Part shown: positions 1 through 64,000 of the stretch, piece by piece
How the letters are laid out: each line of letters opens with the position of its first letter
Position numbering within the stretch: position 1 is the stretch's first letter
Origin: Alphaproteobacteria bacterium
GTDB taxonomy: Bacteria > Pseudomonadota > Alphaproteobacteria > UBA9219 > RFNS01
DNA: 64,000 nt
Assembly (NCBI GenBank): GCA_037200005.1
Contig: JBBCGY010000001.1
Coordinates: forward strand, 42,416 to 106,415
Direction of reading: 5' to 3'
Notes under the pieces: generated by a model
What the model saw: only the letters and a program-made list of their open reading frames with translations
Told to the model about the DNA's origin: nothing
Databases searched by the model: none
Made by a program: the position numbers and the translations under genes

Positions 1-7
1 TCACTTA

Positions 8-41
8 ACCGCGCACCGGCCTCCGATGCGCGGTTTTTCTA
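8..41 (+). terminator. Rho-independent terminator-like hairpin (stem accgcgca/tgcgcggt followed by TTTTTCT)
   Basis: GC-rich inverted repeat at 9-35 followed directly by a T-run. It probably terminates a gene upstream of the window. Confidence 0.45.
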
Positions 42-59
42 TGCCGACTGATCGCCAAT

Positions 60-545
60 TTACGTTTTGAATGGATTATCGAAAACGAGACCGACCTTGC
101 CTGAGAGCGGCCAAATACCATGCTCAGAACCGAATCCTAATTCGAGGGAGAGTTCGCGCAAGGATTTAAAGATTAGAGAAAAGATGCTCCATATCTTACA
201 TGCGATAGAGACGACGTATTCTTTGACCCGCTCGATGAATTCGATAAGCGCATCTCTGGTTCGTCGTGCATAAGTTCTAAGAGAGGCCAACACGCTAGAG
301 GCCAAAGATTTTACATGCAGGAGAAATCGCTCGGCATGCCCTTTGGTCAATTCAACTCCTCTCGCTATTCTATCTGGCATGATGTCGCAATATTCTAGAA
401 AAGCAGAAAAAAGTTCACCTTCTTCCTTTGGAAATTCTCTAGTCGCATCGGTATCTTTGGCGATCCTTATGTCCTGTTTTAGACTCACGAGGATGGCATT
501 GACGGCTGCATCGTCAGCTTTTTCAGATAGTTCTAGAATAAGCAT
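60..545 (-). CDS. hypothetical protein (161 aa), low-GC
   Basis: Longest ORF across this AT-rich stretch. The C-terminal third is hydrophobic and no recognisable motif is present. Confidence 0.4.
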   Translation of the reverse strand: MLILELSEKADDAAVNAILVSLKQDIRIAKDTDATREFPKEEGELFSAFLEYCDIMPDRIARGVELTKGHAERFLLHVKSLASSVLASLRTYARRTRDALIEFIERVKEYVVSIACKIWSIFSLIFKSLRELSLELGFGSEHGIWPLSGKVGLVFDNPFKT

Positions 546-745
546 GGGCTTGATCCTCCCCTATAGATTGCAAAGACTAAATTAAACACATCCATTCCTT
601 AGAATCCAAGCTTCTTCATACCGAACAACTGAAACATACACCGTTATGTGTCTGACCGATAAACCGTCAGCTACTGCTGCGCAGCATTTAAACGCACCCA
701 TCTCTTCAAAACAATTTCCCCCTCACCTCATAGAAAGGAAAGCAT

Positions 746-1006
746 ATGAAAACATCCATGTCCGAAATCATTGATCTTACCCTCACGCAAGCTATTGAGC
801 GTTACATGGAGATGGAGCCGGAGGCGGTTCACGATGCCATTGTCGCCGAATGGCCGGAACAACTGGCCGTCATTCTGGTGGAGTTCTTTTTCAAAACCAC
901 ATGCGGCAATTGCGACGGCTTGCCGGATTTTATCCAAATCCCAAGAGAGCAGAGCGACATTTATTACATCGTCCCGCTATGCGGCTGCGAATGGGGCGGC
1001 GAATAG
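746..1006 (+). CDS. small Cys-containing hypothetical protein (86 aa)
   Basis: Good RBS (GAAAGGAA) 8 nt upstream of the ATG. C-terminal CxxC...CxC cluster (CGNCDG...LCGCEW) suggests a zinc ribbon. Confidence 0.5.
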   Translation: MKTSMSEIIDLTLTQAIERYMEMEPEAVHDAIVAEWPEQLAVILVEFFFKTTCGNCDGLPDFIQIPREQSDIYYIVPLCGCEWGGE

Positions 1007-1091
1007 CGTCTTAACCATACTGAGGGCGTGCGCACGACTTCGCCAAAGATTTTAAGCCCCGATTATTCCAACCATAGAAAGGAACCCTATT

Positions 1092-1772
1092 ATGAAAGCC
1101 GGAAACACCCATACCACGCGCGAAAGCTGGCTGCGGTCGGCGACGAATGAATTACGCCCGTATTTCAGCAAGCTCGGCTACGAATTGCCGGAGAAGATTC
1201 GTTTTGCCATCGCGTTCACATCAACCGGCAAGCGCGGACACATGGCCGGAGAATGCTGGCATCCGGCGTCATCGGCAGACGGGCATTATGAAATCATCAT
1301 CCGCGCGGATATTGCCGATCCCGCAGAAGTCCTTGGCATTCTTGTGCACGAACTTGTGCATACGTTGTTGCCGCCCGAAGTGAAACACGGGAAAGAATTC
1401 AGAGCCATTGCGCTGCGCATCGGCCTTGAAGGCAAAATGCGCGAAACAACGCCCACGCCGATCTTGGCGGAGCGTTTAAACGCTATCGCCATCAATCTCG
1501 GCGCATTGCCTCACGCCAAACTTAATTTTTCCGAGAACGCCGATGCTCCCAAAAAACAAAAAACCCGCTGGCTGAAAGCTGAATGCGGCGCGGCTTGCGG
1601 TTATAGCGTTCAAATCACCGCTAAATGGGCGCGCGCCGGGCTTCCCATTTGTCCAATCGATACCGATCATGGCGCATTGATTTGCAATTTGCCGGATGAT
1701 GGCAAGGACGAAGAAATAACCATGGACAACAAATCGGACATGCAAACAAGCAAAGCAATTTTGCGTTCCTAA
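1092..1772 (+). CDS. SprT-like zinc metallopeptidase domain protein (226 aa)
   Basis: HExxH motif (ILVHELVHTLL) in a SprT-like context, plus a C-terminal Cys cluster (CGAACGY...CPID...HGALIC). Same CATAGAAAGGAA RBS context as the preceding ORF. Such proteins are typical of plasmid/ICE cargo. Confidence 0.55.
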   Translation: MKAGNTHTTRESWLRSATNELRPYFSKLGYELPEKIRFAIAFTSTGKRGHMAGECWHPASSADGHYEIIIRADIADPAEVLGILVHELVHTLLPPEVKHGKEFRAIALRIGLEGKMRETTPTPILAERLNAIAINLGALPHAKLNFSENADAPKKQKTRWLKAECGAACGYSVQITAKWARAGLPICPIDTDHGALICNLPDDGKDEEITMDNKSDMQTSKAILRS

Positions 1773-1825
1773 ATAACCGACATTGAGAAATTGATTTCGT
1801 CGCAGGCTCCGCAAGGTGTGGGTCG

Positions 1826-1872
1826 TGTGACGTTGTCACACGCCACCCCCTCTGTGTGACGCGTCACACAGA
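1826..1872. promoter_or_regulatory. two adjacent palindromes sharing a TGTGAC..GTCACA core (candidate operator pair)
   Basis: gtgtgacGTTgtcacac (7-bp arms) and ctgtgtgacGCgtcacacag (perfect 20-bp palindrome), 12 bp apart, between the SprT-like gene and hsdM. Confidence 0.4.
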
Positions 1873-2221
1873 GATAGCAGGGGCTTCGCCCCATGCACCC
1901 CCATATTCATTTCAGCGAGGATATTCACATGACTATTTCGCAAAAATCACGGTTATCAACCAAGTCCTTTCTCAGCATCCGCGAGAGAAAGACGGAATGC
2001 AGTATCATTCCGTCAATATTGAGTCTCCAGTGTTGCCGACGCCGATCAATGCCGCGCTATTCCAGGACAAGGAGGATGACAGCAAGTTCAACCTCATATG
2101 GAACAGGCCGGAGCAGCAGGGACTCAAGGCCGAAGCCACCCTAAGCGTCGCGGGTCAGCCCCAATCCCGCCGCTTCTCCGGCCCGCGCGCAACGCCGTAG
2201 GTAGTAACGGAGAGGACGACA

Positions 2222-2251
2222 TCCCCGCAGGACGCTCGTCCTGCGGGGATT
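2222..2251 (+). terminator. perfect 14-bp-stem hairpin (atccccgcaggacg/cgtcctgcggggat), terminator- or operator-like
   Basis: Perfect inverted repeat about 80 bp upstream of the hsdM start, with no clear T-tract after it. Confidence 0.35.
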
Positions 2252-2331
2252 AATCGGAAAATATCGAACGAATGCCCTATGGCGCAATCCAGAGGCCGCC
2301 ATTATAATGCGCGGAAACTAAGGGATAGCAT

Positions 2332-3892
2332 ATGGCGCAAGCGAAAAAGGCAAAGAAACAGGGCGGCAATGGGGCTAATTTGGGGTTTGAAGCCCAGATG
2401 TTCCAAGCCGCCGACAAAATGCGCGGCAGCATGGATGCCAGCGAATATAAGCATGTCGCCCTGGGACTGATTTTCTTGAAATATATCTCCGACGCTTTTG
2501 AAGCCAGACATGCGACTGTCAAAGCGGACGGCGAGGACCCGGAAGACCGCGATTTTTATATCGCGGAAAATGTCTTCTGGGTTCCCAAAGAGGCCCGATG
2601 GAACCATCTACAAGCGAATGCCAAGCAACCGACCATCGGTAAATTGATTGATAATGCCATGCTGGCGATTGAGTCGGCGAATGCCTCTTTGAAGGGGGTT
2701 TTGCCAAAGGATTATGCCCGCCCAGCCCCTCAACAAACAAATGCTTGGCGAGCTGATCGACCTTATCAGCGGCATCGGGATGCATGAGGGCGCAGGCAAG
2801 AGCAAAGATATTCTTGGGCGCGTTTACGAATATTTCCTCGGTGGCTTTGCCGGAGCCGAAGGCAAGCGCGGCGGTGAATTTTATACGCCGCGTTCCGTAG
2901 TCATGCTGCTGGTTGAAATGCTGGAGCCTTATAAAGGCCGCATCTATGACCCTTGCTGCGGTTCGGGCGGCATGTTCGTTCAATCGGAGAAATTCGTGCT
3001 GGCGCATGGCGGGCGCATCGGCGACATCGCCATCTATGGCCAGGAAATGAATAACACCACATGGCGCTTGGCCAAAATGAATATGGCGGTGCGCGGCATT
3101 GACACGGATATTCGCTGGAACAATGAAGGCAGCTTCCATAAAGATGAATTCAAAGACTTGAAGGCCGATTATATCCTCGCCAATCCACCGTTCAACGTAT
3201 CGGATTGGGGAGCGGATCGCCTGCGCGAAGATGTGCGGTGGAAATACGGCTTGCCGCCTGCTGGCAATGCCAACTACGGCTGGCTACAGCATATCATCCA
3301 CCATTTAGCGCCGAATGGCGTTGCCGGCGTTGTGCTGGCCAATGGCAGCATGTCTTCCAATCAGTCCGGTGAAGGCGAAATCCGCAAGGCTATGATTGAA
3401 AAGGATTTGGTCGATTGCATGGTGGCCTTGCCAGGGCAGCTATTCTATTCAACCCAGATTCCGGCCTGCCTGTGGTTCTTGGCGCGGAACAAAAAAACAT
3501 CGCATCCGCGCAATCGCAGCGGCGAAGTCTTGTTCATTGATGCCCGGAAAATGGGTGTCATGATTGACCGCACCCGCCGTGAGTTAACGGAAGATGACGT
3601 TAAGAAGATCGGCGCTCTCTATCATGCCTGGCGCGGTGAAAAAGACGCCGGGAAATATGCCGACATTCCTGGTCTTTGCAAGGCGGCAAAGTTGGATGAA
3701 GTCTCCGGTCATGGCTTTGTCCTCACCCCTGGCCGCTATGTCGGCAGCGAAGCGGTGGAAGATGACGATGAACCGTTTGAGGTGAAATTTCCCCGACTGG
3801 TTGTTGAGTTGGAAAACCAGTTTGAAGAAAGCGATAAACTCACTGCCCAAATTCGGCGGAATCTGACTTTGTTGGGAGGGTCGCAAAAATGA
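2332..3892 (+). pseudogene. hsdM: Type I restriction-modification methyltransferase subunit HsdM, interrupted by a frameshift near 2725-2740
   Basis: The HsdM N-terminal domain is in one frame (2332-2787). The AdoMet-MTase core ([15 protein letters not shown]) continues in another frame (2714-3892). The junction reads ...LPKDYARPA / [15 protein letters not shown] within a C-rich run. Confidence 0.8.
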
Positions 3893-4380
3893 CGCTCAAC
3901 CACAAATACATCAAACAGATATTGATTTCCTTGCGGGACAATCCAGCTCCCAGCATGGACAGTTATGATCTGGCAAAAATTTGTGGCGTTGATATGAACC
4001 ATATTGATGAATTGGCGTTTGGTAAGTTTGTGACCCAACTGCGCCTGCTAAAGGATATGGCATGCATAGACTGTCCCGTGGACAATCTCGGCTTTAGCCA
4101 GAACATCAATCGCCACTGGATAATTTGTCGCACCACCTATCGGCTCTCCAGCCAGGGGCACAGTTTTCTGGACACAGAAAACAAAAATACCCTGTTCAAT
4201 AAGGGAAAGGCGTTCTTCTTTTCAGCCTTTACGGAAGCTGGAAAGCGTTTTCTGATTCAGGCAATAACGGCAATTTTTATTGTTGTGCTGGCTACCGTTG
4301 CCGCAAACGCTGGTCTTTTCAAAATTTCGAGTTCGCATGGCCTAGCTAATCTCAAAAATCCAAAAGAGCGAGGGCTATGA
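3889..4380 (+). CDS. hypothetical membrane-anchored protein (163 aa) embedded between hsdM and hsdS
   Basis: Overlaps ATGA with the hsdM stop and again with the hsdS start. It has a soluble, possibly winged-helix-like N-terminal ~100 aa and one C-terminal TM helix ([20 protein letters not shown]). GC is low. Confidence 0.55.
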
Positions 4381-5696
4381 TGTCTCTTTCGGAATGGCAA
4401 ATATTATCATTTAAAGAAGCTGGTGTTCAGTTGATTGATTGCGATCACAAAACACCCCCGGCATCTTCTTATGGGTATCCATATGTTACGATCCCTCAAA
4501 TCAAAAATGGGCGCATAGATGTGTCTGAAGCAAGGCGGATTACCGCAGAACATTTCAAAGAGTGGACAAGGAAGGCCAATCCAAAGCCCTTTGACGTTGT
4601 CTTATCTCGTAGATGCAACCCAGGAGAAACTGCCCATGTCCCTGCGGGGCTAGAGTTCGCTCTTGGACAAAATCTCGTTTTGTTGCGTGCAAATGGTGAA
4701 AAGGTATTTCCGCGATATTTACGATGGCTTACGCGGGGAGTGTTATGGTGGGAACAGATATCAAAGTTTATTAATGTGGGCGCCGTTTTCGATAGTTTGA
4801 GATGTGCGGACGTTCCAAATTTTCAATTTCCAATACCAGCACTGCATGAACAAAAAGCAATTGCTTCAATATTGACCGCACTGGACGATAAGATCGAACT
4901 GAACCGCCGGATGAATGCGAACCTGGAGGCGATGGCGCGGGCGGTGTTCAAAAGTTGGTTTGTCGATTTCGACCCCGTCCGCGCCAAAATGGCAGGCCGC
5001 CAACCCTTCGGTATGAGCGCGGCTACCGCTGCCTTGTTCCCCTCGCGCCTCGCCCCCTCCGAACTCGGCGATATTCCGGAGGGGTGGTCGGTCGATCAAA
5101 TCGGGAACGCGGTCACCGCCGTTGGCGGCAGCACCCCCAGCACCGAAAATCTAGAATATTGGACTGATGGGCAGTATGCCTGGGTAACGCCAAAAGACCT
5201 CTCTGCACTGAAATCGCCTGTTTTGTTCACAACGGAACGCAGGATAACAGATGCAGGAATCCGTGTTATCAGTTCCGGACTTCTGCCGTCGGGTACTGTT
5301 TTGATGTCTTCCCGTGCGCCAATCGGCTATATCGCAATCGCCGAAACGTCCGTTGCCATCAATCAAGGCTTCATAGCCATCGTTTGTGACAAAGAGCTTC
5401 CCAATTTATACGTCTGGCAATGGCTGCACGCCAATCTTGACATGATCAAAAGCCATGCAAACGGCTCAACCTTTCAGGAAATCAGCAAAGGCAGTTTCCG
5501 GCCTCTCCCCTGCATCATTCCATCAGCAAAGGTTCTCGAAAAATTTCAGGCAATCGTTTTGCCTATCTGGCAAAAACTCGTTGCGAATGAAAAAGAGTGT
5601 CTGGGGCTAGAAAAAACGCGCGACTACCTTCTTCCCAAACTAATCTCCGGCGACATCCGCATCCGCGACGCCGAGAAATTTATGGAGGCTGCATAA
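4377..5696 (+). CDS. hsdS: Type I restriction-modification specificity subunit HsdS (two target-recognition domains)
   Basis: Two low-GC variable domains flank a conserved high-GC central repeat (LDDKIELNRRMNANLEAMARAVFKSWFVDFDP). A similar C-terminal conserved helix follows (LPKLISGDIRI). Confidence 0.9.
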   Translation: MMSLSEWQILSFKEAGVQLIDCDHKTPPASSYGYPYVTIPQIKNGRIDVSEARRITAEHFKEWTRKANPKPFDVVLSRRCNPGETAHVPAGLEFALGQNLVLLRANGEKVFPRYLRWLTRGVLWWEQISKFINVGAVFDSLRCADVPNFQFPIPALHEQKAIASILTALDDKIELNRRMNANLEAMARAVFKSWFVDFDPVRAKMAGRQPFGMSAATAALFPSRLAPSELGDIPEGWSVDQIGNAVTAVGGSTPSTENLEYWTDGQYAWVTPKDLSALKSPVLFTTERRITDAGIRVISSGLLPSGTVLMSSRAPIGYIAIAETSVAINQGFIAIVCDKELPNLYVWQWLHANLDMIKSHANGSTFQEISKGSFRPLPCIIPSAKVLEKFQAIVLPIWQKLVANEKECLGLEKTRDYLLPKLISGDIRIRDAEKFMEAA

Positions 5697-7150
5697 TGAA
5701 TCGCTGGGTAAATTCGTTCCAGAACCATCCTTTCCAAAAGCCATGGAAAGATATTGTGGAGCTTTCAGAAAAGATTGCTCTTCAAGATGAGACTGTCGCA
5801 ACTGACGTCCAAGAGCTTGCGCGTCTAAAAAAGGTTATAACCTATGTTGGCCAGTTAATAGGTGCAGCTGATCCGGAATTGATTCCATTAAGCATATGGA
5901 GTTCTTTTCAGGACCAGGCCACGCAGTGTGCAGATCAAATCAATCAGTACAACAGCAATAAGAACATTACTCACCTCAGCAACGCTAATAGCAATCTAGA
6001 TAATTTATTGACATATGTTCGCCCTTATGTGGTTTCTGCAGAGGGGGCGGCTCAGGCGGCAATGTCTGCGTTCATAGTGTATTCCGACACCATCAATACA
6101 CAGACCGATCTGATACAATCAAAAACCCAAGCCTCTGTTAACGGTACGCAGGCGAACAAAGAAAAGTCTGATGAAATATACAAAGAAATAGAGCAGTCAA
6201 AGCACAACATTCAACAATTGGAACAAAAATTTTTGATCGGCGATAGCAATGAGAAGAGCCTCCAGGAAAGAATGCAGATTCTTCTTGGGGAAGCCCAGGA
6301 GTGGAATAAAATAATTGGTGAGTTTCACAAACGGCTGACAAGCGGCAATGAACAAGAAAGCGCAATTTCGCTACAAATCGAAGAAGCAAAAAATAAAGCT
6401 ACTAAGGATAAGGAGGCTATAGAAAGTGCCCTTCAATTATCTGAAAATTTAATCAAAGACCTCAAAGAGTTTTATGAGCGAGTTTTTGGCAAAGAAGGCA
6501 GTGACGGAAACGTCATGGTCGGTCTAAAGCAAGAATTGGATAACCGCATTAAAGAGCTTGATAATTTTAAAATTAATCAAGGAACAGCCTACAATACCTT
6601 ATTTCAAAAAATTGAATCTCTACTGCCCGGAGCAACAAGCACTGGTCTTGCCAGTGCGTATAGAGAATTAAGAGACTCTTTTGCTGCGCCCATCAATATC
6701 TATACGCTAGTGTTTTGCTTCACCCTAGCAGTGATGTTTTTTGTTGGCTTGTGGGGTGTTGACTTCGGTGATGATGTGGGATTGAACAAGATGCTCGGCA
6801 GTCTCTATCACAAACTCCCACTTTTACTGCCCATCCTGTGGCTGGCAATTTTTGCTTCCAGACGAAGAAGCGAAAGTCAAAGGTTGCAACAAGAATATGC
6901 CCATAAAGAGGCGCTCGCAAAATCATTTCAAAGCTTCAAAAAACAAATTGATGCATTGCAGGAGAAGGACGAGGTCCTTACCAAGAAACTCCTGGATGCT
7001 ATGATCGGTGCCGTGTCCCATAATGCATCACAAACACTGGATGGAAAACATGGAGATAAAATTCCAACGCAAGAACTTCTAGAGGGAGTTATCAAGAAAT
7101 TTCCTGCGCAAAGCTTTTTTGAAAAATTAGTCGATAAAATCCTTAAATAG
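5696..7150 (+). CDS. coiled-coil protein with two C-proximal TM helices (485 aa), unknown function, embedded in the RM operon
   Basis: The ATG overlaps the hsdS stop (TAATG). Long heptad-like K/E/Q-rich segments are followed by two hydrophobic helices (IYTLVFCFTLAVMFFVGLWGV; LPLLLPILWLAIFA) and a ~100-aa tail. GC is very low (~40%). Confidence 0.6.
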   Translation: MNRWVNSFQNHPFQKPWKDIVELSEKIALQDETVATDVQELARLKKVITYVGQLIGAADPELIPLSIWSSFQDQATQCADQINQYNSNKNITHLSNANSNLDNLLTYVRPYVVSAEGAAQAAMSAFIVYSDTINTQTDLIQSKTQASVNGTQANKEKSDEIYKEIEQSKHNIQQLEQKFLIGDSNEKSLQERMQILLGEAQEWNKIIGEFHKRLTSGNEQESAISLQIEEAKNKATKDKEAIESALQLSENLIKDLKEFYERVFGKEGSDGNVMVGLKQELDNRIKELDNFKINQGTAYNTLFQKIESLLPGATSTGLASAYRELRDSFAAPINIYTLVFCFTLAVMFFVGLWGVDFGDDVGLNKMLGSLYHKLPLLLPILWLAIFASRRRSESQRLQQEYAHKEALAKSFQSFKKQIDALQEKDEVLTKKLLDAMIGAVSHNASQTLDGKHGDKIPTQELLEGVIKKFPAQSFFEKLVDKILK

Positions 7151-7233
7151 GGAACAATGTGAATGGTCTGTTAGGGGCAAAAAACTCGTCACATCCAACT
7201 TATCAAGTACGTTCCTCGGAAAGAGCTACTCAC

Positions 7234-8319
7234 ATGACCTTTGACCGCAACACACCCTACAACGATCTTCCGCTTTTGCCACCGGCGCAGATCGACCTGG
7301 AAACAAAGCCTATTCTCAAAAAGGCGATCACGGCGAATATCGCGCTTGCCAAGCTGTTCGACGCGGGAAAGTTGATTCCCAATCAGGCGCTTCTGGTTCA
7401 GGCGATTGGGTTGCAGGAAGCCAAGCTGTCCAGTGAAATCGAGAATATCGTCACGACCAATGACGATCTTTACCGCGCTTTCGCGGATGAGGGCGTGCAT
7501 TCCAGCCCCGCAGCCAAAGAGGTTCTGTTTTACAAGGACGCGCTCTGGAAAGGCTATAACGCGATCAAACTGGAAAAGCGCCCGCTCTCCACGCGCCTTT
7601 TTGAAGATACGTTCCGCATTATCAAGCAATCCTCTGACGGCATCCGGCGTTTGCCGGGCACGAAATTATCGAACCCGGCAGGCGAGATTATCTACACGCC
7701 GCCCGAAGGCGAAAATCTTTTGCGTGACAAGCTCTCCAATCTCGAAAAATTTCTTTACGCCGAAGACGGGCTTGATCCTTTGATCAAAATGGCCGTCATG
7801 CACTATCAATTCGAGGCTATTCATCCCTTCACCGACGGCAATGGGCGCACGGGGCGCATTCTCAATCTTTTATATTTGATCGAGTGCGGGTTGCTGGAGA
7901 TTCCGGTTTTGTATCTATCCCGCTACATCATCGAACACAAAACGGATTATTATCTGGGACTGCGCGGCGTAACCGAGGGGCAAAATTGGGAATCGTGGAT
8001 TCTCTATATTCTCGATGCGATTGAAGTGACGGCGCAGATGACCAGAGATCGGATTCTTCGCATTCATTCTTTAATGGACAAGACGGCGGAGGCGGTCAAA
8101 GCCCAGGCTCCCAAAATCTATTCCAAAGACCTTATTGAGGTGATTTTCCGCCAACCCTACTGTAAAATTCGCTTTTTGGAGGAGGCAGGGATTGCCCAAA
8201 GGCAGACCGCCTCCACTTATCTCTCCAAATTAGAGGCTTTGGGTATTTTGGAGTCCGTAAAGGCTGGACGCGAGAAATATTATATTAATCCGGCATTCTT
8301 TAACCTTTTGGCAGAATGA
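7234..8319 (+). CDS. Fic family protein (class II with SxxxEN inhibitory helix motif), C-terminal winged HTH
   Basis: Fic active-site motif HPFTDGNGRTGR. The N-terminal helix carries SSEIEN, matching the (S/T)xxxE(G/N) auto-inhibition motif. The typical start is M-x-FDRNTPY..LPxLPP. Confidence 0.85.
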   Translation: MTFDRNTPYNDLPLLPPAQIDLETKPILKKAITANIALAKLFDAGKLIPNQALLVQAIGLQEAKLSSEIENIVTTNDDLYRAFADEGVHSSPAAKEVLFYKDALWKGYNAIKLEKRPLSTRLFEDTFRIIKQSSDGIRRLPGTKLSNPAGEIIYTPPEGENLLRDKLSNLEKFLYAEDGLDPLIKMAVMHYQFEAIHPFTDGNGRTGRILNLLYLIECGLLEIPVLYLSRYIIEHKTDYYLGLRGVTEGQNWESWILYILDAIEVTAQMTRDRILRIHSLMDKTAEAVKAQAPKIYSKDLIEVIFRQPYCKIRFLEEAGIAQRQTASTYLSKLEALGILESVKAGREKYYINPAFFNLLAE

Positions 8320-8503
8320 CATGGTTATTTTCTGCATGTTTATGAAGTGCTTAGGTGATATGTTGTTTTGATCGACACATCGTTCCAACATGTCGAAAAA
8401 ATCAGAAAATTTCGACATGTTGAGGCTTGTGCCCTTGTTGGTTCTAAAATGCGCTTAACCGAGGCCAAACAGGCAACGGCATCGCAGTCCAAAGAGAAAA
8501 TCG

Positions 8504-11500
8504 ATGGTCGCTGACATTCAATACACCCAGCCGGAACCGAATTATGACGGATTCCGCGAAGCGCATGTTGAAGAAGCAACTTTCGATTGGCTCTCTGGGC
8601 TTGGCTGGACACTCGCGCATGGGCCGGATTTGGCACCGGAAGGCAAAGCCCCGGAGCGGGCCAGTTATGGCGACGTGCTGTTGTTGGGGCGGTTGAGGAC
8701 AGCCTTGGCCGCGATCAACCCGCAACTCCCCGCCGATGCGATTGACGACGTGGTGCGTAAGATTATCGCAGTCGAAATGCCGTCTTTGGTCGAAGAAAAC
8801 CGGCGCTTGCATAAACTGATGGTCGATGGCGTGGCTGTGCAATACATGCAGGCCGACGGCACGATCAAAAACGACATCGCGTGGCTGATCGACTGGGAAA
8901 ACAAAAAGAACGATTGGCTGGCCGTCAATCAATTCACGGTCATCGAAGAACGCAACAATCGCCGCCCCGACGTGGTGATGTTTATCAACGGTTTGCCCCT
9001 TGCCGTTATTGAATTGAAGAACGCGGGAGACGAAAACGCGACAATCGAAGGCGCGTTCCGCCAGACGCAAGCTTACAAGCAATTGATCCCTTCTCTGTTT
9101 CGCACGAACGGCATACTGATTATTTCCGACGGACTGAAAGCCCGCATCGGCAGCCTGACCGCAGATTATGAGCGTTTCATGCCATGGCGCACGGTGGATG
9201 GGGCCGGTGTCGCGGCCAAAGGAACGCCCGAATTACACACAATGATTCACGGCGTTTTTGAGCAAGGGCGTTTTCTGGAGTTATTGCGCCGGTTCACCGT
9301 GTTTCAAAGCAACGGCAAAGATATTTTCAAAATCGTAGCAGGATATCACCAGTTCCACGCCGTAAAGCTCGCCGTTGCCAGCACCATCGACGCAACGGCC
9401 AGTGAAGGAAATCGCAAAGTCGGCGTCATCTGGCATACGCAAGGATCGGGCAAAAGCCTGTTGATGGCATTTTATGCGGGCAGCGTGATTGCCAATCCTG
9501 CGATGGCCAATCCGACTCTGGTTGTGCTGACCGACCGGAATGATCTGGACGACCAGCTTTTTTAACACTTTCAGCCTATCTCGTGATCTTATCCGCCAGA
9601 CGCCCGCGCAAGCGGGAGATCGCGATGAATTGCGGAAGCTTCTGGCGGTATCATCTGGCGGCGTTATCTTTACGACCATTCAAAAATTTCTGCCCGCTGA
9701 TAGTGAAAAAACTTTCCCGCTGTTGACTGACCGCAAGAATGTCATCGTCATCGCCGATGAAGCGCACCGCAGCCAATATGGCTTCAAGGCCAAGTTGGAT
9801 AAAAAGTCGGGCGAATTAGCTTATGGTTTTGCGAAACACCTGCGCGATGCGCTGCCGAATGCGTCCTTCATTGGCTTTACAGGAACGCCTATTGAGAAAG
9901 CAGATGTCAATACGCCCGCCGTATTCGGCGATTATATTGATGTCTATGATATTCAACGCGCGGTCGAAGACGGCGCGACGGTGCCAATCTATTACGAAAG
10001 CCGCCTAGCCAAACTCCAGCTTGACGAAGAGGAAGTCAAAAATCTTGATGCTGAGGTCGAAGAACTGACCGAAGACGAAGAATCCAGCGAGCGCGAGCGT
10101 AAGAAAAGCAAATGGTCGCGCGTTGAAGCCCTGTGGGAGCCGAAACACGCTTGGCTCAAGTAGCCGCCGATATTGTTCAGCATTTTGAGAACCGTATCAG
10201 CGCCTTAGACGGCAAAGGCATGACCGTATGCATGAGTCGCCGTATTTGCGTGGCGCTCTATAACGAGATTATTAAATTACGGCCCGCATGGCATTCAGAC
10301 GATGACGCGCAAGGCGCTATCAAGATTGTGATGACGGGCAATATCGCCAACGATCCGCCTGAATGGTTGAAACATACGGGCAGCAAGGCGCGCCGTGATT
10401 TCCTGGCAAAGCGGGCGCGCGACGCTAAAGACCCGCTAAAACTTGTTATCGTTCGTGATATGTGGCTTACGGGCTTTGATGCGCCCTGCATGCACACGAT
10501 GTATGTCGATAAGCCGATGCATGGTCATGGCTTGATGCAGGCCATTGCCCGTGTAAATCGCGTATTCCGCGACAAGCCAGGCGGCTTGATCGTTGATTAT
10601 ATCGGGATTGCCCATAATCTGAAACAAGCTCTCTCTATTTATTCCCCCGGCGACCGCGAAGAAGTCGGCATTGACGAGCAGCAAGCCGTCGCAGAGATGA
10701 TGCGCCGCTATGAAATCGTCCGGGATATGTTTTATGGATTCGATTATATGCGCGCGCTGCACGGCACACCGGCTGAACGCTTAGTGCTGATGGCCGAGGC
10801 TCTGGAGTGGATTCTCGATTTGCAGCAACGTGAAGCTGCAAAAGAACAGACCGAACAAGCCAGGAAAGAGGTGCGCCGCAAATTCTCAGACGCCGTTGTT
10901 GGCTTATCGCGCGCCTATGCGCTGGCCGCAACCTCGCCAGAAGCGGGGAAAATTCGTGATGAAGTCGGTTTCTTCCAGGCTATTCGTGCAGCCCTGGCAA
11001 AAAATGAGCCGGGCAAAGGTAGCACACAGGCGGAAATCGATGTGGCCGTCCAACAAATGGTCAGTCGTGCCGTGGTGTCAACGGAGATTGTCGATATTCT
11101 GGCGGCGGCAGGCATTAGAACCCCGGATATATCCATCCTCTCAGATGAATTTCTGGCAGAAATTCAAGGCATGAAGAAGCGTAACCTTGCATTGGAAGCC
11201 TTACAGAAACTCATCAATGGAGAAATAAAATCCCGCATCAAATCGAACGTGGTGCAATCTAAGAAATTCAGCGAACGACTGGAAGCCGCCGTCCGGCGCT
11301 ATCATAACAACGCTATAACTGCCGCGCAGCTTTTGGAGGAGCTGATTGCCATCGCAAAGGATATTAAAGCTGACCGCGAACGAGGAGAAGAACAAGGACT
11401 TAGCGAAGAGGAAATCGCTTTTTATGATGCTCTGGCTGAAAATGAAAGCGCATTGCAGTTGTTGGGCGATGAGAAATTACGAGTGATTGCTACTGAACTG

Positions 11501-11680
11501 GTTGTCTCCGTTCGCAATAATGTGTCTGTTGACTGGATGCACCGCGATAGCGCCCGCGCCAAGTTGCGCATCGAAGTCAAAAAGATTCTCAAGAAATATG
11601 GCTATCCGCCAGATTTACAGGATGCAGCGGTGCAACTGGTGTTGCAGCAGGCCGAAGTTTTGGCCCCACTCTGGGCATAA
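8504..11680 (+). pseudogene. hsdR: Type I restriction endonuclease subunit HsdR, split into three ORFs by two frameshifts (~9560 and ~10140)
   Basis: Three successive overlapping ORFs (8504-9565, 9540-10163, 10133-11680) together cover a ~1058-aa HsdR: N-terminal nuclease region, DEAD-box helicase motifs ([12 protein letters not shown]) and C-terminal domain. The first shift is in a T7 homopolymer (DQLFF|NTFS). Confidence 0.85.
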
Positions 11681-11772
11681 CAATCGCTGACGGCGATCTT
11701 TGGAATTCTATGTAAGAGGCTGCAACAGGTAAGGCCAGATTATGACCGAGAGGAACGAAGATTCTTAAACAA

Positions 11773-12903
11773 TCAAAGCGCCAGCCGGGGCCGGATTAGC
11801 GACAAAGGCCGGGCAGTGGAAAGCTGGAGGCCAACAGCTTCGTTTGGAACATTGGAAAAATCGGTAATAAGCGGCAGCATGGCGTTAGGGCCAAGGGCGC
11901 GTGGTGAGGCACCTAGTTCTTTAAGAGCGGAAACAATTTCCGGTTCATTTAGCGCATGAATGCGCATAAGGGGTTGCGTAGTGTCAGGAATCCATTTCCT
12001 GCGCGAGACTTCATCGCGGCCCGTCGAGATAAGTGCCGCGACCACGTCCTTGAGTTTGTCGCCTTTCGGCAGATTGCCGTTGCTGGTGATTTGAGCGCGG
12101 ACAATCGGCTCGCCCAGGAAGGTCGAAATGGCTTCCGTAAAACTGGCGGCGATTTTCTGATTGCCGTCCTCACTTTGCCAATTCGCCAGGAACACATTTG
12201 GCAAGCTGGAGTCTTTGCCGGGTTTCGCGGCGAAGTCCGCGAGCTGGATTGCAACTCGTGAGCGGCCCGTTTCAATGGGCGCATCGCCGATAAATTCCAG
12301 AACGGCGCTATCGTCCGGCGCTCCCATCGTCGCACCGAGTTTCTTGAAGATGCCGGTCATGGCCGCATTGCCGCCCGCATATTCGCCGACGCGGCCGCGC
12401 GAGACGAGGCCATAGGGCGAATAGCCTTGTTCGCGGCTGACGGATCGCCGGATTTTCTCGTAGATAAAATGCGAGCCAAGTCCAATGCCATTCGGGTATT
12501 CCGCGCTTTTTGTGCGATTACGGAATTCCTGGGATAGTTCCGGCGACACATAGGTATCTTCGCCATAGATAGCAGGATAATGGCGGAAATCCCGGCCATT
12601 GCGTTCCGTGAGAACGGTCGGAAACTCGATTGAGCCACCGGCGAGTTTGGGGCTGCAATTTTCCCACTCCACGATGGCGAAATAAGCCTGAATTTTATTT
12701 TTCTTGATGGCCTCGATAACTTTGCCGAATTTGGCGTTATCAGCGGACGCTCCATGCGTCACGGCTTCACTTTCGACGATTCTATAAAGAATCTCATCAA
12801 GCGCCATATGATGAACGACGTCCGTACCGTTCATGCGCACGATGCTGGCTTTGGCGTTTCCCGGCAGCAGACCGGGCATATTATCGAGCGCAACGGAAGA
12901 CAT
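11773..12903 (-). CDS. uncharacterized conserved protein (376 aa), paralogue of 24000-25298
   Basis: Shares HYPAIYGEDT, YPNG(I/L)GLG, GxVSxGRVxEYxG and KxGAT motifs with the 24000-25298 ORF. It overlaps the upstream XRE regulator gene by 4 bp, so the two are co-transcribed. Confidence 0.6.
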   Translation of the reverse strand: MSSVALDNMPGLLPGNAKASIVRMNGTDVVHHMALDEILYRIVESEAVTHGASADNAKFGKVIEAIKKNKIQAYFAIVEWENCSPKLAGGSIEFPTVLTERNGRDFRHYPAIYGEDTYVSPELSQEFRNRTKSAEYPNGIGLGSHFIYEKIRRSVSREQGYSPYGLVSRGRVGEYAGGNAAMTGIFKKLGATMGAPDDSAVLEFIGDAPIETGRSRVAIQLADFAAKPGKDSSLPNVFLANWQSEDGNQKIAASFTEAISTFLGEPIVRAQITSNGNLPKGDKLKDVVAALISTGRDEVSRRKWIPDTTQPLMRIHALNEPEIVSALKELGASPRALGPNAMLPLITDFSNVPNEAVGLQLSTARPLSLIRPRLAL

Positions 12904-12905
12904 GA

Positions 12906-13556
12906 TTATATTTTCCCCTTGTCGTCGGGGATCGAAGCATTTTCCCAGAATGATTCAAATTGCTCGACATATCTTTCGGCCAAGGGCTTGGAGTGTATCG
13001 AAACGACTTCGACATTATGATCGCTGCGATGCACCGCCTGGGCGATATAGTCATTATAGACGTAATAGGGAATGAGGATTTTCGTCGTCTTATCCAGCCA
13101 GCGATATTCGCAATAGCTGGCGGAGAAATTATAGTCGCCATCCAGGATAAGAACGCGGGCGTCAAGATTCGGAAGCTTGCTCATTCTTTCCATATGCTCG
13201 GTCGCATAATCTTGCGCATAGGAAAGGGTCTTGCCGTCGCTGGAATTAAACTGGCGAATGCGTCCACCGTCTTTCAGCGTTTCGTATATATGATCGAGGA
13301 ATTGTCGGTATCCGGCTTTGCCCGAAAAAACCCTGACTTGGTTTCTCCGCATCCGAACGCCCTCGTCATCCAGGAATTCGACGCCGTGCCGGTCGAAAGC
13401 ATTGGTTATGCTGGCGATGGTCTTCTCATGCGGTTGTACCGTATCGGCCTCGATTTTGCTCACGGTCACGCGGGTAAGCCCGGCCTCCCTAGCCAAGTCT
13501 TCCGCTTTCCATTCCAGTAAGCTGCGCGCTGCGCGAATTTGACGCCCGGTAATCAT
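12906..13556 (-). CDS. XRE-family HTH transcriptional regulator with ~150-aa C-terminal domain
   Basis: N-terminal HTH_XRE (IRAARSLLEWKAEDLAREAGLTRVTVSKIE). It is the first gene of a two-gene minus-strand operon. Confidence 0.7.
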   Translation of the reverse strand: MITGRQIRAARSLLEWKAEDLAREAGLTRVTVSKIEADTVQPHEKTIASITNAFDRHGVEFLDDEGVRMRRNQVRVFSGKAGYRQFLDHIYETLKDGGRIRQFNSSDGKTLSYAQDYATEHMERMSKLPNLDARVLILDGDYNFSASYCEYRWLDKTTKILIPYYVYNDYIAQAVHRSDHNVEVVSIHSKPLAERYVEQFESFWENASIPDDKGKI

Positions 13557-13827
13557 AAAGTTAGCACTAGCATATGGTTTAGTTAAAAATAGATAACAAT
13601 CGAGATAACTAAAATTGGCAATAACATATTAATATTTGTAAAAACATGCCCTGTCAATTCAGAAACATTAGTTTCATGTAAAATTTACTGATACCATAAG
13701 TATATTCTTCTTGATTCCCAGTCGGCTTTGCATTTATGTTCCCAAATATTGGTAATGCCTAATGGTTGAAATTAGCTCGATTAAGCCATTTAAAGCGATT
13801 TTCAAGGGGAATTTCAGATGACCAATT
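13557..13827. promoter_or_regulatory. AT-rich (~30% GC) divergent promoter region between the XRE operon and the rhs regulatory cassette
   Basis: A 270-bp non-coding stretch with strongly depressed GC, flanked by divergently transcribed operons. GAAGGGGA lies ahead of the first small ORF. Confidence 0.5.
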
Positions 13828-13991
13828 CATTTAACGCTTATGTCATGCGCCAGGGCGAACCGGCCATTACCGCCATCATCGAAAATTGGGAAAGGCTTGT
13901 CGGCTTGCGGGCCGAGGCCGAAACGCCGCTTGAGCAGCGCTGGGCGGCGATGATGCATGGTTATGAGCCACAGGCAATGGCAGTCGCATGA
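13828..13991 (+). CDS. small ORF (54 aa), first of four translationally coupled genes
   Basis: Not in the ORF track because it is under 60 aa. RBS AAGGGGA. Its stop overlaps the next start as ATGA. Confidence 0.35.
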
Positions 13992-14278
13992 GCCGGAAAG
14001 CCGAAAAACCTTTCAGCCCGGTTGACGAGATGCAGCTTTCTCAGCCGATGGGCAATCGAACCGCCGAACATTTCCGCGATGCCCTGGATGATTTGGAGCA
14101 TGAGGCGACCGCGCAGGACGCAAAAATAAAGCAATTGCGCCAAGCTATTCTGCAACGCGCACAAGAACTCGACACTACCGTTTGCCAATCCTGGCTGGAT
14201 TCAGAAATCGAAAAAGCGGACCACCTCGCGTTGGAAGCGCGGCTGGAAAAACTCATCAAGTTCCTATCGGAAAAATGA
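13988..14278 (+). CDS. small hypothetical protein (96 aa), helical/charged
   Basis: ATGA-coupled to both neighbours. Confidence 0.5.
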   Translation: MSRKAEKPFSPVDEMQLSQPMGNRTAEHFRDALDDLEHEATAQDAKIKQLRQAILQRAQELDTTVCQSWLDSEIEKADHLALEARLEKLIKFLSEK

Positions 14279-14493
14279 TGATGGCGAATTTTCATGAACG
14301 CCCCATGACATATAAAAAGCTCGTCGCTCGTTACGGCCATGACATGGCTTTCGATTTACTCGTCACTATCGAGAGCCTTGCGAAGATTAAGCACGACATC
14401 ATCGAGATCAACGAAGAAATTCGTCTGCAACGCGCGCTGGAAGTTTTGGACGAGGCGGAATTCGGACAGGCAGATAAAGGCGGGGTCAAATGA
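14275..14493 (+). CDS. small hypothetical protein (72 aa)
   Basis: Starts MMMANF. ATGA-coupled on both sides. Confidence 0.5.
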   Translation: MMMANFHERPMTYKKLVARYGHDMAFDLLVTIESLAKIKHDIIEINEEIRLQRALEVLDEAEFGQADKGGVK

Positions 14494-14738
14494 TTTCCGG
14501 TAATAACATACCCAATAAAAAGCTTGCGCCGCGTGAAATCGAAGTCATGACCTTAACGGCGCGTGGCAAGACGACCACCGAAATTGCAATGCTTCTCTCG
14601 ATTGCCGAGGATACAGTTAAGACTCACATCAAACGATCCTGCCAGAAATTGAACGCGGCCAATAAAACACACGCCGTTGCTCTCGTTATGGCTCGCGGCA
14701 TAATAGAATGTTCCTGTTGTCACCCGAAAGGGGGATAG
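14490..14738 (+). CDS. stand-alone LuxR/GerE-type HTH transcriptional regulator (82 aa)
   Basis: LuxR-type HTH signature (LAPREIEVMTLTARGKTTTEIAMLLSIAEDTVKTHIKRSCQKL). It lies directly upstream of rhs. Confidence 0.7.
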   Translation: MISGNNIPNKKLAPREIEVMTLTARGKTTTEIAMLLSIAEDTVKTHIKRSCQKLNAANKTHAVALVMARGIIECSCCHPKGG

Positions 14739-14820
14739 AACTGCATTTTTATTTGCGCTACATAGTTGCGGCGCATTGGCGATGAAGTTAGAGTAAATTT
14801 TCGCGAAGGGGAGAACGGCG

Positions 14821-17800
14821 ATGGTGGCACCTGCGAAGAAATTTCACGAAGCGAACGGCGAACTCACCAATGAGGCAGGGGCAACGCGACCGCCGCTCTC
14901 GAGGAACAGCCTCTGGCGGACACTGCGCCCCGGGATCTCGGTGGGAGTAAGCCTCGCGGCAGTCGTCGCTTGCGAAAGCGGCGAACCCAACGCTTCAAAT
15001 GACAACATCGTTTCGATTTCCCAAGCGATAGGCTCTGCGACAATCTATAGCTTGCCTACCAATGTTTTGATGCCCAATGCCATCAATAATCAAAATCTCA
15101 TTGTGGGCCAGGGTCTGCCTTCGATCTATGATGCCAACACGGGAACATTTAGTAGCCTTGAAGTAAACCAGCCTTCGGGGGCGGTCACTTCCTATGCAAT
15201 TAGCAATGCCGGTCACGTTGTCGGCAATTCATTCAATGTTGGGCCGGTTTCCAATTCGGCGTTCATTTCACAGGGCGGACATTTGTCCGATCTATACGCC
15301 GGCAACAACAACGGGGTGACCAGCGTCGCTTACGGCGTCAACAATTATGGCCAAGTCGTCGGCACGATGCCGGTGACGGTCAACGATGCGAACAATAGTC
15401 CACATCCTTTCACGCATGCGTTCTCGTGGCAGGGCAGCGTTACAGACCTTACACCGAACTACTATGGAAATTCAGCCGCCTATGGCATCAACGATGCTGG
15501 GCAGATCGTGGGAACGATAGGAACTGCGGGGGTCAAGTGGCAGGGCGGATCGTCAAGCACGCTGCCGAGCGGCACCAGCACGCCCGCCATGATCAACAAT
15601 GTCGGTCAGATCGTCGGGACATATAGTTCAGGCGGTTCGTCGCACGCTTTCCTTGTGCAGAGCGGCACCCTGACCGATCTCGGAGCCATACAGGGAAGCA
15701 CACCTGTGAGGATCAACAACAAAGGACAAGTTACGGGCGGCTTCTACAACACGGGTGCCGGACAATATTACCCGAGCGTCTGGCAGAATGGCGTCGTGGT
15801 TACGATTCCCACTCTGTCGGGCATTCCCGCAGGCTGGTCTATCACGTCGATAAACGGCATCAATGACAGCGGAACCGTCGTAGGGCAAGGCACGCTTTCG
15901 GGTTCTTCACGGGGTTTTTACCTAACTTCGCCGCAGCTTCTGAACTACGCCATTGCCGGAAAGCCCTACGATCCGAAAGCGAATGGTGGTGAGGATTCGG
16001 CGTCAACCCCGACAGACGATCTATGTGGAACTCATGGCATGTGTGTGCCCAACGCGCAATTGCTGTCGGCCAGCTTGAATTTGAACGATACGCCGATTGG
16101 GTATCAGCCGCCCAAAGGGCCACCAGCCTATATCCGGCTTACATATAATCATCGTGACAGTGTCGCGCCCAGCAGCACTTCCTCGCATGTTGGGCCAAAC
16201 TGGACTCTGAATGTCATTTCTTACATTCAGGATGATCCGGCCAGCCCGGGCCAGAGCGTCACGCGCAACGTGGCGGGCGGCGGTATCGTCGACTACACTT
16301 TTGAGGCAGGGCAGTTCAATACCACCACGGGTGCATTCGGGCCGGAGAAGCAAACCGGGGCGATCTTGAAACGGACTCCCGCGACAGGGTTCAGCGCCAG
16401 TGCTTCCTATGAGCTTTCCTTTCCCGATGGGGCCAAGCAAATATTCTCCTACCCGGATGGAAGCTTCAATTATCCGCGCCGCGCATTCCTGACGGATATC
16501 GTTGATGCCTCAGGCCAGGGCCTGCATTTTGGCTACAATTATCTTCAAGGAACTTTCGGCGCGATCAATTGCACGCCGGGATGTCCGCAACTGCAATCAG
16601 TTTCTGATGCTAATTTCCGTGCAACAAACTTCGTCTACGGTGACGCATCTAATGTCTTGCGCGTGACGCGGATTAATGACCCGTTCGGGCGTCACGCCGA
16701 TTTAGCTTATGATGGCAGCGGACGGCTTTCGTCAATCACGGATGTGATCGGCATTCAATCGTCTTTCACCTATGACACCACCGACCCTACTTTCATCAAA
16801 AAGCTAACGACACCCTATGGCGATAGCAATTTCGTCTTTGGGCAAGATACGGCGACGGATCGTCGTTGGCTCACACTCTCCGATGCCGTGGGCAATACGG
16901 AAAAAGTGGAATACCGGGGCAGCAGCGCCAGCGGCATAGCGGCGTGCGACAAAAACACGAGCGATGCGTCGTGCAGTGTCTCGACCTCCGTGCCGACAGG
17001 CATGCCTAACGGCATCAATAACGCCGATCTCGACAAGCGCAACACCTTTGTCTGGAACAAATGGATGTATGCGAATGGCTATGGCAGCGATTACACGCAG
17101 GCGAATGTTACCCATTGGCTCAAGGACGGTGCGGGCAATCCCGTGGGGATTCCGGAAAGCGTCAAGCCGCTGTACGAATCCCGCATTTGGTATAATTATC
17201 CCGGCCAGAACGATCCTAGCACCCCAGGAACCCTGTCTGTGCCGAGGGCGACGGGCCGCGTGATCACCGATCCGCTTTACGGGCAAGCGCCGCAGAATCA
17301 GGTTTACCAAAGTCAATATAACAGCCTCGGCAAGCCCACCTTGACCGTCGATCCCTACAAGGTTTCAGGCAACAACAATGAAGGCCGAACTACACGCATG
17401 ACCTATGATGCCTCCGGCGTCGATCTTTTGACGGTGGAACAGAAAACCGGCAGCGGAACGCCGGGGACATGGGCGACGATTGCTTCCTACGTCTATACCG
17501 ATCCGACAGAACAGCCCACATCGATCCACAAACCGATCCGCTATACCGACGCGGCGGGGCAAACTTATAAATTCAAATACAATGGCGACGGCCAATTGAT
17601 CTATGCCGCCAATCCCTACAACGATACGACGTATAATGAATATCATCCGTCCGGCAAGCTCCTGCGGACGACCATGCCTGTGCCGAGCGTAAACTGGAAT
17701 ACCATCGATTATGGAACCGATATTAACGGCGCGCCGACGGGGGCGAGCAACAGCAGCGCCCTAAGGGACACCGCCATTACCTACGACTCCGCCGATCGTC

Positions 17801-20202
17801 CGTATGACGTGACCGACCGGATGGGTCTGGTGAAGCGTTTCGGCTACGACAATCTCGACCGGGTAACGCGGGTGGATTACGCCCCCGGCACGGCGGGCAC
17901 GACCTATGAGACGAACACCTATACCAACCTCGACCTGACATCGCACCGCGACCGGCTTGGCCGGGTTAGCACCGATGTTTACACGGCGAACCGGCAGCTG
18001 TGGCTGAGCTTCAATGCTTCGGGAACGCGGCGGGGCTTCACCTATTACCCGAACGGCGCGCTACAAGGCTACTACGACGAGAACGACCATCCTACAATCT
18101 ACGGCATCGACGGCCAGGGACGCGCCAACGCCGTCGTCTATCCCAATGGCAACCAGACGAATTACTACTACGATGATGGCGGGCGGATGCGCACCATTGT
18201 CGATCTCGACGGCTCGAACCAGCGCTGGCGGAACATTAAATATAACGTCGATAATAGCGTCCATATCCGCGACTATACCAACCCGGCAAATCCGTCCGAT
18301 CCCGTGGTTCTGGCGACGACAACCGCGACCTTCACCTACGATCCATGGTTCCCCGGACAAATGACTTCAATGGCCGATGCCAGCGGAACGACCAACTATA
18401 CATACAAAACCGTAGGCACCGTCGGCGCCTTACAACTCGCGACCGAAAATCCGCCGACGGTAAGCGGCGACGCGGATAAAATCACCTACACCTATGACCA
18501 GAAGGGACGGCTCGCCTCGCGCCAGATCGGTATCGGCACGGCGAGCGTGCTGCCGCAGGAAAGCTGGGTGCGCGACACCTATGGCCGCATTAACAGGCAC
18601 ATCATTCCCGACGGCAACCTGTTCTATTACGACTTCAACGGCGCGAGCAATCAGGTGACAATGCGCGCGTTTCGCAATCAGGCGCTGACGGAGATCGACC
18701 CGCTGAATACGCGCACGATGATGAGCTACGACACGGCGGCGAACGACTCGCGGCTGCTGACGATCAACAACCCGCCCTACGACAACAGCGCGCCCGGCGC
18801 GCGGGACTTCACCCTCAATTGGGGATCGTCGCCCGCCAATCCGTACGTTCCGGCGACGATCACCGACTCCGCTGGAGGCCCCGGCGGGGCGTGGGGACAG
18901 CGGGTGTGGACGATGGGCTATGACGCGCGCGACCGGCTGACCTCGGCGGTCGCCGCCGACCGCAGCTATTCGTTTACCCTGGACGCGCCGGGCAACGCGA
19001 CGAGCTTCACCAGCACGCACTATCCGAGCGGCGGGCTGTATAGCTTTAACTCGACCTACAACACGTCGAACCAGATGACGGTGGCGAACGGCAACGCGCT
19101 GATCTACGACCCCTACGGCAACCTCGTCACCCACACGAACTACCGCAGCTTCAAGTACGACGCCGAGAACCGCCTGATCGAGGTCGACTTCCCCGCCGCG
19201 CCCGCCGACAAGGTTGAGATGCAATATGACGGTCTTGGTCGCCGCACGCAGATCAAATCCACCATCGGCGGCGTCGTCACGACGCGGAACCTGCAATGGT
19301 GCGCCCAGACGACCTCGCCGCCGTTCCAGGGCGCGGCGGAAGAGATATGCGTCGAGCGCGACGCATCGGGCGGCATGCAGCGCATGGTCTATCCCGAGGG
19401 CGAATATCGCGCCAACGGCGGCCGGTACTTTTATGAACGCGACCAGACCGGCAACATCCGCGACGTGATGAAGATGGCGGCGGGATTGACGACCGCCGCG
19501 CGCGATAGCTCCTTCAACTACACGCCTTATGGCGGCGTCGACGGCAAAGACGGCACTGCCGAGCCGCTGCAGCAGTTCGCGGGACTGCTGTATGAGAAGA
19601 ACAGCAACCTGTTCCTCTCCCGCACCCGCGCCTATGCCCCATGGATCGGCAGATGGCTCCAGCGCGATCCGATTGGGCAGAATGGGGGGAGTAATGTTTA
19701 TGAGTATGCGGGGGCGAGTCCGATTAACAAGATTGATCCGAGCGGGTTGCAGGGGGTGCGACCTGGGTTAATAGAAACGATGCGACCTACAATAGGAGTG
19801 CCACCAGCAGCGGGGATCAACGAGGGGGCAGGAAATTACGCCGATTATCTTCAAGAAAATGGAGAAATGATGGGTGATCTAGCCACCCTTTATAGGGCCA
19901 CTAGCGCGGCGGTTGCCGGTGCGAGCAACCAATCAATGCGAGAGGATATTGAAAAAGCAAAAGTATGCACATCGTTTGGAAACAGCATGTCGGCGGATCA
20001 GCCGTTATGGTGCGGGCCTGGCGGATGCGCGGATAGCGTCAGGCAGCAGTGGCTGGATGCGACCGGCGGCTTAGTGTATCCACAAATCATCGAGTCTTTC
20101 AAAAAGAGGTTTGAACCGGCTCCCTCGCGGCTTGTGTCGACGCCGATGCGTGGCAATGACTTCGGTAATTCGGTTTTATTCCCTAATGTGGGCCCAGGTT
20201 AG
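14821..20202 (+). CDS. Rhs-family polymorphic toxin (1793 aa): N-terminal HAF repeats, RHS/YD repeats, RHS core, DPxGL cleavage motif, ~150-aa C-terminal toxin domain
   Basis: Repeated NxxGQ(V/I)VG and HAF motifs in the first ~350 aa. Many YDxxGR(L/R) repeats. RHS core YFYERDQTGNIRDVM. IDPSGLQ (PxxxxDPxGL) at ~19740, followed by a unique tail. A lipobox-like VVAC lies near the N-terminus. Confidence 0.9.
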   Translation: MVAPAKKFHEANGELTNEAGATRPPLSRNSLWRTLRPGISVGVSLAAVVACESGEPNASNDNIVSISQAIGSATIYSLPTNVLMPNAINNQNLIVGQGLPSIYDANTGTFSSLEVNQPSGAVTSYAISNAGHVVGNSFNVGPVSNSAFISQGGHLSDLYAGNNNGVTSVAYGVNNYGQVVGTMPVTVNDANNSPHPFTHAFSWQGSVTDLTPNYYGNSAAYGINDAGQIVGTIGTAGVKWQGGSSSTLPSGTSTPAMINNVGQIVGTYSSGGSSHAFLVQSGTLTDLGAIQGSTPVRINNKGQVTGGFYNTGAGQYYPSVWQNGVVVTIPTLSGIPAGWSITSINGINDSGTVVGQGTLSGSSRGFYLTSPQLLNYAIAGKPYDPKANGGEDSASTPTDDLCGTHGMCVPNAQLLSASLNLNDTPIGYQPPKGPPAYIRLTYNHRDSVAPSSTSSHVGPNWTLNVISYIQDDPASPGQSVTRNVAGGGIVDYTFEAGQFNTTTGAFGPEKQTGAILKRTPATGFSASASYELSFPDGAKQIFSYPDGSFNYPRRAFLTDIVDASGQGLHFGYNYLQGTFGAINCTPGCPQLQSVSDANFRATNFVYGDASNVLRVTRINDPFGRHADLAYDGSGRLSSITDVIGIQSSFTYDTTDPTFIKKLTTPYGDSNFVFGQDTATDRRWLTLSDAVGNTEKVEYRGSSASGIAACDKNTSDASCSVSTSVPTGMPNGINNADLDKRNTFVWNKWMYANGYGSDYTQANVTHWLKDGAGNPVGIPESVKPLYESRIWYNYPGQNDPSTPGTLSVPRATGRVITDPLYGQAPQNQVYQSQYNSLGKPTLTVDPYKVSGNNNEGRTTRMTYDASGVDLLTVEQKTGSGTPGTWATIASYVYTDPTEQPTSIHKPIRYTDAAGQTYKFKYNGDGQLIYAANPYNDTTYNEYHPSGKLLRTTMPVPSVNWNTIDYGTDINGAPTGASNSSALRDTAITYDSADRPYDVTDRMGLVKRFGYDNLDRVTRVDYAPGTAGTTYETNTYTNLDLTSHRDRLGRVSTDVYTANRQLWLSFNASGTRRGFTYYPNGALQGYYDENDHPTIYGIDGQGRANAVVYPNGNQTNYYYDDGGRMRTIVDLDGSNQRWRNIKYNVDNSVHIRDYTNPANPSDPVVLATTTATFTYDPWFPGQMTSMADASGTTNYTYKTVGTVGALQLATENPPTVSGDADKITYTYDQKGRLASRQIGIGTASVLPQESWVRDTYGRINRHIIPDGNLFYYDFNGASNQVTMRAFRNQALTEIDPLNTRTMMSYDTAANDSRLLTINNPPYDNSAPGARDFTLNWGSSPANPYVPATITDSAGGPGGAWGQRVWTMGYDARDRLTSAVAADRSYSFTLDAPGNATSFTSTHYPSGGLYSFNSTYNTSNQMTVANGNALIYDPYGNLVTHTNYRSFKYDAENRLIEVDFPAAPADKVEMQYDGLGRRTQIKSTIGGVVTTRNLQWCAQTTSPPFQGAAEEICVERDASGGMQRMVYPEGEYRANGGRYFYERDQTGNIRDVMKMAAGLTTAARDSSFNYTPYGGVDGKDGTAEPLQQFAGLLYEKNSNLFLSRTRAYAPWIGRWLQRDPIGQNGGSNVYEYAGASPINKIDPSGLQGVRPGLIETMRPTIGVPPAAGINEGAGNYADYLQENGEMMGDLATLYRATSAAVAGASNQSMREDIEKAKVCTSFGNSMSADQPLWCGPGGCADSVRQQWLDATGGLVYPQIIESFKKRFEPAPSRLVSTPMRGNDFGNSVLFPNVGPG
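18996..19750. repeat. direct repeat copy 1 (~755 bp, ~98% identical to 21505-22258): rhs core-end segment
   Basis: Near-identical nucleotide and protein sequence (GNATSFTSTHYPSGGLYSF...PINKIDPSGL) in both copies. The antisense ORF-track entries are duplicated too (19140-19385 = 21651-21896). Confidence 0.85.
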
Positions 20203-20207
20203 TCCTA

Positions 20208-21478
20208 TGAAAAAGTTTACTCTATTGCTTGTCGCGCTTTGTAGTCTGACAATGTTACCGGCTCATGCCGCTGACCAAGACTCCAAACCACCCGTCATTG
20301 ATATTCCTGCCACGCGAAAAGAGGCGGAGTCTGGAGATGCTCGGGCTCAATATAATCTGGGCATAGCTTATCTCAACGGTTACGGGGTGAAGAAAAATAA
20401 AGATGAAGCTATTGAATGGATTTACAAAGCAGGGAAGAACAATGATGCCCTCGCAATATATTTCTTGGGCAGCGCATATCATGATGGCGACCTTTTGCCA
20501 CAAGACTACGCCAAGGCTATGAAGTGGTATCACAGGTCCGATGAATTATACGGCAGTCCCCTTGCGCAGAATATGCTTGGCGTGATGCACGAAAACGGTC
20601 AGGGGGCTCCACAGAATTATGAAGAAGCGGCTAGGTGGTATCGCAAAGCTGCCGAGAATATTTACGCACCGGCTCAATCCCATCTTGGATTCCTATACTA
20701 CGCTGGACGCGGCGTTCCTAAGGACGATCAAAAGGCTCTATATTGGCTTAAGAAAGCAGCCATACAAAACGATGCGCCAGCAAAGCTTATGCTAGGCATT
20801 ATGCACTATAAAGGCGAAGGAGTGGAAAAGAATTACGTTAAAGCTGTCAGCTATTTTCGCGAAGCCGCAGACGTCGGAATATCGATAGCTGAACGATATT
20901 TGGGAAATATGTATTACCACGGCGAAGGCGTTTCCAAGGATGAAGCCCAGGCTGTGTCTTGGTGGCGCAAAGCCGCCGAACAAGGGGATAGGGAGTCGGA
21001 AAAGATCATAGGTGGTATGTACTATTATGGCACAGGAGTGTCGAAGGATTTTTCCCAAGCCGTTTTATGGTGGCAAAAAGCTGCGGAAAAGGGTGATGTC
21101 GATGCTCAATGCAACTTGGCGAAAGCTTACTATCATGGAGAAGGTATAGGAAAAGATGAAACTCAAGCTGTGTTATGGTGGCGGAGGGCCGCGGCACAAG
21201 GACATGGAGAATCCCTCCTTTATTTAGGACAAGCGTATTTTAGTAGCATAGGCGTATCGCAAGATGATGTGCAGGCTTATATATGGCTAAGCTTGGCGGC
21301 TACAAGAAATCAGTCGTCAGCGGTTGCAACACTCACGGAACTCGAAAAGTCCATGACGCCGGAACAAATCGCTGAAGCCAGAAAACGCGTGGCAGAATGG
21401 AAACCCAAGCCTGAGCCAAAGCCTGCCCCAATAGGGCCAATACCCGAAATTCTAAAAGAAGTCCGTGAAGATTTATGA
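20208..21478 (+). CDS. Sel1-repeat protein with signal peptide (candidate periplasmic immunity protein for Rhs-CT1)
   Basis: Signal peptide MKKFTLLLVALCSLTMLPAHA. At least 9 Sel1 repeats (AQYNLGIAYLNGYGVKKNKDEAIEWIYKAG...). Sits immediately downstream of the rhs toxin tip. GC ~45% versus ~62% for the rhs body. Confidence 0.8.
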
Positions 21479-22668
21479 TCTCGACTTCGAGGATGCATTT
21501 GGGCAATGCGACGAGCTTCACCAGCACGCACTATCCGAGCGGCGGGCTGTATAGCTTTAACTCGACCTACAACACGTCGAACCAGATGACGGTGGCGAAC
21601 GGCAACGCGCTGATCTACGACCCCTACGGCAACCTCGTCACCCACACGAACTACCGCAGCTTCAAGTACGACGCCGAGAATCGCCTGATCGAGGTCGACT
21701 TCCCCGCCGCGCCCGCCGACAAGGTTGAGATGCAATATGACGGTCTTGGCCGCCGCACGCAGATCAAATCCACCATCGGGGGCGTCGTCACGACGCGGAA
21801 TCTGCAATGGTGCGCCCAGACGACCTCGCCGCCGTTCCAGGGCGCGGCGGAAGAGATATGCGTCGAGCGCGACGCATCGGGCGGCATGCAGCGCATGGTC
21901 TATCCCGAGGGCGAATATCGCGCCAACGGCGACCGGTACTTTTATGAACGCGACCAGACCGGCAACATCCGCGACGTGATGAAGATGGCGGCGGGATTGA
22001 CGACCGCCGCGCGCGACAGCTCCTTCAACTACACGCCTTATGGCGGCGTCGACGGCAGAGACGGCACCGCCGAGCCGCTGCAGCAGTTCGCGGGACTGCT
22101 GTATGAGAAGAACAGCAACCTGTTCCTCTCCCGCACCCGCGCCTACGCCCCATGGATCGGCAGATGGCTCCAGCGCGATCCGATTGGGCAGAATGGCGGC
22201 GCGAATGTTTATGAATATGCGGGGGCGAGTCCGATTAACAAGATTGATCCGAGCGGGCTTCAAAGCATCCAGAATGCGGATGACTGGATAAAACAGAGAA
22301 ATGCCCCTGCTCAGCCGTCAAATAGTATTTGGAGTGAGATCCTAGATAAAATCAGAGAACCTGTGTCTAGAAATGAAGCCATTAGTGAGATTACAAATTT
22401 CCGTCAATCTGGAGAGGCCCAAACTGAAGCACAGATAGCTAGAATGCTCATGGGTTTACCCGTCGAACCTGATTTTTCTGTTGCTATAGGAGGGGCTGAA
22501 GGTGAGCAAGATCTTGGCAGAGCGATTATGTCGGTAGCGCGCGAGATTTTGCGCCGCCCTGCGGAGCAGTCGTGCCCAATAGTTCAGAGAAAAGTCTTCG
22601 GTCAATCCTTGCCACCAAGTGATTTTGGTGACAAGAATCTCCCACTGCCATCTATATTAACCCTTTAA
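21475..22668 (+). CDS. orphan rhs C-terminal cassette: duplicated core-end plus an alternative 136-aa CT toxin domain
   Basis: The first 260 aa match Rhs residues ~1390-1650, including DPSGLQ. A different tail follows. Its start overlaps the Sel1 gene stop (ATGA), and it lacks the N-terminal 1400 aa. Confidence 0.8.
   Translation: MISTSRMHLGNATSFTSTHYPSGGLYSFNSTYNTSNQMTVANGNALIYDPYGNLVTHTNYRSFKYDAENRLIEVDFPAAPADKVEMQYDGLGRRTQIKSTIGGVVTTRNLQWCAQTTSPPFQGAAEEICVERDASGGMQRMVYPEGEYRANGDRYFYERDQTGNIRDVMKMAAGLTTAARDSSFNYTPYGGVDGRDGTAEPLQQFAGLLYEKNSNLFLSRTRAYAPWIGRWLQRDPIGQNGGANVYEYAGASPINKIDPSGLQSIQNADDWIKQRNAPAQPSNSIWSEILDKIREPVSRNEAISEITNFRQSGEAQTEAQIARMLMGLPVEPDFSVAIGGAEGEQDLGRAIMSVAREILRRPAEQSCPIVQRKVFGQSLPPSDFGDKNLPLPSILTL
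21505..22258. repeat. direct repeat copy 2 of the rhs core-end segment
   Basis: See copy 1. The offset between copies is 2509 bp. Confidence 0.85.
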
Positions 22669-22700
22669 AGAATATGAGTGGAATTGAGGGAGTTAATGCA

Positions 22701-23489
22701 ATGAAGAAGATAATTATTATTACGGCATTTGCTTTGATGGTCGCATCAGTTCAAGCTTATGCTGCCGTCCAGGATGAAAAAGCCGACAGTTTGTTAGGGC
22801 ATCGCCTGTCCGAACAATTACGGAAAACAGAAGCGCAGACAACTCTTGCTGCGGGAAAAGAGCTATTTAAAACAGGCGAAGGTCTTTCTAAGGATAATGT
22901 CGATGCAGTAAAGCTATTTCGCGTAGCTGCCAATCTTGGCTCGATGGAGGCACAAACAATTCTCGGCGCTGCATACCTTAGTGGCGATGGAGTGCAAAAA
23001 GATATTCCTGAAGCTTTAAAATGGATACAAAAATCTGCCGCCCAAGGAGACGCCAAGGCTCAACATTTATTGGGTGTATTGTATCATGAAGGATCAGACG
23101 TAAAAAAAGACAATGTGAAATCGTTAAAATGGATACGGAAAGCAGCGGAGCAAGGTTTGCCATCGGCACAATTTAGTCTTGGCACTATGCTTTCTAAAGG
23201 ATATGGAACACACCGAGATGAAACTTCAGCGATGGAATGGTTTCATAAATCCGCAAACCAAGGCTATGCTAAGGCCCAAATTATGCTCGGAATTGCATAT
23301 CACCTAGGTAAAGATATATCTAAAGACGATATTCTAGCTGATCAATGGCTGATATTGGCCGGGGAAAAAGAGGCACGTGATGATTTGGAAAAATCCATGA
23401 CCCCCGAACAAATCGCCGAAGCTATAAACCGCGCGGCGGAATGGAAGCCGAAACCACCAACCAAGCCCGATCCTGAATCCAAACCGTAG
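22701..23489 (+). CDS. Sel1-repeat protein with signal peptide (candidate immunity for orphan CT2)
   Basis: RBS GAGGGAG. Signal peptide MKKIIIITAFALMVASVQAYA. About 5 Sel1 repeats. The C-terminal KSMTPEQIAEA...EWKPKP tail is shared with the first Sel1 protein. Confidence 0.8.
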   Translation: MKKIIIITAFALMVASVQAYAAVQDEKADSLLGHRLSEQLRKTEAQTTLAAGKELFKTGEGLSKDNVDAVKLFRVAANLGSMEAQTILGAAYLSGDGVQKDIPEALKWIQKSAAQGDAKAQHLLGVLYHEGSDVKKDNVKSLKWIRKAAEQGLPSAQFSLGTMLSKGYGTHRDETSAMEWFHKSANQGYAKAQIMLGIAYHLGKDISKDDILADQWLILAGEKEARDDLEKSMTPEQIAEAINRAAEWKPKPPTKPDPESKP

Positions 23490-23513
23490 CGTCTAATTTC
23501 AAGGCAAGAAGCG

Positions 23514-23882
23514 ATGAAATTTATCCGATTTTATGTCGTTGCATCTCTTGTTCTTGGAGTTTTGCAGATTGCTGACGGCATCGTTCTTGTTTCGTATGGC
23601 ACAATAGCAATTAGTAATATTTTCTCTTTGCTCGAAGCTATATGGGTTGTTGTCTCGATGATAGCGCTTTGGTTTTTCATAAAAAGCAAATTTCCAATAT
23701 TCATTCCGACGACATATATTTTATACAATGTTGCTGGCTGGGGATACGGGGCCTATTTGTTTTCACAATTGCAAAATTCTGACCAAATAATCGACGTTCC
23801 TCTTTGGTTTAAAATTGCGGGTATTTGTTTTGGCATCTATTTTGCCTGCGTAAATTTCATATTGTATAAACGAAAACTGTGA
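23514..23882 (+). CDS. small 4-TM membrane protein (122 aa), possible orphan immunity protein
   Basis: Four hydrophobic helices. Very AT-rich. It is the last gene of the rhs immunity array. Confidence 0.5.
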   Translation: MKFIRFYVVASLVLGVLQIADGIVLVSYGTIAISNIFSLLEAIWVVVSMIALWFFIKSKFPIFIPTTYILYNVAGWGYGAYLFSQLQNSDQIIDVPLWFKIAGICFGIYFACVNFILYKRKL

Positions 23883-23999
23883 ATCATCTTCCAGCAAGCT
23901 GGGTAGCGCACTGACTTTGGCGATGAAACTAAATTGATTGATTGCCCCATGCTGGCATTAAATTGTATATTCTGAGGTACATTTTAGGGCGGCATATTT

Positions 24000-25298
24000 A
24001 TGAATCAGGCATTTAACTCCGATCCCTATAAGCGCCTGCCCGGCGGCATCCGGGCGGCGGTTTTGCCGATGCAGGGGGCCGACCTTGTGCATCAAGCCAC
24101 GCTCGGCGCGGCGCTTGAGCATATCATCGGTCATGAGGCTGCGGTTCATGAAGCGGCTTTCCAAAGCCAGCATTTTCACAAGATTTTGAAGGCAAGCGAG
24201 AAAGGCGAAATCAACGTCCTTTTTCTTATGGCCGCGATGCATACATGTTTGCCGAAATTGGCGGGCGCGGCGATTGAACTTCCGACCGTCATTACGAAAT
24301 GGCAAGGCAACGAGTTTAAGCACTATCCCGCCATCTATGGCGAAGATACATGCGTTCTGCCGGAATTCTCCAAAACCTTCCGCGAAAAGACGGCGGGCGC
24401 GCTTTATCCTAATGGCCTGGGCCTTGGCACATGGTTCGCCAAAGAACGGATCGAAGGATCGGTATCGGGCCGCTCTGGGTTCGCGCCTCTCGGCATGGTG
24501 TCCCAAGGCCGTGTTTGTGAATATTCCGGGCATAACGGGCCGATGATTGGACTCTTGAACAAATTCGGTGCAACGACTGCGCCGGACGCGAGCGCAGTCC
24601 TCGAACTCGACGGCCTCACTCCCACGATGAAAAGCCGCTGGCAAGTGCCGGTCGATACTGAAGCCTTGGCCGATCAGAACGGCAAGCCCCTCGACAATAT
24701 TTTCGTAACGAGATGGTCAGGCGAAAGCGGCAAGCAACAAATCGCCGCAAGCTTTACGAAAACCATCTCCACCTTTACCGGCGATCCTATTGTGCGCGTT
24801 CAGCTAACGAGCAACGGCAATCTTCCGAATGGCGATATGCTGCAAAATGTACTATCTTCACTGCTGGCTGCCGGTCACGACGAAATCCGCGAGCGGAAAT
24901 GGGCCATAGCAGGCGAATTAAAAAGTGTTGCTAGCAACCGAAGCCCGATCATCCCGCTCCTTGCTTCCCGGCAGCAGCAAATGGCTGCGCTTCTGTCCGC
25001 AGGGCGAGATGAAATTCTATCCCGGCGTATCGGCATGGATGATTTAAGCCATATTTTCGGCGGCGCGGTTCCGACAATGCGGATTCATGCGCTCAGGAAG
25101 CCGGAAATAGTCGCGGCCTTGAAAGACTTAGGTGCACAACCCCGTATTCTCGGCCCCCACGTCATGCTGCCCGCGATTATGGACTTCGCCAATATGCCGC
25201 AGGAGGCGCTTAATTTCGATCTGCCCCCGGCGAGGCCGCTGAATACGGTCAATCATAGAGGCGCAACCAGCACGCCGCTTTTCTCTCTGGCGGCATAA
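24000..25298 (+). CDS. uncharacterized conserved protein (432 aa), paralogue of 11773-12903 with an internal duplication/insert
   Basis: About 55% identity to the 376-aa protein over the shared core (HYPAIYGEDTCVLPEF...YPNGLGLG...GMVSQGRVCEYSG). Two similar segments (LLAAGHDEIRERKWA / LLSAGRDEILSRRIG) indicate an internal repeat. Confidence 0.6.
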   Translation: MNQAFNSDPYKRLPGGIRAAVLPMQGADLVHQATLGAALEHIIGHEAAVHEAAFQSQHFHKILKASEKGEINVLFLMAAMHTCLPKLAGAAIELPTVITKWQGNEFKHYPAIYGEDTCVLPEFSKTFREKTAGALYPNGLGLGTWFAKERIEGSVSGRSGFAPLGMVSQGRVCEYSGHNGPMIGLLNKFGATTAPDASAVLELDGLTPTMKSRWQVPVDTEALADQNGKPLDNIFVTRWSGESGKQQIAASFTKTISTFTGDPIVRVQLTSNGNLPNGDMLQNVLSSLLAAGHDEIRERKWAIAGELKSVASNRSPIIPLLASRQQQMAALLSAGRDEILSRRIGMDDLSHIFGGAVPTMRIHALRKPEIVAALKDLGAQPRILGPHVMLPAIMDFANMPQEALNFDLPPARPLNTVNHRGATSTPLFSLAA

Positions 25299-25526
25299 CC
25301 ACCTCTTGATCTAAATTCCAACAATAGATCGACTTTCCGCGAGGGCGCGGAAAGCGGTTCCCGCCGCCGTTCTGCCGCGTAAAGAACGCGGCGCGGTGGC
25401 TCGCTACGCGCTGCGCCGACAAGAGCGGCTTACGCTTTCGCGCCCCCAAGCGGGCGCATTTGCTTACCGGCATGAGTGAGCGCGGCCAGCACCACTCTCT
25501 ATTTCCAACCGCCTTTTTCTAACCCC

Positions 25527-25553
25527 CTCTTTCGCCGAAAGAGGGTTTTTTCA
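25527..25553 (+). terminator. Rho-independent terminator (ccctcttt-cgccg-aaagaggg + TTTTTT)
   Basis: Perfect 8-bp GC-rich stem, 5-nt loop and a T6 tail. It sits at the 3' end of a ~230-nt GC-rich non-coding stretch. Confidence 0.65.
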
Positions 25554-25584
25554 TTTCAACCACAGCATAACAAGGGAGGAAGAT

Positions 25585-25776
25585 ATGAGCCAGGAAGCAT
25601 ATCGCGTGAAAGAATTCTGCAACCGCTACGCCATTTCAAAAGCCAGCTTCTACCGGGAAACAGCGGCGAAGCGGCTGCATATCCTAAAACGTGGCCGTAC
25701 AACGCTCGTTGCCCGCACCGAAGCCGAACGCTGGTTTGAAAGCCTTGGCCAAGGCCAGCCGCAGCAATCAGCCTGA
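25585..25776 (+). CDS. AlpA/Xis-like phage-type transcriptional regulator (63 aa)
   Basis: RBS AAGGGAGGAAG. AlpA-like HTH (FCNRYAISKASFYRETAAKRLHILKRGRTTLVARTEAERW). Immediately upstream of the integrase. Confidence 0.7.
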   Translation: MSQEAYRVKEFCNRYAISKASFYRETAAKRLHILKRGRTTLVARTEAERWFESLGQGQPQQSA

Positions 25777-25843
25777 TCGCATTCAATATCCCGAATATTT
25801 CCAAAGCCATTTTTCGTCAATCTTATTCTCATGGAGGCATGTC

Positions 25844-27031
25844 ATGCGCCATACGGGACATATTCGCCAGCGTTCAGAAGGGAGTTTCGAGCTTCGCTAT
25901 AGCATCGGCACCGATCCGGTCACGGGAAAATGGAAAGTCAAAACCGTCACCGTTAAGGGAACGCGCAAAGCTGCCGAGAAAGAATTGCGCCGCATACTCG
26001 ATGCAATCGATGACAATGATTATGTCGAACCCAATAAAATCACTACCCGTGATTTTTTGACACAATGGCTTGAAACAATGCGTTCCCAGATAACCCCCAA
26101 ATCCTATGAAAGCTACGCTGAAATAGTCGATAACTTCCTTATCCCAACTCTTGGCGGTCATATTCTGGCGAAACTTGCTCCGGCTGTTATCCAAAAAGCC
26201 TACAATGGATGGGAAGCTGGTGGCCGCAGGGATAAAAAGGCGGGCGGGCTGGCGGCGCGTTCCCGTCTCTATATCCACCGCATCCTTAAATCGGCACTCA
26301 AACATGCCGTGCAAATACAGCTAATCGCCCGCAATCCCGCCGACGCGGTTAAAGCGCCGCGCGTCAAGAAAGCCGCCATAACTACATTGACCGTGGATCA
26401 ATCGGCGGCGCTGCTCGATGCCCTGTCCGGCAAGCCGCTTTATTGGCCTGTGTTGCTTGCCCTAACAACGGGCATGCGCCGGGGTGAAATTCTGGCGCTT
26501 CGCTGGAAGAATATCGACTTTGAAAAGAAAACTGTTCGCGTCGTCGAAAGTCTAGAGCAAACCAACACAGGCATTCGCTTCAAGGCTCCGAAAACGGAAC
26601 GGAGTCGTGCCGTCATGTTGCCGGATTATGCCGTTGAAGAACTGCGGAGACTGAAAAAAGAACAGGAGAAAAAATTGTCGGAATCAGGAATCGGCCAAAC
26701 CACTGAAACGCTGGTTTGCGGTCGCTATGACGGCGAACCGCTATGGCCTACCTCACTTACGCATGAATTCGTGAAGGCCATGAAGAAACTGCCGAAACTG
26801 CCGCGCGCCAGATTCCATGATTTGCGCCATTCCCATGCCACGCAACTCCTGACAGCAGGAATCCATCCCAAAATCGCGCAAGAACGGCTGGGACATACCA
26901 CGATTACGACAACCCTAGACCTCTATTCCCATGCGACGGACACCATGCAAGACGAGGCTGCATCAAAGCTCGACAATGCCTTCCGTTCTGCTATAAAGGC
27001 CCGTTCCGACCAAGCGCCACGACTAGGATAA
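25844..27031 (+). CDS. tyrosine-type site-specific recombinase/integrase (phage integrase family)
   Basis: Catalytic region RFHDLRHSHATQLLTAGIHPKIAQERLGHTTITTTLDLYSH (R...HxxR...Y). The most likely start is MRHTGHIRQRSEG rather than the extended ORF from 25691. Confidence 0.9.
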   Translation: MRHTGHIRQRSEGSFELRYSIGTDPVTGKWKVKTVTVKGTRKAAEKELRRILDAIDDNDYVEPNKITTRDFLTQWLETMRSQITPKSYESYAEIVDNFLIPTLGGHILAKLAPAVIQKAYNGWEAGGRRDKKAGGLAARSRLYIHRILKSALKHAVQIQLIARNPADAVKAPRVKKAAITTLTVDQSAALLDALSGKPLYWPVLLALTTGMRRGEILALRWKNIDFEKKTVRVVESLEQTNTGIRFKAPKTERSRAVMLPDYAVEELRRLKKEQEKKLSESGIGQTTETLVCGRYDGEPLWPTSLTHEFVKAMKKLPKLPRARFHDLRHSHATQLLTAGIHPKIAQERLGHTTITTTLDLYSHATDTMQDEAASKLDNAFRSAIKARSDQAPRLG

Positions 27032-27111
27032 ATTGGTTCTGTAGCAATTTCTGTAGCAAAATCGATTTTGCTTCCGGTAGGAATACTCTAAGTGTATGTT
27101 TTTGCTGATGT

Positions 27112-27187
27112 GACCTTGTAGCTCAGCCGGTAGAGCATCTGACTTTTAATCAGGGGGTCGCGGGTTCGAACCCCGCCGAGGTCACCA
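27112..27187 (+). tRNA. tRNA-Lys (anticodon UUU) with encoded CCA
   Basis: Cloverleaf: acceptor gaccttg/cgaggtc; D-arm gctc-agccggta-gagc; anticodon arm tctga-cTTTTaa-tcagg; T-arm gcggg-ttcgaac-cccgc; discriminator a; CCA. Confidence 0.9.
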
Positions 27188-27189
27188 GC

Positions 27190-27250
27190 TATAAACGGAC
27201 TTTTAAGTCCGTTTATAGCTGGTTATGAAGTTGGGTTCGAACCCGCGACA
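27190..27250. repeat. perfect 16-bp-stem hairpin (agctataaacggactt/aagtccgtttatagct) followed by an inverted 17-nt copy of the tRNA T-arm (gtcgcgggttcgaaccc)
   Basis: The revcomp of 27221-27250 contains gtcgcgggttcgaaccc, identical to tRNA positions 48-64. This is a possible att remnant or degenerate tRNA fragment. Confidence 0.45.
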
Positions 27251-27360
27251 AAATAACAGTCGGGTTCACTTCCTGCCCAAGAGGCAGGAAGCCACGCGGC
27301 AAAAAATCCAATAAAACACTTCGCGTACAACCCCGCCACAGCGCCGCCATACACGAGGCT

Positions 27361-28557
27361 CTAACCCCGCCCATAACCCGCGCAGAATTCGACGAGCGAT
27401 TCCAAATTCATCGGCCTGGCGATAAAATATCCCTGAGCGAGATCGCATCCCATGCCCTTCACGGTCTCCCAGTCTTTCTCAGTTTCGATTCCTTCCGCGA
27501 CGCATTGGATCTCCAGCTGATGCGCCATCTCAATGCTGGATTTTACGATGATGCCCAATGCGTTGTTGTCGGCGCAGTCTCTGATGAAGGACTGGTCGAT
27601 TTTCAGTTCTCTGAAATCGATGCGCATCATCTGCTGGATATTGGAAAATCCCGTGCCGTAATCGTCGATGGAAAGCGGAAAGCCGTGCATCCTCAGCCTG
27701 GCCAGATTTTCCAGGGAATGCGCGACATTCAGCATGGCCGCGGACTCGGTGATCTCGAACATGACGAGATTCGGATTGATGCCCGCATCGCGCACGACCC
27801 GCAGGATTTTATCCGCGAGATCGGGATTGTCCAGGAGACTGGGGGATAGATTGACGGAGACGGAAAGCGGATGGCCGTTGTCGTGCAGAAGCCGGCAAGC
27901 GGCGATGGATTTTTCCATAATGAGGTAGGTCAGCTTCTCGATATTATCGCTTTTCTCGAGCGGCTCGATGAAGGCGTAGGGGGAGATGACGCCATGTTCG
28001 GGGTGAATCCACCGGGCGAGCGCCTCCGCGCCATGCACGATGCCGGTCTTAAACCCGACCTTGGGCTGATAGAAAGGCTCGAACTGCTTCTGCTCTATGC
28101 CGTTCAGAATATCCTCGATGGTAAAATCAGGCGTCGCCGCCTGCCTGGACGTCCTGGACTGGAGGGCGCGATGCCGTGAAATAAAGGCTTCGATATGCAA
28201 CGGCGAAAGAGGCTTCTGTATCGCTCCCAGCAGCCTGACATTATAGGCGGCGGCCATTTTCTTCACCGTCCCGATGAGGGCGCCGTCGTGCGAGCTTATG
28301 ATGACGACGGAAACGTCCGGATGATTCTTCCCCAAATGGCGGAGAAATTCCATGCCGTCCATTCCGGGCATATTGAGATCGCAAAGAACGATATCGATCG
28401 AATTTCCGTCCTGGCGCCGGAGTATCTCCAGCGCCATTTTGCCGTCGGATGCTTCCAATACCGGCTTGGAGCTATGCGGGCGCAGCATATTCGCCGTCGT
28501 CAGCCGCAAGAAATCGTCATCGTCCAGCACCAGGAAATTCAACTCATCTTTGCTCAT
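27361..28557 (-). CDS. response regulator with EAL (c-di-GMP phosphodiesterase) domain
   Basis: N-terminal REC (LVLDDDDFLR...DLNMPGMDG). EAL signature EITESAAM...IDDYGTGFSN...KIDQSFI. Confidence 0.85.
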   Translation of the reverse strand: MSKDELNFLVLDDDDFLRLTTANMLRPHSSKPVLEASDGKMALEILRRQDGNSIDIVLCDLNMPGMDGMEFLRHLGKNHPDVSVVIISSHDGALIGTVKKMAAAYNVRLLGAIQKPLSPLHIEAFISRHRALQSRTSRQAATPDFTIEDILNGIEQKQFEPFYQPKVGFKTGIVHGAEALARWIHPEHGVISPYAFIEPLEKSDNIEKLTYLIMEKSIAACRLLHDNGHPLSVSVNLSPSLLDNPDLADKILRVVRDAGINPNLVMFEITESAAMLNVAHSLENLARLRMHGFPLSIDDYGTGFSNIQQMMRIDFRELKIDQSFIRDCADNNALGIIVKSSIEMAHQLEIQCVAEGIETEKDWETVKGMGCDLAQGYFIARPMNLESLVEFCAGYGRG

Positions 28558-29338
28558 GGGCCGCCTTCCTATGCATCACGGTCGGACAGTTGGTATAGTA
28601 ATATTCGAGCTTCTCGGGAGAAAAATTCTTGGCGACGAAGCCCTTGGCGCCGAGATTCTTAGCGGTCAGGACATTATCCTTCACGCTGTCGCTGCTGATA
28701 ATAATAACATAAGCGCTGGGGTCGAAGCTAAGAATCTCGGATAACGCTTCCATGCCCGAGCCTCCAGGCAGATGAATATCGAGAAAAAGTATGTCGGGGA
28801 GCATACTTAAGTATGTTTCCACGAGGCCGTCGATGCCGCCCACTTCGACGACATGTATTTTGGGATGGAAAACCCTGGCGATCAGCGACCTGACGAACAT
28901 ATCGTCCTCGACCACCATGACGATGTCGCGCGCCCTTTCCATTCTCGCCGTGAGCAAAGGAGGCGTGTCCGATTTTTCCTTCATGGCGTCCTGAAGCCGA
29001 AGCTGGAGCCTGGGCAGCCCTCCCATGGCGGCGGGCATCGCCTCGACGGAACAGCTATATTGCGGCATTGTCTTTTCAATATCCGAGCACAGGCCGTCAG
29101 GATCCGTTTGCGGCCCCATATTGACGAGCGCCAGAATCTCCCGGCCGGCGCATACGAAAATAACCCCATCGATGCCGCGAAAGTACTCGCGCAACTTCCA
29201 TGCTATATGGGGCGCGTTATGCGTGGTCTTCCCTGTCAGGGAGACGGCGACGAATTGCCACGCGTTTATATCTTTTTTGACTTTGGCGGCGAATTGTAAG
29301 AGCTTCGCATGATCATAGGAAGGCAGAAACTCCATCAT
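28544..29338 (-). CDS. response regulator receiver protein with uncharacterized ~130-aa N-terminal domain
   Basis: C-terminal REC domain (IVMVVEDDMFVRS...LFLDIHLPGGSG...AKGFVAKNF). Overlaps the EAL gene by 14 bp. Confidence 0.7.
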   Translation of the reverse strand: MMEFLPSYDHAKLLQFAAKVKKDINAWQFVAVSLTGKTTHNAPHIAWKLREYFRGIDGVIFVCAGREILALVNMGPQTDPDGLCSDIEKTMPQYSCSVEAMPAAMGGLPRLQLRLQDAMKEKSDTPPLLTARMERARDIVMVVEDDMFVRSLIARVFHPKIHVVEVGGIDGLVETYLSMLPDILFLDIHLPGGSGMEALSEILSFDPSAYVIIISSDSVKDNVLTAKNLGAKGFVAKNFSPEKLEYYYTNCPTVMHRKAAHEQR

Positions 29339-29346
29339 CTTCTCCC

Positions 29347-31860
29347 ATGCCGCATAAGGTGGCCTTATGCATAAGGAATGAAACCGTGGCCGAGCCGTAT
29401 AATGAACAATTTTTGACTAAACTCCACCTGTTTGTCAAAGCCGCAAGCGTAGCCATTATTCTGGGCGGCTGCGCCTCTATTGCCGGGTGGCAATTCGATA
29501 TTGCCGCGCTGCGGAGCCTCGGGCCGGGCTTCACGGCGATGAATCCCGGCTCGACGGCGATCGGCTTTTTGCTGACGGGCTGGGCGCTATGGGGCCGGCA
29601 GGCGGGAGTGCCTCACCGTCTAAAATATCAGGCTCATATATGCGCTTTCGGCATTCTGGCGATCGCTATCTGCTGGATCGTCGTCCGATGGCTCGGCTGC
29701 GATTGCGGCATGGACCAGATGCTGTATCGGGATAAGCTTCACATGGAAGCTCTGCTCACCGGCCGTCCCAACCGCATGGCGCCGAACACGGCGGCGACGT
29801 TTCTTCTTGCCGGGCTTGCGCTGCTGTTTCTCGACGTCAAATACCGCCGCATACGCATATGGCCGGCGCAGTTTCTCGCCGTAGGCGTCATATTAAGCTC
29901 CCTGCTGACACTTATCGGCTATTTATACAACTCGATCTCCTTGATCGGCTTCAAGAATTTTACGCCCATGGCGCCCAATACGGCCACCTTGTTCCTGCTG
30001 ACGGGCGGCGCGATTCTATGCCTGCGTCCCAAACGCGGCCTGATGGCCATTATAAGCGGCGCAGGCGCGGGCGGCATGCAAGCGCGCCGCCTGCTGCCTT
30101 TGATCGTCGCGATCCCCGCCAGCGTCGGCTTGATAGAAGAACACGCCCAGTCGGCGGGCCTGCTGGATCAAGCCCTCCTGCTGCCGGTTTTCGCGCTGAC
30201 CAATATCGTCGCCCTTGCGGCATTGATCTGGTGGGGCTCGGCTTCCGTAGGAAAATTGGATCGCCAGAGGCGGCACGCCGAGGAGGATCTGCAAAAAGAA
30301 AAAGCCGCTTCCGACAAAGCCAATCAGGCCAAATCCGAATTCCTGGCCAATATGTCGCATGAGCTGAGAACGCCGCTCAACAGCATCATCGGCCTGAACC
30401 GGATGCTTTACGAAGATAAAACCCTCGATGCCGAGCATAAGGAAATGGTCGGCATTTCCTTCCGGGCGGCCACCAATCTGCTGAACATCGTCAATGATAT
30501 TCTCGATTTATCGAAGATCGAGGCCGGAGCCCTGGAACTCGAAAAGATCATCTTCTCGCCGGAAGAAGTGGCCAACAACATCATGGAGGTATTCCTTCCT
30601 CTATGCAGTCAGAAGGGCCTGGCGCTGACGTGCGATTTCGCCACCGGCACCGCGCCTTATCTCGTCGGCGATCCGCTCCGGCTGGGGCGCATCATGCTCA
30701 ACCTGGTCAGCAATGCCGTCAAATACACCGAGAAGGGATCGATCAAGATCGATATCTCGTTTTCTCCCGCCGGTCCGGATTACCTGACGATGGATTGCGG
30801 CGTCACGGACACGGGTATCGGGATACCGGCGGACAGGCTGGACCGCATCTTCGACAAATTCATGCAGGCGGATTCTTCCATCACGCGCAAATATGGCGGC
30901 ACCGGGCTTGGCCTGAATATCGCCCAGCATTTGACCGCGCAGATGGGAGGGCAGATGGGCGTGGAGAGCGCCGAAGGCGTAGGGTCGCGTTTTTGGTTCA
31001 GAATTCCGTTCCCGACTTCGGAAATCAGGCCCATGCTCGATAAAAGAATCTTCCAGGGCCAGCATCCGGACAGGCTGCCCGAAGAACGGCGGAAAAGAAT
31101 GGAGGATATCAGCATTCTGGTCGGGGAGGACCATCTGCTGAATCAGGAATATGTGACAAGGCTTCTGGCCAGAATGGGCCTCGGCAACCATCATATCGTG
31201 GACAGCGGGAAAATGATCCTGGAGGCCCTGGACCGGAAATCATACGATCTCATCCTGATGGATTGCCACATGCCCCTCCTGAGCGGATATGAGGCGACGA
31301 AGGCGATCCGGCTCAAGGAAAAAGAAACCGAGAACCATGTTCCCATCATCGCCATGACGGCGGACGCCATGCCCGGAACGCGGGAACGGTGCCTGATCTC
31401 GGGCATGGATGATTATATCAGCAAGCCGATCAATCCCGACGAACTGCGTCATATCATGAGCCGGTGGGTGACGTTCGCGGACGATGATAGCGCGGACGGC
31501 CCCCATGAAGCCGCGGCGGCGCTCGGCGGCGCATTCGGTCTTCCCACCTTGATGGCTTTCGCGAAAAGCGACGACGATCTGCGGCGGCTGCAGGAAGTGT
31601 TCGTGCGGCAGTCGGAGCACACCCTCGAAGGCTTGCGCAATAATCGCAGCGACGGAGAGAATGCGGCATGGGTCGAAGCGGCGCATAAATTAATGGGAAG
31701 CGCGACGGCGGCAAAGGCGGAAAAACTAAGGGCCGCGTGCGAACGGGCGCAAGAAATGGCAAACGCCGCCGCCATTCAGCGCCAGGCGATCTTCGATGAG
31801 ATTTGCGCGGCCTATGACGAAGTCAAGAAAATCCTTCTGGAAGAAAAATGGCATGGCTGA
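29347..31860 (+). CDS. hybrid sensor histidine kinase (multi-TM sensor, HisKA, HATPase_c, REC, C-terminal HPt-like)
   Basis: H-box MSHELRTPLNSIIGL. G-box GGTGLGLNIAQ. Receiver DLILMDCHMPLLSGY. At least 8 N-terminal TM helices. The true start may lie downstream of 29347. Confidence 0.85.
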   Translation: MPHKVALCIRNETVAEPYNEQFLTKLHLFVKAASVAIILGGCASIAGWQFDIAALRSLGPGFTAMNPGSTAIGFLLTGWALWGRQAGVPHRLKYQAHICAFGILAIAICWIVVRWLGCDCGMDQMLYRDKLHMEALLTGRPNRMAPNTAATFLLAGLALLFLDVKYRRIRIWPAQFLAVGVILSSLLTLIGYLYNSISLIGFKNFTPMAPNTATLFLLTGGAILCLRPKRGLMAIISGAGAGGMQARRLLPLIVAIPASVGLIEEHAQSAGLLDQALLLPVFALTNIVALAALIWWGSASVGKLDRQRRHAEEDLQKEKAASDKANQAKSEFLANMSHELRTPLNSIIGLNRMLYEDKTLDAEHKEMVGISFRAATNLLNIVNDILDLSKIEAGALELEKIIFSPEEVANNIMEVFLPLCSQKGLALTCDFATGTAPYLVGDPLRLGRIMLNLVSNAVKYTEKGSIKIDISFSPAGPDYLTMDCGVTDTGIGIPADRLDRIFDKFMQADSSITRKYGGTGLGLNIAQHLTAQMGGQMGVESAEGVGSRFWFRIPFPTSEIRPMLDKRIFQGQHPDRLPEERRKRMEDISILVGEDHLLNQEYVTRLLARMGLGNHHIVDSGKMILEALDRKSYDLILMDCHMPLLSGYEATKAIRLKEKETENHVPIIAMTADAMPGTRERCLISGMDDYISKPINPDELRHIMSRWVTFADDDSADGPHEAAAALGGAFGLPTLMAFAKSDDDLRRLQEVFVRQSEHTLEGLRNNRSDGENAAWVEAAHKLMGSATAAKAEKLRAACERAQEMANAAAIQRQAIFDEICAAYDEVKKILLEEKWHG

Positions 31861-31961
31861 TGACGGCCCGCGGAAAGTCGCGGCCGGGCGCATCGCCGTC
31901 TTGAATTCTTCACAATTCCATGCGTCAATGATGGCATCATTTTTTTCAGACGGGGTGCGTC

Positions 31962-32405
31962 ATGATGCGTCATTTATTCTTGGGACTTGGCCTTATGCTG
32001 CTCTCGGACTGCGCGGCGGCCGATACGATGGCTGAGGGGATGGCCAATGGGATGGAAAGCCCATCCTGGCAGGGAGCGATAGCGGCGCATGCGGATGTGT
32101 CCGATTTCGCCGTCGCCATAGACGAAAATTCATGGCGGGAATTATGGCAGCGGATCGGACAGCCCGCCCCTTCTCCCTTGCCGGAAGGCCAAATGGCGGT
32201 CGCGGTTTTCCTGGGACAGAAGCGAAGCGGGGGCTATAAAGCCGAAATCGTCGGGGTGCAGGAGCATGAGAGCAACCTGACCGTTTCTTACCGCGAGCAT
32301 CGCCCCCGCCTCGGCGCCATGGTGACGCAGGTGATCACGTCGCCCTATGCGGTGACGCTTCTGCCGCTCACGACACTGCCGGTCAAATTCGAAAAGGCCG
32401 ATTAG
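31962..32405 (+). CDS. secreted hypothetical protein (147 aa)
   Basis: Signal peptide MMRHLFLGLGLMLLSDCAAA. No confident family assignment. Confidence 0.5.
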   Translation: MMRHLFLGLGLMLLSDCAAADTMAEGMANGMESPSWQGAIAAHADVSDFAVAIDENSWRELWQRIGQPAPSPLPEGQMAVAVFLGQKRSGGYKAEIVGVQEHESNLTVSYREHRPRLGAMVTQVITSPYAVTLLPLTTLPVKFEKAD

Positions 32406-33733
32406 CCGGCAGCGGCAGGGGCCTCAGGGGCTTCTTTCCGCGCCATGATCGCCGTGAAGAATCCGTCCGTGCCGTGCTGGGCCGGGGTCAGACGCATGAC
32501 ATCCCCTTCGCACGGCGGCGGCGCCGAGGCGACTTCGCGCCAGACCTCGCTATAGGGCATAAGCGTGAAATCCTCATGCGCGGCGAGAAATGTTTCCACC
32601 TGCTGCTGATTTTCTTCCGCGAGTAATGAGCATGTCGCATAAATCAGCCGCCCGCCCGGCTTGACCAGCCGCGCGGCGCTGGCGAGAATCCGCGCCTGAA
32701 GCGGCAGAAGCTCGGCAAGTCCTGGGCCTAGCTTTTTCCAGCGCGCGTCGGGATTGCGCCGCCAGGTGCCCGTGCCGGAACAGGGCGCGTCGGCCAGCAC
32801 GCGGTCGAACGCGCCTTTCTGCCGCTTGACCCAAGGATCGGATTCCGCCGCCAGAGTCCGGGTTTCGATATTATGCAGCCCGGCGCGGCGGAACCGTTCT
32901 GTCGCCCGTTCCAGGCGCTTGCCGAGAACGTCGCAGGCCGAGACGCGCCCCTTATTCGCCATCGCCGCCGCCATGGCCAGGGTTTTGCCGCCCGCTCCGG
33001 CGCAGAAATCGGCGACGCGCATGCCCGGACGGGCGTCGGCCAGCAGCGCGGCGAGCTGCGAGCCTTCATCCTGAATCTCCACCCTGCCTTCCTTGAAGGC
33101 CGCGAGCGTCGGCAGCGCGGCGCGCGCGCCGAGCCGCAGCCCGTAAGGCGCATAGCGGCTTGGCTTGGCCGAAAGCCCGGCTTCCGCAAGCTCGCGGATA
33201 ACGTCGTCGCGGTTTGCCTTGACCTGATTGACCCGCAGGTCGAACGGCGCGGGCGCGCATAGCGCCTCGAGCTCTTCTTCGCATCGCGCGCCGAACTGCG
33301 CCTCGAACAGCGGCCATAAATCTTCGGGACATTCCACGCGGACATGGACGGGCATGCGGGGATGCAGAAGGTCATGCCCCTTGAGCTTGCCGAGAAATTT
33401 TTCCTCCTCCATGCCGAGCATGTCGGGCGCGAATCGCGCGCCGGAAAAATAGGCGGCGGTCGGCGCTTCCTTCTCGTCCAGCACCAATCGCAGATACGCA
33501 ATCGTCAGCAGGCGCGGCGACGGCGAAGCCCCGTAATGCCCGCACCACCAGGAAAGCCGCGCCCTGTGGCGCAGGATGCCGTAAGCGGTCTCCGCGACCG
33601 AGGTGCGGTCTTTCGCGCCGATATAGCGATGGCCGCGGAAATACGCGGATATCAGCGCGTCGGCGGGCCGCGCCTCCTGCTCGATCATGCCGAGAATATC
33701 GATGACGGCTTGCAGCCGCGCGGCGGGGCTCAT
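32402..33733 (-). CDS. rsmB: 16S rRNA (cytosine-C5)-methyltransferase RsmB/Sun family
   Basis: AdoMet motif DFCAGAGGKT. Catalytic DAPCSGTGTWRRNPD. N-terminal NusB-like region. Confidence 0.85.
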   Translation of the reverse strand: MSPAARLQAVIDILGMIEQEARPADALISAYFRGHRYIGAKDRTSVAETAYGILRHRARLSWWCGHYGASPSPRLLTIAYLRLVLDEKEAPTAAYFSGARFAPDMLGMEEEKFLGKLKGHDLLHPRMPVHVRVECPEDLWPLFEAQFGARCEEELEALCAPAPFDLRVNQVKANRDDVIRELAEAGLSAKPSRYAPYGLRLGARAALPTLAAFKEGRVEIQDEGSQLAALLADARPGMRVADFCAGAGGKTLAMAAAMANKGRVSACDVLGKRLERATERFRRAGLHNIETRTLAAESDPWVKRQKGAFDRVLADAPCSGTGTWRRNPDARWKKLGPGLAELLPLQARILASAARLVKPGGRLIYATCSLLAEENQQQVETFLAAHEDFTLMPYSEVWREVASAPPPCEGDVMRLTPAQHGTDGFFTAIMARKEAPEAPAAAG

Positions 33734-34959
33734 GGCTCACCTATAAGACGCCGCGCCTCGGCCAGGCAAGCATCGCGCTCCGCCTTGAAACCGCCCGCGA
33801 TCCACCAATCCTCGATCTCGCGCATCATGACGCCGAGGCGCGGCGACGACGCAAGACCAAGCTTCAAGAAATCCTCGCCGGTCAGAGGAAAGCGCGGCGC
33901 GTTCCACGCAGCGGCAGCCGCCAGCAATTCCGGCAATAGGGGCGGCAGGCCGTCCGCTGCCGCCTGCAGCAGCAGCCGCGCCTTGCCGTAAGGTGCGCCG
34001 TAACGGTACAGCGCCTTGTTAAACGCCTTGCGGTCGGGCGCGGCGGCGCGCGCCGGATCGAGCAGATCGAGAATATCGCGCATCTCGCGGTTCGGCAGGC
34101 GCAGCGCGGCATGCAGCACCGGCTCGAGCTGCCTGTCCTCGCGCAGCAGCGCCGCGAAACGCAGTGCGAAACCGGCATCGGGCGCAAGGGACAGCAAGCG
34201 CCCCAGCCGCTCAAGATCGAGATCGAGCGGCAGGACTTCCGCCAGCACGCCGTGTTTTTTCATCAAGGCGAGCGCGGACGCGGGATCGGGCGCGAGCAAC
34301 AATTTCCGCCATTCCTGCGTGATCCGTTCGCGCGAAAGCTGGACCATGCCGCCCGCAGCTTCGGCGCAGGCGGCAAGCGCCGCCTCATCGGCTTTGGCGC
34401 GCCCGTACCAGGCATGAAAGCGGAAGAACCTTAAAATCCGCAGATAATCCTCGGCGATTCTTTCCTCGGCACGGCCGATGAACCGCACGCGCCCGGCGCG
34501 CAAATCCTCCAGCCCGCAATGATAGTCATAAACGCGGCCCTCGGAATCGGCATAAAGCGCGTTCATCGTAAAATCGCGCCGCGCCGCGTCTTCGGCCCAT
34601 TCGTCGGTATAGGCGACTTCGGCATGGCGGCCGTCGGTTTCCACGTCGCGGCGCAGGCTGGTGATCTCGTAGCCCCTGCCCTTGACCACCGCCGTGACGG
34701 TGCCGTGCGCGAAGCCGGTGCGGACCACCTTGATCCCCGCCTGCAGCAAAAGCGCCTCGGCGATTTCGGGCGGACGGTTTACGGCGAGATCGACCTCCCC
34801 CACCAGCCTGCCCAGAAACATATCCCGCACCGCGCCGCCGACGGCCCGCGCCTCGGCTCCCGCCGCCGCGAAGATGGTGAAAATCGCGCGCAGGCTTTTA
34901 TCGCGCAGCCATGGTTGCTGCGCGGCGTCGATGGCCGTCGCGGGTTGTCCTGTATTCAT
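33730..34959 (-). CDS. cca: CCA tRNA nucleotidyltransferase / poly(A) polymerase family
   Basis: GGAVRD and RRDFTMNA motifs of class II nucleotidyltransferases. The 4-bp overlap with rsmB makes this an operon. Confidence 0.8.
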   Translation of the reverse strand: MNTGQPATAIDAAQQPWLRDKSLRAIFTIFAAAGAEARAVGGAVRDMFLGRLVGEVDLAVNRPPEIAEALLLQAGIKVVRTGFAHGTVTAVVKGRGYEITSLRRDVETDGRHAEVAYTDEWAEDAARRDFTMNALYADSEGRVYDYHCGLEDLRAGRVRFIGRAEERIAEDYLRILRFFRFHAWYGRAKADEAALAACAEAAGGMVQLSRERITQEWRKLLLAPDPASALALMKKHGVLAEVLPLDLDLERLGRLLSLAPDAGFALRFAALLREDRQLEPVLHAALRLPNREMRDILDLLDPARAAAPDRKAFNKALYRYGAPYGKARLLLQAAADGLPPLLPELLAAAAAWNAPRFPLTGEDFLKLGLASSPRLGVMMREIEDWWIAGGFKAERDACLAEARRLIGEP

Positions 34960-35007
34960 GTGACGAGGGTTATAGAACAGATTGCGCGGCGGGGGAACTT
35001 CCGAAAA

Positions 35008-35682
35008 TTACATGGTTCCGAACATGCGGTCCCCGGCATCGCCGATGCCGGGAACGATATAGGCGTTCTCGTTGAGCCGGTCGTCGAGGGCGGCGCAATA
35101 GACCCTGATCGCGGGATGCTTGGCGAAAAAGGCGCGCAGGCCTTCCGGCGCGGCGATCAAGGCCATGACGCGGATTTTTTCCGGCGCGATGCCCTGCTTG
35201 AGGACGAGATCGCAGGCATGAATCAGCGAGTTGCCGGTCGCCAGCATCGGGTCGACGACGAAAAACATCTGCCCCCTGTCCTTGGGCAGACGCACCAGAT
35301 ATTCGACGGGCATTTTGGTGTCGTGGTCGCGATACACGCCGATATGCCCCACCTGAGCGGTCGGCATCAGGTCGAGCAGGCTTTCCGCCATGACGAGGCC
35401 GGCGCGCAGCACCGGCACGATGCAGGGTGGCGGCCCGGCCAGCGCCGGCGCCATCATCTCGGCGAGCGGCGTTTTGATGGGACGCTTGGTGGTCTCGAGG
35501 CCGCGCGTCACTTCATAGCCGACCAAAAGCGAGATTTCGCGCAATAAGGTGCGGAAGCCGTAAGCCTCGCGCGACACTTCGCGCATCTGCGTCAGTTTAT
35601 GCTGGATAAGGGGATGATCGACGATGAAGAAATTGGGGTACTCGCTGACCTTTTGCATCGCTTCTATTCCCCAAAGACCCAA
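35008..35682 (-). CDS. upp: uracil phosphoribosyltransferase
   Basis: Typical Upp length (224 aa) and start (NFFIVDHPLIQHKLTQMR), with a C-terminal PRPP-binding region (YIVPGIGDAGDRMFGT). Confidence 0.9.
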   Translation of the reverse strand: MGLWGIEAMQKVSEYPNFFIVDHPLIQHKLTQMREVSREAYGFRTLLREISLLVGYEVTRGLETTKRPIKTPLAEMMAPALAGPPPCIVPVLRAGLVMAESLLDLMPTAQVGHIGVYRDHDTKMPVEYLVRLPKDRGQMFFVVDPMLATGNSLIHACDLVLKQGIAPEKIRVMALIAAPEGLRAFFAKHPAIRVYCAALDDRLNENAYIVPGIGDAGDRMFGTM

Positions 35683-36284
35683 TCGACCGGTATATAGACA
35701 TTCGCGGATAGAATCTCGGTGCCTGGATTAAGATAGGTCAGCCCGGCATTCGATATATGCCCGAAGGAAGCGGCGATCCGCATATCGTTATCGAAGCGCC
35801 AGCCCACCTCCATGGTGGAGCGGAACTCGACGAAAGAGCCAAGCCTCTTGCCGTTGCCGCGGTAATAAACGCCGACGACCTCGTTGGGAGCTATGAAGAA
35901 ATTCCTGCCGAAAGGAAAAATATCGAACATGAAGCCGCCATAGCCGTACAGCGCCCCCGAACTGGTGCCCTCGATTCCGGTCATGGGACGAATCTGAAAA
36001 TATTTATCCCAGCTCTTGAAACTATCCGACACGATCGGCAGCAGCGACGTGCCCCAGCGATATTCGGCGCGGAAATCCACCGCCTGATGGCGGGGATTAT
36101 TCTGGTCGACGTCATAATAGCCAACGCTGAAGCCCAGAAGATCGGGCTGCTTCCACCACAGCAAATTCCTGTCCTCGGCGGACGCGTCCTGCGACCGCAC
36201 ATAGGTCAAGGGCGGCTCGGCAGCGTGGGCCAGGCCGGCGATCAGGCATGAAAGAACGAGCGCGGCGCAGAACTTCATGGGCAT
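35664..36284 (-). CDS. outer-membrane PagL-like lipid A deacylase / acyloxyacyl hydrolase family protein
   Basis: Signal peptide MPMKFCAALVLSCLIAGLAHA. The beta-barrel-like sequence ends in ...HISNAGL.....NVYIPVDWVF. The start is taken at MPMKF, not the extended ORF. Confidence 0.5.
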   Translation of the reverse strand: MPMKFCAALVLSCLIAGLAHAAEPPLTYVRSQDASAEDRNLLWWKQPDLLGFSVGYYDVDQNNPRHQAVDFRAEYRWGTSLLPIVSDSFKSWDKYFQIRPMTGIEGTSSGALYGYGGFMFDIFPFGRNFFIAPNEVVGVYYRGNGKRLGSFVEFRSTMEVGWRFDNDMRIAASFGHISNAGLTYLNPGTEILSANVYIPVDWVFGE

Positions 36285-36351
36285 GGGAGAACCTTCGGAA
36301 AGAGCGATCTTCGGAGACGGAGCCGGATTCTGCGCAGAGGCGGGAATTTTA

Positions 36352-39054
36352 TCAAGGACGTTTTGCTTGCCGCCCCGGCGAGGCGAGGGATTTCGTGACG
36401 ATTTCATAGCTATTGGTCGAAAGGCCCCTGACCGCCTGCAATTCCTTAAGCGCCGCCTGCATCAATTTCTGCCGCGCGGGATCGAAGCTCCGCCAGCGGT
36501 CGAACGCCCCGGCAAGCCGGGCGGCCATCTGCGGATTGAGCTTATCGACCTTGCTGATTTCCTCCACCAGCAAACGATAGCCCGCGCCCGACGCCGCGTG
36601 AAAGGCGAACAGATTGCCGGCAAAGCCGCCGATCAGCGAACGCAGCTTGTTGGGATTGGCGCGGTCGAAGTCCGGATGTTTCAATAGTTCCCTAACCCGC
36701 CGCACCGTATCGCCGCGCCCTGCCGACGCTTGCACCGCGAACCATTTATTAATGACGAGCTCGTCCTCGCGCCAGCGGGCATAGAAATCCATCAGCGCGC
36801 GGATTCTGAGCTTGTCGCCGCTTTGCACGAGCACGCCGAGCGCGGCGGCCTGATCGGTCATGTTGGGCGACTGCCGCACTTGCGCCGCCGCCGCGGCCAA
36901 AGCCTTCCCATCGCCGCTCAGTCCCAGATAGCCAAGGCACAGGTTTTTCAAGGCGCGCGCGCCCATCGCCTTGCCGTCCACCCCATAGGGATCGGGCGCG
37001 AGATCGCGCCAGCGCGCCCAGAACAAATCGCGATGCTCGCGGGCGATCGCGCGGCGCAAGGCATCGCGCGCCTTCTGCACGGCGGCCGGATCGACGGTCT
37101 TGCCCGCCGCCGCGAGCAACAGCGCGATTTCATGCTCGCCGGGTATTTGCAAAAGCAGCGCGGCGAAGGCCGGATCGAGCGTCTTGTCGGCCAGAACCGC
37201 GCCCAGCGCCGCGATGAATTTTTCCGGCATCGCCGGTTTGCGCCCGGCCTTGAAAGCGGCGACGAGGCGCAGCAATATGCGGTTGAACAATGTCTGTCCG
37301 GCATCGAAACGGCTGAAGGAATCTGTATCGTGCGCCAGCAGAAAAAGCAGTTCCGATTCCCGCCAGGCGTAATCAACCCGCACCGGCGCCGAGAAATTCC
37401 GCAACAGAGAGGGGATCGGCTCGGATTCGATATTCTTGAACGTGAAATTCTCGACCGGCTTGCGCAGCTGCAAAATCTCGGTGCCGATAAGATCGCGCCC
37501 GCTTTTATCCAGAAGGCCGATAGCGAAAGGAATATGCAGCGGGCGCTTCTTCGGCTGCCCCGGCGTCGGCGGGCAGGATTGCCTGACCTGCAGGGCATAA
37601 GTCTGTTTCTTCTTGTTATAGCGCGACGTCACCTTGAGCAGCGGCGTGCCCGCCTGGCTGTACCACAGCTTGAATTGATCGAGATCGACGCGGTTGGCAT
37701 CGCTCATCGCGGCGACGAAATCGTCGCAGGTCGCGGCGCTGCCGTCATGCCGCTTGACATAGAGCTTCATCCCGCGCTGCCAGCCGGTTTCGCCGAGCAT
37801 GAGATGGAGCATATGGCATAATTCCGCGCCCTTCTGGTAAATCGTCGACGTATAGAAATTGTCGATGGTGAGATAGCTTTCGGGACGGACGGGGTGCGCG
37901 TTCGGCCCGGAATCTTCGGCGAATTGCTGAATTCGCAGCCCGCGCACTTCACGTACCCGCTCGACGGCGGGCGAATTCATCGCCTCGACGAATTGCCGCT
38001 CGCGGAATACCGTCAGCCCTTCTTTCAAACTCAGCTGAAACCAGTCGCGGCAGGTGATGCGGTTGCCGGTCCAGTTATGGAAATATTCATGGCCGACGAC
38101 GCGCTCGACGAAGGAAATATCGCCGTCGGTCGCGGTTTCCGGGCGCGCCAGCACGCAATCGGAATTAAAGATATTGAGTCCCTTATTCTCCATCGCGCCC
38201 ATATTGAAGAAGCGCGTGGCGACGATCATGAACCGGTCGAGATCGTATTCGAGGCCGTAGGCCTCTTCGTCCCAGCGCATCGAATTCTTGAGCGCGCGCA
38301 GCGCGATGGCCGTCTGGCTTCCGTTGCCCGGCTCGACATAGATTTCGAGCAGCACCTTGCGCCCGGATTGGGTGACGAATTTGTCCGGCACGCGGTCAAG
38401 CTTGCCCGCGACCATGGCGAACAGATAACAGGGTTTCGGAAACGGGTCTTCCCACGACACCCAATGCCTTCCACGGAGCCGTCCGCCGGCAATCCTGCCC
38501 TTGCCGATGAGATTGCCGTTCGAGAGCAGCACCGGATATCGCGCCGCGTCCGCTTCGATCCGCACGCGAAACCGCGCCAGCACGTCGGGCCGGTCGGGAT
38601 AATAGGTGATGCGGCGAAATCCTTCGGCCTCGCATTGGGTGCAAAGCATGTCGCCGGACTGATAAAAACCGGACAGCGCGGTATTTTTATGCGGCTCGTG
38701 CGTGCTGACGATCTCGAGCGTAAAGGGCTTGCCGCCATCCGGCACGAGCTTTTTCAGGACGATAAGATGCTCCGGCGTGACCTCATATTCCGCCGCCGCG
38801 AGCTTGCGGCCATCGAGGCGGACTTCCTTCAAATCCTGCGCTTCGCCGTTCAGGGTCAGCGCGCCGCCCGCGGACGCGGCGGGATTGCGCTTCATGCGCA
38901 GCGTCGCGTGGACCCGCGTATGATCGTCATGAATTTGCACATCGAGCGCCGTATCCGTAACCAGAAACGGCGGGGGCGAATAATCGGCCCGCAGCACGGG
39001 CATGGGCTTGGGCGGCGTGGGCGCGTCATAGGGGAATTTAGAAAATTTAGACAC
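36352..39054 (-). CDS. pepN: aminopeptidase N (M1 family)
   Basis: GAMEN motif (GAMENKGLNIFN). Zinc site HEYFHNWTGNRITCRDWFQLSLKEGLTVFRE (HExxH-18-E). 900 aa. Confidence 0.9.
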   Translation of the reverse strand: MSKFSKFPYDAPTPPKPMPVLRADYSPPPFLVTDTALDVQIHDDHTRVHATLRMKRNPAASAGGALTLNGEAQDLKEVRLDGRKLAAAEYEVTPEHLIVLKKLVPDGGKPFTLEIVSTHEPHKNTALSGFYQSGDMLCTQCEAEGFRRITYYPDRPDVLARFRVRIEADAARYPVLLSNGNLIGKGRIAGGRLRGRHWVSWEDPFPKPCYLFAMVAGKLDRVPDKFVTQSGRKVLLEIYVEPGNGSQTAIALRALKNSMRWDEEAYGLEYDLDRFMIVATRFFNMGAMENKGLNIFNSDCVLARPETATDGDISFVERVVGHEYFHNWTGNRITCRDWFQLSLKEGLTVFRERQFVEAMNSPAVERVREVRGLRIQQFAEDSGPNAHPVRPESYLTIDNFYTSTIYQKGAELCHMLHLMLGETGWQRGMKLYVKRHDGSAATCDDFVAAMSDANRVDLDQFKLWYSQAGTPLLKVTSRYNKKKQTYALQVRQSCPPTPGQPKKRPLHIPFAIGLLDKSGRDLIGTEILQLRKPVENFTFKNIESEPIPSLLRNFSAPVRVDYAWRESELLFLLAHDTDSFSRFDAGQTLFNRILLRLVAAFKAGRKPAMPEKFIAALGAVLADKTLDPAFAALLLQIPGEHEIALLLAAAGKTVDPAAVQKARDALRRAIAREHRDLFWARWRDLAPDPYGVDGKAMGARALKNLCLGYLGLSGDGKALAAAAAQVRQSPNMTDQAAALGVLVQSGDKLRIRALMDFYARWREDELVINKWFAVQASAGRGDTVRRVRELLKHPDFDRANPNKLRSLIGGFAGNLFAFHAASGAGYRLLVEEISKVDKLNPQMAARLAGAFDRWRSFDPARQKLMQAALKELQAVRGLSTNSYEIVTKSLASPGRQAKRP

Positions 39055-39133
39055 GGGCTGATCTCCGACGGAACCATATAGACATCAGAGAAGCTTGCGG
39101 CAAAAGTCAATCGGACTCAAGCGCCGTCCGGCA

Positions 39134-39805
39134 TTAGGCCTCCAGCGCGGTCTTCTGGAACGTACGGCGCAGCATCGTCTGGTCTATATTATAGCGCTGT
39201 TCCGCATCATAGCCGAGCACGGGCATATTGCCCGGCGTCGCCCCTTCGCGCGGCTTCAGCGCGCCGAGATAAAGGAAACCGACCTGCCCAAGAATCATGT
39301 TCCGCATCACGAAAGGCAGATAGCCCGGACGGGGCCAGCCGTCGGCGATGCCGCGCGGCTTGTCGTAATCGGGATAGCCGAAAATCTCCGCGCCGCGCAT
39401 GGTGCGAAAACCGCCCGCGCCGCCGCCCGTCTTGCCGCCGGTCTCTCCGCCGCTTTTTTCGCCGGAATTTTTCTTTTCACCGTCGTCATTGGCGGCAAAG
39501 CCGCCGCGCCAGTCGTCATGCAGCAAATCCTGCAGCGTTTTCGAAGTATCCGGCAATTCGCGCAGGAACCGCCTGTAGACCATCGCGTAATTATGCCGGT
39601 AAAGATCGCCATGCTCCCGGTCGCGCTGCGTTTTCAGCCAAAGCGCTTTCAGCTCTGACCGGTAGTACCGGAAAAAGTCGGCCTCTTTTTCCCTGTCATG
39701 CTCGGCGAGGGTATATTGGATGACGCCCATCTGGTCATAGACGATGTCGCTCCATTCCCACCAGAAACGCATGGGGATCTTTTTTTGCGGTACGAGTAGA
39801 GTCAT
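39134..39805 (-). CDS. hypothetical protein with Gly-rich low-complexity insert
   Basis: 223-aa ORF with a GEKKNSGEKSGGETGGKTGGGAGG segment. Confidence 0.5.
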   Translation of the reverse strand: MTLLVPQKKIPMRFWWEWSDIVYDQMGVIQYTLAEHDREKEADFFRYYRSELKALWLKTQRDREHGDLYRHNYAMVYRRFLRELPDTSKTLQDLLHDDWRGGFAANDDGEKKNSGEKSGGETGGKTGGGAGGFRTMRGAEIFGYPDYDKPRGIADGWPRPGYLPFVMRNMILGQVGFLYLGALKPREGATPGNMPVLGYDAEQRYNIDQTMLRRTFQKTALEA

Positions 39806-39915
39806 GGCCGGATTATTGCTCCTTCCCGTTGCAAAAGTAAATTCCTGTTTTTAGGCAAGTCATGAGTATATATCTTGTATGAACCGGTCTTGCGTTAACT
39901 ATAATAAACTCCGCC

Positions 39916-41109
39916 ATGAATGATCCTGCCGCCGATTCTCGCCCCTTGCTCCTTTATCTCGTCACCGAGGATTGGGCCTTTATGTCCCATCGGCTTCCGG
40001 TGGCGCGGGGGGCCGAAGAAGCCGGGATGCGCGTCGGCGTCATGACGCGCGTCGGACGGCATGGCGGGGACATTCAGGCGCTCGGCTATGATTTATATCC
40101 CCTTCAATGGGTCAGGCGCAGCCTTAACCCGCTCAGGATTCTGCGCGATCTTACGCAGATTATCGCGCTATATCGCCGCCTTCGCCCGCGCATCGCGCAG
40201 CATGTGGCCCTCAAGGCCGTTCTCATAGGAGGCCTCGCGGCGCGGTTCGCCGATATCCCGGCGCAAATCGCCGCGATCAACGGCGTGGGTTTCGTCTTTA
40301 CCGATCCGGGGCTGAAGGCGCGCCTCATGCGCCTCGCTTTCGTGCCCATGCTGCGTTTTGTCCTGCGCCGCGAGCATGTCATGGCATGGTTCCAGAATGC
40401 GGACGACCGCGATTTATTCATCAGGCTCGGCATCGTCGTGCCGGAACAAACCGTCATCCTGCGCGGCGCGGGCGTCGATACCGATATATTGCAGCCGGCG
40501 CCGGAAGCGGCCGGCCCCATCACATGCGCTTATGCCGGACGGATGCTGCGCTCGAAAGGCGTGGACGCGCTGGTCGAGGCCGTGCGGCGATGCAGGGCCG
40601 AAGGCATGGATCTTCGCCTTCTTCTGGCCGGATCGGCCGACGACAATCCGACCAGTTTCTCGCAGCAACAGCTCGAAGCCTGGAATCGCATGGAAGGGAT
40701 CGAGCATCTTGGCCACATTTCGGACATCGGCGATCTGTGGAGACGGGCGCATATCGCCGTCCTGCCCTGCCGCGTGCGCGAGGGAATGCCGAAAACCCTG
40801 CTCGACGCGGCGGCATGCGGGCGGCCCATCGTGGCCAGCGACCTCGAAGGCGTGCGGGAAGTCGCGCGGCACGGGCATAACGCCATCCTCGTTCCGCCTG
40901 GCGATACGAATGCGCTCGCGGCGGCGCTCGCGGCGCTGACGAAAGACGCGGCGCGGCGGCAAAATATGGGGCGCGAAAGCCGCGCCATGGTCATGGGAGA
41001 AATGTCGGCAGCCGCCATTCAGGCAGGCGCGGCGGCGATTTACCGCCGGATCATAGCGTCTTCCCGATCAGCGCCGGATTCCCTTCGGCGTCGCGGGCCC
41101 GCATCGTGA
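39916..41109 (+). CDS. glycosyltransferase family 4 (GT1-fold)
   Basis: C-terminal GT1 motif (EGMPKTLLDAAACGRPIVASDLEGVREV...ILVPPGD). Confidence 0.8.
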   Translation: MNDPAADSRPLLLYLVTEDWAFMSHRLPVARGAEEAGMRVGVMTRVGRHGGDIQALGYDLYPLQWVRRSLNPLRILRDLTQIIALYRRLRPRIAQHVALKAVLIGGLAARFADIPAQIAAINGVGFVFTDPGLKARLMRLAFVPMLRFVLRREHVMAWFQNADDRDLFIRLGIVVPEQTVILRGAGVDTDILQPAPEAAGPITCAYAGRMLRSKGVDALVEAVRRCRAEGMDLRLLLAGSADDNPTSFSQQQLEAWNRMEGIEHLGHISDIGDLWRRAHIAVLPCRVREGMPKTLLDAAACGRPIVASDLEGVREVARHGHNAILVPPGDTNALAAALAALTKDAARRQNMGRESRAMVMGEMSAAAIQAGAAAIYRRIIASSRSAPDSLRRRGPAS

Positions 41110-41803
41110 ACGTGCCGCGCGCGCAAAGCCGCCGCGCGCCGGTCAGAAAATTTTCGGCGGTCATGGCGACCGAAACCGTGACGTCGCTTCCGGAAACGGC
41201 CGTGGGATGAGCGACCAGATCGATCAATTCGCCCTGATAAGAGGGCAAATGGAAGTCGATCTCCCCTGACGCGATCATGATCATGGACTGACGGCAAAAG
41301 CGCGACGCCGCCACGAAGGCGGCCTTGCCCATCAACCCGAGCGCCGCGCCATGATCGAGTTCGCCATGATGATCGGTGGAGTCGGGAAAGATCATTTCCA
41401 TCATATGCGCCGCGTGAGGCGGCAAGGGCCGGTCGTCGCCGGGCGCCGCGCGGATCGGCTCCTTGCCGTCCACCGCCACGAGAACGAAGCTGCCGCGCGC
41501 GCAAAGCTTGCGCGTTCCCGCGATCAGGTCTTCGGCATAGAGTTCGACTCCGGCGGCGAGCGATGTGTTGCCGACTCGCTCGATGCTGCCGGCAAGTTCG
41601 ACAAGCTGACCCTGGCGCGCCGGAGCGAGGAAATCGATCTGAGCCGCGGAGGCCGTGACGAAATTGCGCCGCGCATAGCGGCTCCCGGTCAGGAAGGCCG
41701 TCTTATCCATCAGTGCCAGCGCCGTGCCGCCGTAAAGCGTGCCGTGATGATTGGCCTGCTTCGGCACGACGAGTTCGACGATCTTGGTGACGGCGAGAGG
41801 CAT
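41051..41803 (-). CDS. acyl-CoA thioesterase with tandem hotdog domains
   Basis: Two repeats of the hotdog motif (NHHGTLYGGTALALMD / DHHGELDHGAALGLMG). Confidence 0.75.
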   Translation of the reverse strand: MPLAVTKIVELVVPKQANHHGTLYGGTALALMDKTAFLTGSRYARRNFVTASAAQIDFLAPARQGQLVELAGSIERVGNTSLAAGVELYAEDLIAGTRKLCARGSFVLVAVDGKEPIRAAPGDDRPLPPHAAHMMEMIFPDSTDHHGELDHGAALGLMGKAAFVAASRFCRQSMIMIASGEIDFHLPSYQGELIDLVAHPTAVSGSDVTVSVAMTAENFLTGARRLCARGTFTMRARDAEGNPALIGKTL

Positions 41804-41806
41804 GCT

Positions 41807-42673
41807 TTATCCTGCGCGGGATTTCGGGAACATGAAAGCGAGCGGCAGCGCCAAAGTCTGCATGATGAGAATCAGCACCCGGAAGCTCAGAGCGTAAAGC
41901 GCCGCCACGCCCTTAGCGTCGCCCCACAGCATCAGCGAGAAAACCCAGCCCCATTCGGCGAGGCCGAGATTGCCCGGCGTCAGCGGGACCAGCACCGTCA
42001 AAGTGGCGAACGGCAGGGCGTAGGCGATATGGGCGGGCGCAAGCGCCAGATTGAACGCCATCGCTCCCAAGAGCAGACGCAGCGTCATGAACAGGATGCG
42101 CAGGAACGACCACATCAAGGCTTCGGGAAAGACCAGGCGCGGAAAAATTTTAACGCCTGCCGCGCCGCCCAGCACAGCGACCCCAAGCCCGCATATCAGC
42201 CAGGCCGGGAAGCTGATATCCATCCATAGCTGCAGCAGGCTGCCGGGCATGAACGCCATGACGATGAACAATTCCCCCAGCTGGTCGACCATCGCATTCT
42301 TGAAACCACGCTTCCAGTTGCGCTCTCCGCCGCCATGCGTCGCCAGCGCGCGTCCGGCGATCAACGCCACGGTCGAGGGCAGGATTTGCGCGAGCCAGCT
42401 TTGCCAGACGAAATGCCGCCAGTAATAACCGGTGGCGTGCGGCGCATGATGATCGAGGGCGCGGTCGAGAAACGCCCATTTGCGCGCGCCCGTCCACAGC
42501 ATCAGGAATGTCAGCGCGACGACCCCGATCAAGGCCTGAATATTGATATTCTCGAGAAGCTGCCGCCGGTCGTCGCCGGTCAACGCCGTCTGCCGCACGA
42601 GATAAATGCAAAGCCCCAGGCCGAGCGCGAGGCCCGCCGCGGCCTGAAGAGCCAGAGGAATACGTTTTTTCAT
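41807..42673 (-). CDS. multi-TM membrane protein of the lysyl-PG-synthase-TM/flippase-like (UPF0104) type
   Basis: About 8 TM helices. The start is taken at MKKRIPLAL. Sits between two glycosyltransferase genes. Confidence 0.55.
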   Translation of the reverse strand: MKKRIPLALQAAAGLALGLGLCIYLVRQTALTGDDRRQLLENINIQALIGVVALTFLMLWTGARKWAFLDRALDHHAPHATGYYWRHFVWQSWLAQILPSTVALIAGRALATHGGGERNWKRGFKNAMVDQLGELFIVMAFMPGSLLQLWMDISFPAWLICGLGVAVLGGAAGVKIFPRLVFPEALMWSFLRILFMTLRLLLGAMAFNLALAPAHIAYALPFATLTVLVPLTPGNLGLAEWGWVFSLMLWGDAKGVAALYALSFRVLILIMQTLALPLAFMFPKSRAG

Positions 42674-43824
42674 GGGATCAGCCCGCGAAAAATCGCCGCG
42701 TAATTCTCGACGGCGTCCGGCCACGACCAGTTGGACAATGCGAAGGCTGCCAGCTCGGCGCGCCGCGTCTCCAGTTTTTCCGGATCGGCCAGAACAGCCT
42801 TGATTCTTTCCGCCCAGCGCGCCGCCGTCGCCTCGGGATCGGCGGAATCGACGGTTTCCGTAAACAATATCTCCGGCAGGCGCGCGTCGGCTCCCGCGAT
42901 CTCGGCGCCGCAAAGAATCGGAAGACCGCAGGCGGCGGCTTCCTGAACCACCAGCGGAAAGCCCTCGCCGCTGCTGGGCAAAACCAGAAGATCGGCGGCC
43001 TGATAAAGTTCGGCGACGCCCGCGCCATTGCGATCCCGCACCGCCATGCAATTGCGCAATCCCCACAGCGCGGGATCGAGCGGGCCGCGCCCGGCGAACA
43101 TCCAGTCATATTCCGGCAGCGAAGCCGCGAGGCGCTTCAGCGCCGGCAATCCCTTTTTCTCGACGAAGCGCCCCACGAACAGCATGGCGGGCTGTTCGTC
43201 CAGGCCGAATTTCTGCCGCAGCACATGGCGCCGGTCGGACGTGACCGGCTTGAAAACGCTGGTCAGCACGCCGTTGGGAATTAATTGCGGCGCGTGCTTC
43301 CATTTGCCGATCAGGCCGGAGAAATAATCCTGCACCTGCGCGGCGATGAACACCGTCTGGTCGGCATGCTGGAGCATCTTCGCGGCGATCCAGCGATTCC
43401 CGTGACGCATAAGGTCGCGCAGCAGGCGGTTTTGATAAGGCACCGCGCCGATATGCTGGGTAATCACCACCGGCCTTTTAAAGACTTTCGCGAACAGATA
43501 CGCGGCGATATTGCCGGAATAAAGCGTATCATGCAGCCACAGCGCGTCATGCTCGCGCACCGCTCTCGCCAGCTTCATCAGCGCCCGCGGCGACCAGACC
43601 GGCATCGGCACGCCGTATTTCCGCTCGATGATGTTGGTGCCTCCCATCGGCAGATAGGTCACGCCCGGCAGCTCGACCACCGGATCGCAGGCCGTTGCCG
43701 CCCAGGTGAAATCGATGCCCGGCGCGACCTGGCGCATCGTCAGCAGCAATTGCCGCGCGACCAGCTCAATCCCGCCGCCATGAGCGGGGTAATAATGCGT
43801 GACGACCAGAACCTTCATAACCAC
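42670..43824 (-). CDS. glycosyltransferase family 4 (GT1-fold)
   Basis: GT1 motif GEGFPLVVQEAAACGLPILCG. Confidence 0.8.
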   Translation of the reverse strand: MVMKVLVVTHYYPAHGGGIELVARQLLLTMRQVAPGIDFTWAATACDPVVELPGVTYLPMGGTNIIERKYGVPMPVWSPRALMKLARAVREHDALWLHDTLYSGNIAAYLFAKVFKRPVVITQHIGAVPYQNRLLRDLMRHGNRWIAAKMLQHADQTVFIAAQVQDYFSGLIGKWKHAPQLIPNGVLTSVFKPVTSDRRHVLRQKFGLDEQPAMLFVGRFVEKKGLPALKRLAASLPEYDWMFAGRGPLDPALWGLRNCMAVRDRNGAGVAELYQAADLLVLPSSGEGFPLVVQEAAACGLPILCGAEIAGADARLPEILFTETVDSADPEATAARWAERIKAVLADPEKLETRRAELAAFALSNWSWPDAVENYAAIFRGLIP

Positions 43825-44849
43825 CGCACCTGCCCGGCAGCCTGCTGCTGCAGATCCAGCACCGCCATCGCATCCGCCGCGTCGATGCCTTGCGGCTTGG
43901 CGCCGGACGTCATGGCATCGGAGAAACGGCGGAACACTTCGTCATTGCCGTAATCTAGGCGTCCGCGAAGATAGGCGATGCCGTTCGGAACATATTGCGC
44001 CATATGCCAGGCGCAGGCGCGCAGACTCGTCCCCACGATCTGCGGCAGTTCATGCGCGCCGTCCTGCGGCAGGCGGATATAGAAATCGCGGAAGATATCG
44101 ACGATGCCCAGCGCCTTCTCGCCGCCGACGGTGAGCGTCCATTCGCTCAGCGGGCTGACAAAGTTGCAGCCTATCGTCACCGGAATATCGCGCTCGCCCT
44201 GATAGACGAGGCGGATTTCGTCCGGAGTATTGTCCTTCCCCTTCCGCCACGCCACCGCGTCGCGCAGCCGCATGCCGCCCGCGAGCCGCCGCAGCAGATA
44301 GAAGAAATGCGGACTTTCGTCATAAAACAGTCCAAGCGGCAATTGCTGATACCATACCGGCAGGCGGCGGCGCGGATTGCCGAGTTGCTGCGCCGCGATC
44401 CATTTCACCGCGCCCAGCCGCCCAGCCGCGATATCGCGCTCCAGCCGGGCGAAAGCGCGGGAGAACTGAAAATTATGCACGACCGCCAGAATCTTTCCCG
44501 AATCCGCCGAGGCTTTAAGCATGGCCCTGCCTTCGTCCCCGCTCATGGCGAAAGGCTTTTCGGTCAGCACATGCTTGCCCATGCCGAGCGCCTCGCGCGC
44601 AAGCTCCGCATGCGCAAAGGGCGGCGCGGCGATCGTCATTGCTTCGATTTCATCGCGCCACGGCGCATCGGCCAGGCTCATGCCGGCCGCGTGATAGGGA
44701 ATGCCGAACCGCTCGGCGACCATTTTAGCTTTGTCGGCATGCCGGTCGATGACTCCGGCAAGCTCGAGGCCGCCGCAGCGCATGATCGAGGGAATGTGCC
44801 GCGCCTGCGCGACCCAGCCCAGGCCGATGACGGCAACCTTACGCGCCAT
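43815..44849 (-). CDS. Gfo/Idh/MocA family NAD(P)-dependent oxidoreductase
   Basis: N-terminal Rossmann motif VAVIGLGWVAQARHIPS. Length 344 aa. Confidence 0.8.
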   Translation of the reverse strand: MARKVAVIGLGWVAQARHIPSIMRCGGLELAGVIDRHADKAKMVAERFGIPYHAAGMSLADAPWRDEIEAMTIAAPPFAHAELAREALGMGKHVLTEKPFAMSGDEGRAMLKASADSGKILAVVHNFQFSRAFARLERDIAAGRLGAVKWIAAQQLGNPRRRLPVWYQQLPLGLFYDESPHFFYLLRRLAGGMRLRDAVAWRKGKDNTPDEIRLVYQGERDIPVTIGCNFVSPLSEWTLTVGGEKALGIVDIFRDFYIRLPQDGAHELPQIVGTSLRACAWHMAQYVPNGIAYLRGRLDYGNDEVFRRFSDAMTSGAKPQGIDAADAMAVLDLQQQAAGQVRWL

Positions 44850-45976
44850 GGCGGGACGATCGCTTGGAAGTCAGGAACAGCACCATGTAACCCATCACGG
44901 CGGCAAGGAACGATCCGGTCATAATGGCAAGCCGCGTCCTATCGATCAAGGCTCCATCCTGAAAGCTGAGGCTGCCGATGAACAGGGCCATAGTGAAGCC
45001 GACGCCGCCCAGAATGCTCATGCCATAGACCTGCGCCCAGCCGGCATGCGGCGGCAGGCGCGAGATTCCCGATTTCACCGCCACCGCGATCGCGGAGAAA
45101 ATGCCGATCTGCTTGCCGAGAAACATGCCCAGCACGATGCCCCAGAAGACCGGATGATCGAGGGATTCAATCGTCATGCCTTTCAGCGTCACCCCCGCAT
45201 TGGCGAAGGCGAACACCGGAAGAATGGCGAAAGCCACCCATGCATGCAGCGCCGACAATACCTTCTTGCCGCTGGCGCGCGGCAGCGCGAAAGCCAGAAT
45301 CACGCCCGCGATGGTGGCGTGGATGCCGCTGTGATGCACGCAGTACCATAGCGGCACGCTCAGCAGCAGATACGGCCAAGCCCTGTCGATTTTCAGGCGG
45401 CGCAGTCCCCACATGGCGCCGACGATGGCAAGCGCATTGCCGACATACAGCGCGTCGAGCTGCCCGGCGTAAAATAATCCGATGATGAGGATCGAGCCGA
45501 GATCGTCCACGATGGCGAGCGTCAGCATGAAGACGCGCAGGCTGGGGGGCAGGCGCTTGGCCAGCAGTGCCATGATTCCCACGGCGAAAGCGATATCGGT
45601 CGCCGCCGGGACCGCCCAGCCGCGATAAAACTCCGGATGGCCTGCTACACAGATGAAATAGACGATGGCGGGTGCCACCATGCCGCCGAGCGCAGCGATG
45701 ATCGGCAGGCTGGCGCGCCGCCAATCGGAAAGCGAGCCGTGGGAACCCATTTCGCGTTTGATTTCCAGCCCGACGACCAGATAAAAAACCGGGATCAGCG
45801 CGTCGTTGATCCAGCCGGCATAATGGATGCCGAGAAACTCGACGCGCCAGAAAGCGTGATAGAAATCGGCCAGCGGCGTATTGGCCAAAATCAGCCCCGC
45901 CGATCCCGCCAGCAGCAGCACGATCCCGGACGCGGCTTCGTCGCGCAGAATTTTATGCAGCCATGATTTGGGCACG
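44839..45976 (-). CDS. nhaA: Na+/H+ antiporter NhaA
   Basis: Collinear with NhaA (WINDALMAVFFLVVGLEIKRE; AIPAATDIAFAVG; DDLGSILIIGLFY). The start is probably a GTG (VPKSWLHKIL), not the extended ORF. Confidence 0.85.
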
Positions 45977-46024
45977 GAAACTCCTGGAAACAACGGATGG
46001 ATTCGCGAGGATGGAATTATAGAA

Positions 46025-46639
46025 TCAGTCAGCGCGCAAACGATAGCCGAAACGCACCTTCGCCGTCGCGTTTTCGGAACATTGCCCGGCGGCGGTGCCG
46101 ATGATCGCGGTCGGGTTGGGCGGCAAAGCGGTGATTGGGGCGTCATTGATCGAAGCCGCGGCAAGTCCGCGGGAAATTTCGCCCGGTGCTGTCGCTTTCA
46201 AGACCAGCGCGGCGCAGGCGGCAGGCGGCAGATTCAGGTAATCGACGGTGTATTGGAACGCTTCGGGCGCATCGCATCCCGCCGCGCCGGTTCCCGCCAC
46301 CGTTCCGCGCGTTACCGTCACCGCCGTGCCCCAGGGGCTGGAGATGTTATTCGCCTGCAGCATTTCGCGCGGGATGAGGGGCGGATTGATCGCCGTCAGC
46401 GTCGCCGTCAAATCGCCGGTCGCGGCGATGCAGGGCCGCTCCTGGTAATAAGTGCGGATATTCTTGTTGATAACGAGGAGTTGCTCGCCGGTCTGCTGAA
46501 GTTTTACCGAATCGCGCGTGCTGACGATCACCAGCCATACGCCGCCGAGAATTACGCCCGCGACCCCGAACACGATGGCAAGCTCGATGAGCGTCACCCC
46601 GGCGCAGAACTTTCTGGCTCTTAATCGATGCTGTTTCAT
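46025..46639 (-). CDS. type IVb (pseudo)pilin, paralogue 3
   Basis: Prepilin leader followed by VTLIELAIVFGVAGVILGG (class III signal). ATGA-coupled to the upstream pilin gene. Confidence 0.7.
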   Translation of the reverse strand: MKQHRLRARKFCAGVTLIELAIVFGVAGVILGGVWLVIVSTRDSVKLQQTGEQLLVINKNIRTYYQERPCIAATGDLTATLTAINPPLIPREMLQANNISSPWGTAVTVTRGTVAGTGAAGCDAPEAFQYTVDYLNLPPAACAALVLKATAPGEISRGLAAASINDAPITALPPNPTAIIGTAAGQCSENATAKVRFGYRLRAD

Positions 46640-47304
46640 GACGGATTCAGCCTGAAGGCAAAATAAAGACGGTTGGCATTGGCGCTGGTGCAACTGGCGG
46701 CGAGCCAGGTAGGCGTAGGCGGCATAGGAGTGGCAATCGCGCCGGGAATGGCGGCGTCTCCCGTATCGACGCCGATACCGACCAAACCGACCTGATCCAT
46801 GACCCCCAACAATTTAGTGCCCAGATCGATGCATGCGGCTTGCGGCAGATTGCGCAGCATAATCGTAATGCCATAGCGGGGATTCACGTTGCCGAAGGCA
46901 TTGGCGACGGGGGAAGCGGACACGCAAATCGTACCGTCGCCGCAAATCGATCCCGCGCCGTCGGAACTCCAGGGATGGGCGAAATAGCAGGGCGCTCCCA
47001 GACCGCAAGTCTTCGGATCGGCATCGGGCGTCAATTTGGTTTCGGCGGGAAATACATCTTTCCTCGCGACCCTTTGCGTGAAAAGAATATAGTCCTCATC
47101 CGGCAAGATCGCCGCATTCGTATAAGCGTCGCGGACATTTTCCACGATCTGCTGCAATTGATCGACGGCGCGGTTGATGTTGTGATGATGGGCCACGGCG
47201 CGCGCGCCGAGCCATATGGCGCCCGCCAGCATGCCCGCCACGCCCAGCACGATCGCAAGCTCGATAAGGTTGAACCCGCGCTGTCGATGCGGCATGCGGC
47301 GCAT
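46636..47304 (-). CDS. type IVb pilin, paralogue 2
   Basis: Leader MRRMPHRQRG|FNLIELAIVLGVAGMLAG. Shared NLPxxAC motif. Confidence 0.75.
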   Translation of the reverse strand: MRRMPHRQRGFNLIELAIVLGVAGMLAGAIWLGARAVAHHHNINRAVDQLQQIVENVRDAYTNAAILPDEDYILFTQRVARKDVFPAETKLTPDADPKTCGLGAPCYFAHPWSSDGAGSICGDGTICVSASPVANAFGNVNPRYGITIMLRNLPQAACIDLGTKLLGVMDQVGLVGIGVDTGDAAIPGAIATPMPPTPTWLAASCTSANANRLYFAFRLNPS

Positions 47305-47325
47305 TGTCCGTTCTCCATTCCCTGA

Positions 47326-48003
47326 TTACCGCAGCATAAACGCCCATTCCAGCGTCACCAGACCGCCCGCCGCCGCATTCTGGCATTCCGTGACCGCCTG
47401 CGTCGGATTAACCGGCAGGCTGGTCCCATTCGCCCACACCGTTCCCGCCGCCGTATAGGCCGTCCCGGCAGGGCCGCCGAATAGAACCGCCCGCAGCATC
47501 ATTTTCTGATCCGGCGCGGAGATGCGCGACGCGAGCGCGATACAAACGTCAACCGGCAAATTGGCATAACGCACGCCAAAACTTGTTTCGCCCGGCGCGG
47601 CGGCGGCGGCCGTATTCAGATCCTTGTCCATCGGCTCGACGACAACCGCTCCCCAATCATTGGCGGGCGGAGTGCCGGGCACGCCGCCGATCATGTCGCT
47701 CGGAAAAGCGCCCTGGCAGCTCAATTTGGCCGTCAAATCCGCAGGATTGCAGCCGCCAATCGGGCTGTTGTCATGATAAATTCCCCGCTGGCTGGTATAA
47801 ATGCCGCGCACATTGGCGACAATTTCGAACAGCTGTTCGCCCGCCTTGTTGATGGAAGTGGAGCGGCTCACCCGGCCCGCCGCGAACATAATCCCGGCGA
47901 CGACCATTCCAGCGACGCCCAGCACGATGGCGGCCTCGACCAAAGAGAAGCCGGAGAATGAGCGGCCCCGCCTTCTGTTTTTTTCTCTCCGGCTAAAATC
48001 CAC
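47326..48003 (-). CDS. type IVb pilin, paralogue 1
   Basis: Long leader ...RGRSFSG|FSLVEAAIVLGVAGMVVAG. Confidence 0.7.
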   Translation of the reverse strand: MDFSRREKNRRRGRSFSGFSLVEAAIVLGVAGMVVAGIMFAAGRVSRSTSINKAGEQLFEIVANVRGIYTSQRGIYHDNSPIGGCNPADLTAKLSCQGAFPSDMIGGVPGTPPANDWGAVVVEPMDKDLNTAAAAAPGETSFGVRYANLPVDVCIALASRISAPDQKMMLRAVLFGGPAGTAYTAAGTVWANGTSLPVNPTQAVTECQNAAAGGLVTLEWAFMLR

Positions 48004-49093
48004 TGCCGCCGCCCTTGCTCGAGTCGCTGATGACCACGGTGATATGCAGGATCGAGCTCATGGCGAAGGCGATGACGGTGCCGACCACGGCGAGGCCGAT
48101 ATTCCGCACCACCACCGACTGCGCCTTAAGCTCGTCGATCTGCTCCCTGATCCATTCCTGGGTCACTTCCTCGATCACCGAGCCGATATCGCCGCGCTCG
48201 GAGAGAATTTCCATGTCGAGCGCGACCTGCGGATCGGGGAAACCGTAATTGCCCTGGCGCAGCGCCTCGCCGAGATTCTTGCCCTGCAGCACCGCTTCGA
48301 CTGCCGACGCGATCCGCTCCTTGATCCAGGGATTGCCCTGCTGTTCCAGGATTTCCAGCGCGCGGCGCAGCGGCACCTGCGCGCCCATGAGCGCCGAAAG
48401 GCCGAGCATGAAGCCGCTGCCCTGCCAGATGCGGAACCACGACCAGGGCGGATATTTATCGAACTTCGCCCGCGTCTTGCCCCTCCAGAACGGCATCGTG
48501 ACCGAAGTGATGACGGCGAGCGTGCCGATCGACAAAAGAATGGCGATGCCCCATTTCATGATGAAATCCGACACGTCGGCGAGCGGCCCGATCGATTCCA
48601 GCACCGCTTTCGGCGCGTTCTTGCGCATATTCTGGATCAGGTTGACGCCGAACATCCACAAGACGCCAGAAATCAGGATGATCATGAAGGCGGGATAGGT
48701 GATCGCCTGCATGACGGCGGTGCGCATTTCCTTGGCGCTCTCGCCCATCATCATGATGGAACGCAGCGACTTCGCCACGGTGCCCGATTCTTCCCCGGCG
48801 CGGAGCATGTATAATTCCGCCGACGGCACCCATCCGGCCATCGCCTGCGAAAGCGAATCTCCCGCCCGGTCGCGCTGCAGCCATTCGCGCAGCGCCATCG
48901 CCGCGGGGCGATTCGGGTATTTGCCCATCTCGCTGGAATTGTACCAAAGCCGCTCCAAGGCGCGCGACAGCGCCTCGTTCATCGCCAGCATGCCCTGAAG
49001 CTTGCGATAGACGCGAAAGCGCATCTTCGTGTTGCTGCGGAATTTCCACATGGCGTAGGAGCGTGAGAACTCTGCGCTATTCATCGCCATACA
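47993..49093 (-). CDS. type IV pilus assembly inner-membrane platform protein (GspF/PilC/R64 PilR-like)
   Basis: GspF-like topology of two repeated domains with three TM helices. The start is set at MAMNSAEF. Confidence 0.75.
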   Translation of the reverse strand, partial: CMAMNSAEFSRSYAMWKFRSNTKMRFRVYRKLQGMLAMNEALSRALERLWYNSSEMGKYPNRPAAMALREWLQRDRAGDSLSQAMAGWVPSAELYMLRAGEESGTVAKSLRSIMMMGESAKEMRTAVMQAITYPAFMIILISGVLWMFGVNLIQNMRKNAPKAVLESIGPLADVSDFIMKWGIAILLSIGTLAVITSVTMPFWRGKTRAKFDKYPPWSWFRIWQGSGFMLGLSALMGAQVPLRRALEILEQQGNPWIKERIASAVEAVLQGKNLGEALRQGNYGFPDPQVALDMEILSERGDIGSVIEEVTQEWIREQIDELKAQSVVVRNIGLAVVGTVIAFAMSSILHITVVISDSSKGGGSGF

Positions 49094-51009
49094 CCGAGGC
49101 GCTGCTCGACTTCGGCGATCTCGCGTTCGCGGGCGAGCGGCCCGACCTCGACTTCGGCGTCGGCGGGAGAAACTTCGCCGCGGCGGATTTTTTCGAGAGC
49201 GTGCCAGGCCATCGTGATGCCATTCAGCCCATGGGGCGAAAGCCAGTATTCCTCGGCCTCGATGATCTTGCCCTCCTGGAGCAGATTCATCAGCTTGATA
49301 TCGGTTTCCGCTACCTCGGCGCAAACTGTGCGCCCGCTGCGCCCCTTGAAGCATTTCGGGCAGCCGTCGGGATTGGCGACGTAAATCTGGCTCATGTCAG
49401 GCTCCTCGATCCGGTCGAGGGCGGGCTGTCCCGGATCGGCCTTCATGCGGCGCGCGATCATCAGCGCGAGGCCGGTCCGCACCCGGCGCGCGAGGTCTTC
49501 GTAATCCGGCCCGAACTGCTTGGGCGCTTCCTTGATCGGAACGCGGCAAGAGGGGCACAGGCCCTTGAGCAGCCTTTGGCAGAACATGCCGCACAGCAGA
49601 TGCGGATCATAAATCAGATAAGGCTCGATGCCGAGATCGAGCAGGCGGCGCGGCACGGCGATCGCCGAATAGACGTGCAGCGTCGTGTAAATCTGCCGCC
49701 CGGAAAGCGCCAGGCGGAAGGCGAATTTGGCGGTCTGGATGTCGCGGATTTCGCCGAGCATGACGATGTCGGGATCGAGGCGCAGGGCGCTGCGCATCAC
49801 TTCCGAAAAGCTTTTCTCGCGCTGCTCTTCCTTGACTGACGCGGACACGCCGATCTGGCTCGCGCCCATCACGCCGCCTTCCGGCGGGTCTTCGATCAGA
49901 TAGCATTTGCGGTCGAAATTGGTTTCCACCATGCGCCGGTTGAGCATCACGCGCAGCGTCGTGGTCTTGCCTTGGTTCACCGGGCCGGAAAATATCCGCA
50001 TGCCGCCGGGCAGGCTGCGCAGGAAGCGCACCGTCTTGAGCTGTTCCTGGGAAAAGCCGATCGAATCGACATCCGCCATGGCGAAATTCTCGCCGAACAG
50101 ATGCGCCGAGTCATATTGCAGGCGCATATTGAGATAGCGCCCCCCGTCCGACAGCGGCACCCACTGGCAGCGCATCGACGGCACGCCGATCGGAAGCTGG
50201 ACGGATTCCTGACCGCCGGTTCCGGCCAGCATCGCCGCCTGCGGCTCGAGCCAGTTGGCGGTCGCGCCCGACTGGCCGATCGAATGCGAATAGACGGCGG
50301 ACAGAACCTGCTCGCCTTCGCGCTGAGTCCAGGTTTCCCACAGGCGCAGCGCGCCATCGACGCGGAACTCCACCTTGGCGCGGCCGCCCGCCGCCTCGAT
50401 GTGAATGTCGTTGGCGCCCATGTCGGCGGCCTGCTGGATCATCTCGACGATCTTGCGCCTGACGGCATTGTCGTCGAGGCGAACCATCGCCGCCTGGCGC
50501 TCGGCATAGGCATAGGCCTGCTGCACGATATTCGGGGTGACGTAATGCGGCTCGTCGACTTTATAGCCTTGCCGCCGCGCCTGCAGCGCCACCGAAGTGA
50601 CGAGCGGCGAATTGCGGTGCGCGGCGCTGACCAGCCACATGCCGTTATCGAACAGCGCGCAGAAATTGCGCGACTCGGCAGTGATTTTGAGCGTGCTGCC
50701 CTCGACGGTCAGCACCAGGCCGGTGAATTTCAGCGCCCCGGACAGCGCCATCGAGCGCTCGTCAACGATCTTGATCTGCTGCTGCGCCGCAATGGCGGTT
50801 TTGGCCGCGTTATCCGCGCCCGAGGACGCCGCCTTGCCCTGCGCGGACGGCGCTTGATCGGGGGATGGCGGGGCTTCCGGCGGAGGGGACGGCGGCGCAA
50901 CGGCTCCCTTGGCCGGCGCGGTCAGCTCTCCGGACTTCGGCGCTGGTTTCGACGCCTCCGGTGCCTTATTGATAAGTTTGCGGGTGCGGTCGGCGAGATC
51001 GGACAGCAT
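49081..51009 (-). CDS. type II/IV secretion ATPase (GspE/PilB/R64 PilQ-like) with A/P-rich N-terminus and C-terminal tetracysteine
   Basis: Walker A GPVNQGKTTT. Asp/His boxes. C-terminal CPSC...CPKC. Confidence 0.8.
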   Translation of the reverse strand: MLSDLADRTRKLINKAPEASKPAPKSGELTAPAKGAVAPPSPPPEAPPSPDQAPSAQGKAASSGADNAAKTAIAAQQQIKIVDERSMALSGALKFTGLVLTVEGSTLKITAESRNFCALFDNGMWLVSAAHRNSPLVTSVALQARRQGYKVDEPHYVTPNIVQQAYAYAERQAAMVRLDDNAVRRKIVEMIQQAADMGANDIHIEAAGGRAKVEFRVDGALRLWETWTQREGEQVLSAVYSHSIGQSGATANWLEPQAAMLAGTGGQESVQLPIGVPSMRCQWVPLSDGGRYLNMRLQYDSAHLFGENFAMADVDSIGFSQEQLKTVRFLRSLPGGMRIFSGPVNQGKTTTLRVMLNRRMVETNFDRKCYLIEDPPEGGVMGASQIGVSASVKEEQREKSFSEVMRSALRLDPDIVMLGEIRDIQTAKFAFRLALSGRQIYTTLHVYSAIAVPRRLLDLGIEPYLIYDPHLLCGMFCQRLLKGLCPSCRVPIKEAPKQFGPDYEDLARRVRTGLALMIARRMKADPGQPALDRIEEPDMSQIYVANPDGCPKCFKGRSGRTVCAEVAETDIKLMNLLQEGKIIEAEEYWLSPHGLNGITMAWHALEKIRRGEVSPADAEVEVGPLAREREIAEVEQRLGVWR

Positions 51010-51015
51010 AATATC

Positions 51016-51855
51016 TCACGGCGCCCCGCGCCCATGGCTTAAAGCGCCGGCATTGTCGATGCGAAGGCTGTGCTCGTTTTTATCGCCCGGAGATTTAAGT
51101 TGAACCGTCGTGGCGTCGATGAGCTGGACTTCGGTGCCATCGGCGAGCTTGTCGCCGGCGCGCACATTGATCGTCTTGCCGTCCTGCGCAGAATCCAGAT
51201 CGGCGCTGTATCTTCCGCCGGCGCCGACGATCTTGTGCACTTCATAATCCGCGGGCGAAACGGCCGATGGCGTCCGGCGCGGCGCGGAAGCCGAGGCAAG
51301 CTCGGTCACCGGCACGGCCAGAGAGGCCTTTTGCATTCCCCTGGGCATTTTCGTGACGCCGGAGGGCAGCATGGCGCCGACTTCGCTCGCCATGTCGTCC
51401 CCGCCCTCGCGCTTGGCGCGAGCTTTTTCGAGATCATGCATTTTCTGCTCGAGTTCCAGCAGAAGATCGAGGCGCGCCAGCGCTGCGCGCGCCTGATTCA
51501 TGTCTTCGAGGCTGAGATCGATTTTTCCCGTCTCGAGCTTTTTCATCACGCTTTTAACCTGATCGGGAATTTCCTTGTCTTCGCCGGTCCCATCAGTCGC
51601 ACTAGCCGAAGCGGCTTTGGTTTCCTCGGTCGTCCCTACTCCCGGGCCGCCGGGAGGATGGGCGAGATTGATTCCGCCGCCGGGCTGTCCCGCCTGCGCG
51701 GGGATCGATGGCGCGGCCGATGATGCGGCGCCCGTCATGGCAGCGGTATGGGCGACGGCGAGATCGGTTACGGTCGTTTGGGCAAAAGCCATGGAAGACG
51801 CGGCGCCGAGGGCCAGCACAAAGGCCGGAAACCAAGATCTAAAGGCAATTCTCAT
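51016..51855 (-). CDS. secreted pilus-assembly-associated protein (R64 PilP-position), coiled-coil
   Basis: RBS GAAGGAG. Signal peptide MRIAFRSWFPAFVLALGAASSMAFA. Confidence 0.45.
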   Translation of the reverse strand: MRIAFRSWFPAFVLALGAASSMAFAQTTVTDLAVAHTAAMTGAASSAAPSIPAQAGQPGGGINLAHPPGGPGVGTTEETKAASASATDGTGEDKEIPDQVKSVMKKLETGKIDLSLEDMNQARAALARLDLLLELEQKMHDLEKARAKREGGDDMASEVGAMLPSGVTKMPRGMQKASLAVPVTELASASAPRRTPSAVSPADYEVHKIVGAGGRYSADLDSAQDGKTINVRAGDKLADGTEVQLIDATTVQLKSPGDKNEHSLRIDNAGALSHGRGAP

Positions 51856-52129
51856 CCTACACTCCTTCGACCAGCCAGGGATCGTCCGATCGGTCAAACT
51901 TCTGATAAAGCCCCCAGGATCGGAGGCCCCATACCTAATCTGGGAAGTCGGTTCATCATCGGCGAATAGGGTTAAGTTCCCGTAAACATAGGCTTTATGA
52001 ACCTCGTGCCATTAACGAATGGTTATCGCCCTGCGGCAAGGCGTCAGTTTTGAAATCGGGCATGGAGGGGGATTGGCCTTCATGTCGGCCTAGACGCGGC
52101 GCGGCGCGGCGGCAGGGCGACAAAAAGCG

Positions 52130-53386
52130 TTATTTTCTGTTTTCGTAGATCACGCCGCTGATCTGCCAGCTTCCGCTCTGCGAGACGATGCTGTTGATGA
52201 TAACGCCGGGAACGCCGCCGAAATATTGCGGCAATTCGCCTGGTAAATCGGTAACCTTCAGCGTGAATCCGCGCTTGATCCAGGGCGTAGGCGGCGGATT
52301 CCAGTCTTCCGGCCGCACATTTTCCGGTTTCGGCGGCGGCGGATCGTCAGGCAGGCGCGAAATCGTGCCGTTCCAGTTCTGCGCCAGATAGCGTTTGGTG
52401 ATTTCCGCCGGATCGATCAAATCCTGGGGGCCGCGATTTTTCAGGCCCTCGATCGGCACGCCGCGCGAAGCGTTCGACCCCGATGGATCGATGGAGGCAT
52501 CGGCAAGGGGCTGAGTGTAGCCGACGATGCGGGTCCATGACAGCGACAGGCCGCCCTTCGCGCAACTTAATGTGCTAAGATTCCATCCCAGCCTCGCCTG
52601 CGGCACCTTGTCCAGCGCGACGCGGCACGCCTCTATCAATTCCAGAGGATGAGGCTCATCCTCCCAGAACCGCTTCGGCGGCGGATACGCGATCTGAATC
52701 GGACCGCCGAGACCCGCCGCTTTCATTTCGATCGCACGCTTCTGGGCCTCGATCCTGATCAATTCCCTTTGCGCTTCCTGCGCTTTTTCTTCCTGGTATT
52801 GGTAATACCAGAATCCCGCGATACCCAATACGACGACGAGCGCCGTGACGGCCACGCCGATAAGGATCGCGCGCGGTATCTTGACCGGCTGCAAGGGGCA
52901 GTCGCCGCGATTTTGCAGCACGAAGGGAAGCGCGACCGTTTCCGAAGCGGGAATCGACCATGCTTCAGGAGCATAGATGCGCTGCAGGCCGCCAAGCGTG
53001 ACTTCCTGGATAAGACGGTCGCGGGCGCTGGCGTCATCGAGATATATCTGGTCACCGTCCGGCGCGATCAAATCGTCGCGCACCACGATGACCACGATGC
53101 CTTCGCTTAACTTGAAGGCGCCCGCCCATGAACCCGGCAGCCGGTTGGCAAGCGACGCGGCCAAGGTCGCCATGCCGAGCTTGTGGCCGGATTGCTGAAG
53201 CCCCAGACCGAACTGGGCGACGCGGCCGCCCTTGACGCCGGGACGCACCGCAAAAAAGTCGGCGTGCTGGCCCGGCTGGCGCGCCGCCTCTTTAGCCGCT
53301 TGCGCGACACGGCCGCTCGGCGAAGGCTGCCAATAGAGGCCGACCGCGTATTTGCGCCGTCCGACTGTCGCGACGCCAGATCCCAT
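52130..53386 (-). CDS. bitopic membrane protein, R64 PilO-like type IVb pilus biogenesis protein
   Basis: Single central TM (ILIGVAVTALVVVLGIAGFW). Position and architecture are as in IncI thin-pilus loci. Confidence 0.5.
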   Translation of the reverse strand: MGSGVATVGRRKYAVGLYWQPSPSGRVAQAAKEAARQPGQHADFFAVRPGVKGGRVAQFGLGLQQSGHKLGMATLAASLANRLPGSWAGAFKLSEGIVVIVVRDDLIAPDGDQIYLDDASARDRLIQEVTLGGLQRIYAPEAWSIPASETVALPFVLQNRGDCPLQPVKIPRAILIGVAVTALVVVLGIAGFWYYQYQEEKAQEAQRELIRIEAQKRAIEMKAAGLGGPIQIAYPPPKRFWEDEPHPLELIEACRVALDKVPQARLGWNLSTLSCAKGGLSLSWTRIVGYTQPLADASIDPSGSNASRGVPIEGLKNRGPQDLIDPAEITKRYLAQNWNGTISRLPDDPPPPKPENVRPEDWNPPPTPWIKRGFTLKVTDLPGELPQYFGGVPGVIINSIVSQSGSWQISGVIYENRK

Positions 53387-53654
53387 TAGGGTCCAACCTT
53401 AATTAGAATGGGGTTTCGCGCAGGCGAAAAAGCCGCCCGGCTACGAAAAGACAGAAGCAGGTATCGGCGACTACCTGCGAGGTCTTTGAGAACGCCGGTC
53501 GGCTTTTTCGCCGCGCCCCTTGGGTATGCAAAAGAAGGCCGATCTGCGTTGTCGGCTTCGCTCGCCGTAGATTGACTACGGCTTCGCTCGCCTCCTAGCA
53601 TCTCAGCCTTCTTTTGCATACGAAACTCCCATTCTAATTAAGGTTGGACCCTAG
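53386..53654. mobile_element. MITE-like ~265-bp element with 33-bp terminal inverted repeats and two nested internal inverted repeats
   Basis: Terminal IRs tagggtccaaccttaattagaatgggg(t)ttcg at 53386-53417 and 53621-53654 (1 mismatch). Nested IRs gcgaaaaagccg/cggctttttcgc and gtatgcaaaagaaggc/gccttcttttgcatac. The element fills the space between the secretin stop and the pilO-like start. Confidence 0.6.
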
Positions 53655-55219
53655 GGCTGCTCCGCCGAGGGAACGTCCAGCTCCTGCGGCGTAATGGCGA
53701 TAAGGAGAAGCTGTTTCGTCTTGGAATTGCCGATGCCGCCGCCGAGGAGATAATTATAGGGATTGATGGTTCCCGAGGCCGCTTGGCTGGTTTGATCCTG
53801 GCCGTAACCGGCAAGCACGAGCGTGGAACCGCTGCGCAGCAGGGATTGCTGCACGAAAACCCGGCTCGTGGTTTCCGGCAGCTGCACGCTGCTGGTCCCG
53901 GAGGTGAAGGCGGTGATTCGGACCAGATCGATCAGGTTCAGCGAATATTGCATGAGCACGCGTCCGTCGGCCAGCAGGCGCGGCGTCAGCTGGATCGAAA
54001 AACCTTCGCGCAGCGTGCCGGGCGTCAGCGTCGTGGTCGTCGTGCCGCTGGTTCCGGTCGTCGTCGTGGAGGACGAAGCCAGATAGGCGATATCGCGTCC
54101 GACCCGGCGCGTAATGGTGCGCCCGTTCAGCGTCGTCATCGGGAATTGCGCGACCCGCACATTATGCGAGATCTTCGATATCGCCCGCAGAACCGAGTCC
54201 GCCGACACATTGGCGTTGTCGATGATGCCGATGGTCAGATTGCTGAAATCCGCCACGTTGGTCGCGAAAGCGGGCGCGGCGACGCCGGCGAAGGTGAAGG
54301 GCTTGATGGTCTTCAGCGCCGCCGTGAGCTGGTTGTTGAAATCGTCCTCGTTATCGATCTCGGCGGTGTAAATTTCGACATTGATGGCAAGCTGGCGGAC
54401 AAGCCGCTTGTTTTCCTCGGCGACATAATGCGCTATGCTCTTCATGATTTCAGGCGTCGTCGTCACGGTGATGGTGCCGACCGCGGGCGAAATCACCGCC
54501 GTGCCGGTGCCGCCGAGAATGGAATTCACGGTATTGCCGATCTCGGCCCACATATCGATATCGGCCTTCATTTCGATTTCTTGCTTCAGGCTGTTCGAGC
54601 CGGCTTCCGTGGGGATGGAATCCTCAAATTTGCCCTTGCCGGCCATGACCTCGACCAGAAATACGCGCGTCTCGTAACGGCTGAAAAGAATCGCGCTGCC
54701 GTCATAGCGCCAGTCGACGCCGAACCGCGAACTGGCGTGATCCAGAAGCCCGGAAAGCGGCCCCTCATAAGCGACGCTCATCGTATCGCCGGCATCGGCC
54801 ACGGGAGCGCCCGCGCCGCGGGCGACGACGGGCACTGCCGCGGAAGCGGAAGGGCCGGCCGGAACGCCGGGTCCCAGACGGACCGGAATGCCGGTTTGGC
54901 TGGAAAGCGTCGAGGCGATATCGCCCAGCGACTGCGGCGTGCGCGCGACGAACGTCACGCCCTTCGCCGTCTCATATTTTTCGGGAAGCGGCAGCCCTCT
55001 ATGCAAGCGCACCGCCTGGCTTCCCACCCAAAGCCGGTCGGTCACGACGAGCGGATTGCTTTTGAAGGGAGGCAGGGGCTGCTGGGCGCGGACGAGATTT
55101 TGTTCGACTTGCTGCGCCTTCTGTTCGATTTCCTCGCGTACCGCGCCCGTATCACAAGCGGCGACGGCACAAACAACCGCTACTAAGAACAGGTTCCGCA
55201 GTTTCATCATTCTTTCCAT
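53651..55219 (-). CDS. lipoprotein secretin of type IVb pilus (R64 PilN / TcpC-like)
   Basis: Lipobox LVAVVCAVAAC. C-terminal secretin-like region (STLVLAGYGQD...LLGGGIGNSKTKQLLLIAITPQEL). Confidence 0.6.
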   Translation of the reverse strand: MERMMKLRNLFLVAVVCAVAACDTGAVREEIEQKAQQVEQNLVRAQQPLPPFKSNPLVVTDRLWVGSQAVRLHRGLPLPEKYETAKGVTFVARTPQSLGDIASTLSSQTGIPVRLGPGVPAGPSASAAVPVVARGAGAPVADAGDTMSVAYEGPLSGLLDHASSRFGVDWRYDGSAILFSRYETRVFLVEVMAGKGKFEDSIPTEAGSNSLKQEIEMKADIDMWAEIGNTVNSILGGTGTAVISPAVGTITVTTTPEIMKSIAHYVAEENKRLVRQLAINVEIYTAEIDNEDDFNNQLTAALKTIKPFTFAGVAAPAFATNVADFSNLTIGIIDNANVSADSVLRAISKISHNVRVAQFPMTTLNGRTITRRVGRDIAYLASSSTTTTGTSGTTTTTLTPGTLREGFSIQLTPRLLADGRVLMQYSLNLIDLVRITAFTSGTSSVQLPETTSRVFVQQSLLRSGSTLVLAGYGQDQTSQAASGTINPYNYLLGGGIGNSKTKQLLLIAITPQELDVPSAEQP

Positions 55220-55270
55220 CCAAGGCTAATTGAGGCGCGAACCTTATGACTTAATTGTTAACATTGGCTT

Positions 55271-56713
55271 TCATTCTCCGCCGCTGTTGCCGCGCGTTTC
55301 GATCACCAGAATTCTCTGCCCCGCGGTCGGATTATCATGCAAGCGCCCGAAAGGCTGCGGCTTGGCGTCGACAAAACCGCTAAGCAGATTGCGCACGGCG
55401 TCTTCGAACGAGCCGGAGAAATTCACGCTGGCCTGAATCGGATAGTCATATTCGGTCGCCCATACCAGTTCGACATTGGCGCGCTCGCTCCACTTTTTGA
55501 TGACGGCGCGCAGCTGATCACCCGGTTCGGCTTTCCACGCTTCCGCCGGAGCGGCTTGCGTCGCAGGCGTGAGGGGACTCGGTGTCACGACGGAGCCCGT
55601 TACCGGCGGCGCATCGGACGGCGGCGCGGCGGTAATAGGCTGAACCGCATCCACCGCATCTTTCGCGGGAGGCACGGAAGCCGGCGCGGGCTCAACCGGC
55701 GGCAAGGGTGGCGGGGCATCGGCGGCAAGCGCGGGCGCGGCGGCCGCGGCAATCATCGAATCATCCACGACCGGCGGCAGCGCGGCAGCCGTAGCCGGCG
55801 TTTCCAGCGGCGGCAGAGGCACCATCATGGCCTCGGGGGGAGCACCCGCCACAGGCGCGGGCATATCGGAGCCGGCCGGCGTTGCGGCAGCGGCCGCCGA
55901 AGGAACAGGCGGCGCCTCGGTGGGCAACTCGGCTACCGGCAAAGGCGCGGGAACTTCCAGCGGAGCGGCGGACGCTGCATGCACCCCTGTTTTACCGCCC
56001 AGACCCGCGCGGGCAATTTTGACGATTTTACCCTCTTCCTGGGCCGACAGCCCCGCGCCCGTCAGAGCATCATTCAGCACCGTCCGCCAAGGCTTGCCGC
56101 CCTGCCAGTCGACCGACGTGGAATTGTCTATTCCCTGCTCCAGCGCAAAACCGTAATCCGGCGGCAAAATCTGTTTGAGCGCGACCGTAAGCGGAATCTT
56201 CTTGCCAAATCCCACAATGGCCGGCCCTTGGTCAACCGGAAGAGGAGGCGGGACATCGGCGGCAAGCGTGGGCGCCAATTCCGGCGGCGGGACGGATAGC
56301 GGCGCAGACGGCTCTATCGGCGACGGCTCTATCGGCGGCAAGGGCACCGGAGAAGCAACGGCAGCCATAGGCTCAAGCGGCAATGGCTCCATCGGCGCCA
56401 AGGCTTGCGGCGACGATGCCACAGGAGAGGCGGCCGCCGGGGGGCTTACTTCCGGCAATTGCATGGGAGCGGGCAAAGCGGCCTGATCGGCAGGCGCTGG
56501 CGCAAGCGGAACTGCCGGCACATCCTCGACAGGAGCGGGAACGGGCGCGGGTGCAAGCGGAACCGCGGCAGGAGCCTCTTCAAGCGGCGTGACCCACTGA
56601 AACCCGGCCTGGGCGGTGCCGCACATAAGCGTAACGCCGATGATGCCTAATGCGAGACTGAGCAAGAGACGATGTTGTCGGGCAAACCAGGCCATGAGCG
56701 AACACTTCCGCAT
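55271..56713 (-). CDS. TcpQ-domain protein (R64 PilL-like), Pro/Ala-rich
   Basis: Signal peptide, long PAPxP low-complexity region and C-terminal TcpQ-like domain (WKAEPGDQLRAVIKKWSERANVELVW). Confidence 0.55.
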   Translation of the reverse strand: MRKCSLMAWFARQHRLLLSLALGIIGVTLMCGTAQAGFQWVTPLEEAPAAVPLAPAPVPAPVEDVPAVPLAPAPADQAALPAPMQLPEVSPPAAASPVASSPQALAPMEPLPLEPMAAVASPVPLPPIEPSPIEPSAPLSVPPPELAPTLAADVPPPLPVDQGPAIVGFGKKIPLTVALKQILPPDYGFALEQGIDNSTSVDWQGGKPWRTVLNDALTGAGLSAQEEGKIVKIARAGLGGKTGVHAASAAPLEVPAPLPVAELPTEAPPVPSAAAAATPAGSDMPAPVAGAPPEAMMVPLPPLETPATAAALPPVVDDSMIAAAAAPALAADAPPPLPPVEPAPASVPPAKDAVDAVQPITAAPPSDAPPVTGSVVTPSPLTPATQAAPAEAWKAEPGDQLRAVIKKWSERANVELVWATEYDYPIQASVNFSGSFEDAVRNLLSGFVDAKPQPFGRLHDNPTAGQRILVIETRGNSGGE

Positions 56714-56759
56714 AGGAGGGATAAAACCGATTCGTGATTCATACTACGTTATAGTCAGT

Positions 56760-56960
56760 CCGCTTGAAAACCCGAAAAAACTCCGTCGCGCCTACCCCGT
56801 CATTAAGGAGGAAACCCATCGCGAGCGCGACATAGATTTTTCGGATTTTTAGGCGGACGTCATCCACATCACTTGAAAACCCAAAAAATATTCTGTCGCA
56901 TCCGCATGGCTTTACTGCTTGGGGGAGAACGATGGCGACGGAATATTTTTTGGGTTTTCA
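56760..56960. promoter_or_regulatory. three copies of a CTTGAAAACCC(A/G)AAAAA...GTCGC motif (two direct, one inverted) in the pilL-icmT intergenic region
   Basis: Copies at 56765-56792 and 56869-56900 (direct) and 56926-56958 (inverted; a 28-bp near-perfect IR with a ~30-bp spacer). Confidence 0.45.
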
Positions 56961-57115
56961 AGCCAAGTAACTATAGGAAATAGCCGGAAAAGCGCCATGA
57001 GAAAACAACAATTTTCGACTTTTCCCCAGAAGCAGGCGTGACATGGGTGCAACGGACGGTGAACAACAAAGATTAACGGATAGATAAGCGGGAAACAAAC
57101 CGCTCGATAGCGGCT

Positions 57116-57427
57116 TTATGAAGCGGTTTCGTCGCTCTCTTCCTGCGCCCGGGCATCTGCGGCGCCATAATCGGTCATGCGCCGCCGCAAAAGACGGATT
57201 GTTGCCGGACGCTCTTGGCCAAGAACCCAGCAGCGCAGGGCGCGCAGCGCCGACTCGAAGCTCAAGCCGCGCTGCTCGACGGCCCAGAAGATCAAAATCG
57301 TGATGACGGTCAGCGTCAAGGTCCAAAGCTGGATATACATCAAGCAGGCCAGAACCACGAAAAAAAGCCGCGCGTCAAAGATAAAGAAGCGGGCGATTTT
57401 CTGACTATTGCGCCAATGATCATCCAT
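57116..57427 (-). CDS. IcmT/TraK-family small membrane protein of type IVB secretion systems
   Basis: MDDHWRNSQKIARFFIFDARLFFVVLACLMYIQLWT matches the IcmT/TraK signature (HWRdS..pArFF.fDAR...hIrLWT). 103 aa. Confidence 0.6.
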   Translation of the reverse strand: MDDHWRNSQKIARFFIFDARLFFVVLACLMYIQLWTLTLTVITILIFWAVEQRGLSFESALRALRCWVLGQERPATIRLLRRRMTDYGAADARAQEESDETAS

Positions 57428-57513
57428 AATTCAGACTCCAGATGTCGGTGATCGGAAAGGGCAACGCGCGCCCTATCCGCCGGTTTCGGATAACTGGCAA
57501 CCGGTATTCGACT

Positions 57514-58743
57514 TTATACGTCCGTCGTTACGGTATCGTTAACGGCTTGCGTCGCCAAAGGCTCGAAATTCTGGTCTTCCCGTTCGTCGCCGGAGAAGCC
57601 CTTGGTAAGCAGCAGATACCAGCGGCGATCGATCAGCCCCGCCTTGAACGCCGATGTCGCCGATTGTTCCATGGTCTTGCCGTAGCGCACGAGCAAACGC
57701 TGGGCCTCGCTGGTCCAGCGCTCGATCGGCATATCAAGCAGAATTTCGCGGACATTCTCGTCAAAGATCATGAATTCGCGCAATCCCATGCGGCCGCCGC
57801 CGACTTTAGGCACGAGCGCCTGCGTGACGATCATGCGCAGCGTTTCCATCAGGGCGAAAGCGCGCTCGGAACGCTCGGAGGGCTCAAACACGCTGACCAT
57901 GCGTCGAATGGTGGCCGCCACCCCGGTCGTATGGGCCGTGGAATAGACCGCGTGGCCGGTTTGCCCTGCCTCAATGGAGGCCGAGACCGTTTCGCGATCG
58001 CGCGATTCGCCGACCAGGATAATGTTGGGCTTGCGGCGCAGCGCGTTGCGCACCCCGGCCGCGAAATTAGGCAAATGCTTTGGGATTTCCGATTGCGAAA
58101 CCAGCGACCGCTCGCCGACGATCGAATCGTACACATATTCGATCGGGGCTTCATAGGTCAGCATCTTGCCGCAGCCCTGAGCCCGCTCGATCAGCATCCG
58201 GTTGCCCGCGGCAAGCAATGTCGATTTGCCGCTGCCGGTCGGTCCCGTCACCAGGATCAGCCCCTGGCGCGGCGCCCAATTATCGATGATTTTTTCCTCG
58301 ATCCCCAGTTCGTGCATCGTCGGGGGAAGATTGGGCAGCGACCGCATGGTGATCTGCACCCCGTCCCGCCCTCTGCTCAGCATGGCCGTGATGTTGACGC
58401 GAAAACGGTAACGCGTGTTGCGATCGGGCCTAACCTCGTAGGACAAATCGAGATCGACGCCCGACGCAAGCTTGGCGATAGCGTCCTGGCCGTAAATTTT
58501 GGCCAGGACATTGGCCATATCCGCCGAATCGATCGATCGCCTGGTTATCGGAAACAGGACGCCGTCGACTTCGATATAAACCGGGCGGTCGGTTTGAATG
58601 CTGACGTCGGTGGTGCGCCGCTCGACGCACCACATCAGCAGGCCGTCGACATGCTCTTCGCGAATGCGCAAAGGCTCATCGGTCCAGGTTCCAAGCTCTT
58701 CGCTTTTGCGCCTGGCATCCGCTAGCGTAGCGTCGACTGCCAC
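57514..58743 (-). CDS. PilT-like hexameric ATPase, DotB/TraJ family
   Basis: Walker A LVTGPTGSGKST. Walker B/His box NIILVGESRD...HAVYSTAHT. PilT-type N-terminal domain. Confidence 0.8.
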   Translation of the reverse strand: MAVDATLADARRKSEELGTWTDEPLRIREEHVDGLLMWCVERRTTDVSIQTDRPVYIEVDGVLFPITRRSIDSADMANVLAKIYGQDAIAKLASGVDLDLSYEVRPDRNTRYRFRVNITAMLSRGRDGVQITMRSLPNLPPTMHELGIEEKIIDNWAPRQGLILVTGPTGSGKSTLLAAGNRMLIERAQGCGKMLTYEAPIEYVYDSIVGERSLVSQSEIPKHLPNFAAGVRNALRRKPNIILVGESRDRETVSASIEAGQTGHAVYSTAHTTGVAATIRRMVSVFEPSERSERAFALMETLRMIVTQALVPKVGGGRMGLREFMIFDENVREILLDMPIERWTSEAQRLLVRYGKTMEQSATSAFKAGLIDRRWYLLLTKGFSGDEREDQNFEPLATQAVNDTVTTDV

Positions 58744-59618
58744 TGTTCGCTCCGCGGAATAAGCGTGGATTGGCCGGTGATGGTAACGCCCCGGTCGCCG
58801 ATGCGCATTTCGGCGCCTCCGCCCGTGATGCCGCGATCCTCGTGAATCGCGAAGGGCGGAGAAATCATCCCCTGCGCCAGCAATTCACGGTAATGCACCA
58901 TGCCGACGAAATCGCTCGTCATGCGATCGAGATCGGCCTCGAAAGTATCGTCCGCCTGAATCACGCCGGCGTCCCACCCTTCCTTGACCCATTTGCGCCA
59001 ATCGGCGCGCTCTTCCTTGGTCTTGGGCACCAGGAGGCCCGGCGGCGGCTCCACTTTGCCCCAATCGCGCTCCAGATACAGGCGCCAGTCGCGCGAGGCC
59101 GTGACGATGCGGGCGATGCGATTGATGCGGATAATCCGGTCGGCAACGGCAGCCTTTTGACCGCCGCCGGTCACGATCACGGCGCGCTGGGCGTCCGAGA
59201 CGATCGGCGGCTCGATCAAAAGCCCCGAAGGAGCGTTAATGAGCAGCCTTTTGAAATCGAAAGTTTTGCTGAGGGTCGCTTCCTGTTCGGCAAGACGGCG
59301 CTGGATTTCAAAAGTGCGGTGGGCAAGGCCGCCGCGAGCGCCGTATGAAAGGGCCGCTTCGCGCAGCGCGTCATGACGGATTTGAAGCCCCATATTCTCG
59401 CTGGGCTTGGCGTTGACGCCTTCCGTCTGTTCCTGCAGCTGCCACAGATCGGGAGGCGGTTCGAGCGGCCCGACTGGCGTGCTGTCGGCCCACGCCGGCA
59501 TTGCCGCCAACAACAGCAGTCCGATCACGATAGCGGAAAGCCTGCGCATTTCAGATTTTACCGTCGGTTGGAGCATAACGCAATTGCACCGCGCCGGCCT
59601 TGGCATCGACCGCGACAT
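58722..59618 (-). CDS. periplasmic T4BSS component, DotC/TraI-like (tentative)
   Basis: Signal peptide. Size (~298 aa) and position next to the DotB and DotD homologues. No strong motif, so the assignment is tentative. Confidence 0.4.
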   Translation of the reverse strand: MSRSMPRPARCNCVMLQPTVKSEMRRLSAIVIGLLLLAAMPAWADSTPVGPLEPPPDLWQLQEQTEGVNAKPSENMGLQIRHDALREAALSYGARGGLAHRTFEIQRRLAEQEATLSKTFDFKRLLINAPSGLLIEPPIVSDAQRAVIVTGGGQKAAVADRIIRINRIARIVTASRDWRLYLERDWGKVEPPPGLLVPKTKEERADWRKWVKEGWDAGVIQADDTFEADLDRMTSDFVGMVHYRELLAQGMISPPFAIHEDRGITGGGAEMRIGDRGVTITGQSTLIPRSEQWQSTLR

Positions 59619-60070
59619 CGGCCCGGTTGCCCAGCTGCAGCCCGATATCGCGCAAGATATCGATCAGCGGCCGCTCGTAAACATCGACCGCGACCGTAAG
59701 GGGGACGGGCGTAGGCATACCCGCCGTCCGATAGGCGTAACCGGCCTTGGCCGCCAGAGTCTGCACCAACTGCTCCGCCGGTCCGTTCCAGGTTATGGTC
59801 ACGGGCTGCGAGAGGGCGTGCGGCGCGCCCATGAAATCTTCCATCGGCGGCAGCGGATTGCGATATTGCTCGATCCCAGCGACGGTATTGAGCGCTTTAG
59901 CCGCCTTTTCCGAAGCCTGGGCAATACGAAAAGCAACCGGATCGTTTTCAGCGACGAGAGGAGACACCGTTGGATTCGGCTCCTGACATGCCGCGAGCGG
60001 CATCAGCAGGATGAGAAATAAAGCGCCCGTGAAAGCGCCGGCGCAAGTAAGTGTAAATTTGGGCATGAAC
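59551..60070 (-). CDS. small lipoprotein, DotD/TraH-like (tentative)
   Basis: Lipobox LLMPLAAC after MFMPKFTLTCAGAFTGALF. ~170 aa, following the DotC-like gene as in IncI/Dot-Icm loci. Confidence 0.4.
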
Positions 60071-60217
60071 ATCGATCCCTGTCGATATCGGAAGTCAAGG
60101 GGCGATTCTGTTTTAAGCACAAGCACAGCCAAAAACCAAGCCCTAAACCGACATAGAGCGCGATCATTCCTCAGTGAAGTGTGTCTGCGCGTCCATGGGG
60201 ATGATCGCGCTCTAGCT

Positions 60218-60517
60218 CTAAGTCCTGAAGCGCATGAAGAACATCGCGTAGCCGAACAGCGCTCCGGCAAGAAGCAGAAGCAGAAGGCCGTTGAGCCACA
60301 CGCCGTTAATAAGAAAATAAAGCCCGAGCGCCGCGATCACGGCGGACGCTATGCCGTAAATCACCGTCGCATTCGGCATGGCGCCCTGCTTGGGCGGCGG
60401 GCTGGCCGGCCCCGACGGCACATAGGGAGAAACCGTCTGCCCGTTTCCCGGGGCCTGCAACGATTTGCCGCCGCCTATGGCGGGAACGGCGGGCGGCTTC
60501 TCTGAATCACGGGCCAT
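60218..60517 (-). CDS. small Pro-rich membrane protein (99 aa)
   Basis: Two C-terminal TM helices (VIYGIASAVIAALGLYFLINGVWLNGLLLLLLAGALFGYAMFF). Confidence 0.4.
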   Translation of the reverse strand: MARDSEKPPAVPAIGGGKSLQAPGNGQTVSPYVPSGPASPPPKQGAMPNATVIYGIASAVIAALGLYFLINGVWLNGLLLLLLAGALFGYAMFFMRFRT

Positions 60518-60549
60518 GGATCACCTCTTCCCCGCATTGCCGATGATCG

Positions 60550-61536
60550 TCATGGCGACAGATCCGACAGGATGGTGGCGACCTTGTCAGGCTTCCCGAG
60601 CACGACTTTGATCTTGCCGTCCTTGCCGCGATAAACAATGTAGGGCGTCGCGGAAATTTTCCATTCCTTGGTCATCTCCATGGTCGCCCGCACCGCCGTA
60701 ATATCGGCGGTGGGCGGCACGCCGGCAAGAGCGTTGGCATCGCCATCCACGAACTGGCTCCAAGCCTTGAAAGGCTCGGCCACGCGCAGGAATATTGCAG
60801 ACTGGCGCTCGTCTTCGCTGTCAGGCGCGCCGATGGGCAGTAATTTGACGCGCAGCTCTCCCTTGTCGACATGATCCTTGAGTTCTTTCCATGTCGCCTT
60901 GCAGAAGGGGCAATGGGGCTCGACCAGCATTACCACGAGCGGCTTGTCGCCTTGGCCCATGGTCACGCCCACCGCTCCCTGGAAATCCTGATAGAGTCGC
61001 TCGCCGGGCGACAGGGACACGAGTTCCGGCGGTCCACTTTTCGACGCAGGCTGCGGGTCACTGCCGCCACCGCCGCCCACCTTTTGAATTTCTTCCTGTT
61101 TTTCTGCCGCCGAAGTCAGCAGCGCCTTGATCTGGGGTATCTGCATGCCGACCGTATTCATTTGCTCGGCGGTAATATTGGTGCCCTCGGCCGAGAACAT
61201 CGCGCCGAAAAGCAATGACTGGCGATCGGGAGCGATATAGAAAAACTGAAGCTGCCCGTCTTTCTGCAGCATGAAGCCGGGCATGCCGGAACGCTCGCCC
61301 ATATAATAAAGCTCGGCGCCTTGCTGCAGCATCGTACGCAACACCGGTATCCTCTTGATATCCACATCGGTCGCAGGCATCTGCTGCGCCTTGGCGATCT
61401 CCGCCGGATCGGCCTTGAGCAGGGCGCCCACCGGTATTTGCGAGGATTTCTGGGCCGCCGCTGGAAACGCAAAAAGCGCAACCGCCAGAGTCAAAGGAAA
61501 AAGCCGCTTTGTCAGGGATTTCATCGTCATGGTCAT
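60550..61536 (-). CDS. DsbC/DsbG-like thiol:disulfide interchange protein (conjugative TrbB-like)
   Basis: Signal peptide. Thioredoxin-fold active site VEPHCPFCK. Dimerisation-type N-terminal domain. Confidence 0.7.
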   Translation of the reverse strand: MTMTMKSLTKRLFPLTLAVALFAFPAAAQKSSQIPVGALLKADPAEIAKAQQMPATDVDIKRIPVLRTMLQQGAELYYMGERSGMPGFMLQKDGQLQFFYIAPDRQSLLFGAMFSAEGTNITAEQMNTVGMQIPQIKALLTSAAEKQEEIQKVGGGGGSDPQPASKSGPPELVSLSPGERLYQDFQGAVGVTMGQGDKPLVVMLVEPHCPFCKATWKELKDHVDKGELRVKLLPIGAPDSEDERQSAIFLRVAEPFKAWSQFVDGDANALAGVPPTADITAVRATMEMTKEWKISATPYIVYRGKDGKIKVVLGKPDKVATILSDLSP

Positions 61537-62021
61537 TCGTCCACCTTGGCTATTTTAACGTTCCGATTCTCGGCTCCCGCCGCTGATTTCGGCGGCGGAT
61601 TTGCGGCGTATAACTCGTGCGCCACCAGCCCCTTATGCTCCATCACATCGATGACTTTGCCAGCATATCGCCCGCCGCGCCAGGGGGTAGCGGAATGATA
61701 ACGCGCGATACCGCCGCGCAAATAACCCGCTTCATCGATTTTCTGCCGCAGAATCCAGGCGGAAACATAAACATTGACGCAGCCGTTATCGCGCACCCAT
61801 TGCCGCGCGGTGCCGCCATCCACGCCCCACAGCCGCGCCAATTGCGGCATCCATACCGTGTTGACTTGCATCGGGCCTAAATCGTAGCTGCCATTGGTAT
61901 TATGGACTTCCTGGCCCACGCGGCCGCCCTCGACATGCATCATGGCAATCATCACCGCCGGCGGTACATGATAGGTTTGAGCGGCGAGCAGCAGGCATGC
62001 TGCGATCATTTGCGAAGTCAT
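61533..62021 (-). CDS. lytic transglycosylase (SLT domain; R64 PilT / VirB1-like)
   Basis: SLT catalytic region AMMHVEGG...SYDLGPMQVN. 4-bp overlap with the trbB-like gene. Confidence 0.8.
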   Translation of the reverse strand: MTSQMIAACLLLAAQTYHVPPAVMIAMMHVEGGRVGQEVHNTNGSYDLGPMQVNTVWMPQLARLWGVDGGTARQWVRDNGCVNVYVSAWILRQKIDEAGYLRGGIARYHSATPWRGGRYAGKVIDVMEHKGLVAHELYAANPPPKSAAGAENRNVKIAKVDE

Positions 62022-62025
62022 GGCG

Positions 62026-62907
62026 TTAGCTCCATCCTTCTTCTTCCAGCTTGGCGGCAGACGGCACCTCTAGATAAGTGCCCAGCGTCGCAAGCAGCGC
62101 CATGCGCTGGTTGAATTCTTGCCATACTTGGGCCATCGGCACAACATTGCCGTGCTTGGCGAAATAGGCCGCGCGATCATCAGGATTCATGTAAAGCAGC
62201 CGGTCCGCCTCGGCATAATGGCTATCGGCATAAATCTGCCCCGCGGATTTCAGAACCGCCCAGCACAGCAGCCGCCATTGCTCCGGGCTGGCCCCGGCCG
62301 GCGCCAGCGAACGCGTAATCTGATCGGCGGTTTTGACGAGCCGCTCCGCCACCTCGGCAAGCAAACCGTGCTCGCCGCGCCCGAAAGAATATTGCGAGAT
62401 GGCGCCAACCACGGGCACCAGCGTCTCCAGCATTTTGGCGCGAAAAGTCGCCACTTGATTGGGGACAGGCTCGATGCCGCCGGTCACAAGGTTCTTGAAT
62501 TTTTCCGGCAGCGCGCCAATGACCGCGAGAATCGGCTCGGCCGCGCCCGCATCAAGCATATGTCCCGTTGCCCGGTAATTGGCCGCGACCAATTGACAGG
62601 CGGCGCCGATAGCGCCCCAGCGCAGAGCGGCGGGGGCGGCCGCGCCCTCCATTTTATCCGCCATCTGGCGCGCTAAATTGGCGGCATTTTCGATCAGAAG
62701 CGGAAATGCCTCAAAATTCGCTTTACGGGTTGCGCCGGCGCCGGCCGCGTTGCGGTCTTGCTGGCCGGCTTCCAGCAACGCCGTCAATAAGGGCGTTCCG
62801 ACAAGACGCAGCGCCGCCGCCAGCGTTTGCATGCGCTGACCGGCGTCAATTTCGCTCTGTGCTCCCGCACTATCCATGAATAAAATCCAACCGGCATCGC
62901 CAGCCAT
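62026..62907 (-). CDS. hypothetical protein (293 aa), Ala-rich, T4BSS-associated by position
   Basis: An ORF with consistent codon usage. No recognisable motif. Confidence 0.45.
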   Translation of the reverse strand: MAGDAGWILFMDSAGAQSEIDAGQRMQTLAAALRLVGTPLLTALLEAGQQDRNAAGAGATRKANFEAFPLLIENAANLARQMADKMEGAAAPAALRWGAIGAACQLVAANYRATGHMLDAGAAEPILAVIGALPEKFKNLVTGGIEPVPNQVATFRAKMLETLVPVVGAISQYSFGRGEHGLLAEVAERLVKTADQITRSLAPAGASPEQWRLLCWAVLKSAGQIYADSHYAEADRLLYMNPDDRAAYFAKHGNVVPMAQVWQEFNQRMALLATLGTYLEVPSAAKLEEEGWS

Positions 62908-62996
62908 CCTGGGATGAACACGCCATAGCTTTCACGAAAACGGTTAACACTTGCCTTATGCCATGACAAGAAGTCATTAAGAAAACTAAAAGCGCC

Positions 62997-63971
62997 TTAC
63001 ATGCCCTTGGATTTCGACGCGGGGCCGGGGACGGTATATTTCACCCGCCGCGGGCCGGACTCGTTTTCGACCTTGATCGGACTGGCGACGCCCTCCGTAA
63101 AGTCCTTGCTGATACTGTCAACGCCGATGACAAACTGATTGAAAGTCGCCCGATAGGTTTCGTCCCGCTGTTCGGCTATGCTTTTAAGCTGGTTGCATTG
63201 CGCCAAAACGGCGGTTTTGACTGAGTCGGGACCGGTATCGGCCTCGAAGCTGTGATTGTTTTTGCAAAAAACAATATCGCGGTAATGCTGCAAGAGGGCT
63301 TGGCTCACATATGTTCTCGGATCGGGAGTGCCATCGCCGTCGATATCTTCACCCACCACCGCGTTACCGTTGCTGTCATAAGCCTGGAATATCTTCTGGT
63401 CATAGCCCGACTTGACCATATTATAGCCGATACGGATGCCATTCTCGCCGATGGAATTGGCTTTCATCAGCGGGTCGCCGACGGCGAGCTTCGTGCCGTC
63501 GGCAAGCTTGCCGTCGGGATCGGGAGCGGTGCGCCGCGCAATTTCATCGTAACAGGTGCGAATAAGCGTGCTGACCTTATCGAGCGTGCTGAAATTCTTC
63601 ATGATCACATGCACATTTTTCGGATCCATCGCCCTATCGCCGGTGATCGTATTCGGCTGGATCGCTTGAAGCTCGATATTTTGGCAAAAACGCACGGCCG
63701 ACACATACAGTTTCTGCTTGTCCGTCATGGAGTCCCACGCGCCCTTGGCCGAACCGGTCCACTTCGTGCAGGGAGAGTTGGGAATGGTGCTATCATAAGC
63801 ATCGGGACTATCGAGGCAGGTCATCTGCTCCGCGCTCGGCTGAACCATAACCAAATTGGCGAGAATGGTCGAAGGCTTGACGAAAGCGTGGGCAAAAGCA
63901 GGGTCCTCGAAGCAGGGATTGGCGGCGCTTCCCATGGCATTCCACCACTTCATGCCGAAATCGCCCTTCAA
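62997..63971 (-). CDS. hypothetical protein (324 aa), Cys-containing, possibly secreted
   Basis: Long ORF at the window edge. Several Cys residues and Asp/Gly-rich segments. No family assignment. Confidence 0.45.
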   Translation of the reverse strand: MKGDFGMKWWNAMGSAANPCFEDPAFAHAFVKPSTILANLVMVQPSAEQMTCLDSPDAYDSTIPNSPCTKWTGSAKGAWDSMTDKQKLYVSAVRFCQNIELQAIQPNTITGDRAMDPKNVHVIMKNFSTLDKVSTLIRTCYDEIARRTAPDPDGKLADGTKLAVGDPLMKANSIGENGIRIGYNMVKSGYDQKIFQAYDSNGNAVVGEDIDGDGTPDPRTYVSQALLQHYRDIVFCKNNHSFEADTGPDSVKTAVLAQCNQLKSIAEQRDETYRATFNQFVIGVDSISKDFTEGVASPIKVENESGPRRVKYTVPGPASKSKGM

Positions 63972-64000
63972 AAACTGTCCGTTCTTGCATAGCCTCTGCA

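Follow-up and report, generated by a model that had tools for sequence, protein, structure and literature searches.

A probable 31.7-kb integrative island in reverse configuration at the tRNA-Lys(UUU) gene of an uncultured alphaproteobacterium

We analysed a 64-kb stretch of DNA (the window) in which a predicted tyrosine integrase gene, int, is followed by an intact tRNA-Lys(UUU) gene on the same strand, with 80 bp between the int stop codon and the start of the tRNA, which confirms the order described in an earlier sequence-only reading. The tRNA was the sole match in an Rfam search of positions 26800-27500. A small HTH gene precedes int, short tandem repeats separate int from the tRNA, and a perfect palindrome and an inverted copy of the tRNA T-arm lie at and beyond the tRNA 3' end (Table 1). 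The window also contains a restriction-modification cluster, a defence gene, and Rhs and Sel1-repeat genes upstream of int.

Table 1. Features of the tRNA-Lys(UUU) locus and of the proposed island. Positions are those of the window unless marked L001, a locus that overlaps the window (offset 8909).
Feature	Position	Strand	Evidence or remark
Proposed attL, displaced host 5' half of tRNA-Lys	L001 4347-4388 (window -4562 to -4521)		outside the window, 4.5 kb to the left
Proposed integrative island (~31.67 kb), part in the window	1-27150	+	left end outside the window
Type I restriction-modification cluster: hsdM (split), hsdS, hsdR	2332-11680	+	Pfam
SoFic defence gene	7159-8319		PADLOC 2.7e-115; embedded in the restriction-modification cluster
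Rhs toxin (1793 aa), Sel1-repeat proteins, orphan Rhs C-terminal cassette	14821-23489	+	Pfam RHS_repeat, Sel1
HTH protein (the earlier 'AlpA' ORF)	25585-25776	+	63 aa, directly 5' of int
Predicted tyrosine integrase, int	25844-27031	+	395 aa; Phage_integrase PF00589 4e-29, Phage_int_SAM_3 PF14659 2e-10
P-arm, two tandem candidate arm-type repeats TTCTGTAGCA-AT-TTCTGTAGCA	27037-27058	+	53 nt before the tRNA start
Proposed attR core	27109-27150	+	42-bp identity block, tRNA -3 to 39 (5' half through anticodon loop)
tRNA-Lys(UUU), intact	27112-27187	+	ARAGORN; Rfam tRNA 72.5 bits
Perfect 40-nt palindrome	27184-27202 / 27205-27223	.	19-nt arms, 2-nt centre; includes the ACCA end of the tRNA
Inverted T-arm copy	27233-27249 vs 27157-27173	.	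exact over 17 nt; tRNA positions 46-62

The predicted integrase combines a SAM-like domain at the N terminus with a catalytic domain at the C terminus (Pfam), and its homologue search returned more than 3600 matches. In an alignment of 25 integrase sequences, R212, H325, R328, H351, and Y361 are all invariant, and the catalytic R..H-x-x-R..H/W..Y set of a tyrosine recombinase is present. The neighbouring 63-aa ORF had been named AlpA. A small HTH ORF does lie beside int. The AlpA profile PF05930 gave no match to it in Pfam, and its matches to HTH_17 (E 1.7e-4, 22.2 bits; Pfam cut-off 27) and to the excisionase family TIGR01764 (E 1.2e-3, 19.1 bits; cut-off 28.8) are both sub-threshold. "Excisionase-like HTH" would be the safer label for this ORF. 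Its position immediately 5' of int points to an excisionase or recombination directionality factor, and we consider it likely to be the excisionase of the island.

Within the window, no stretch of the tRNA recurs in direct orientation beyond chance. The sequence-only reading had proposed to look for a direct repeat of the tRNA 3' end on either side, and a partner, of the 5' half, surfaced when the source contig was extended leftwards beyond the window: a 42-bp block covering the tRNA 5' half recurs without mismatch on the same strand, 31.67 kb upstream in the contig (E 2e-19). The block stops at tRNA position 39, the anticodon loop being positions 32-38. Short-read contigs from the same sample break within this repeat. 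The genes left of attL are high-GC core genes (gyrA, coaD, and a PF02594 gene), and the GC content, 60-68% on that side, drops to 39-55% just inside the island. GC is likewise slightly reduced (52-58%) over the 5 kb that follow the tRNA, so that the right boundary rests on the repeat and not on composition.

These results indicate that a 31.7-kb island very probably occupies tRNA-Lys(UUU) in reverse configuration, with the 5' half of the gene rebuilt and with attL and attR as its end points. The crossover presumably took place inside the anticodon loop (27143-27149), and the intact tRNA-Lys would be a chimera of an island 5' half and a host 3' half. The position of int upstream of the tRNA is explained in this way, as int belongs to an island inserted at the anticodon loop that rebuilt the front half of the gene. 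The unusual geometry is thus resolved into a precisely bounded island whose real left end lies beyond the window. That the tRNA 5' half might be the target had been suggested before and is borne out by the perfect direct repeat of -3 to 39 that bounds the island, as well as by similar repeats in relatives; the further suggestion that the boundary lies downstream of the tRNA is unsupported, because attR lies within the tRNA gene.

For the cargo we used Pfam, supplemented for subsets of the ORFs by NCBIfam or PADLOC, and precomputed Pfam calls for the left part. The hsdR frameshifts are not present in the short-read assembly. We regard the Rhs and Sel1 genes as a toxin-immunity array; a 300-nt repeat with 99% identity (18990-19289 and 21501-21800) lies in this region, and several pairs of an HTH gene and an unknown gene make up further cargo. 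The larger ORFs of the island that were scanned (at least 122 aa) yielded no conjugation (relaxase, T4SS), virion, or packaging genes and do not define the island as an ICE or a prophage. The composition is roughly as patchy as had been claimed, with the lowest GC values (40.8-41.8%) at 6-7 kb and 23-24 kb; rhs is at 59-61% (~62% had been given earlier).

The P-arm repeats have a counterpart at the other end of the island, where the same 22-mer is found at L001 4503-4524, 114 nt inside attL. The exact 10-mer TTCTGTAGCA has 4 sites in about 73 kb, all of them at the two arm pairs and all in one orientation. These repeats resemble the Int-binding arm sites of lambda-type systems, and their positions are conserved in relatives, so we treat them as candidate sites.

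In the insertion route that we propose, attP would lie just 3' of int and would comprise two arm repeats, a spacer of ~53 bp with a -10-like box, and the tRNA-Lys 5' half; past the anticodon loop it would continue for ~114 bp to two further arm-type repeats. Strand exchange by the tyrosine integrase would fall in the 7-bp stretch of attB that makes up the anticodon loop; it would join the island 5' half to the host 3' half and leave an intact tRNA beside int (attR), while the host promoter and the host's own 5' half would be displaced by 31.7 kb to attL, left of the window. The junction is predicted to read ...CCCTATTTTCCGCTCCTTGTGACCTTGTAGCTCAGCCGGTAGAGCATCTGACTTTTAATCAGGGGGTCGCGGG... in the empty attB site and ...GTGTATGTTTTTGCTGATGTGACCTTGTAGCTCAGCCGGTAGAGCATCTGACTTTTAATTTTATCCGGCCTGTTCCC... 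in the attP of the circle. With the HTH protein 5' of int as its likely excisionase, the island may still be able to excise.

We compared 80 related integrase loci and found that int and a tRNA follow each other on the same strand, 47-536 bp apart, in 24 of them, including all 12 loci where a tRNA adjoins an integrase with 47% identity or more. The tRNA is on the opposite strand at 19 of the 80 loci, which are more distant, and the int-tRNA orientation tracks the clades of an NJ tree. The att repeats were read only at loci with both ends inside the flank. L008 repeats tRNA-Ser positions -3 to 39 (43 bp, 100% identical), the block ending at the last loop nucleotide, and L033 repeats tRNA positions -14 to 40. 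For L035, L041, and L051, which have the conventional orientation, the repeat extends from position 33, the first loop nucleotide, to the 3' end, and the crossover is thus placed at the anticodon loop in both orientations. An identity block bounded by the loop, which marks the anticodon-loop sublocation, is found in the window as well as in L008, L035, L041, and L051.

The arm repeats are also shared. L008 carries TTCGGTAGCA twice, at 54 and 116 nt, matching the distances in the window island, and L033 has an analogous tandem arm pair at these same distances from its core. It is worth mentioning that in L032 a truncated int is followed by the 5' half of tRNA-Ser alone (positions 1-39), which indicates that the element takes the 5' half along when it moves. 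In L033, two D-arm positions distinguish the displaced 5' half from the resident one, and the resident tRNA there can thereby be recognised as a chimera. We therefore see one family of anticodon-loop integrases in which the position of attP relative to int is fixed and the tRNA segment may face either way; the alphaproteobacterial clades are mostly in the reversed form, with conserved arm-site spacing.

A consequence of the reversed form is that the resident tRNA relies on upstream DNA supplied by the element. A mobile element and the expression of a housekeeping tRNA could thereby become linked. No sigma-70 consensus promoter was scored upstream of the resident tRNA in a consensus promoter scan, and a terminator scan around the tRNA gave no match. 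A TATGTT box is located at 27095-27100, 11 nt before the tRNA, with a spacing like that of the host TATTTT at attL. The resident tRNA would now be transcribed from island DNA, either from the TATGTT box or by read-through from int.

Islands with a 5' fragment ("reversed" islands) were reportedly described as a minority class by Zhao and Williams in 2002, and Williams is said to have defined an anticodon-loop sublocation class of tyrosine integrases in the same year (NAR 30:866). As in the reversed islands (Zhao & Williams 2002), the intact tDNA here stands beside int, the displaced 5' fragment is found at the far end in direct orientation, and the 5' part of the gene, and with it the upstream region, comes from the element; what differs is the target, tRNA-Lys(UUU) of an uncultured alphaproteobacterium (MAG GCA_037975565.1). 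As in the anticodon-loop class, the identity block ends at the loop, and the 7 nt of the loop lie between the two stem strands in the manner of a lambda-type core, whereas the block here extends to the 5' end of the gene and not to the 3' end. Islander defines an island by an intact tDNA and a displaced, directly oriented fragment of that gene, and both are found here; the fragment reaches the 5' end of the gene and sits 31.67 kb upstream of the tDNA, in agreement with the Islander configuration filter, and the required integrase gene lies within the interval. In Islander, 159 of 3919 islands have a 5' tDNA fragment, and 2083 islands belong to site class "A" (anticodon loop) (PMC4383910). The reverse arrangement is accordingly a rare class that has already been described and is nothing new in kind.

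Most islands do have int 3' of the tRNA, as the sequence-only reading said of classical ones, and the geometry here is a documented minority. The sequence-only reading had held that a canonical attL/attR pair placing int in a conventionally oriented island would overturn its view; the pair is canonical, but the island is truly unconventional. An annotation that considers only 3' tRNA fragments located downstream of the gene would overlook this island.

The passages of PMC8371274 on the pTN3/TKV4-type integrases of Thermococcales (Cossu et al. 2017; Krupovic & Bamford 2008) give the tRNA 5' half as attB, as here, and describe the restored tRNA gene as expressed from the integrase promoter. The likeness is one by description and those systems are archaeal; in contrast to them, arm repeats and a possible -10 box lie between int and the tRNA here. 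With the attP of phage lambda-type systems the locus shares tandem short repeats on both sides of the core (about 50-115 bp), an integrase N-terminal domain ahead of the SAM-like domain, and a small HTH gene beside int. Unlike in the lambda-type, all four repeats, here candidate sites, have the same orientation, and no IHF or Xis sites were identified.

No empty attB or excised attP was observed in searches of related flanks, metagenomes, and phage and plasmid collections. For the homologues of RsmB and of the EAL regulator and their contigs, the best flank homologues were 65-70% identical and showed no synteny, and the collections contain no close relative. A metagenome scan with a 26-mer across the left flank and the tRNA start (the left junction) gave 0 matches, and the search for a free attP in phage and plasmid collections gave only Bacillota relatives with at most 37% identity; no alphaproteobacterial relative of the integrase was returned from the plasmid collection. 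pPDL2 of Sphingobium was considered as an experimental relative and rejected, as it integrates at the tRNA-Ser 3' end (PMC3516476). Scanning metagenomes for the tRNA 3' half turned up a single 1.1-kb contig with a decayed int upstream of tRNA-Lys, which ends at the tRNA and is thus silent on the downstream palindrome.

The hairpin noted earlier after the tRNA is indeed a perfect palindrome, but its arms are 19 nt long, not 16. The inverted T-arm copy, confirmed over its full 17 nt, starts 45 nt past the tRNA gene; 12 of the 17 nt (GGGTTCGAACCC) are self-complementary, so that its orientation rests on 5 extra nucleotides only. GGGTTCGAACCC occurs twice in 64 kb against 0.01 expected, which is beyond chance. 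Both features are part of a ~94-nt quasi-palindrome (27157-27250) centred on the hairpin, with the T-arm copies as outer arms at distances of 30.5 and 29.5 nt from the centre of the palindrome; its arms measure 46 and 45 nt and contain perfect blocks of 19 and 17 nt in symmetric positions. The predicted RNA fold of 27112-27262 reaches -78.9 kcal/mol (z = -10.4). An assembly artefact in the NCBI sequence was ruled out, because an independently assembled short-read contig (Logan) from this sample is identical over 27141-27360. The idea of a general trait of the targets of this integrase family was also rejected: among 72 tRNA genes in related loci, with 120 nt downstream of each, the window is the only case, and the next-longest inverted match is 10 nt. 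The palindrome and the inverted copy are host-side, outside the island, and no part of its recombination system.

It had been proposed that repeated or nested integrations took place at this tRNA, with the T-arm fragment left behind by an earlier element and the true boundary downstream. The 17 nt beyond the gene are a genuine copy of tRNA sequence, the next 5 kb are mildly GC-poor, and GGGTTCGAACCC-GC read directly corresponds to T-arm positions 51-65 with one deletion. Nevertheless, we consider this very unlikely: the region of 27.3-64 kb contains no direct repeat of any tRNA part, the 3' part included, no second integrase was found in the window, and the attL/attR pair accounts fully for the integrase that is present. 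The best T-arm match is inverted, and inverted fragments, which are not a product of integration under the Islander orientation filter, serve there as a measure of false positives (PMC4383910). The fragment is unique among the target tRNAs. It also mirrors the T-arm about the palindrome centre, which points to an inverted duplication and not an att scar. A different objection is that the whole tRNA-Lys is island cargo or a chance neighbour, the integrase targeting another site and the 42-bp copy being an unrelated tRNA pseudogene. Complete tRNA genes can ride on mobile elements and the empty site was not recovered in our searches, yet this is hardly credible when the repeat spans the gene from its 5' end to the anticodon loop exactly, as in L008 and L033, and coincides with the GC break, when arm repeats stand beside both copies at conserved distances, and when 24 related integrases lie in the same register to various tRNAs.

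With the reversed island as the preferred reading, the quasi-palindrome calls for its own account. We give about even chances to an origin by inverted duplication or template switching around a trailer hairpin, independent of the island, with at most a role as tRNA trailer or terminator today. The symmetric perfect blocks, the very stable predicted fold, the presence in the independent assembly, and the uniqueness among the 72 tRNA genes, hence no trait of the integrase targets, are consistent with such an origin. On the other hand, no T-run follows the palindrome, which is therefore not scored as an intrinsic terminator and would not be a canonical one; the unmatched block of 10/9 nt between the perfect blocks is odd for simple duplication and drift, and folding into the long predicted helix would be in competition with the cloverleaf. 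Three further ideas, which we weigh jointly, are together improbable: that the quasi-palindrome, which mirrors the T-arm and the ACCA end of the gene about a perfect 19-bp hairpin, is no debris but a functional trailer keeping the pre-tRNA in a non-cloverleaf helix until it is processed, that it is instead the trace of a recombination event that was "wrongly" aligned at the TTCGAA palindrome of the T-loop, and that the island controls the supply of tRNA-Lys(UUU) through its own upstream sequence in place of the host promoter. The apex of the quasi-palindrome repeats the anticodon-loop 9-mer GACTTTTAA.

The tRNA-Lys(UUU) gene adjoins a tyrosine-integrase island that is bounded by a 42-bp repeat of the tRNA 5' half and carries arm repeats at both ends. 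Within the window, we found no repeats of tRNA parts beyond chance except an inverted copy of the T-arm, and we therefore extended the sequence leftwards by the 8909 nt of L001, a source-contig locus overlapping the window, that lie left of it. The extension contains a perfect direct copy of a block that runs from 3 nt before the tRNA gene to position 39, comprising the entire 5' half up to the end of the anticodon loop (32-38) and one further nucleotide. The sequence-only reading had proposed a search for a direct repeat of the tRNA 3' end on either side and had offered the 5' half as an alternative target; the repeat is of the 5' half, not the 3' end, and by bounding the island it bears that alternative out. 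The repeat-bounded interval measures 31,671 bp, and its right end carries the integrase. The upstream copy coincides with a break in GC content: on its left, gyrA, coaD, and a PF02594 gene have 60-68 %, and directly to its right the value drops to 39-55 %. Contigs assembled from short reads of the same sample end within the 42-bp block, as expected for a repeat.

Positions and support of features in and around the island (window coordinates unless L001 is named)
Feature	Position	Strand or side	Remarks
attL, 42-bp repeat	L001 4347-4388 (window -4562 to -4521)		perfect, E 2e-19
Arm repeat TTCTGTAGCAATTTCTGTAGCA, 22 bp	L001 4503-4524		114 nt inside attL
Three HTH/unknown-protein pairs	L001 4533-8110; 11773-13556	left of tRNA
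hsdM	2332-3892	left of tRNA	two overlapping ORFs, HsdM_N (151 aa) and N6_Mtase (383-392 aa)
Coiled-coil/ATPase-like ORF	5597-7150	left of tRNA	484-517 aa; between hsdS and hsdR
SoFic-type Fic defence gene	7159-8319	left of tRNA	PADLOC PDLC03963, E 2.7e-115; between hsdS and hsdR
hsdR	8504-11680	left of tRNA	three ORFs in the window
Rhs toxin array	14821-23882	left of tRNA
Orphan Rhs C-terminal cassette	21475-22668	left of tRNA
HTH protein, 63 aa	25585-25776	same as tRNA	sub-threshold HTH_17 and excisionase-family matches only
Tyrosine integrase (int), 395 aa	25844-27031	same as tRNA	PF00589 4e-29, PF14659 2e-10
Arm repeat TTCTGTAGCAATTTCTGTAGCA, 22 bp	27037-27058		53 nt before tRNA
18-nt palindrome AGCAAAATCGATTTTGCT	27055-27072		perfect; overlaps second arm repeat
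attR, 42-bp repeat	27109-27150		perfect
tRNA-Lys(UUU)	27112-27187	+	sole tRNA gene in the window; Rfam 72.5 bits
Quasi-palindrome	27157-27250
Palindrome, 19-nt arms	27184-27202 / 27205-27223		perfect; includes tRNA ACCA end
T-arm copy, 17 nt	27233-27249	inverted	exact, of tRNA positions 46-62
EAL, response regulator, hybrid kinase	27361-31860	right of tRNA	52-58 % GC
Inverted-repeat structures	53387-53653; 56750-56975	right of tRNA

Gene calls and profile matches agree with the order described earlier, an HTH gene (there termed AlpA), the integrase, and the tRNA on one strand. The integrase ends 80 bp before the tRNA; it is intact, its catalytic residues are invariant in an alignment of homologues, and the att repeats are perfect. 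The 63-aa HTH protein may serve as the excisionase. The 10-mer TTCTGTAGCA occurs exactly at the four arm-repeat places and nowhere else in ~73 kb. This is the layout of a lambda-type attP, with putative arm sites on both sides of a core; a tRNA 5' half makes up the core in this case. The palindrome between int and the tRNA may be a further protein-binding site in attP. Neither an empty site nor an excised form, the comparisons proposed with the earlier reading, was found among flank homologues and metagenome scans, and searches of phage and plasmid collections yielded no free attP.

The integrase has thousands of homologues, and scanning one genome per species yielded 80 loci. In 24 of these, int is followed 47-536 bp downstream by a tRNA gene on the same strand (Ser-UGA, Ser-CGA, Arg-CCU, Trp, Cys, or Lys-CUU); this group, mostly Alphaproteobacteria, takes in every one of the 12 loci that have an adjacent tRNA and an identity of 47 % or more. 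The conventional geometry, with an opposite-strand tRNA after int, was seen at 19 loci of more distant relatives (Acidobacteriota, Bacillota, Chloroflexota, and others), and the tRNA lies directly upstream of int at seven. A neighbour-joining tree shows only the reversed orientation in the window's clade; across the tree, orientation tracks clades, yet has switched more than once. Repeats were compared only where the other end fell within the 10-kb flank. Among the same-strand loci, L008 repeats tRNA-Ser(CGA) from -3 to 39 (43 bp, 100 %; element ~8.2 kb) and L033 repeats -14 to 40, while at the conventional L035, L041, and L051 the repeat runs from position 33 to the 3' end (56-58 bp, 100 %). 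The two block types overlap in the 7-nt anticodon loop, and we therefore assign the integrases to an anticodon-loop ("symmetric sublocation") family in which the loop is the probable crossover region. L008 and L033 also carry tandem arm repeats (TTCGGTAGCA x2 and TTTGGGNGGCAA x2) at core distances equal to the window's. In L033, the resident and displaced 5' halves differ at two D-arm positions, and the resident tRNA there is therefore a chimera. At L032 (CAWJXT010000016.1), a shortened int is followed only by the 5' half of tRNA-Ser(UGA) (positions 1-39), which lies 107-145 nt past the int match. An element that takes the 5' half along with it would be expected to look like this; the locus represents either a junction inside a tandem array or an attP that is not integrated. 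In the metagenomic contig L087, a nearly identical tRNA-Lys(UUU) is preceded by the decayed 3' end of an integrase gene. At L057, a distant same-strand locus from a Clostridium MAG, the tRNA-Ser repeat (6562-6603) covers -14 to 27 and stops in the D-arm/anticodon-stem region, not at the anticodon loop, which may reflect another crossover position or a tandem-tRNA effect.

Integration usually recombines with the 3' part of tRNA genes. Islander records a 5' tDNA fragment in 159 islands versus a 3' fragment in 3760, and an anticodon-centred site in 2083 (PMC4383910). Archaeal pTN3-like integrases use the 5' half, a choice "seldomly encountered in bacteria", and their integrase promoter is described as driving the restored tRNA (PMC8371274). 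The window island agrees with the 5'-fragment configuration of Islander in every respect testable here; it belongs to this known minority class and is not new in kind.

The family pattern, together with established lambda-type recombination, suggests how the island inserted. Int, bound to arm and core sites, would have swapped strands in the anticodon-loop overlap; the exchange would have joined the island 5' half to the host 3' half, giving attR, and left the host promoter and 5' half stranded at attL. The resident tRNA might then now be transcribed from island DNA. In the host copy, TTGCCT-17-TATTTT ends 11 nt ahead of the gene; the island copy has TATGTT at an equal distance but lacks a good -35, and a consensus scan scored no promoter upstream of the resident tRNA. 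Read-through from int, reported for the archaeal pTN3/TKV4 class (PMC8371274), would by analogy be an alternative source of transcription.

The hairpin noted 3' of the tRNA is indeed perfect, with arms of 19 nt rather than 16, and the inverted T-arm copy is exact as described, with the caveat that 12 of its 17 nt (GGGTTCGAACCC) are self-complementary. Both sit on the host side of attR, and the short-read assembly reproduces them exactly. They and the T-arm of the tRNA itself make up a quasi-palindrome (17 nt perfect, 10/9 nt unmatched, 19 nt perfect, a 2-nt centre, then the mirror image), the T-arm copies lying 30.5 and 29.5 nt from its centre. The predicted RNA fold (-78.9 kcal/mol, z = -10.4) is a long helix with interruptions, whose formation would compete with that of the cloverleaf. 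Across 72 tRNA genes from the loci compared, the other genes have inverted matches of at most 10 nt in the 120-nt trailer, so the feature does not characterise the targets of this integrase family. The sequence-only reading took the copy as a sign of repeated or nested integration. We reject this because the fragment is inverted, an orientation that integration does not leave (Islander orientation filter, PMC4383910), and because neither a second integrase nor a direct 3' tRNA fragment downstream was found; of that interpretation, the 5'-half target survives and the nesting does not. A local inverted duplication around the trailer hairpin is weakly favoured as the origin of the quasi-palindrome. 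The hairpin apex (27198-27206) is a 9-mer, GACTTTTAA, identical to the anticodon stem-loop at 27141-27149, the inferred crossover site; since ~8 % of control tRNAs have direct matches of 9 nt or longer, we place no weight on it. It is within chance expectation, and its position is curious.

Mean GC is ~50 % at 1-27 kb and ~61-62 % at 32-64 kb, and the 5 kb that follow the tRNA on its right fall in between (52-58 %). The ORFs left of the tRNA are typical island cargo: a SprT-like protein, a type I restriction-modification system in which a SoFic gene is embedded, pairs of an HTH regulator and an unknown protein, and a 1793-aa Rhs protein together with Sel1-repeat proteins and an orphan Rhs cassette. 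The hsdR gene is intact (1058 aa) in L002, an independent short-read contig that differs from the window over 11.8 kb by only two 1-nt indels (9558 and 10132), of which one falls in a T-run; errors in the NCBI consensus, not a pseudogene, probably account for the breaks. The hsdM gene is split in both assemblies, by either a real frameshift or a natural split. In the Rhs array, the 1793-aa gene is followed by a 455-aa Sel1 protein, the orphan cassette, a second Sel1 protein (271 aa), and a 122-aa ORF, and a 300-nt repeat (99 % identity) links the main gene (18990-19289) to the cassette (21501-21800); this layout is the usual signature of toxin-tip displacement. The three pairs each combine a Cro/C1-type HTH protein with a 316-422-aa partner that has no family match, and are possible toxin-antitoxin or abortive-infection modules.

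Right of the tRNA lie a response-regulator/EAL gene, a response regulator, and a hybrid histidine kinase, followed by housekeeping genes (RsmB, CCA-adding enzyme, PagL, PepN). The GC content of the first three compares with ~62 % in the core, and no att evidence for a second island was found there; the EAL and kinase genes also occur together in a 65 %-identical relative (L088), where no tRNA adjoins them. Farther right, perfect 26-nt inverted repeats (TAGGGTCCAACCTTAATTAGAATGGG) enclose 215 nt, and nested 28-30-nt inverted repeats lie ~3 kb from this pair; these core-genome intergenic structures are either MITE-like elements or regulatory palindromes.

Follow-up and report, generated by a model that had tools for sequence, protein, structure and literature searches.

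The chromosome of an uncultured alphaproteobacterium, which NCBI labels 'MAG: Alphaproteobacteria bacterium', carries a block of 18 genes that joins a subset of a Dot/Icm-type secretion system (T4BSS) to an R64-type type IVb pilus operon. This block probably belongs to a vertically inherited, effector-translocating T4BSS whose co-encoded pilus serves for attachment to a target. The 18 genes, all intact open reading frames that point the same way and either overlap or are separated by short gaps, lie at one end of the window, the whole stretch of 64,000 nucleotides that was analysed. A core module (u293, a lytic transglycosylase, a DsbC-like isomerase, u99, DotD, DotC, DotB and IcmT) has upstream of it a tandem array of PAR proteins together with the Cys/Pro-rich U14 protein, and downstream, on the same strand, the pilus operon from PilL to three pilins. 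Every gene named in the original prediction was recovered in its place on the minus strand by Pfam, NCBIfam or profile matches, and the identities given to the T4BSS and pilus genes were correct. Three genes that it had passed over (u99, u293 and the 3' part of a PAR gene) are all members of the conserved cluster. The chromosomal location was supported as well: the block abuts ordinary genes, with nhaA (44839-46164) adjoining it and glycosyltransferases, pepN, pagL, cca and rsmB beyond. No description of such a T4BSS and pilus cluster was found in the searchable literature.

All coordinates below refer to the minus strand. In nearly all relatives the core module begins with u293 (62026-62907), a conserved 293-aa cytoplasmic all-alpha protein with a mean column identity of 58% across species. 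The lytic transglycosylase (61533-62021), of the VirB1/TrbN/IncI1 PilT-like type, fell short of the NCBIfam cut-off in its matches to TrbN (86.6 bits) and to IagB (40.9 bits), and its family profile matched the IncI1 PilT lytic transglycosylase (E = 6.5e-13). The periplasmic thiol:disulfide isomerase (60550-61536) is DsbC/DsbG-like (DsbG 89.5 bits, Thioredoxin_2 27 bits, and DsbC_N); it matches IncI1 TrbB weakly (E = 4e-6) and would have the role of that protein. u99 (60218-60517), whose 99-aa sequence holds two C-terminal hydrophobic helices (membrane), had no family match and no IncI1 match; its own family comprises 50 members from 50 loci, always between Dsb and DotD. The DotD/TraH lipoprotein (59551-60072; lipobox LAAC) was identified by PF16816 (E = 7e-27) and by NF033882 at 81.6 bits, below the NCBIfam equivalog cut-off of 140. 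The outer-membrane core protein DotC/TraI (58722-59549; PF16932, E = 3e-72) has a plain signal peptide without a lipobox Cys and a mean column identity across species of 66%. DotB (57514-58743), the PilT-like hexameric ATPase of the T4BSS, scored 404.9 bits against the DotB model TIGR02524, which is under its equivalog cut-off of 463.3, versus 229 bits against the TraJ model. The module closes with the small inner-membrane protein IcmT/TraK (57116-57427; NF038220 81 bits, cut-off 40; PF28014 in precomputed calls).

After a gap of 402 nt, the pilus block opens with a PilL-like gene (55271-56713), whose product combines an STN domain (22 bits), a long stretch rich in Pro and Ala, and TcpQ at the C-terminus (57 bits) and matched IncI1 PilL by profile (E = 1.4e-12). 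The PilN-type lipoprotein secretin (53651-55219; lipobox VAAC) carries Secretin and Secretin_N_2 domains and scored 239.7 bits against TIGR02520, and its family profile reached 267 bits with IncI1 PilN. It is followed by the type IVb pilus accessory protein PilO (52130-53386; PF06864 over the full length at 88.9 bits; IncI1 PilO, E = 1e-16) and by a PilP-like protein (51016-51897) that had no Pfam match and was recognised by its conserved position and by a family profile match to IncI1 PilP (E = 8e-11). The 642-aa GspE-family assembly ATPase (PilQ-like; 49081-51009; T2SSE 180.5 bits) is 29% identical to IncI1 PilQ (167 bits). The GspF-family platform protein (PilR-like; 47993-49354) shows T2SSF in two stretches and scored 130 bits with IncI1 PilR; its counterparts in relatives are 362-371 aa long, and the true start probably lies near 49080. 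Three type IVb-like prepilin genes (together 46025-48003) gave Bundlin, PilS and N_methyl matches: pilin 1 (47326-48003; leader junction G/FSLVE; 27% identity to IncI1 PilS), pilin 2 (46636-47304; G/FNLIE) and pilin 3 (46025-46693 or 46025-46639; G/VTLIE). The block lacks pilM, pilU, pilV and rci, and holds no shufflon.

At position 64000 the window cuts through a secreted Cys-rich PAR gene, of which the 3' two-thirds occupy 62997-64000 and which continues to about 64550. This 517-aa paralogue is the last of five in tandem (510, 547, 501, 557 and 517 aa), and a 624-aa Cys/Pro-rich secreted protein of the U14 family lies ahead of the array. The original prediction had placed the remaining tra genes, the prepilin peptidase and the PilV adhesin beyond 64 kb; the next 8.9 kb instead consists of the five PAR genes and the one U14 gene, with no further tra genes. 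The PAR paralogues have signal peptides, share six invariant Cys and are 31-71% identical to one another. Their junctions carry a 261-nt repeat that is 97% identical, which shows ongoing tandem duplication. Neither family had a Pfam, NCBIfam or PDB match, and the best PDB match of the PAR superfamily profile was a weak one to TrwJ, the VirB5 homologue of plasmid R388 (E = 0.006), which is marginal and rests partly on the signal peptide. By strict profile match, 27 of 48 loci have PAR/U14 genes upstream of u293, a position kept also where no pilus operon adjoins; because it is conserved, we regard both families as part of the system. One relative has the housekeeping gene rpoN immediately upstream of them. 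We read the PAR proteins as fast-evolving, disulfide-rich secreted proteins.

The same cluster is found in 73 species-level MAGs, whose labels are Alphaproteobacteria, Micavibrio, 'Bdellovibrionales' or Rhodospirillaceae. DotC identity in these 73 loci is 50-76%; with the best database matches the range is 50-80%. Its closest relatives carry the latter three labels, and the link to predatory Micavibrio comes from the names that NCBI gives to MAGs, not from a phylogeny. The genome paper of M. aeruginosavorus ARL-13 reported no type IV secretion system (PMC3189940). Gene set and order are unchanged in dozens of species, and all relatives examined share one and the same core module. The pilus operon adjoins it in 40 of the 53 loci that reach far enough, and the other 13 carry DotD-C-B-IcmT without adjoining pilus genes. 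The housekeeping flanks vary (nhaA here; rpoN, htpG, truB-ruvCAB-tolQ or RNase E in relatives), and in several relatives such genes lie directly on both sides. More than 2000 homologues of DotC (E<=1e-10) are in the database, the best 120 matches being 62-80% identical. That this T4BSS lineage is seldom described beyond IncI plasmids and Legionella/Coxiella may be true of the literature, but it does not hold for sequence databases.

Relatives encode DotG, DotF, DotE, DotN, DotO, DotM and DotL in a second region. On one 823-kb contig this region (L079), in the order DotG-DotF-DotE-(117 aa)-DotN-DotO-DotM-(173 aa)-DotL, lies about 130 kb from the cluster (L080). DotL is found within 6 kb upstream of the cluster in six loci, DotO, DotN, DotE and DotF adjoin it in three (L073, L074 and L078), the first two of these also with DotG, and one further locus (L058) holds DotO, DotN and DotM. 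A DotI-like gene was seen in L052 and weak DotA-like matches in L039 and L054; none of the loci yielded DotH, IcmX, IcmS/IcmW or a clear DotA. At least eight contig sizes are common to the DotC and DotL match lists. This gene content suggests two or more Dot/Icm gene blocks on the chromosome, of which this is one. We infer that the second is present in this genome too; it was not seen in the window or in the 8.9 kb past it.

In the system that we propose, the pilus would attach the cell to its target, which could be bacterial prey or a eukaryotic host. The envelope-spanning core would be formed by DotC and DotD together with DotG, DotH and DotF, which are encoded elsewhere, and the lytic transglycosylase would open the peptidoglycan. 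Protein effectors would be translocated by the action of DotB, along with DotO and the DotL-DotM-DotN coupling complex (also elsewhere). The DsbC-like enzyme may fold the Cys-rich PAR and U14 proteins, candidates for machine parts that vary and are exposed at the surface or periplasmic. The analysis shows the gene identities, their conservation and synteny, and that mobile-element signatures are lacking; function, substrates and target are inferred.

The original prediction took the block to be probably part of an integrated element. On that reading it would be an IncI-like conjugative element (ICE or plasmid), with the rest of tra, a relaxase and an integrase further along the chromosome. Conjugative plasmids of the IncI type (MPF_I) are where thin-pilus genes beside traH-K homologues are otherwise typically seen, the DsbC-like TrbB and the lytic transglycosylase are IncI features, and 3727 plasmid records contain DotC homologues, of which 3213 are predicted to be conjugative. 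However, identity to IncI1 proteins is 26-31%, the best plasmid DotC match reaches 41%, and megablast against the plasmid collection gave no match. The G+C content of the block (0.58-0.64) is like that of the flanking housekeeping genes (0.60-0.66). The sole integrase of the window (25691-27031) sits 19 kb off in a separate tRNA-Lys island of low G+C (0.45-0.55), and the block boundary has no integrase, att-like repeat or tRNA. Neither the window nor 1.2 Mb of related loci yielded a NikA/NikB homologue or other relaxase, the next 8.9 kb is free of tra genes, and shufflon, rci and pilV are missing. With the cluster kept in 73 species between varied housekeeping flanks, an integrated element is highly improbable. 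That reading is already largely refuted.

A stand-alone hybrid machine, in which a type IVb pilus apparatus works with DotB, DotC, DotD and IcmT independently of a complete T4BSS, is unlikely, though less so. DotB would then be a PilT-like retraction or auxiliary ATPase and DotC and DotD secretin-associated outer-membrane partners, and PAR and U14 proteins might be what the machine exports or displays. The tight same-strand adjacency kept in 40 of 53 loci speaks for this, as do the closeness of DotB to PilT (155 bits to PilT structures) and the housekeeping genes bounding the cluster on both sides in several relatives. So does a weak match of the DotD family profile to the IncI1 PilN secretin (E = 4e-4), which fits the secretin-N0-like fold reported for DotD (PMC2951367). 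Against it, 13 of 53 loci carry DotD-C-B-IcmT with no pilus genes adjoining, IcmT and PilL are separated by the 402-nt gap, the Legionella core-complex proteins match DotC and DotD 1.5 to 5 times more closely than the others tested do, and relatives with an identical cluster also encode DotG, DotF, DotE, DotN, DotO, DotM and DotL. A degenerate, non-functional remnant of a former T4BSS or plasmid is scarcely credible. The window does hold only a Dot/Icm subset, and the block is without prepilin peptidase and PilV; yet all 18 genes are intact and in one orientation, mean column identity across species is 66% for DotC and 58% for u293, dozens of species share the gene set and order, and the PAR array is still duplicating. 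Absence of further genes downstream had been proposed as the sign of a remnant. The next 8.9 kb lacks tra genes. This test does not apply, because no gene is broken, conservation is strong, and what is missing here occurs in the relatives' second region.

A vertically inherited effector-translocating T4BSS is also the reading that agrees with the affinities of the T4BSS genes, for which the label 'IncI/R64-like' was a poor fit. Legionella Dot proteins scored about 1.5 to 5 times higher than IncI1 TraJ/TraI/TraH: 358.5 bits (PDB Legionella DotB) versus 175 bits for DotB, 143 versus 94 bits (31% identity) for DotC, and 56.7 versus 11.8 bits for DotD. DotD, DotC, DotB and IcmT are homologous to, and best matched by, those of Legionella Dot/Icm. 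As in that system, dotD-dotC-dotB are contiguous (Legionella region I), the genes are split over separate chromosomal regions, the relatives' second region follows the Legionella order icmE-G-C-D-J-B with the DotL-DotM-DotN coupling complex, and no dedicated relaxase was found. The differences are that the host is an alphaproteobacterium outside Legionellales, that IcmT follows DotB as in IncI traK, that the locus also encodes a type IVb pilus operon, a lytic transglycosylase and a DsbC-like protein, that DotC lacks a lipobox, that there are new accessory families (PAR, U14, u293 and u99), and that the search gave no DotH, IcmX or IcmS/W and only a weak DotA.

The claim that the block reproduces the traH-traK plus pilL-pilS organisation of IncI1 plasmids (R64/ColIb-P9; MPF_I) stands for the internal orders, traH-I-J-K and pilL-N-O-P-Q-R-S, but not for the order of the two blocks, since pil precedes tra in IncI1 and follows it here. 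Both share the PilN-type lipoprotein secretin, PilO, PilP and PilS-type pilins, as well as the lytic transglycosylase and DsbC-like TrbB. They differ in protein sequence (26-31% identity), in the absence here of pilI/J/K/M, the pilU peptidase, the pilV adhesin, the rci shufflon, traE/F/G and the NikAB relaxase, and in that this cluster is chromosomal, host-like in G+C and inherited across a lineage. In the type IVA Trw system of Bartonella, the surface subunits trwL and trwJ-I-H are tandemly amplified. We take this to be a possible parallel, a secretion-system locus with a tandem array of diverged secreted-component paralogues, differing from ours in T4SS class (IVA) and in component size (PAR about 500 aa, VirB5 about 230 aa).

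The minus strand of the window carries an uninterrupted run of co-oriented genes from 46.0 to 64.0 kb. The gene list read from the sequence in the original prediction was borne out by Pfam and NCBIfam searches, and for PilP by a family profile. The T4BSS genes, all on the minus strand, encode a lytic transglycosylase (61533-62021; NCBIfam TrbN 86.6 bits, IagB 40.9 bits), a DsbC/G-like thioredoxin matched in both Pfam and NCBIfam (60550-61536), a DotD/TraH lipoprotein with a lipobox (59551-60072; PF16816, E 7e-27, 94.4 bits, cut-off 27), a DotC/TraI outer-membrane core protein (58722-59549; PF16932, E 3e-72, 242.7 bits, cut-off 26.1; Legionella DotC, E 9e-41), a DotB/TraJ ATPase (57514-58743) and IcmT/TraK (57116-57427; NF038220, 81.1 bits, cut-off 40). 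DotD scored 81.6 bits against the NCBIfam equivalog, under the cut-off of 140. TIGR02524 (DotB) was the best family for the ATPase at 404.9 bits, under the equivalog cut-off of 463.3, and the match to DotB in the PDB reached E 3.8e-106. Three minus-strand genes had been overlooked in the first reading: u99, a two-helix membrane protein of 99 aa (60218-60517); u293, a protein of 293 aa (62026-62907); and the 3' part of a gene for a secreted Cys-rich protein of a family here called PAR (62997-64000). The signal peptide of DotC (…LLLLAAMPAWA/DS) is of the plain kind, with no lipobox Cys, and the consensus of 22 relatives likewise has no Cys in the N-terminal region; Legionella DotC is a lipoprotein. 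Promoter and terminator scans of 45.8-64 kb gave counts not above those of shuffled sequences, and a tRNA was the sole Rfam match in the whole window.

The pilus genes follow IcmT. The PilL-like protein with TcpQ and STN domains (55271-56713, minus strand) is longer than IncI1 PilL (480 versus 355 aa); two long Pro/Ala-rich low-complexity stretches, of about 130 and about 170 aa, precede the STN domain and link it to the C-terminal TcpQ, respectively. A PilN-type lipoprotein secretin, which also has a lipobox, scored 239.7 bits against TIGR02520, under the cut-off of 287.65, and its family profile matched IncI1 PilN with 267 bits. PilO was assigned by PF06864 (88.9 bits, cut-off 26.7) and by its family profile against IncI1 PilO (E 1e-16). 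PilP (293 aa, 51016-51897, minus strand), which had no Pfam match, was assigned by its family profile against IncI1 PilP (E 8e-11). The GspE-like ATPase PilQ matched IncI1 PilQ with 167 bits, and the family profile of the GspF-like platform protein PilR matched IncI1 PilR at E 2e-61. Three pilins complete the operon, with leaders of 10-18 aa ending in Gly, F or V at +1 and E at +5 (junctions G/FSLVE, G/FNLIE and G/VTLIE); a PilS-type prepilin was recognised by PF08805 (24.3 bits, cut-off 22) and by Bundlin (25.8 bits, cut-off 22.3). Two gaps were observed in this part: 402 non-coding nt between IcmT and PilL (56714-57115), which may hold an internal promoter, and 264 nt between the secretin and PilO (53387-53650), where the only ORF is a doubtful one of 77 aa that is absent in relatives. 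The last pilin gene abuts nhaA, followed by genes for an oxidoreductase, glycosyltransferases and a thioesterase, then pepN, pagL, cca and rsmB, so the predicted junction with chromosomal nhaA and glycosyltransferase genes was correct. The glycosyltransferase genes adjoining the cluster lie at 39916-41109 and 42670-43824.

ORFs were called and clustered across all loci collected. Over 2000 database proteins were homologous to DotC at E<=1e-10, and the best 120 of these were 62-80% identical and nearly all metagenomic. A scan of GTDB species representatives gave 73 loci, all from MAGs, labelled Alphaproteobacteria, Rhodospirillaceae/-ales, 'Bdellovibrionales', Micavibrio sp. or M. aeruginosavorus; the 'Bdellovibrionales' label arises because NCBI taxonomy places Micavibrio in that order. 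Results showed an invariant core of u293, lytic transglycosylase, Dsb, u99, DotD, DotC, DotB and IcmT. Among the 53 loci reaching far enough, a pilL-pilS-type operon stood directly after the core in 40, as in the window, and other genes did so in 13, with a recurrent arrangement of housekeeping genes in 8-9 loci (SBP, truB, ruvC, ruvA, ruvB, thioesterase and tolQ). Upstream flanks varied (rpoN, htpG, RNase E, or Wzy plus a glycosyltransferase). In some relatives, a patatin-like phospholipase and O-antigen-type genes (GT4 glycosyltransferase, Wzy_C polymerase) were seen directly beside Dot/Icm regions (locus L079 13604-15046, L005 1953-4262 and L080 1043-2248), and a glycosyltransferase gene followed dotL in L005, L023 and L079.

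The original prediction placed the remaining tra genes, the prepilin peptidase and PilV beyond 64 kb. None of these was found in the next 8.9 kb (locus L001, from the 1.83-Mb contig JBBCBH010010965.1 of assembly GCA_037975565.1), which instead holds five PAR genes and one for a 624-aa protein. DotO/IcmB, DotL, DotG, DotH, DotF and DotI were absent from the window and the 8.9 kb beyond; PilU prepilin peptidase, PilV tip adhesin and the Rci shufflon were absent from the block and the same 8.9 kb, and no PilV-sized pilin occurs in the block. Rci matched only an unrelated integrase (25691-27031) and, weakly, a sequence in L051. Further components were located in relatives. The coupling protein IcmO/DotL lies less than 6 kb upstream in six loci, and one metagenomic contig of 823,676 nt carries the cluster at 352-373 kb (L080) and a second region at 205-228 kb (L079). 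This second region encodes the C-terminal part of DotG/IcmE (NCBIfam, 120 bits), a weakly matched IcmG/DotF (NCBIfam), a TraQ/DotE-like protein, a TraQ-like protein of 117 aa, IcmJ/DotN (87 bits), a VirB4-class protein of 996 aa (family against IncI1 TraU, E 4e-123), DotM/IcmP (195 bits) and a protein of 173 aa followed by DotL. In L073, L074 and L078 the cluster has genes for DotO, DotN, DotE and DotF as neighbours, joined in the first two by DotG; L058 has DotO, DotN and DotM, and L052 a DotI-like gene. For DotA/TraY, only weak TraY-like tblastn matches were obtained (L039 and L054, 50-55 bits). At least eight contig sizes were common to the DotC and DotL match lists. The two-region contig, together with the loci holding further Dot genes, indicates that the lineage has a multi-region chromosomal Dot/Icm-type system, and we infer that the second region is also present in the source genome itself.

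The five PAR genes stand in tandem (L001 1953-9911, that is, window 62997-64000 plus about 7 kb past its end) and encode proteins of 510, 547, 501, 557 and 517 aa with pairwise identities of 31-71%, a signal peptide in each and six invariant Cys; the Cys/Pro-rich secreted 624-aa protein precedes them. Neither the five PAR proteins nor the 624-aa protein matched Pfam or NCBIfam. The array units measure 1.55-1.67 kb, and a 261-nt gene junction occurs twice at 97% identity (L001 6521-6781 and 8191-8451), a sign that PAR genes were recently duplicated or underwent gene conversion. Two of the paralogues have near-identical N-termini, and two have near-identical C-termini. In relatives, one to five members of the PAR superfamily (PARa, PARb, f18, f52 and f45, joined by profile search; hhalign probability for PARa-PARb 98.9%) lie upstream of u293, usually preceded by one or two proteins of the Cys/Pro-rich secreted family U14, to which the 624-aa protein belongs by its C-terminal domain. 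The PARa subfamily is very rare, with only two foreign database proteins, both in the same synteny.

Structure prediction of a PAR paralogue from 5 sequences yielded no usable model (pLDDT 34), and profiles of u293 and PARa found no match among PDB sequences. Among PDB sequences, the PAR superfamily profile reached only TrwJ, a VirB5 homologue, and did so marginally (E 0.006), with part of the alignment in the signal peptide; we treat this match as a possible lead rather than a finding. No credible homology was detected by hmmsearch and hhalign between PAR, U14, u293 or u99 and all IncI1 Tra and Pil proteins, including TraW/IcmX, TraL, TraE/F and PilV; PAR and the ORF family f41 gave no significant match to TraW. 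PAR, with its invariant Cys, and the Cys-rich U14 are encoded together with a DsbC-like enzyme, which suggests that they are periplasmic or surface proteins needing disulfide isomerisation. In another MAG (L082 2352-6123), a remote u293 homologue of 467 aa was observed in the order Dsb, u293, small gene, with DotD, DotC and DotB not nearby, so the u293/Dsb pair may exist independently of T4BSS genes. Cluster look-up of remote u293 homologues returned only unnamed metagenomic proteins.

The original prediction took the block for an IncI/R64-like and probably integrated element; the T4BSS and the R64-type pilus stood, and the integrated element was not supported. The G+C content of the block (0.58-0.64) resembles that of the flanking housekeeping genes (0.60-0.66). 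Megablast of the block against 72,556 plasmids gave no match, IncI1 NikA and NikB were not found by tblastn or phmmer in the window or in 83 related loci (1.2 Mb), and no integrase or att site occurs at the block boundary, where nhaA directly adjoins the pilins. On these grounds, an integrative conjugative element was rejected. Nor is the distribution patchy: one alphaproteobacterial group shows the same architecture in 73 MAGs at species level. A degenerate remnant was also considered and rejected. Judged from sequence, we read the locus as a Legionella-like Dot/Icm system passed on by vertical descent in an alphaproteobacterial lineage, named here from MAG labels, and genetically linked with a type IVb pilus and four uncharacterised families.

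The integrase in the window belongs to a separate island, 19 kb from the block with housekeeping genes between. This low-G+C (0.45-0.55) genomic island occupies 1-27187 and ends at a tyrosine integrase gene (25691-27031) and tRNA-Lys(ttt) (27112-27187). Its cargo includes a Fic protein (7159-8319), a type I R-M system with hsdR split into three ORFs (8504-9565, 9540-10163 and 10133-11680), an Rhs protein of 1793 aa (14821-20202) and an Rhs fragment (21475-22668), with one Sel1-repeat protein after the Rhs protein and another after the fragment.

The known roles of the homologues suggest how such a system might work. The type IVb pilus would attach the cell to its target; in liquid matings the IncI thin pilus makes this contact with recipients. 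The lytic transglycosylase would open space in the peptidoglycan, DotC and DotD would nucleate the outer-membrane core with DotG, DotH and DotF encoded elsewhere, and DotB, DotO and a DotL-DotM-DotN complex would power the machine and choose its protein substrates. The variable extracytoplasmic parts would be PAR and U14, possibly in a tip, plug or translocon. The window and 83 related loci yielded no relaxase and relatives have DotN and DotM, which favours protein translocation over conjugation. Micavibrio is an epibiotic predator of bacteria, and we know of no account of how it kills and feeds. The target could be bacterial prey, if Micavibrio-like epibiotic predation is shared, or protists. 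A more far-reaching proposal, which we consider rather unlikely as a whole, is that in Micavibrio-like epibiotic predators the Dot/Icm-type T4BSS serves as a prey-attack organelle: the type IVb pilus would tether the cell to Gram-negative prey, effectors would be injected across the prey envelope, the tandem, recombining PAR/U14 arrays would be variable contact or translocon parts setting prey range, and the pilus plus T4BSS with Legionella-like order would represent a surviving intermediate form linking IncI conjugation systems with the effector translocators of Legionellales.

Recent reviews regard Dot/Icm systems of the effector type as a distinguishing mark of intracellular Gammaproteobacteria, namely Legionellales, Piscirickettsia and some Francisellaceae (PMC11338181, PMC8896642). 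The genome paper on M. aeruginosavorus ARL-13 reported that evidence of type III and type IV secretion was lacking and that the T2SS was incomplete, without GspC, G, H and K (PMC3189940); this 'T2SS' might correspond to pilus genes like those of the block. The searchable literature nowhere links Micavibrio or Micavibrionales with Dot/Icm and does not describe the system, and the automatic annotations 'DotC' and 'IcmO' already stand in NCBI and JGI records. A large alphaproteobacterial lineage, mostly uncultured and including Micavibrio-labelled MAGs, conserves a system closely related to Dot/Icm. If functional, this system would give the lineage a candidate apparatus for contact-dependent attack or for manipulating a host, would tie four uncharacterised families, two of them fast-evolving and in tandem arrays, to a T4BSS, and would offer a natural genetic coupling of a type IVb pilus with a Legionella-like T4BSS that bears on the divergence of IncI and Dot/Icm systems.

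Compared by phmmer, the core proteins scored higher against Legionella than against IncI1: 358.5 bits versus 175 bits for TraJ with DotB, 143 versus 94 bits for TraI with DotC, and 56.7 versus 11.8 bits for TraH with DotD. The NCBIfam DotB model likewise exceeded the TraJ model (229 bits) on the DotB gene. Identity to IncI1 Tra and Pil proteins was 26-31%, and the best plasmid match of DotC was 41%, to a Roseomonas plasmid. The second region of relatives (L079) shares with Legionella region II the gene order icmE-G-C-D-J-B. The IncI1 map runs pilI...pilV, rci, traE-K, traL-Y, trbABC, nikAB; its within-block orders are the same as here, whereas the tra and pil blocks are swapped and pilM, pilU, pilV, rci and traE-G are missing from our block. 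The features shared with IncI plasmids are the thin pilus, the DsbC-like TrbB, the lytic transglycosylase and icmT after dotB. Bit scores and gene order therefore indicate that the block joins a T4BSS of the Legionella type to features known otherwise from IncI plasmids.

Follow-up and report, generated by a model that had tools for sequence, protein, structure and literature searches.

Correia elements (CREE/NEMIS) of Neisseria target TA, span 104-157 bp, fold as a single hairpin with conserved ends, and are present in more than 100 copies per genome, some of them with IHF sites and promoters; they are often co-transcribed with neighboring genes, and RNase III binds or cleaves the hairpin that their inverted repeats form in the mRNA (PMC2649163; PMC2229807). 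The 107-bp RUP of Streptococcus pneumoniae has ends that match those of IS630-Spn1, a match that identifies its transposase (PMC2229807). CIR repeats of Caulobacter and Brucella consist of two long inverted-repeat RNA arms and a linker, are not A+T-rich, carry conserved GANTC (CcrM) sites at the loop, and have no closing stem built from the element ends (PMC2229807). ERIC is co-transcribed and alters the stability of the flanking mRNA segments (PMC2229807). In T4 genes 25 and 38, a hairpin bridges a split Shine-Dalgarno sequence and AUG to working distance (PMC3014915). Here we describe a 263-bp non-coding inverted-repeat element between a secretin gene and pilO2, and we consider it probable that it is a mobile one, a non-autonomous DNA transposon of the MITE type.

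The window that we analyzed is a 64,000-nucleotide stretch of contig JBBCGY010000001.1, from an uncultured alphaproteobacterium in a deadwood metagenome (PacBio HiFi co-assembly JBBCBH). The secretin gene and pilO2 are part of an R64/IncI-like type IVb pilus operon that adjoins Dot/Icm-like transfer genes: the operon encodes the Pfam domains Secretin, PAP_PilO, TcpQ, T2SSE, and T2SSF, with DotD, TraI, and IcmT upstream, and the downstream protein carries the NCBI product name "type 4b pilus protein PilO2" (Alphaproteobacteria bacterium). The sense strand of the operon is the minus strand, which is also the strand modeled in our alignment (A5) and covariance model (R1). The element proper occupies 53389-53651, and the pilO2 start codon, ATG, lies at 53384-53386 (Table 1).

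The arms of the terminal inverted repeat are 100% complementary over 26 nt (53387-53412 and 53628-53653), and if one indel, a single bulge, is allowed, the repeat reaches 32/33 nt (97%). The initial annotation had placed inverted repeats exactly at the secretin stop and at the start of the pilO-like gene, and the 32/33-nt repeat does touch both. Within the window, the 26-mer occurs at these two sites only, against an expectation of 0 from 100 shuffles. The secretin stop codon, TAG (53651-53653, minus strand), is made of the outer TA and the first G of the element, and the junction reads GGAGCAGCCC[TA-GGGTCC...GGACCC-TA]ATGGGA; the ancestral junction is reconstructed as CCC-TA-ATG, a TAATG overlap. 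We read the duplication as TA, and because the flank ends in CCC, a duplication of CTA, CCTA, or CCCTA with a shorter right end could formally be drawn.

The comparison with orthologous pil loci for which the initial annotation had called uncovered the empty junctions. The secretin stop and the pilO2 start overlap or lie at most 5 nt apart in 43 of the 46 orthologous loci (gaps of -4 to +5 nt), and the gap is -1 (TAATG or TGATG) in 24 of the 46. Gaps of 15, 34, and 80 nt are found in the remaining three, and one of 264 nt in this genome only; in the closest relatives, whose PilO2 is 68-71% identical, the gap is +1 or -1. The nearest empty site, in locus L008, reads GGAGCAGCCTTAATGGGT (in short form, CCTTAATGGG), and its comparison with the window resolves a 263-bp insert plus a duplicated TA here, the mark that a non-autonomous, MITE-like DNA transposon leaves. 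Three of the features by which bacterial MITEs are recognized are present, namely, terminal inverted repeats (also in the two homologous elements described below), a target-site duplication with an empty site in relatives, and a small size (263 bp) with no transposase or other gene. The 2-bp TA duplication is that of MITEs derived from IS630/Tc1-mariner. A miniature transposable element between the two genes had been one of the first suggestions for this stretch, and the empty orthologous sites, the TA duplication, and the homologous elements in unrelated contexts support it.

Folded as RNA, the element has a predicted free energy of -176.7 kcal/mol on the minus strand (z = -16.2) and of -164.8 kcal/mol on the plus strand (z = -13.7). 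The predicted fold is a Y-shaped three-way junction because the two internal palindromes adjoin and are not nested; a closing stem of ∼33 bp carries two arms of ∼45-50 bp. This replaces the earlier description, in which internal repeats of 16 and 12 bp were nested in a single hairpin of ∼130 bp: the stem of arm 1 is in fact 24 nt long (88%) and the core of arm 2 is 19 nt long (95%), side by side. In an Rfam scan of the window, only a tRNA passes the gathering threshold and the element has no match; in a relaxed scan of 53250-53800 nothing rose above noise, and the best hit, mir-3926, scored 26 bits where the threshold is 82.

Table 1. Coordinates of the insert, its parts, and the flanking genes in the window (minus strand, sense strand of the pil operon)
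Feature	Position	Strand	Basis or remark
Upstream gene, type IVb pilus secretin (PilN-like, 522 aa)	53651-55219	-	C-terminal length as in orthologs (...AEQP*)
GGAG, Shine-Dalgarno-like, inside the secretin 3' end	53660-53663	-	comparison with orthologs
Whole insert with both TA copies (267 nt)	53387-53653	-	terminal repeats, fold; absent at orthologous junctions
TA copy, secretin side	53652-53653	.	TA + first base of the element (53651) = secretin stop TAG
Terminal repeat, 5' arm in mRNA sense, GGGTCCAACCTTAATTAGAATGGGAGTTTCG	53621-53651	-	single-nucleotide bulge at position 27
Arm 1 of the Y (first in mRNA order)	53524-53621	-	stem 53524-53547 / 53598-53621
Apex of arm 1, most conserved block of the family, ATGCWAGGARRCGAGCGMAGSCGTAGYCAHTCTACGGCRAGCGAAG	∼53545-53601	-	79-89% identical between members
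Junction block between the arms, CCCAAGGGGCGCGGCGAAAA	53505-53524	-	80-100% identical between members
Arm 2 of the Y, imperfect ∼99-nt palindrome	53418-53516	-	core arms 53423-53441 / 53494-53512
Tip of arm 2, weak terminator-like hairpin	53457-53478	-	7-bp stem, 8-nt loop, tail TTCTGTCTTT
Terminal repeat, 3' arm	53389-53418	-	pairs with the 5' arm; covers -16 to -2 before the pilO2 start
TA copy, pilO2 side	53387-53388	.	directly 5' of the pilO2 ATG; completes the target-site duplication
Downstream gene, type IVb pilus protein PilO2 (418 aa)	52130-53386	-	full length; start as in orthologs

An exhaustive representative search with the ORF predicted inside the element led to two homologous elements in other metagenomes. 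One, L060, lies between convergent chromosomal genes near dnaB and atpH; the other, L059, is a stand-alone 282-nt contig, which hints at a repeat. The family is small, with three members so far, and apparently undescribed. All three members are 267-270 bp long, end in TA-GGGT...ACCC-TA, and take the Y-shaped fold, and the bulge at position 27 of the 5' arm is present in 3/3. The copies are ∼65% identical overall, and both members of known context have the same orientation relative to the upstream gene.

These homologs bear on the question of whether the structure could have evolved in place. A locus-specific cis-regulatory RNA, such as an attenuator or a processing site that sets the PilN:PilO2 ratio, would suit the very stable fold and the weak terminator-like hairpin at the tip of arm 2, but the element is absent from all 46 orthologous junctions, a TA duplication bounds it at a reconstructable empty site, its homologs lie in unrelated contexts, and terminator-like sites are no commoner in it than by chance (1 against 1.2 expected in shuffles, non-significant alone). 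We regard this explanation as very improbable, and the structured intergenic regulator conserved in related pil loci that the initial annotation had set against a mobile element is refuted by the count of 0/46. An assembly or sequencing artifact, such as a palindromic chimera, is scarcely credible: there are indel-type errors elsewhere in the contig (hsdR, intact in the Logan assembly, is broken into three ORFs in the NCBI version), but the sequence is identical when one of the four read sets is assembled separately (Logan), the same architecture recurs in homologs from two unrelated data sets, and both flanking ORFs are intact.

Within the family, the loops and the junction are 79-100% identical between members and the stem interiors 30-45%, yet the stems remain paired. 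Across the alignment, 95.7% of stem cells are paired, versus 34-43% when the partners are slid, and in this covariation test, which compares three sequences, 40 of the 101 pairs have changed on both sides, a level that was reached in 0 of 500 shuffles. Conserved loops together with nearly randomized repeat interiors are atypical for a MITE. A transposase that reads the inverted repeats accounts for this pattern less well than does selection on, or recognition of, the structure or internal sites.

It is conceivable, if rather unlikely, that the three copies represent an undescribed class of mobile, Y-shaped elements of ∼268 nt, in which the Y fold and the loop and junction motifs, and not the repeat sequence, are conserved and functional; the fold would be selected while the inverted repeats drift as compensating pairs. 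As RNA, such an element would be a mobile non-coding module, perhaps one that acts in processing or as an insulator and by which neighboring genes stay coupled, and as DNA, one whose mobilizing enzyme recognizes structure and not end sequence. The contrast between loops and paired stems speaks for this reading, as do the double changes in pairs of both internal arms, which a transposase would not need, and the conserved length, bulge, and orientation. Against it stand the small sample of three sequences, the lack of strand asymmetry in folding energy, a count of G.U versus A.C mismatches (7 versus 3) that is non-significant, and the lack of an Rfam match or of a conserved promoter in the element. 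Since there is no significant strand signal, the palindromy may be kept at the DNA level, for example, by conversion between arms. If such a module landed in a stop/start overlap, its closing stem would keep the stop of the upstream gene next to the start of the downstream one, and translational coupling would survive a 265-nt insertion.

The internal ORF at 53386-53619, suspected from the outset of being spurious, is spurious: it has no Pfam match and no homolog in 5.8 billion proteins, the source record has no gene called there, and its frame is not conserved. A small protein gene, whether this 77-aa ORF or a 55-aa ORF on the opposite strand, is correspondingly hard to entertain. An ORF of 66-77 codons that starts at a conserved ATGCWAGG is open in 3/3 members, but neither the 77-aa nor the 55-aa ORF has a match in a word-indexed protein search, the conserved block GGGGCGCGGCGAAAA falls in different frames in the window and in L059 through one-nucleotide indels, the ORF ends differ by member (within the repeat, at the TA, or past the element), and the substitutions in the elements follow base pairs and not codons. 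The exhaustive search also returned two long repeat proteins, P0121 and P0122, of which P0121 matches only through a short KDLAGK-type motif. A 96-nt tandem-repeat ORF (P0123/L061) lacks the element architecture and was likewise set aside.

Several to many copies per genome are part of the usual definition of a MITE. Here, blastn (word size 7), nhmmer, and the covariance model R1 gave no further copy in the window, in an additional 20 kb of flank, or in 47 related loci; there is no second copy in the 83 kb searched of the 1.83-Mb source contig and none in 567 kb of related loci. Two candidates were rejected along the way. The 274-nt pilO2-pilP spacer proved unstructured (z = -1.06) and free of terminal repeats, and L008:6149-6204, which scores 29 bits with R1, is an unrelated 25-bp perfect hairpin that lacks the TA-GGGT ends. 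Exact 20-22-mers of the repeat have no true copy in 185,579 GTDB species genomes, JGI metagenomes, or IMG/VR, the one match in a Berkelbacteria MAG from GTDB being a single chance match within a coding region. The conserved core motifs have no match in IMG/VR. Among PLSDB plasmids, blastn of the element found no match, and the L059 and L060 elements gave noise only (E ≤ 10).

A TA-duplicating DDE transposase acting in trans may have mobilized the element. We take the candidate mobilizers to be of the IS630/Tc1-mariner type or from the IS427/ISL2 groups of the IS5 family, which also duplicate TA. The TA duplication alone cannot tell IS630 from other TA-duplicating groups, and no transposase domain is present among the genes called in 83 kb of the source genome.

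Set beside known families, the element finds partial likenesses. A REPIN, or RAYT-mobilized REP doublet, was rejected: its two inverted REP arms are conserved, its loop varies, and it does not duplicate TA, whereas here the loops are the conserved part, the arms vary, and TA is duplicated. A GTAG...CTAC mini-hairpin in the apex of arm 1 is the sole resemblance. With Correia elements it shares non-coding character, inverted repeats of ∼24-26 nt, and insertion at TA, but it is 263 bp long and Y-shaped, its ends diverge between members, and RNase III is only predicted to cleave it; length, fold, and the alphaproteobacterial host set it apart from Correia elements. With RUP and other IS630-derived MITEs, it shares the TA duplication, terminal inverted repeats, non-coding character, and presumed mobilization in trans (PMC2229807); unlike for RUP, no partner IS was found in 83 kb of the source genome. 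The CIR repeats are similar in their alphaproteobacterial host and their two-armed predicted RNA, whereas the present family is closed by a 33-bp stem and flanked by TA. GANTC is absent from the window element and from L059 and occurs in L060 in stems only, and a CIR was rejected. ERIC/IRU of enterobacteria are also imperfect palindromes inserted between co-transcribed genes, but ERIC, ∼127 bp long and found in unrelated hosts, forms one stem-loop, and its inverted repeats are very short (PMC2229807).

We propose that the MITE-like element inserted into the single TA of the TAATG stop/start overlap that joined the secretin gene to pilO2. Its first base, G, restores the secretin stop (TA + G), and the second TA leaves the pilO2 ATG intact, for which reasons both proteins are unchanged. 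The element is presumably co-transcribed with the pil operon. We found no convincing promoter or strong terminator inside it; the only promoter-like site is on the antisense strand and, by inspection, is not conserved in L059 or L060.

Processing or attenuation of the mRNA and a decoupling of the two genes, as first suggested, would be plausible consequences. The likely effects on the operon, as the folding models suggest, are a loss of direct translational coupling and a buried pilO2 start region. The insertion would break the direct stop-start coupling, move the conserved GGAG away from the ATG in linear terms, and lock the 16 nt before the pilO2 ATG into the 33-bp stem. The distance from GGAG to the pilO2 ATG is ∼8 nt in orthologs and, along the linear sequence, ∼273 nt here, yet the motif precedes the closing stem's base by 6 nt. 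With the element present, P(unpaired) is at most 0.01 for positions -16 to -3 of pilO2 and 0.01 for position -2, compared with values of up to 0.87 before the pilO2 start in the reconstructed ancestral junction without the element. PilO2 synthesis might then fall, or it might need ribosomes that finish the secretin gene to open the base of the stem. Alternatively, the stem could bridge GGAG to the AUG and sustain PilO2 synthesis. The T4 hairpins offer a functional analogy only: here too, GGAG precedes the stem base, by 6 nt, and the AUG directly follows the stem, but the T4 hairpins span 22-27 nt, whereas this structure spans 267 nt and would have arisen by transposition. RNase III is likely to accept the 26-bp perfect duplex as a substrate, and on the predicted fold it would probably process the closing stem and so sever the operon transcript between the secretin gene and pilO2.

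The insertion is a neat instance of a familiar type of event, made by an element of an apparently undescribed family. It provides a clean natural case of a TA-targeting element that sits in the TA common to a stop and a start with both proteins intact, and it shows how tightly coupled operon junctions can tolerate mobile DNA. The RNA processing predicted here is directly testable, since metatranscriptomes of these deadwood samples are available (SRR12914735, SRR12914734, SRR12914771, SRR12914770; PMC11613949). The conserved loops and covarying stems, if they hold in more copies, point to recognition or function of the structure, a pattern relevant both to MITE mobilization and to structured-RNA research. 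For the organism, an insertion of this sort could reset how much of one pilus assembly protein is made relative to another in a conjugative-type pilus system.

Comparison of the junctions shows that the 263-bp element between the secretin (pilN-like) gene and pilO2 inserted precisely and duplicated its TA target site. The nearest empty site, in the related transfer locus L008, reads GGAGCAGCC-T-TA-ATGGGT, and the occupied site in the window reads GGAGCAGCC-C-[TA GGGTCC...GGACCC TA]-ATGGGA, such that taking out the 263 bp together with one TA gives back the ancestral TAATG overlap. The left flank ends in CCC, mirroring the GGG of the element, so the duplication could formally be longer (CTA, CCTA or CCCTA) and the right end correspondingly shorter; TA is the choice that gives the longest symmetric element ends. 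Since the first base of the element is G, the stop is re-formed as TAG (TA+G) and the secretin C-terminus (...AEQP) is kept, while the second TA leaves the pilO2 ATG intact.

We compared 46 orthologous loci in which secretin and pilO2 are both present. Looking up the closest PilO2 relatives (68-71% identity) by exact protein match supplied five of them, and a JGI metagenome scan supplied the others. The gap from secretin stop codon to pilO2 start codon is -1 nt (TAATG or TGATG) in 24 loci, -4 nt in eight, +1 nt in six, +3 nt in four and +5 nt in one, with one locus each at +15, +34 and +80 nt; a gap of +264 nt is seen in the source genome only. The precise placement claimed in the initial annotation is borne out by the empty L008 site and by the gap of -4 to +5 nt in 43 of these 46 orthologues. 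That annotation had also proposed a comparison of orthologous pil loci: element-like sequence is absent from all 46, which refutes a conserved local regulator at this junction. Secretin/pilO2 spacers elsewhere are confined to three orthologous loci, L015 (1427-1460, 34 nt), L018 (286-300, 15 nt) and L058 (4093-4172, 80 nt); those of L015 and L058 hold short hairpins unrelated to the element.

Coordinates of the element, its homologues and the surrounding operon (window positions unless a locus is named)
Feature	Location	Strand	Remarks
TcpQ-like gene	55271-56713	minus	
Secretin gene	53651-55219	minus	
Terminal arms	53387-53412 / 53628-53653		TAGGGTCCAACCTTAATTAGAATGGG / reverse complement
Internal inverted repeat	53423-53441 / 53494-53512		19 nt, 95%; within ~99-nt imperfect palindrome
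Internal inverted repeat	53524-53547 / 53598-53621		24 nt, 88%
Terminator-like site	53478-53457		7-bp stem, tail TTCTGTCTTT
PilO2 gene (Pfam PAP_PilO)	52130-53386	minus	
pilO2-pilP spacer	51856-52129		274 nt
PilP-like protein gene	51016-51855	minus	
T2SSE ATPase gene	49081-51009	minus	
T2SSF protein gene	47993-49354	minus	
Bundlin-like pilin gene		minus	
Homologous element	L059:9-276		nearly all of 282-nt contig, metagenome assembly GCA_024510725.1
Homologous element	L060:256-525		25-kb Logan contig, between convergent chromosomal genes

The gene order is that of an R64/IncI-type thin-pilus operon beside a Dot/Icm-like transfer system, with DotD, TraI, TraJ-like ATPase and IcmT homologues upstream of the pilus genes. 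The window comes from the 1.83-Mb contig JBBCBH010010965.1 (NCBI name "Alphaproteobacteria bacterium"), obtained when deadwood metagenomes were co-assembled from PacBio HiFi reads (PMC11613949). The identical element is present in a separate Logan assembly of SRR28211700, one of four read sets, so an assembly artefact is very unlikely. Just beyond the low-coordinate end of the window, the NCBI HiFi co-assembly contig has hsdR (type I restriction subunit) broken into three ORFs (L010 17413-20589), and the single-run Logan assembly has it as a single intact 1058-aa ORF (L011 8855-12031), a sign that the co-assembly contains either indel errors or variation among strains.

Two further repeats were noted in the window. 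A 758-bp direct repeat of 98% identity occupies 18990-19746 and 21501-22257. The first copy falls in the 3' portion of the gene (14821-20202) for a 1793-aa Rhs-repeat protein; the second is within a 397-aa Rhs fragment (21475-22668) further downstream, and a Sel1-repeat gene separates the two. The arrangement resembles an Rhs toxin locus carrying an orphan core/tip cassette. At 27112-27249, tRNA-Lys(TTT) (27112-27187) is followed by a perfect hairpin (~27189-27224) and an inverted partial copy of the tRNA T-arm/3' end, GGGTTCGAACCCGCGAC (27232-27249), together a 93-nt palindrome that may be an integration-site remnant.

The terminal inverted repeats described initially are real: the arms are perfectly complementary over 26 nt and reach 32 of 33 nt once a single-base indel is allowed. 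The 26-mer has no further occurrence in the window and no match in 100 shuffles. Against shuffled controls, the element folds at -176.7 kcal/mol on the minus strand (z = -16.2) and -164.8 kcal/mol on the plus strand (z = -13.7). The internal repeats, annotated as nested and too short, in fact lie side by side (19 and 24 nt), and instead of the single ~130-bp hairpin first proposed, the predicted structure is a Y-shaped three-way junction with a ~33-bp closing stem and two arms.

An exhaustive search of the 77-aa ORF of the element against 1.84 billion representative proteins returned two short ORFs (49-50% identity), both within homologous DNA elements from other metagenomes (L059 and L060); word-indexed protein searches with both ORFs of the element gave no matches. 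Genes near the L060 copy are atpH, osmC, dnaB, rmuC and glmU-type. With flanking TAs the three members measure 267, 268 and 270 nt; all start TA-GGGT, finish ACCC-TA, have one bulged base at 5'-arm position 27 and share the Y shape in their predicted folds. Their overall identity of 64-67% is unevenly spread: pairwise values are 100% over the six terminal bases, 79-89% at the apex of arm 1 (ATGCWAGGARRCGAGCGMAGSCGTAGYCAHTCTACGGCRAGCGAAG), 80-100% at the junction (CCCA(A)GGGGCGCGGCGAAAA) and 30-45% over positions 7-26 of the inverted repeat. Despite this stem divergence, the arms are still complementary inside each copy. Standard pairs fill 95.7% of cells in the consensus structure (34-43% with partners slid by 1-3 columns), and both-sided changes occur in 40 of 101 pairs, both internal arms included; none of 500 shuffles matches these values. 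Coming from only three sequences, the covariation support is no more than indicative. Neither the sense/antisense fold energies (window -171.6/-160.5, L059 -146.8/-145.4, L060 -151.9/-158.6) nor the mismatches (seven G.U vs three A.C) show a bias toward one RNA strand among the three members, so the palindromy could be maintained at the DNA level.

Two other candidates surfaced. In L008 (6149-6204), a perfect hairpin of 25 bp (GCGTGATTCACGCCTCAGCTTGAAGC...), located between the genes for the TraJ-like ATPase and IcmT, matched the covariance model on structure alone; it was rejected as a family member for its unrelated sequence and lack of TA-GGGT ends. In JGI contig L061 (811-1121), three tandem 96-nt repeats in a 144-aa ORF are, in translation, weakly like the junction region (ADRP.F...RGA..KPT); the inverted-repeat architecture is absent from this locus, and the resemblance may be chance.

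All three members have an open frame of 66-77 codons. The conserved GGGGCGCGGCGAAAA block is read in differing frames in the window and L059 via single-base indels, the ORF ends vary among members, domain and word-indexed protein searches found no domain or homologue, and the ORF is not among the genes called in the source record. We therefore reject it as a gene, in line with the initial annotation, which took ORF 53386-53619 to be probably spurious.

In the copy search suggested at the outset, the element is single in 83 kb of the 1.83-Mb contig (window plus ~10 kb on each side), and exact 20-22-mers of the repeat found nothing genuine in GTDB representative genomes, IMG/VR or JGI metagenomes. 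The plasmid collection held nothing similar. The L059 contig consists of almost exactly one element, the usual fate of a dispersed repeat in short-read assembly, and is a hint of such a repeat. No transposase was seen in the 83 kb; the TA duplication suggests, as mobiliser, a DDE transposase of the IS630/Tc1-mariner type. The IS427 and ISL2 groups of the IS5 family, common in Alphaproteobacteria, are further candidates for mobilising a TA-duplicating element.

Within the element, we found no convincing promoter on the sense strand; a lone promoter-like match is antisense and not conserved in L059 or L060. The only terminator-like site is weak and within chance expectation, so the operon mRNA most likely includes the element. 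A conserved GGAG in the last secretin codons lies ~8 nt before the pilO2 ATG in orthologues and, in linear distance, ~273 nt before it in the source genome. The predicted ensemble has pilO2 positions -16 to -2 almost wholly paired in the closing stem; in the reconstructed ancestral junction, P(unpaired) at the pilO2 start region is up to 0.87. We consider three possible outcomes, which are not mutually exclusive. Translation of PilO2 may be reduced and uncoupled. Alternatively, coupling could be kept by unmasking: a ribosome at the TAG would have to open the stem base, and the strand released is precisely the 14-nt stretch in front of the pilO2 AUG. A crude model of this step has some of the released strand pairing again, with a mean P(unpaired) of just 0.33, up from 0.15. 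Finally, the ribosome-binding site might be bridged, with GGAG 6 nt before the stem base and AUG directly beyond; the stem would then stand between GGAG and AUG like the hairpin that brings SD and AUG closer together in T4 genes 25 and 38 (PMC3014915). Independently of these outcomes, RNase III could plausibly act on the 26-bp perfect duplex. In Neisseria, Correia elements, which have inverted repeats, insert at TA and are co-transcribed with neighbouring genes, are bound or cleaved by RNase III, and expression is affected (PMC2649163; PMC2229807). Every ORF of the operon is intact and aligns with its orthologues over the full length, so the insertion is tolerated.

A second uncoupling was observed in the same operon, where a spacer separates pilO2 from the pilP-like gene; in orthologues the pilP-like gene begins within pilO2, with its ATG 17 nt inside the 3' end. 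The ~30-nt overlap segment survives as two diverged copies, at the pilO2 end (52131-52170) and just before the pilP ATG (51845-51876). The spacer has lower G+C, and no terminal repeats or significant fold were found in it (z = -1.06).

With terminal inverted repeats, a target-site duplication, small size and no gene, the element fits the structural definition of a bacterial MITE; in the 83 kb covered, one copy and no transposase were seen. Among bacterial MITEs it is unusual in its Y shape and near the upper end in size, and its conservation pattern is inverted, with loops conserved and stems drifting but compensated. Size, shape and host rule out a Correia element; a CIR repeat is rejected because GANTC is absent from two of the three members and a closing stem is present, and a REPIN because arms are variable, loops conserved and a TA duplication present. 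No Rfam family matches. Judged on the empty sites and homologous elements, the mobile-element reading of the initial annotation is right. There is a minor chance that further copies would reveal a new kind of mobile element, one defined by its structure.

Follow-up and report, generated by a model that had tools for sequence, protein, structure and literature searches.

The window, i.e., the whole 64-kb stretch of DNA analyzed in this work, carries a T4BSS/pilus gene cluster, in which the spacer of interest separates pilL from an icmT/traK-like gene, the last one of the upstream dotD-traI(DotC-like)-dotB-icmT block. After pilL, the genes of the pilN secretin, pilO, a PilQ-like ATPase, a PilR-like protein and a bundlin-like pilin follow. 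The genes flanking the spacer are:

55271-56713, minus strand: pilL, first gene of the type IVb pilus operon (TcpQ and STN domains, Pfam)
57116-57427, minus strand: icmT/traK-like gene (PF28014, IcmT_2, on an identical product; synteny)

The cluster is chromosomal, and its GC content is like that of the adjoining housekeeping genes. Counted from the first in-frame ATG of pilL (56713), the spacer comprises 402 bp, in agreement with the approximately 400 bp reported in an earlier note on this DNA; homology favors the ATG at 56695 as the start (ATGGCC.., corresponding to M-A-L/W-F-A in the relatives), and with this start the spacer is about 420 bp long. In the pilL coding region, positions 56488-56587 (minus strand) contain direct repeats whose periods are 51 and 27 nt; they belong to the Pro/Ala-rich N-terminal part of the protein; the length of PilL varies from 314 to 521 aa among the relatives, which suggests expansion and contraction of repeats. 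At the opposite side of the spacer, a hairpin with 13-nt arms, AAACCGCT.../...AGCGGTTT, spans the icmT stop codon (57097-57129) and is followed by GTTTGTTTCC; it is possibly a weak intrinsic terminator, which the consensus scan did not flag.

The earlier note described in this spacer three copies of an approximately 28-bp motif, and all three were recovered. Copy 1, CTTGAAAACCCGAAAAA, occupies positions 56763-56779 of the 64-kb window on the plus strand, copy 2, CTTGAAAACCCAAAAAA, occupies 56872-56888 on the same strand, and the 17-mer of copy 3 (56946-56962, minus strand) is identical to the CTTGAAAACCCAAAAAA of copy 2, with GTCGC located 5-6 nt after each of the three copies. Their occurrence is non-random, as the 17-mer with up to 3 mismatches has 5 matches in the 64-kb window, against a mean of 0.30 in dinucleotide shuffles (0 of 100 shuffles reach 5). 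Copies 2 and 3 indeed form the near-perfect inverted repeat proposed for them (I2; 28-nt arms, 96% complementary, 35-nt spacer according to the repeat finder). A fourth, degenerate arm at 56825-56858 had been overlooked, with which copy 1 pairs as the inverted repeat I1 (34-nt arms, 82% complementary, 33-nt spacer). One more inverted repeat, I3 (TATAGTCAG.../...AACTATA), encloses the region 56750-56975 from outside. Since the four arms pair as I1 and I2, the feature consists of two adjoining palindromic units of approximately 118 bp and is no triplet:

56750-56975, unstranded: composite element of two head-to-head units, left ends abutting and right ends, CGGACTGACTATA, facing outward; bounds TATAG...CTATA
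56750-56866, minus strand (canonical): unit A, right end TATAGTCAGTCCG (56750-56762) toward pilL, arms 56758-56791 and 56825-56858; nhmmer E = 1e-24
56859-56975, plus strand (canonical): unit B, right end CCAAGTAACTATA (56963-56975) toward icmT, arms of I2; nhmmer E = 1e-24
56763-56791, plus strand: arm 1 (copy 1 above), CTTGAAAACCCGAAAAAACTCCGTCGCGC
56825-56853, minus strand: arm 2, which pairs with arm 1 in inverted orientation and is degenerate (3 mismatches to the 17-mer); minus-strand sequence CCTAAAAATCCGAAAAATCTATGTCGCGC
56872-56899, plus strand: arm 3 (copy 2 above), CTTGAAAACCCAAAAAATATTCTGTCGC
56935-56962, minus strand: arm 4 (copy 3 above), inverted partner of arm 3
56854-56871, unstranded: junction of 18 nt between the hairpin cores of units A and B

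The nhmmer scores differed strongly between the two orientations: either unit reaches 83.4 bits in the favored one, against 45.2 bits (unit A) and 47.4 bits (unit B) in the other. The canonical strand is thus minus for unit A and plus for unit B, the right ends face outward, and this arrangement accounts for the outer inverted repeat. Two complete 13-nt left termini would not fit into the 18-nt junction, which implies truncation of at least one left end or an overlap of both. The two units display 75% identity in the arms and 37% in the loop, being no nearer to each other than to the copies in other genomes, and hence they did not arise by a recent tandem duplication; by its appearance, unit A is the older-looking one. 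The 246-nt region containing both units folds with -103.1 and -98.7 kcal/mol on the two strands (z = -8.3 and -8.4 vs shuffles), and the separate units fold as ssDNA with -27.1 kcal/mol (z = -4.7, unit A) and -30.7 kcal/mol (z = -8.3, unit B).

The ORFs located wholly inside the spacer across the units are spurious (46 aa at most), and the longer chance ORFs merely extend into it. Neither a sigma-70 promoter nor an intrinsic terminator consensus was revealed when the spacer in the window and three further copies were scanned, so that the ideas of a terminator and of a consensus outward promoter were dropped. The best outward -35/-10 candidate found by eye, TTCGGG-N17-TATAAC, matches the -35 hexamer in 2 positions of 6 and was rejected. 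No IHF-like WATCAANNNNTTR site was seen at the few ends inspected by eye. Searching Rfam 15 at permissive E-values yielded only hairpin-shaped miRNA-precursor models with 17-19 bits vs gathering scores of 62-89, and a blastn search of the PLSDB plasmids in the 'distant' mode with the region 56500-57300 as a query yielded no match.

Insertion of the element into the icmT-pilL spacer

The corresponding loci of relatives were located via the adjoining DotB ATPase homologs (82-89% identical) with the same gene order icmT-pilL-pilN-pilO. No trace of the element was found in the icmT-pilL spacers (232-377 bp) of five distinct relatives (L008, L009/L021, L010/L011, L020 and L012-14); L007, a read assembly of the same organism as that of the window, was not treated as an independent case. 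Automatic alignment of whole spacers with MAFFT scattered the insert, and a virtual-excision alignment was used in its place. With positions 56741-56975 (235 bp) removed, the window is collinear across the junction with L008, L009, L010, L020 and L021, at approximately 60% identity over about 145 nt, a divergence too high for a base-perfect empty site to be delineated. The junction is directly flanked by conserved blocks, ATTGTTGTTTT..ATGGCG upstream and GAATCACGAATC...ATGGCC downstream, and it coincides with the TCTA center of GTGATTC-TCTA-GAATCAC, a palindrome common to the same five loci. There, the GTGATTC-N4-GAATCAC palindrome is situated about 45 nt upstream of pilL (e.g., L008 6865-6890) and is followed by GAATC, so that palindrome and trailing GAATC comprise three GANTC (CcrM-type) sites. 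As the insert sits in the palindrome center, only the right half is retained in the window:

56729-56740, minus strand: surviving right half of the palindrome, GAATCACGAATC, delineated by the virtual-excision alignment with L008, L009, L010, L020 and L021
56741-56749, unstranded: 9-nt filler separating the element from the conserved GAATCAC block, ATACTACGT on the plus strand

The GTGATTC-N4-GAATCAC palindrome is a candidate operator of the pilus operon, and the insertion represents its natural disruption in the genome of the window. Another block, CTTGCG-N17-TTACAT, is conserved approximately 190 nt upstream of pilL in L008-L010, L020 and L021 (e.g., L009 6640-6680); its spacer varies in sequence, as is typical of a genuine promoter, and we consider it a candidate control element as well. 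No counterpart of this block is recognizable in the window spacer between 57000 and 57115. The search for elements controlling the pilus operon is thereby redirected to these two candidates in the relatives.

Independent members of the family were detected in one more syntenic locus, L017, which originates from a different sample and encodes DotB with 88% identity. Diverged copies are present there in at least three spacers within 7 kb. The pilL-pilN spacer (6185-6461) is enlarged to 276 bp by a full copy of 118 bp (6251-6368), whose 40-nt arms are 88% complementary and which has a half copy on either side. Outside this spacer, half copies (1546-1628 and 4804-4858) lie upstream of dotD and approximately 35 nt upstream of the pilL ATG. 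The half copy at pilL is located downstream of the GAATCAC motif and, consequently, in a position unlike that of the insert in the window. Nesting, fragments and differing insertion points in one and the same spacer are characteristic of a repeat that moves rather than of a regulatory site with a fixed position.

Dispersed copies and their common hairpin

An exact-pattern scan covering one genome per species revealed the motif on three contigs of the alphaproteobacterial MAG REEB170, where the sites proved to be complete palindromic units of approximately 120 bp in the spacers of divergently transcribed housekeeping genes (L002 5611-5739, L003 3512-3635 and L004 4378-4500). A profile search added a fourth, more diverged copy (L003 7595-7720), and a paired-arm scan of metagenomes added two further units on the contigs L015 and L016 of one sample. 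The neighbors of these copies are functionally unrelated: an rluA-like pseudouridine synthase and a tadA-like tRNA-type deaminase; pyrB (aspartate carbamoyltransferase) and a pyrC-like amidohydrolase; a DnaJ-domain protein and bolA; coaBC and an hxlR regulator; the 3' end of asmA. In REEB170, the element fills the divergent spacers with its ends at approximately 0-45 nt from both start codons, no consensus promoter being detectable, and this proximity hints at a built-in expression function lying outside the "selfish insert" view. Gene callers predicted no ORF in any of the element copies seen. On L015 (3336-3385) and L016 (5915-5936), the adjoining ORFs (127 aa and HxlR-like, 128 aa, respectively) extend into the right arm or terminus of the element, so that their final codons and stop come from the repeat (e.g., ...SPLENPKKFPLL and stop).

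Single arms without a partner in L001 (a Bdellovibrionales MAG) and L005 (Adlercreutzia, within a coding region) were discarded as chance matches. Viral contigs scanned with the conserved right end gave 0 matches. In total, the exact-pattern scans of very large collections returned few copies; either the family is rare or it diverges too fast for exact patterns. In the 83 kb of contiguous sequence available for the genome of the window (the window, L022 and L023), the element is confined to this locus, and no partial matches to it were found elsewhere in the window or at the other loci. The earlier note had named dispersal of the motif over intergenic regions as the observation that would speak against a regulatory array; such dispersal is evident in REEB170, while the window's own genome offers a single locus within those 83 kb.

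All copies are built according to the same plan: a 13-nt terminus, a 91-nt hairpin core and another 13-nt terminus, usually with TA on both flanks. The core, from CTTGAAAACC to GGTTTTCAAG, measures 89-92 nt in eight copies. The left end reads TA followed by TAC(A/T)(C/G)CGTCAA-CTTGAAAACCC, the right end reads GGGTTTTCAAG-CGGAC(G/T)GACTA followed by TA, i.e., the termini are TAGTCAGTCCGCTTGAAAACCC-type ends, and the polarity is common to all copies, one orientation scoring 35-50 bits higher. TA is present directly outside both ends in seven of the nine copies and a single TA is present in the empty site; with TA invariant on the flanks, a target duplication and the element's own TA termini look alike. 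The core has a GC content of 0.34-0.49 vs approximately 0.61 for the genome, its arms being A/T-rich (CTTGAAAACCCGAAAAA...). On average, the copies share 78% identity in the arms and 35% in the loops. Across the units, arms of 28-40 nt are 82-96% complementary, and the ssDNA folds range from -27 to -39 kcal/mol (z = -4.7 to -11.6).

RNAalifold analysis of the nine full copies resulted in one helix of 30 pairs, 12 of which contain compensatory double changes. Standard pairs account for 94.3% of the pair cells, compared with 36-64% when the partners are slid by 1-3 columns, and none of 500 shuffles reached the observed pairing or covariation. The stem and the length of the family are under constraint. 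Palindromy, fixed length and compensatory changes in the stem, considered together, suggest that a single-stranded hairpin, of either DNA or RNA, is recognized or selected.

These data bear directly on the main proposal of the earlier note, according to which the repeats are an array of regulator sites, i.e., a dimeric or oligomeric transcription factor bound to the CTTGAAAACCC...GTCGC arms controls transcription of the pilus operon. The location directly upstream of pilL, the inverted-repeat symmetry typical of operators and the better conservation of the arms than of the loops would agree with it. However, the array is missing from the same spacer in the five distinct syntenic relatives, and these possess another conserved palindrome, which the insert breaks; beside pyrB/pyrC-like, tadA-like, bolA, coaBC and asmA genes the copies make up no coherent regulon; and conserved arms of 30-45 nt with a fixed 91-nt core and compensatory changes fit a hairpin rather than protein contacts. 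We consequently regard this proposal as very improbable, while the other suggestion of the note, a small repeat element, is borne out by the dispersed copies and by the filled and empty orthologous sites.

Taking into account the stability of the fold on the pilL-sense strand (-103 kcal/mol, z = -8.3), the element could also be thought of as a locus-specific structured RNA, namely a 5'-leader riboregulator, an sRNA, or a processing/stability element of the icmT-pilL transcript. No terminator tails are present, so that transcription would run through, and the stems of 28-34 bp are of the kind that may serve as RNase III substrates. Yet the structure is not kept at this locus in the relatives, copies of the unit are found in either orientation amid unrelated surroundings, and Rfam provides nothing except sub-threshold miRNA noise. 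Moreover, the mobile-repeat interpretation leaves room for incidental effects on RNA, so that an effect of this kind is no true alternative to it. In the strict, locus-specific sense this explanation seems quite improbable to us.

The position of long ssDNA hairpins next to Dot/Icm-type transfer genes brings to mind a DNA-transfer signal of the T4BSS as well, such as an oriT or a single-strand initiation/promoter hairpin. However, the element is missing from syntenic T4BSS/pil clusters and present in chromosomal housekeeping spacers; besides, no relaxase or nikA-type neighbor occurs among the genes examined, and none of the PLSDB plasmids resembles the region. The probability of this function is, in our opinion, extremely low.

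Relation to known intergenic repeats and possible effects at pilL

Very probably, therefore, the feature represents two head-to-head copies of a non-autonomous dispersed non-coding hairpin repeat of the MITE/REPIN kind, inserted upstream of pilL. Like MITEs, its units are short (about 118 bp, below the limit of approximately 500 bp), possess neither a transposase nor a real ORF, form a stable stem-loop and occur at sites filled in some genomes and empty in others; as regards multiplicity, four copies on three contigs in REEB170 and occupation of at least three spacers in L017 stand beside the one locus in 83 kb of the window's genome. The family is apparently new to description: searching the accessible literature for the repeat sequence retrieved nothing relevant, only primers. 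It adds to the known repeats a family from uncultured Alphaproteobacteria carrying Dot/Icm-type T4BSS and type IVb pilus clusters, and its recognition guards against annotating the repeat array as a regulator site of the pilus or as a transfer origin. With its unusually clear hairpin covariation and fixed core length, it would also be a tidy test case for repeat recognition.

By the definitions given in PMC3184786, the Correia/NEMIS repeats of Neisseria and the ERIC-type MITEs are non-coding elements of approximately 105-157 bp with long terminal inverted repeats and a stem-loop. The element under study is like them in its small size, lack of coding capacity and stem-loop, in its mostly intergenic location, often 5' of genes, in TA at both flanks, and in that relatives differ in which sites are filled and which are empty. 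The termini of Correia repeats begin with TATAG, as do those of the element, no other resemblance to the Correia consensus being apparent by inspection. The differences are that the copies have no consensus promoter and, at the few ends inspected, no IHF-type site, that the hosts are uncultured Alphaproteobacteria, and that the loop is essentially unconserved between genomes at a fixed core length, which is more REPIN-like.

REP arms, which are G+C-rich imperfect palindromes of short length, carry a conserved GTAG-like 5' tetranucleotide, a trait known from work on RAYT and REP. REPINs, in turn, were described as two conserved inverted ends separated by a less conserved spacer of constrained length, forming a hairpin in ssDNA or RNA with frequent compensatory changes (PMC3116915). 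The element shares this pattern (78% identity in the arms vs 35% in the loops, a core of 89-92 nt, double changes in 12 of 30 pairs), and the family is distributed among several related uncultured Alphaproteobacteria, so that it might be a true REPIN instead of a DDE-type MITE, i.e., a doublet of REP-like arms which is replicated by a single-copy RAYT (Y1) acting on the ssDNA hairpin and is inherited vertically within the alphaproteobacterial lineage. On the other hand, no RAYT gene is tied to the family, the arms, 30-45 nt in length, are A/T-rich in contrast to the G+C-rich REP palindromes, and no GTAG-type 5' tetranucleotide was seen by eye in the aligned arms. The scans did not reveal copy numbers of tens to hundreds, and the TA flanks, TATAG termini and nested insertion resemble cut-and-paste or copy-paste MITEs more, suggesting a different transposition chemistry. 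A REPIN in the narrow sense is thus rather unlikely.

Among the repeats of Alphaproteobacteria, those named CIR (Caulobacter and others) are listed in a table of PMC3184786 as intergenic repeats of approximately 110 bp with inverted-repeat organization. The element is similar to them in size, organization and hosts, and it is set apart by the tabulated description, not by sequence: CIR are defined by their association with CcrM GANTC sites, while no GANTC was noticed by eye in the arms and termini of the element. Such sites occur only in the flanking palindrome which the element interrupts, and in this it is unlike CIR. BIMEs are clusters of REP units in alternating orientation, and adjoining palindromic units in opposite orientation, combined into a composite array within an intergenic spacer, are a common trait; the element comprises just two units with 75% arm identity, and no conserved linker motifs were seen between the units. 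It is best filed, in our view, with the bacterial intergenic hairpin repeats of the MITE/REPIN type.

The non-autonomous element would be mobilized in trans, at present or formerly. Most likely, the enzyme would be a TA-targeting DDE transposase of the IS630/Tc1 type reading the conserved termini and arms, as in IS630/Tc1-like MITE behavior; it is favored by the TA on the flanks, the ends of the TATAG type and the nesting of one insertion, and mobilization of this type has been proposed for Correia- and ERIC-type MITEs (definitions in PMC3184786). A hairpin-recognizing Y1 transposase, as for REPINs, would be a less likely mobilizing enzyme.

Any role of the element at the pilL locus would be secondary to its insertion there. 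Lacking a terminator tail (U-tail), it should be transcribed through from any upstream start, and co-transcription would place two very stable hairpins with stems of 28-34 bp in the 5' leader of pilL or in the icmT-pilL read-through RNA. By analogy, these stems are plausible RNase III substrates: the stems of Correia/NEMIS repeats are reported to be cleaved by this enzyme. Additionally, the insert parts pilL from the upstream half of the ancestral palindromic site. It may further be asked if the insert is non-neutral, i.e., if the hairpin family preferentially colonizes the 5' regions of genes and acts as a portable expression module or a regulator-uncoupling device, considering the REEB170 ends at 0-45 nt from start codons and the fact that two lineages acquired it upstream of pilL independently. 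This generalization appears doubtful to us; if true, the split palindrome would rewire control of the pilus operon, e.g., by releasing it from a regulator linked to the cell cycle or methylation, and a processing site of the RNase III type would be added to the pilL leader as well.

Apart from the hairpin repeat, the window contains at its beginning (1-27200) a genomic island of low GC content (0.41-0.55) with type I restriction-modification genes, a Fic protein and large RHS-repeat proteins (14821-20202 and 21475-22668). A tyrosine integrase gene (25691-27031) adjoins tRNA-Lys (27112-27187), and this pair probably marks the boundary of the island.
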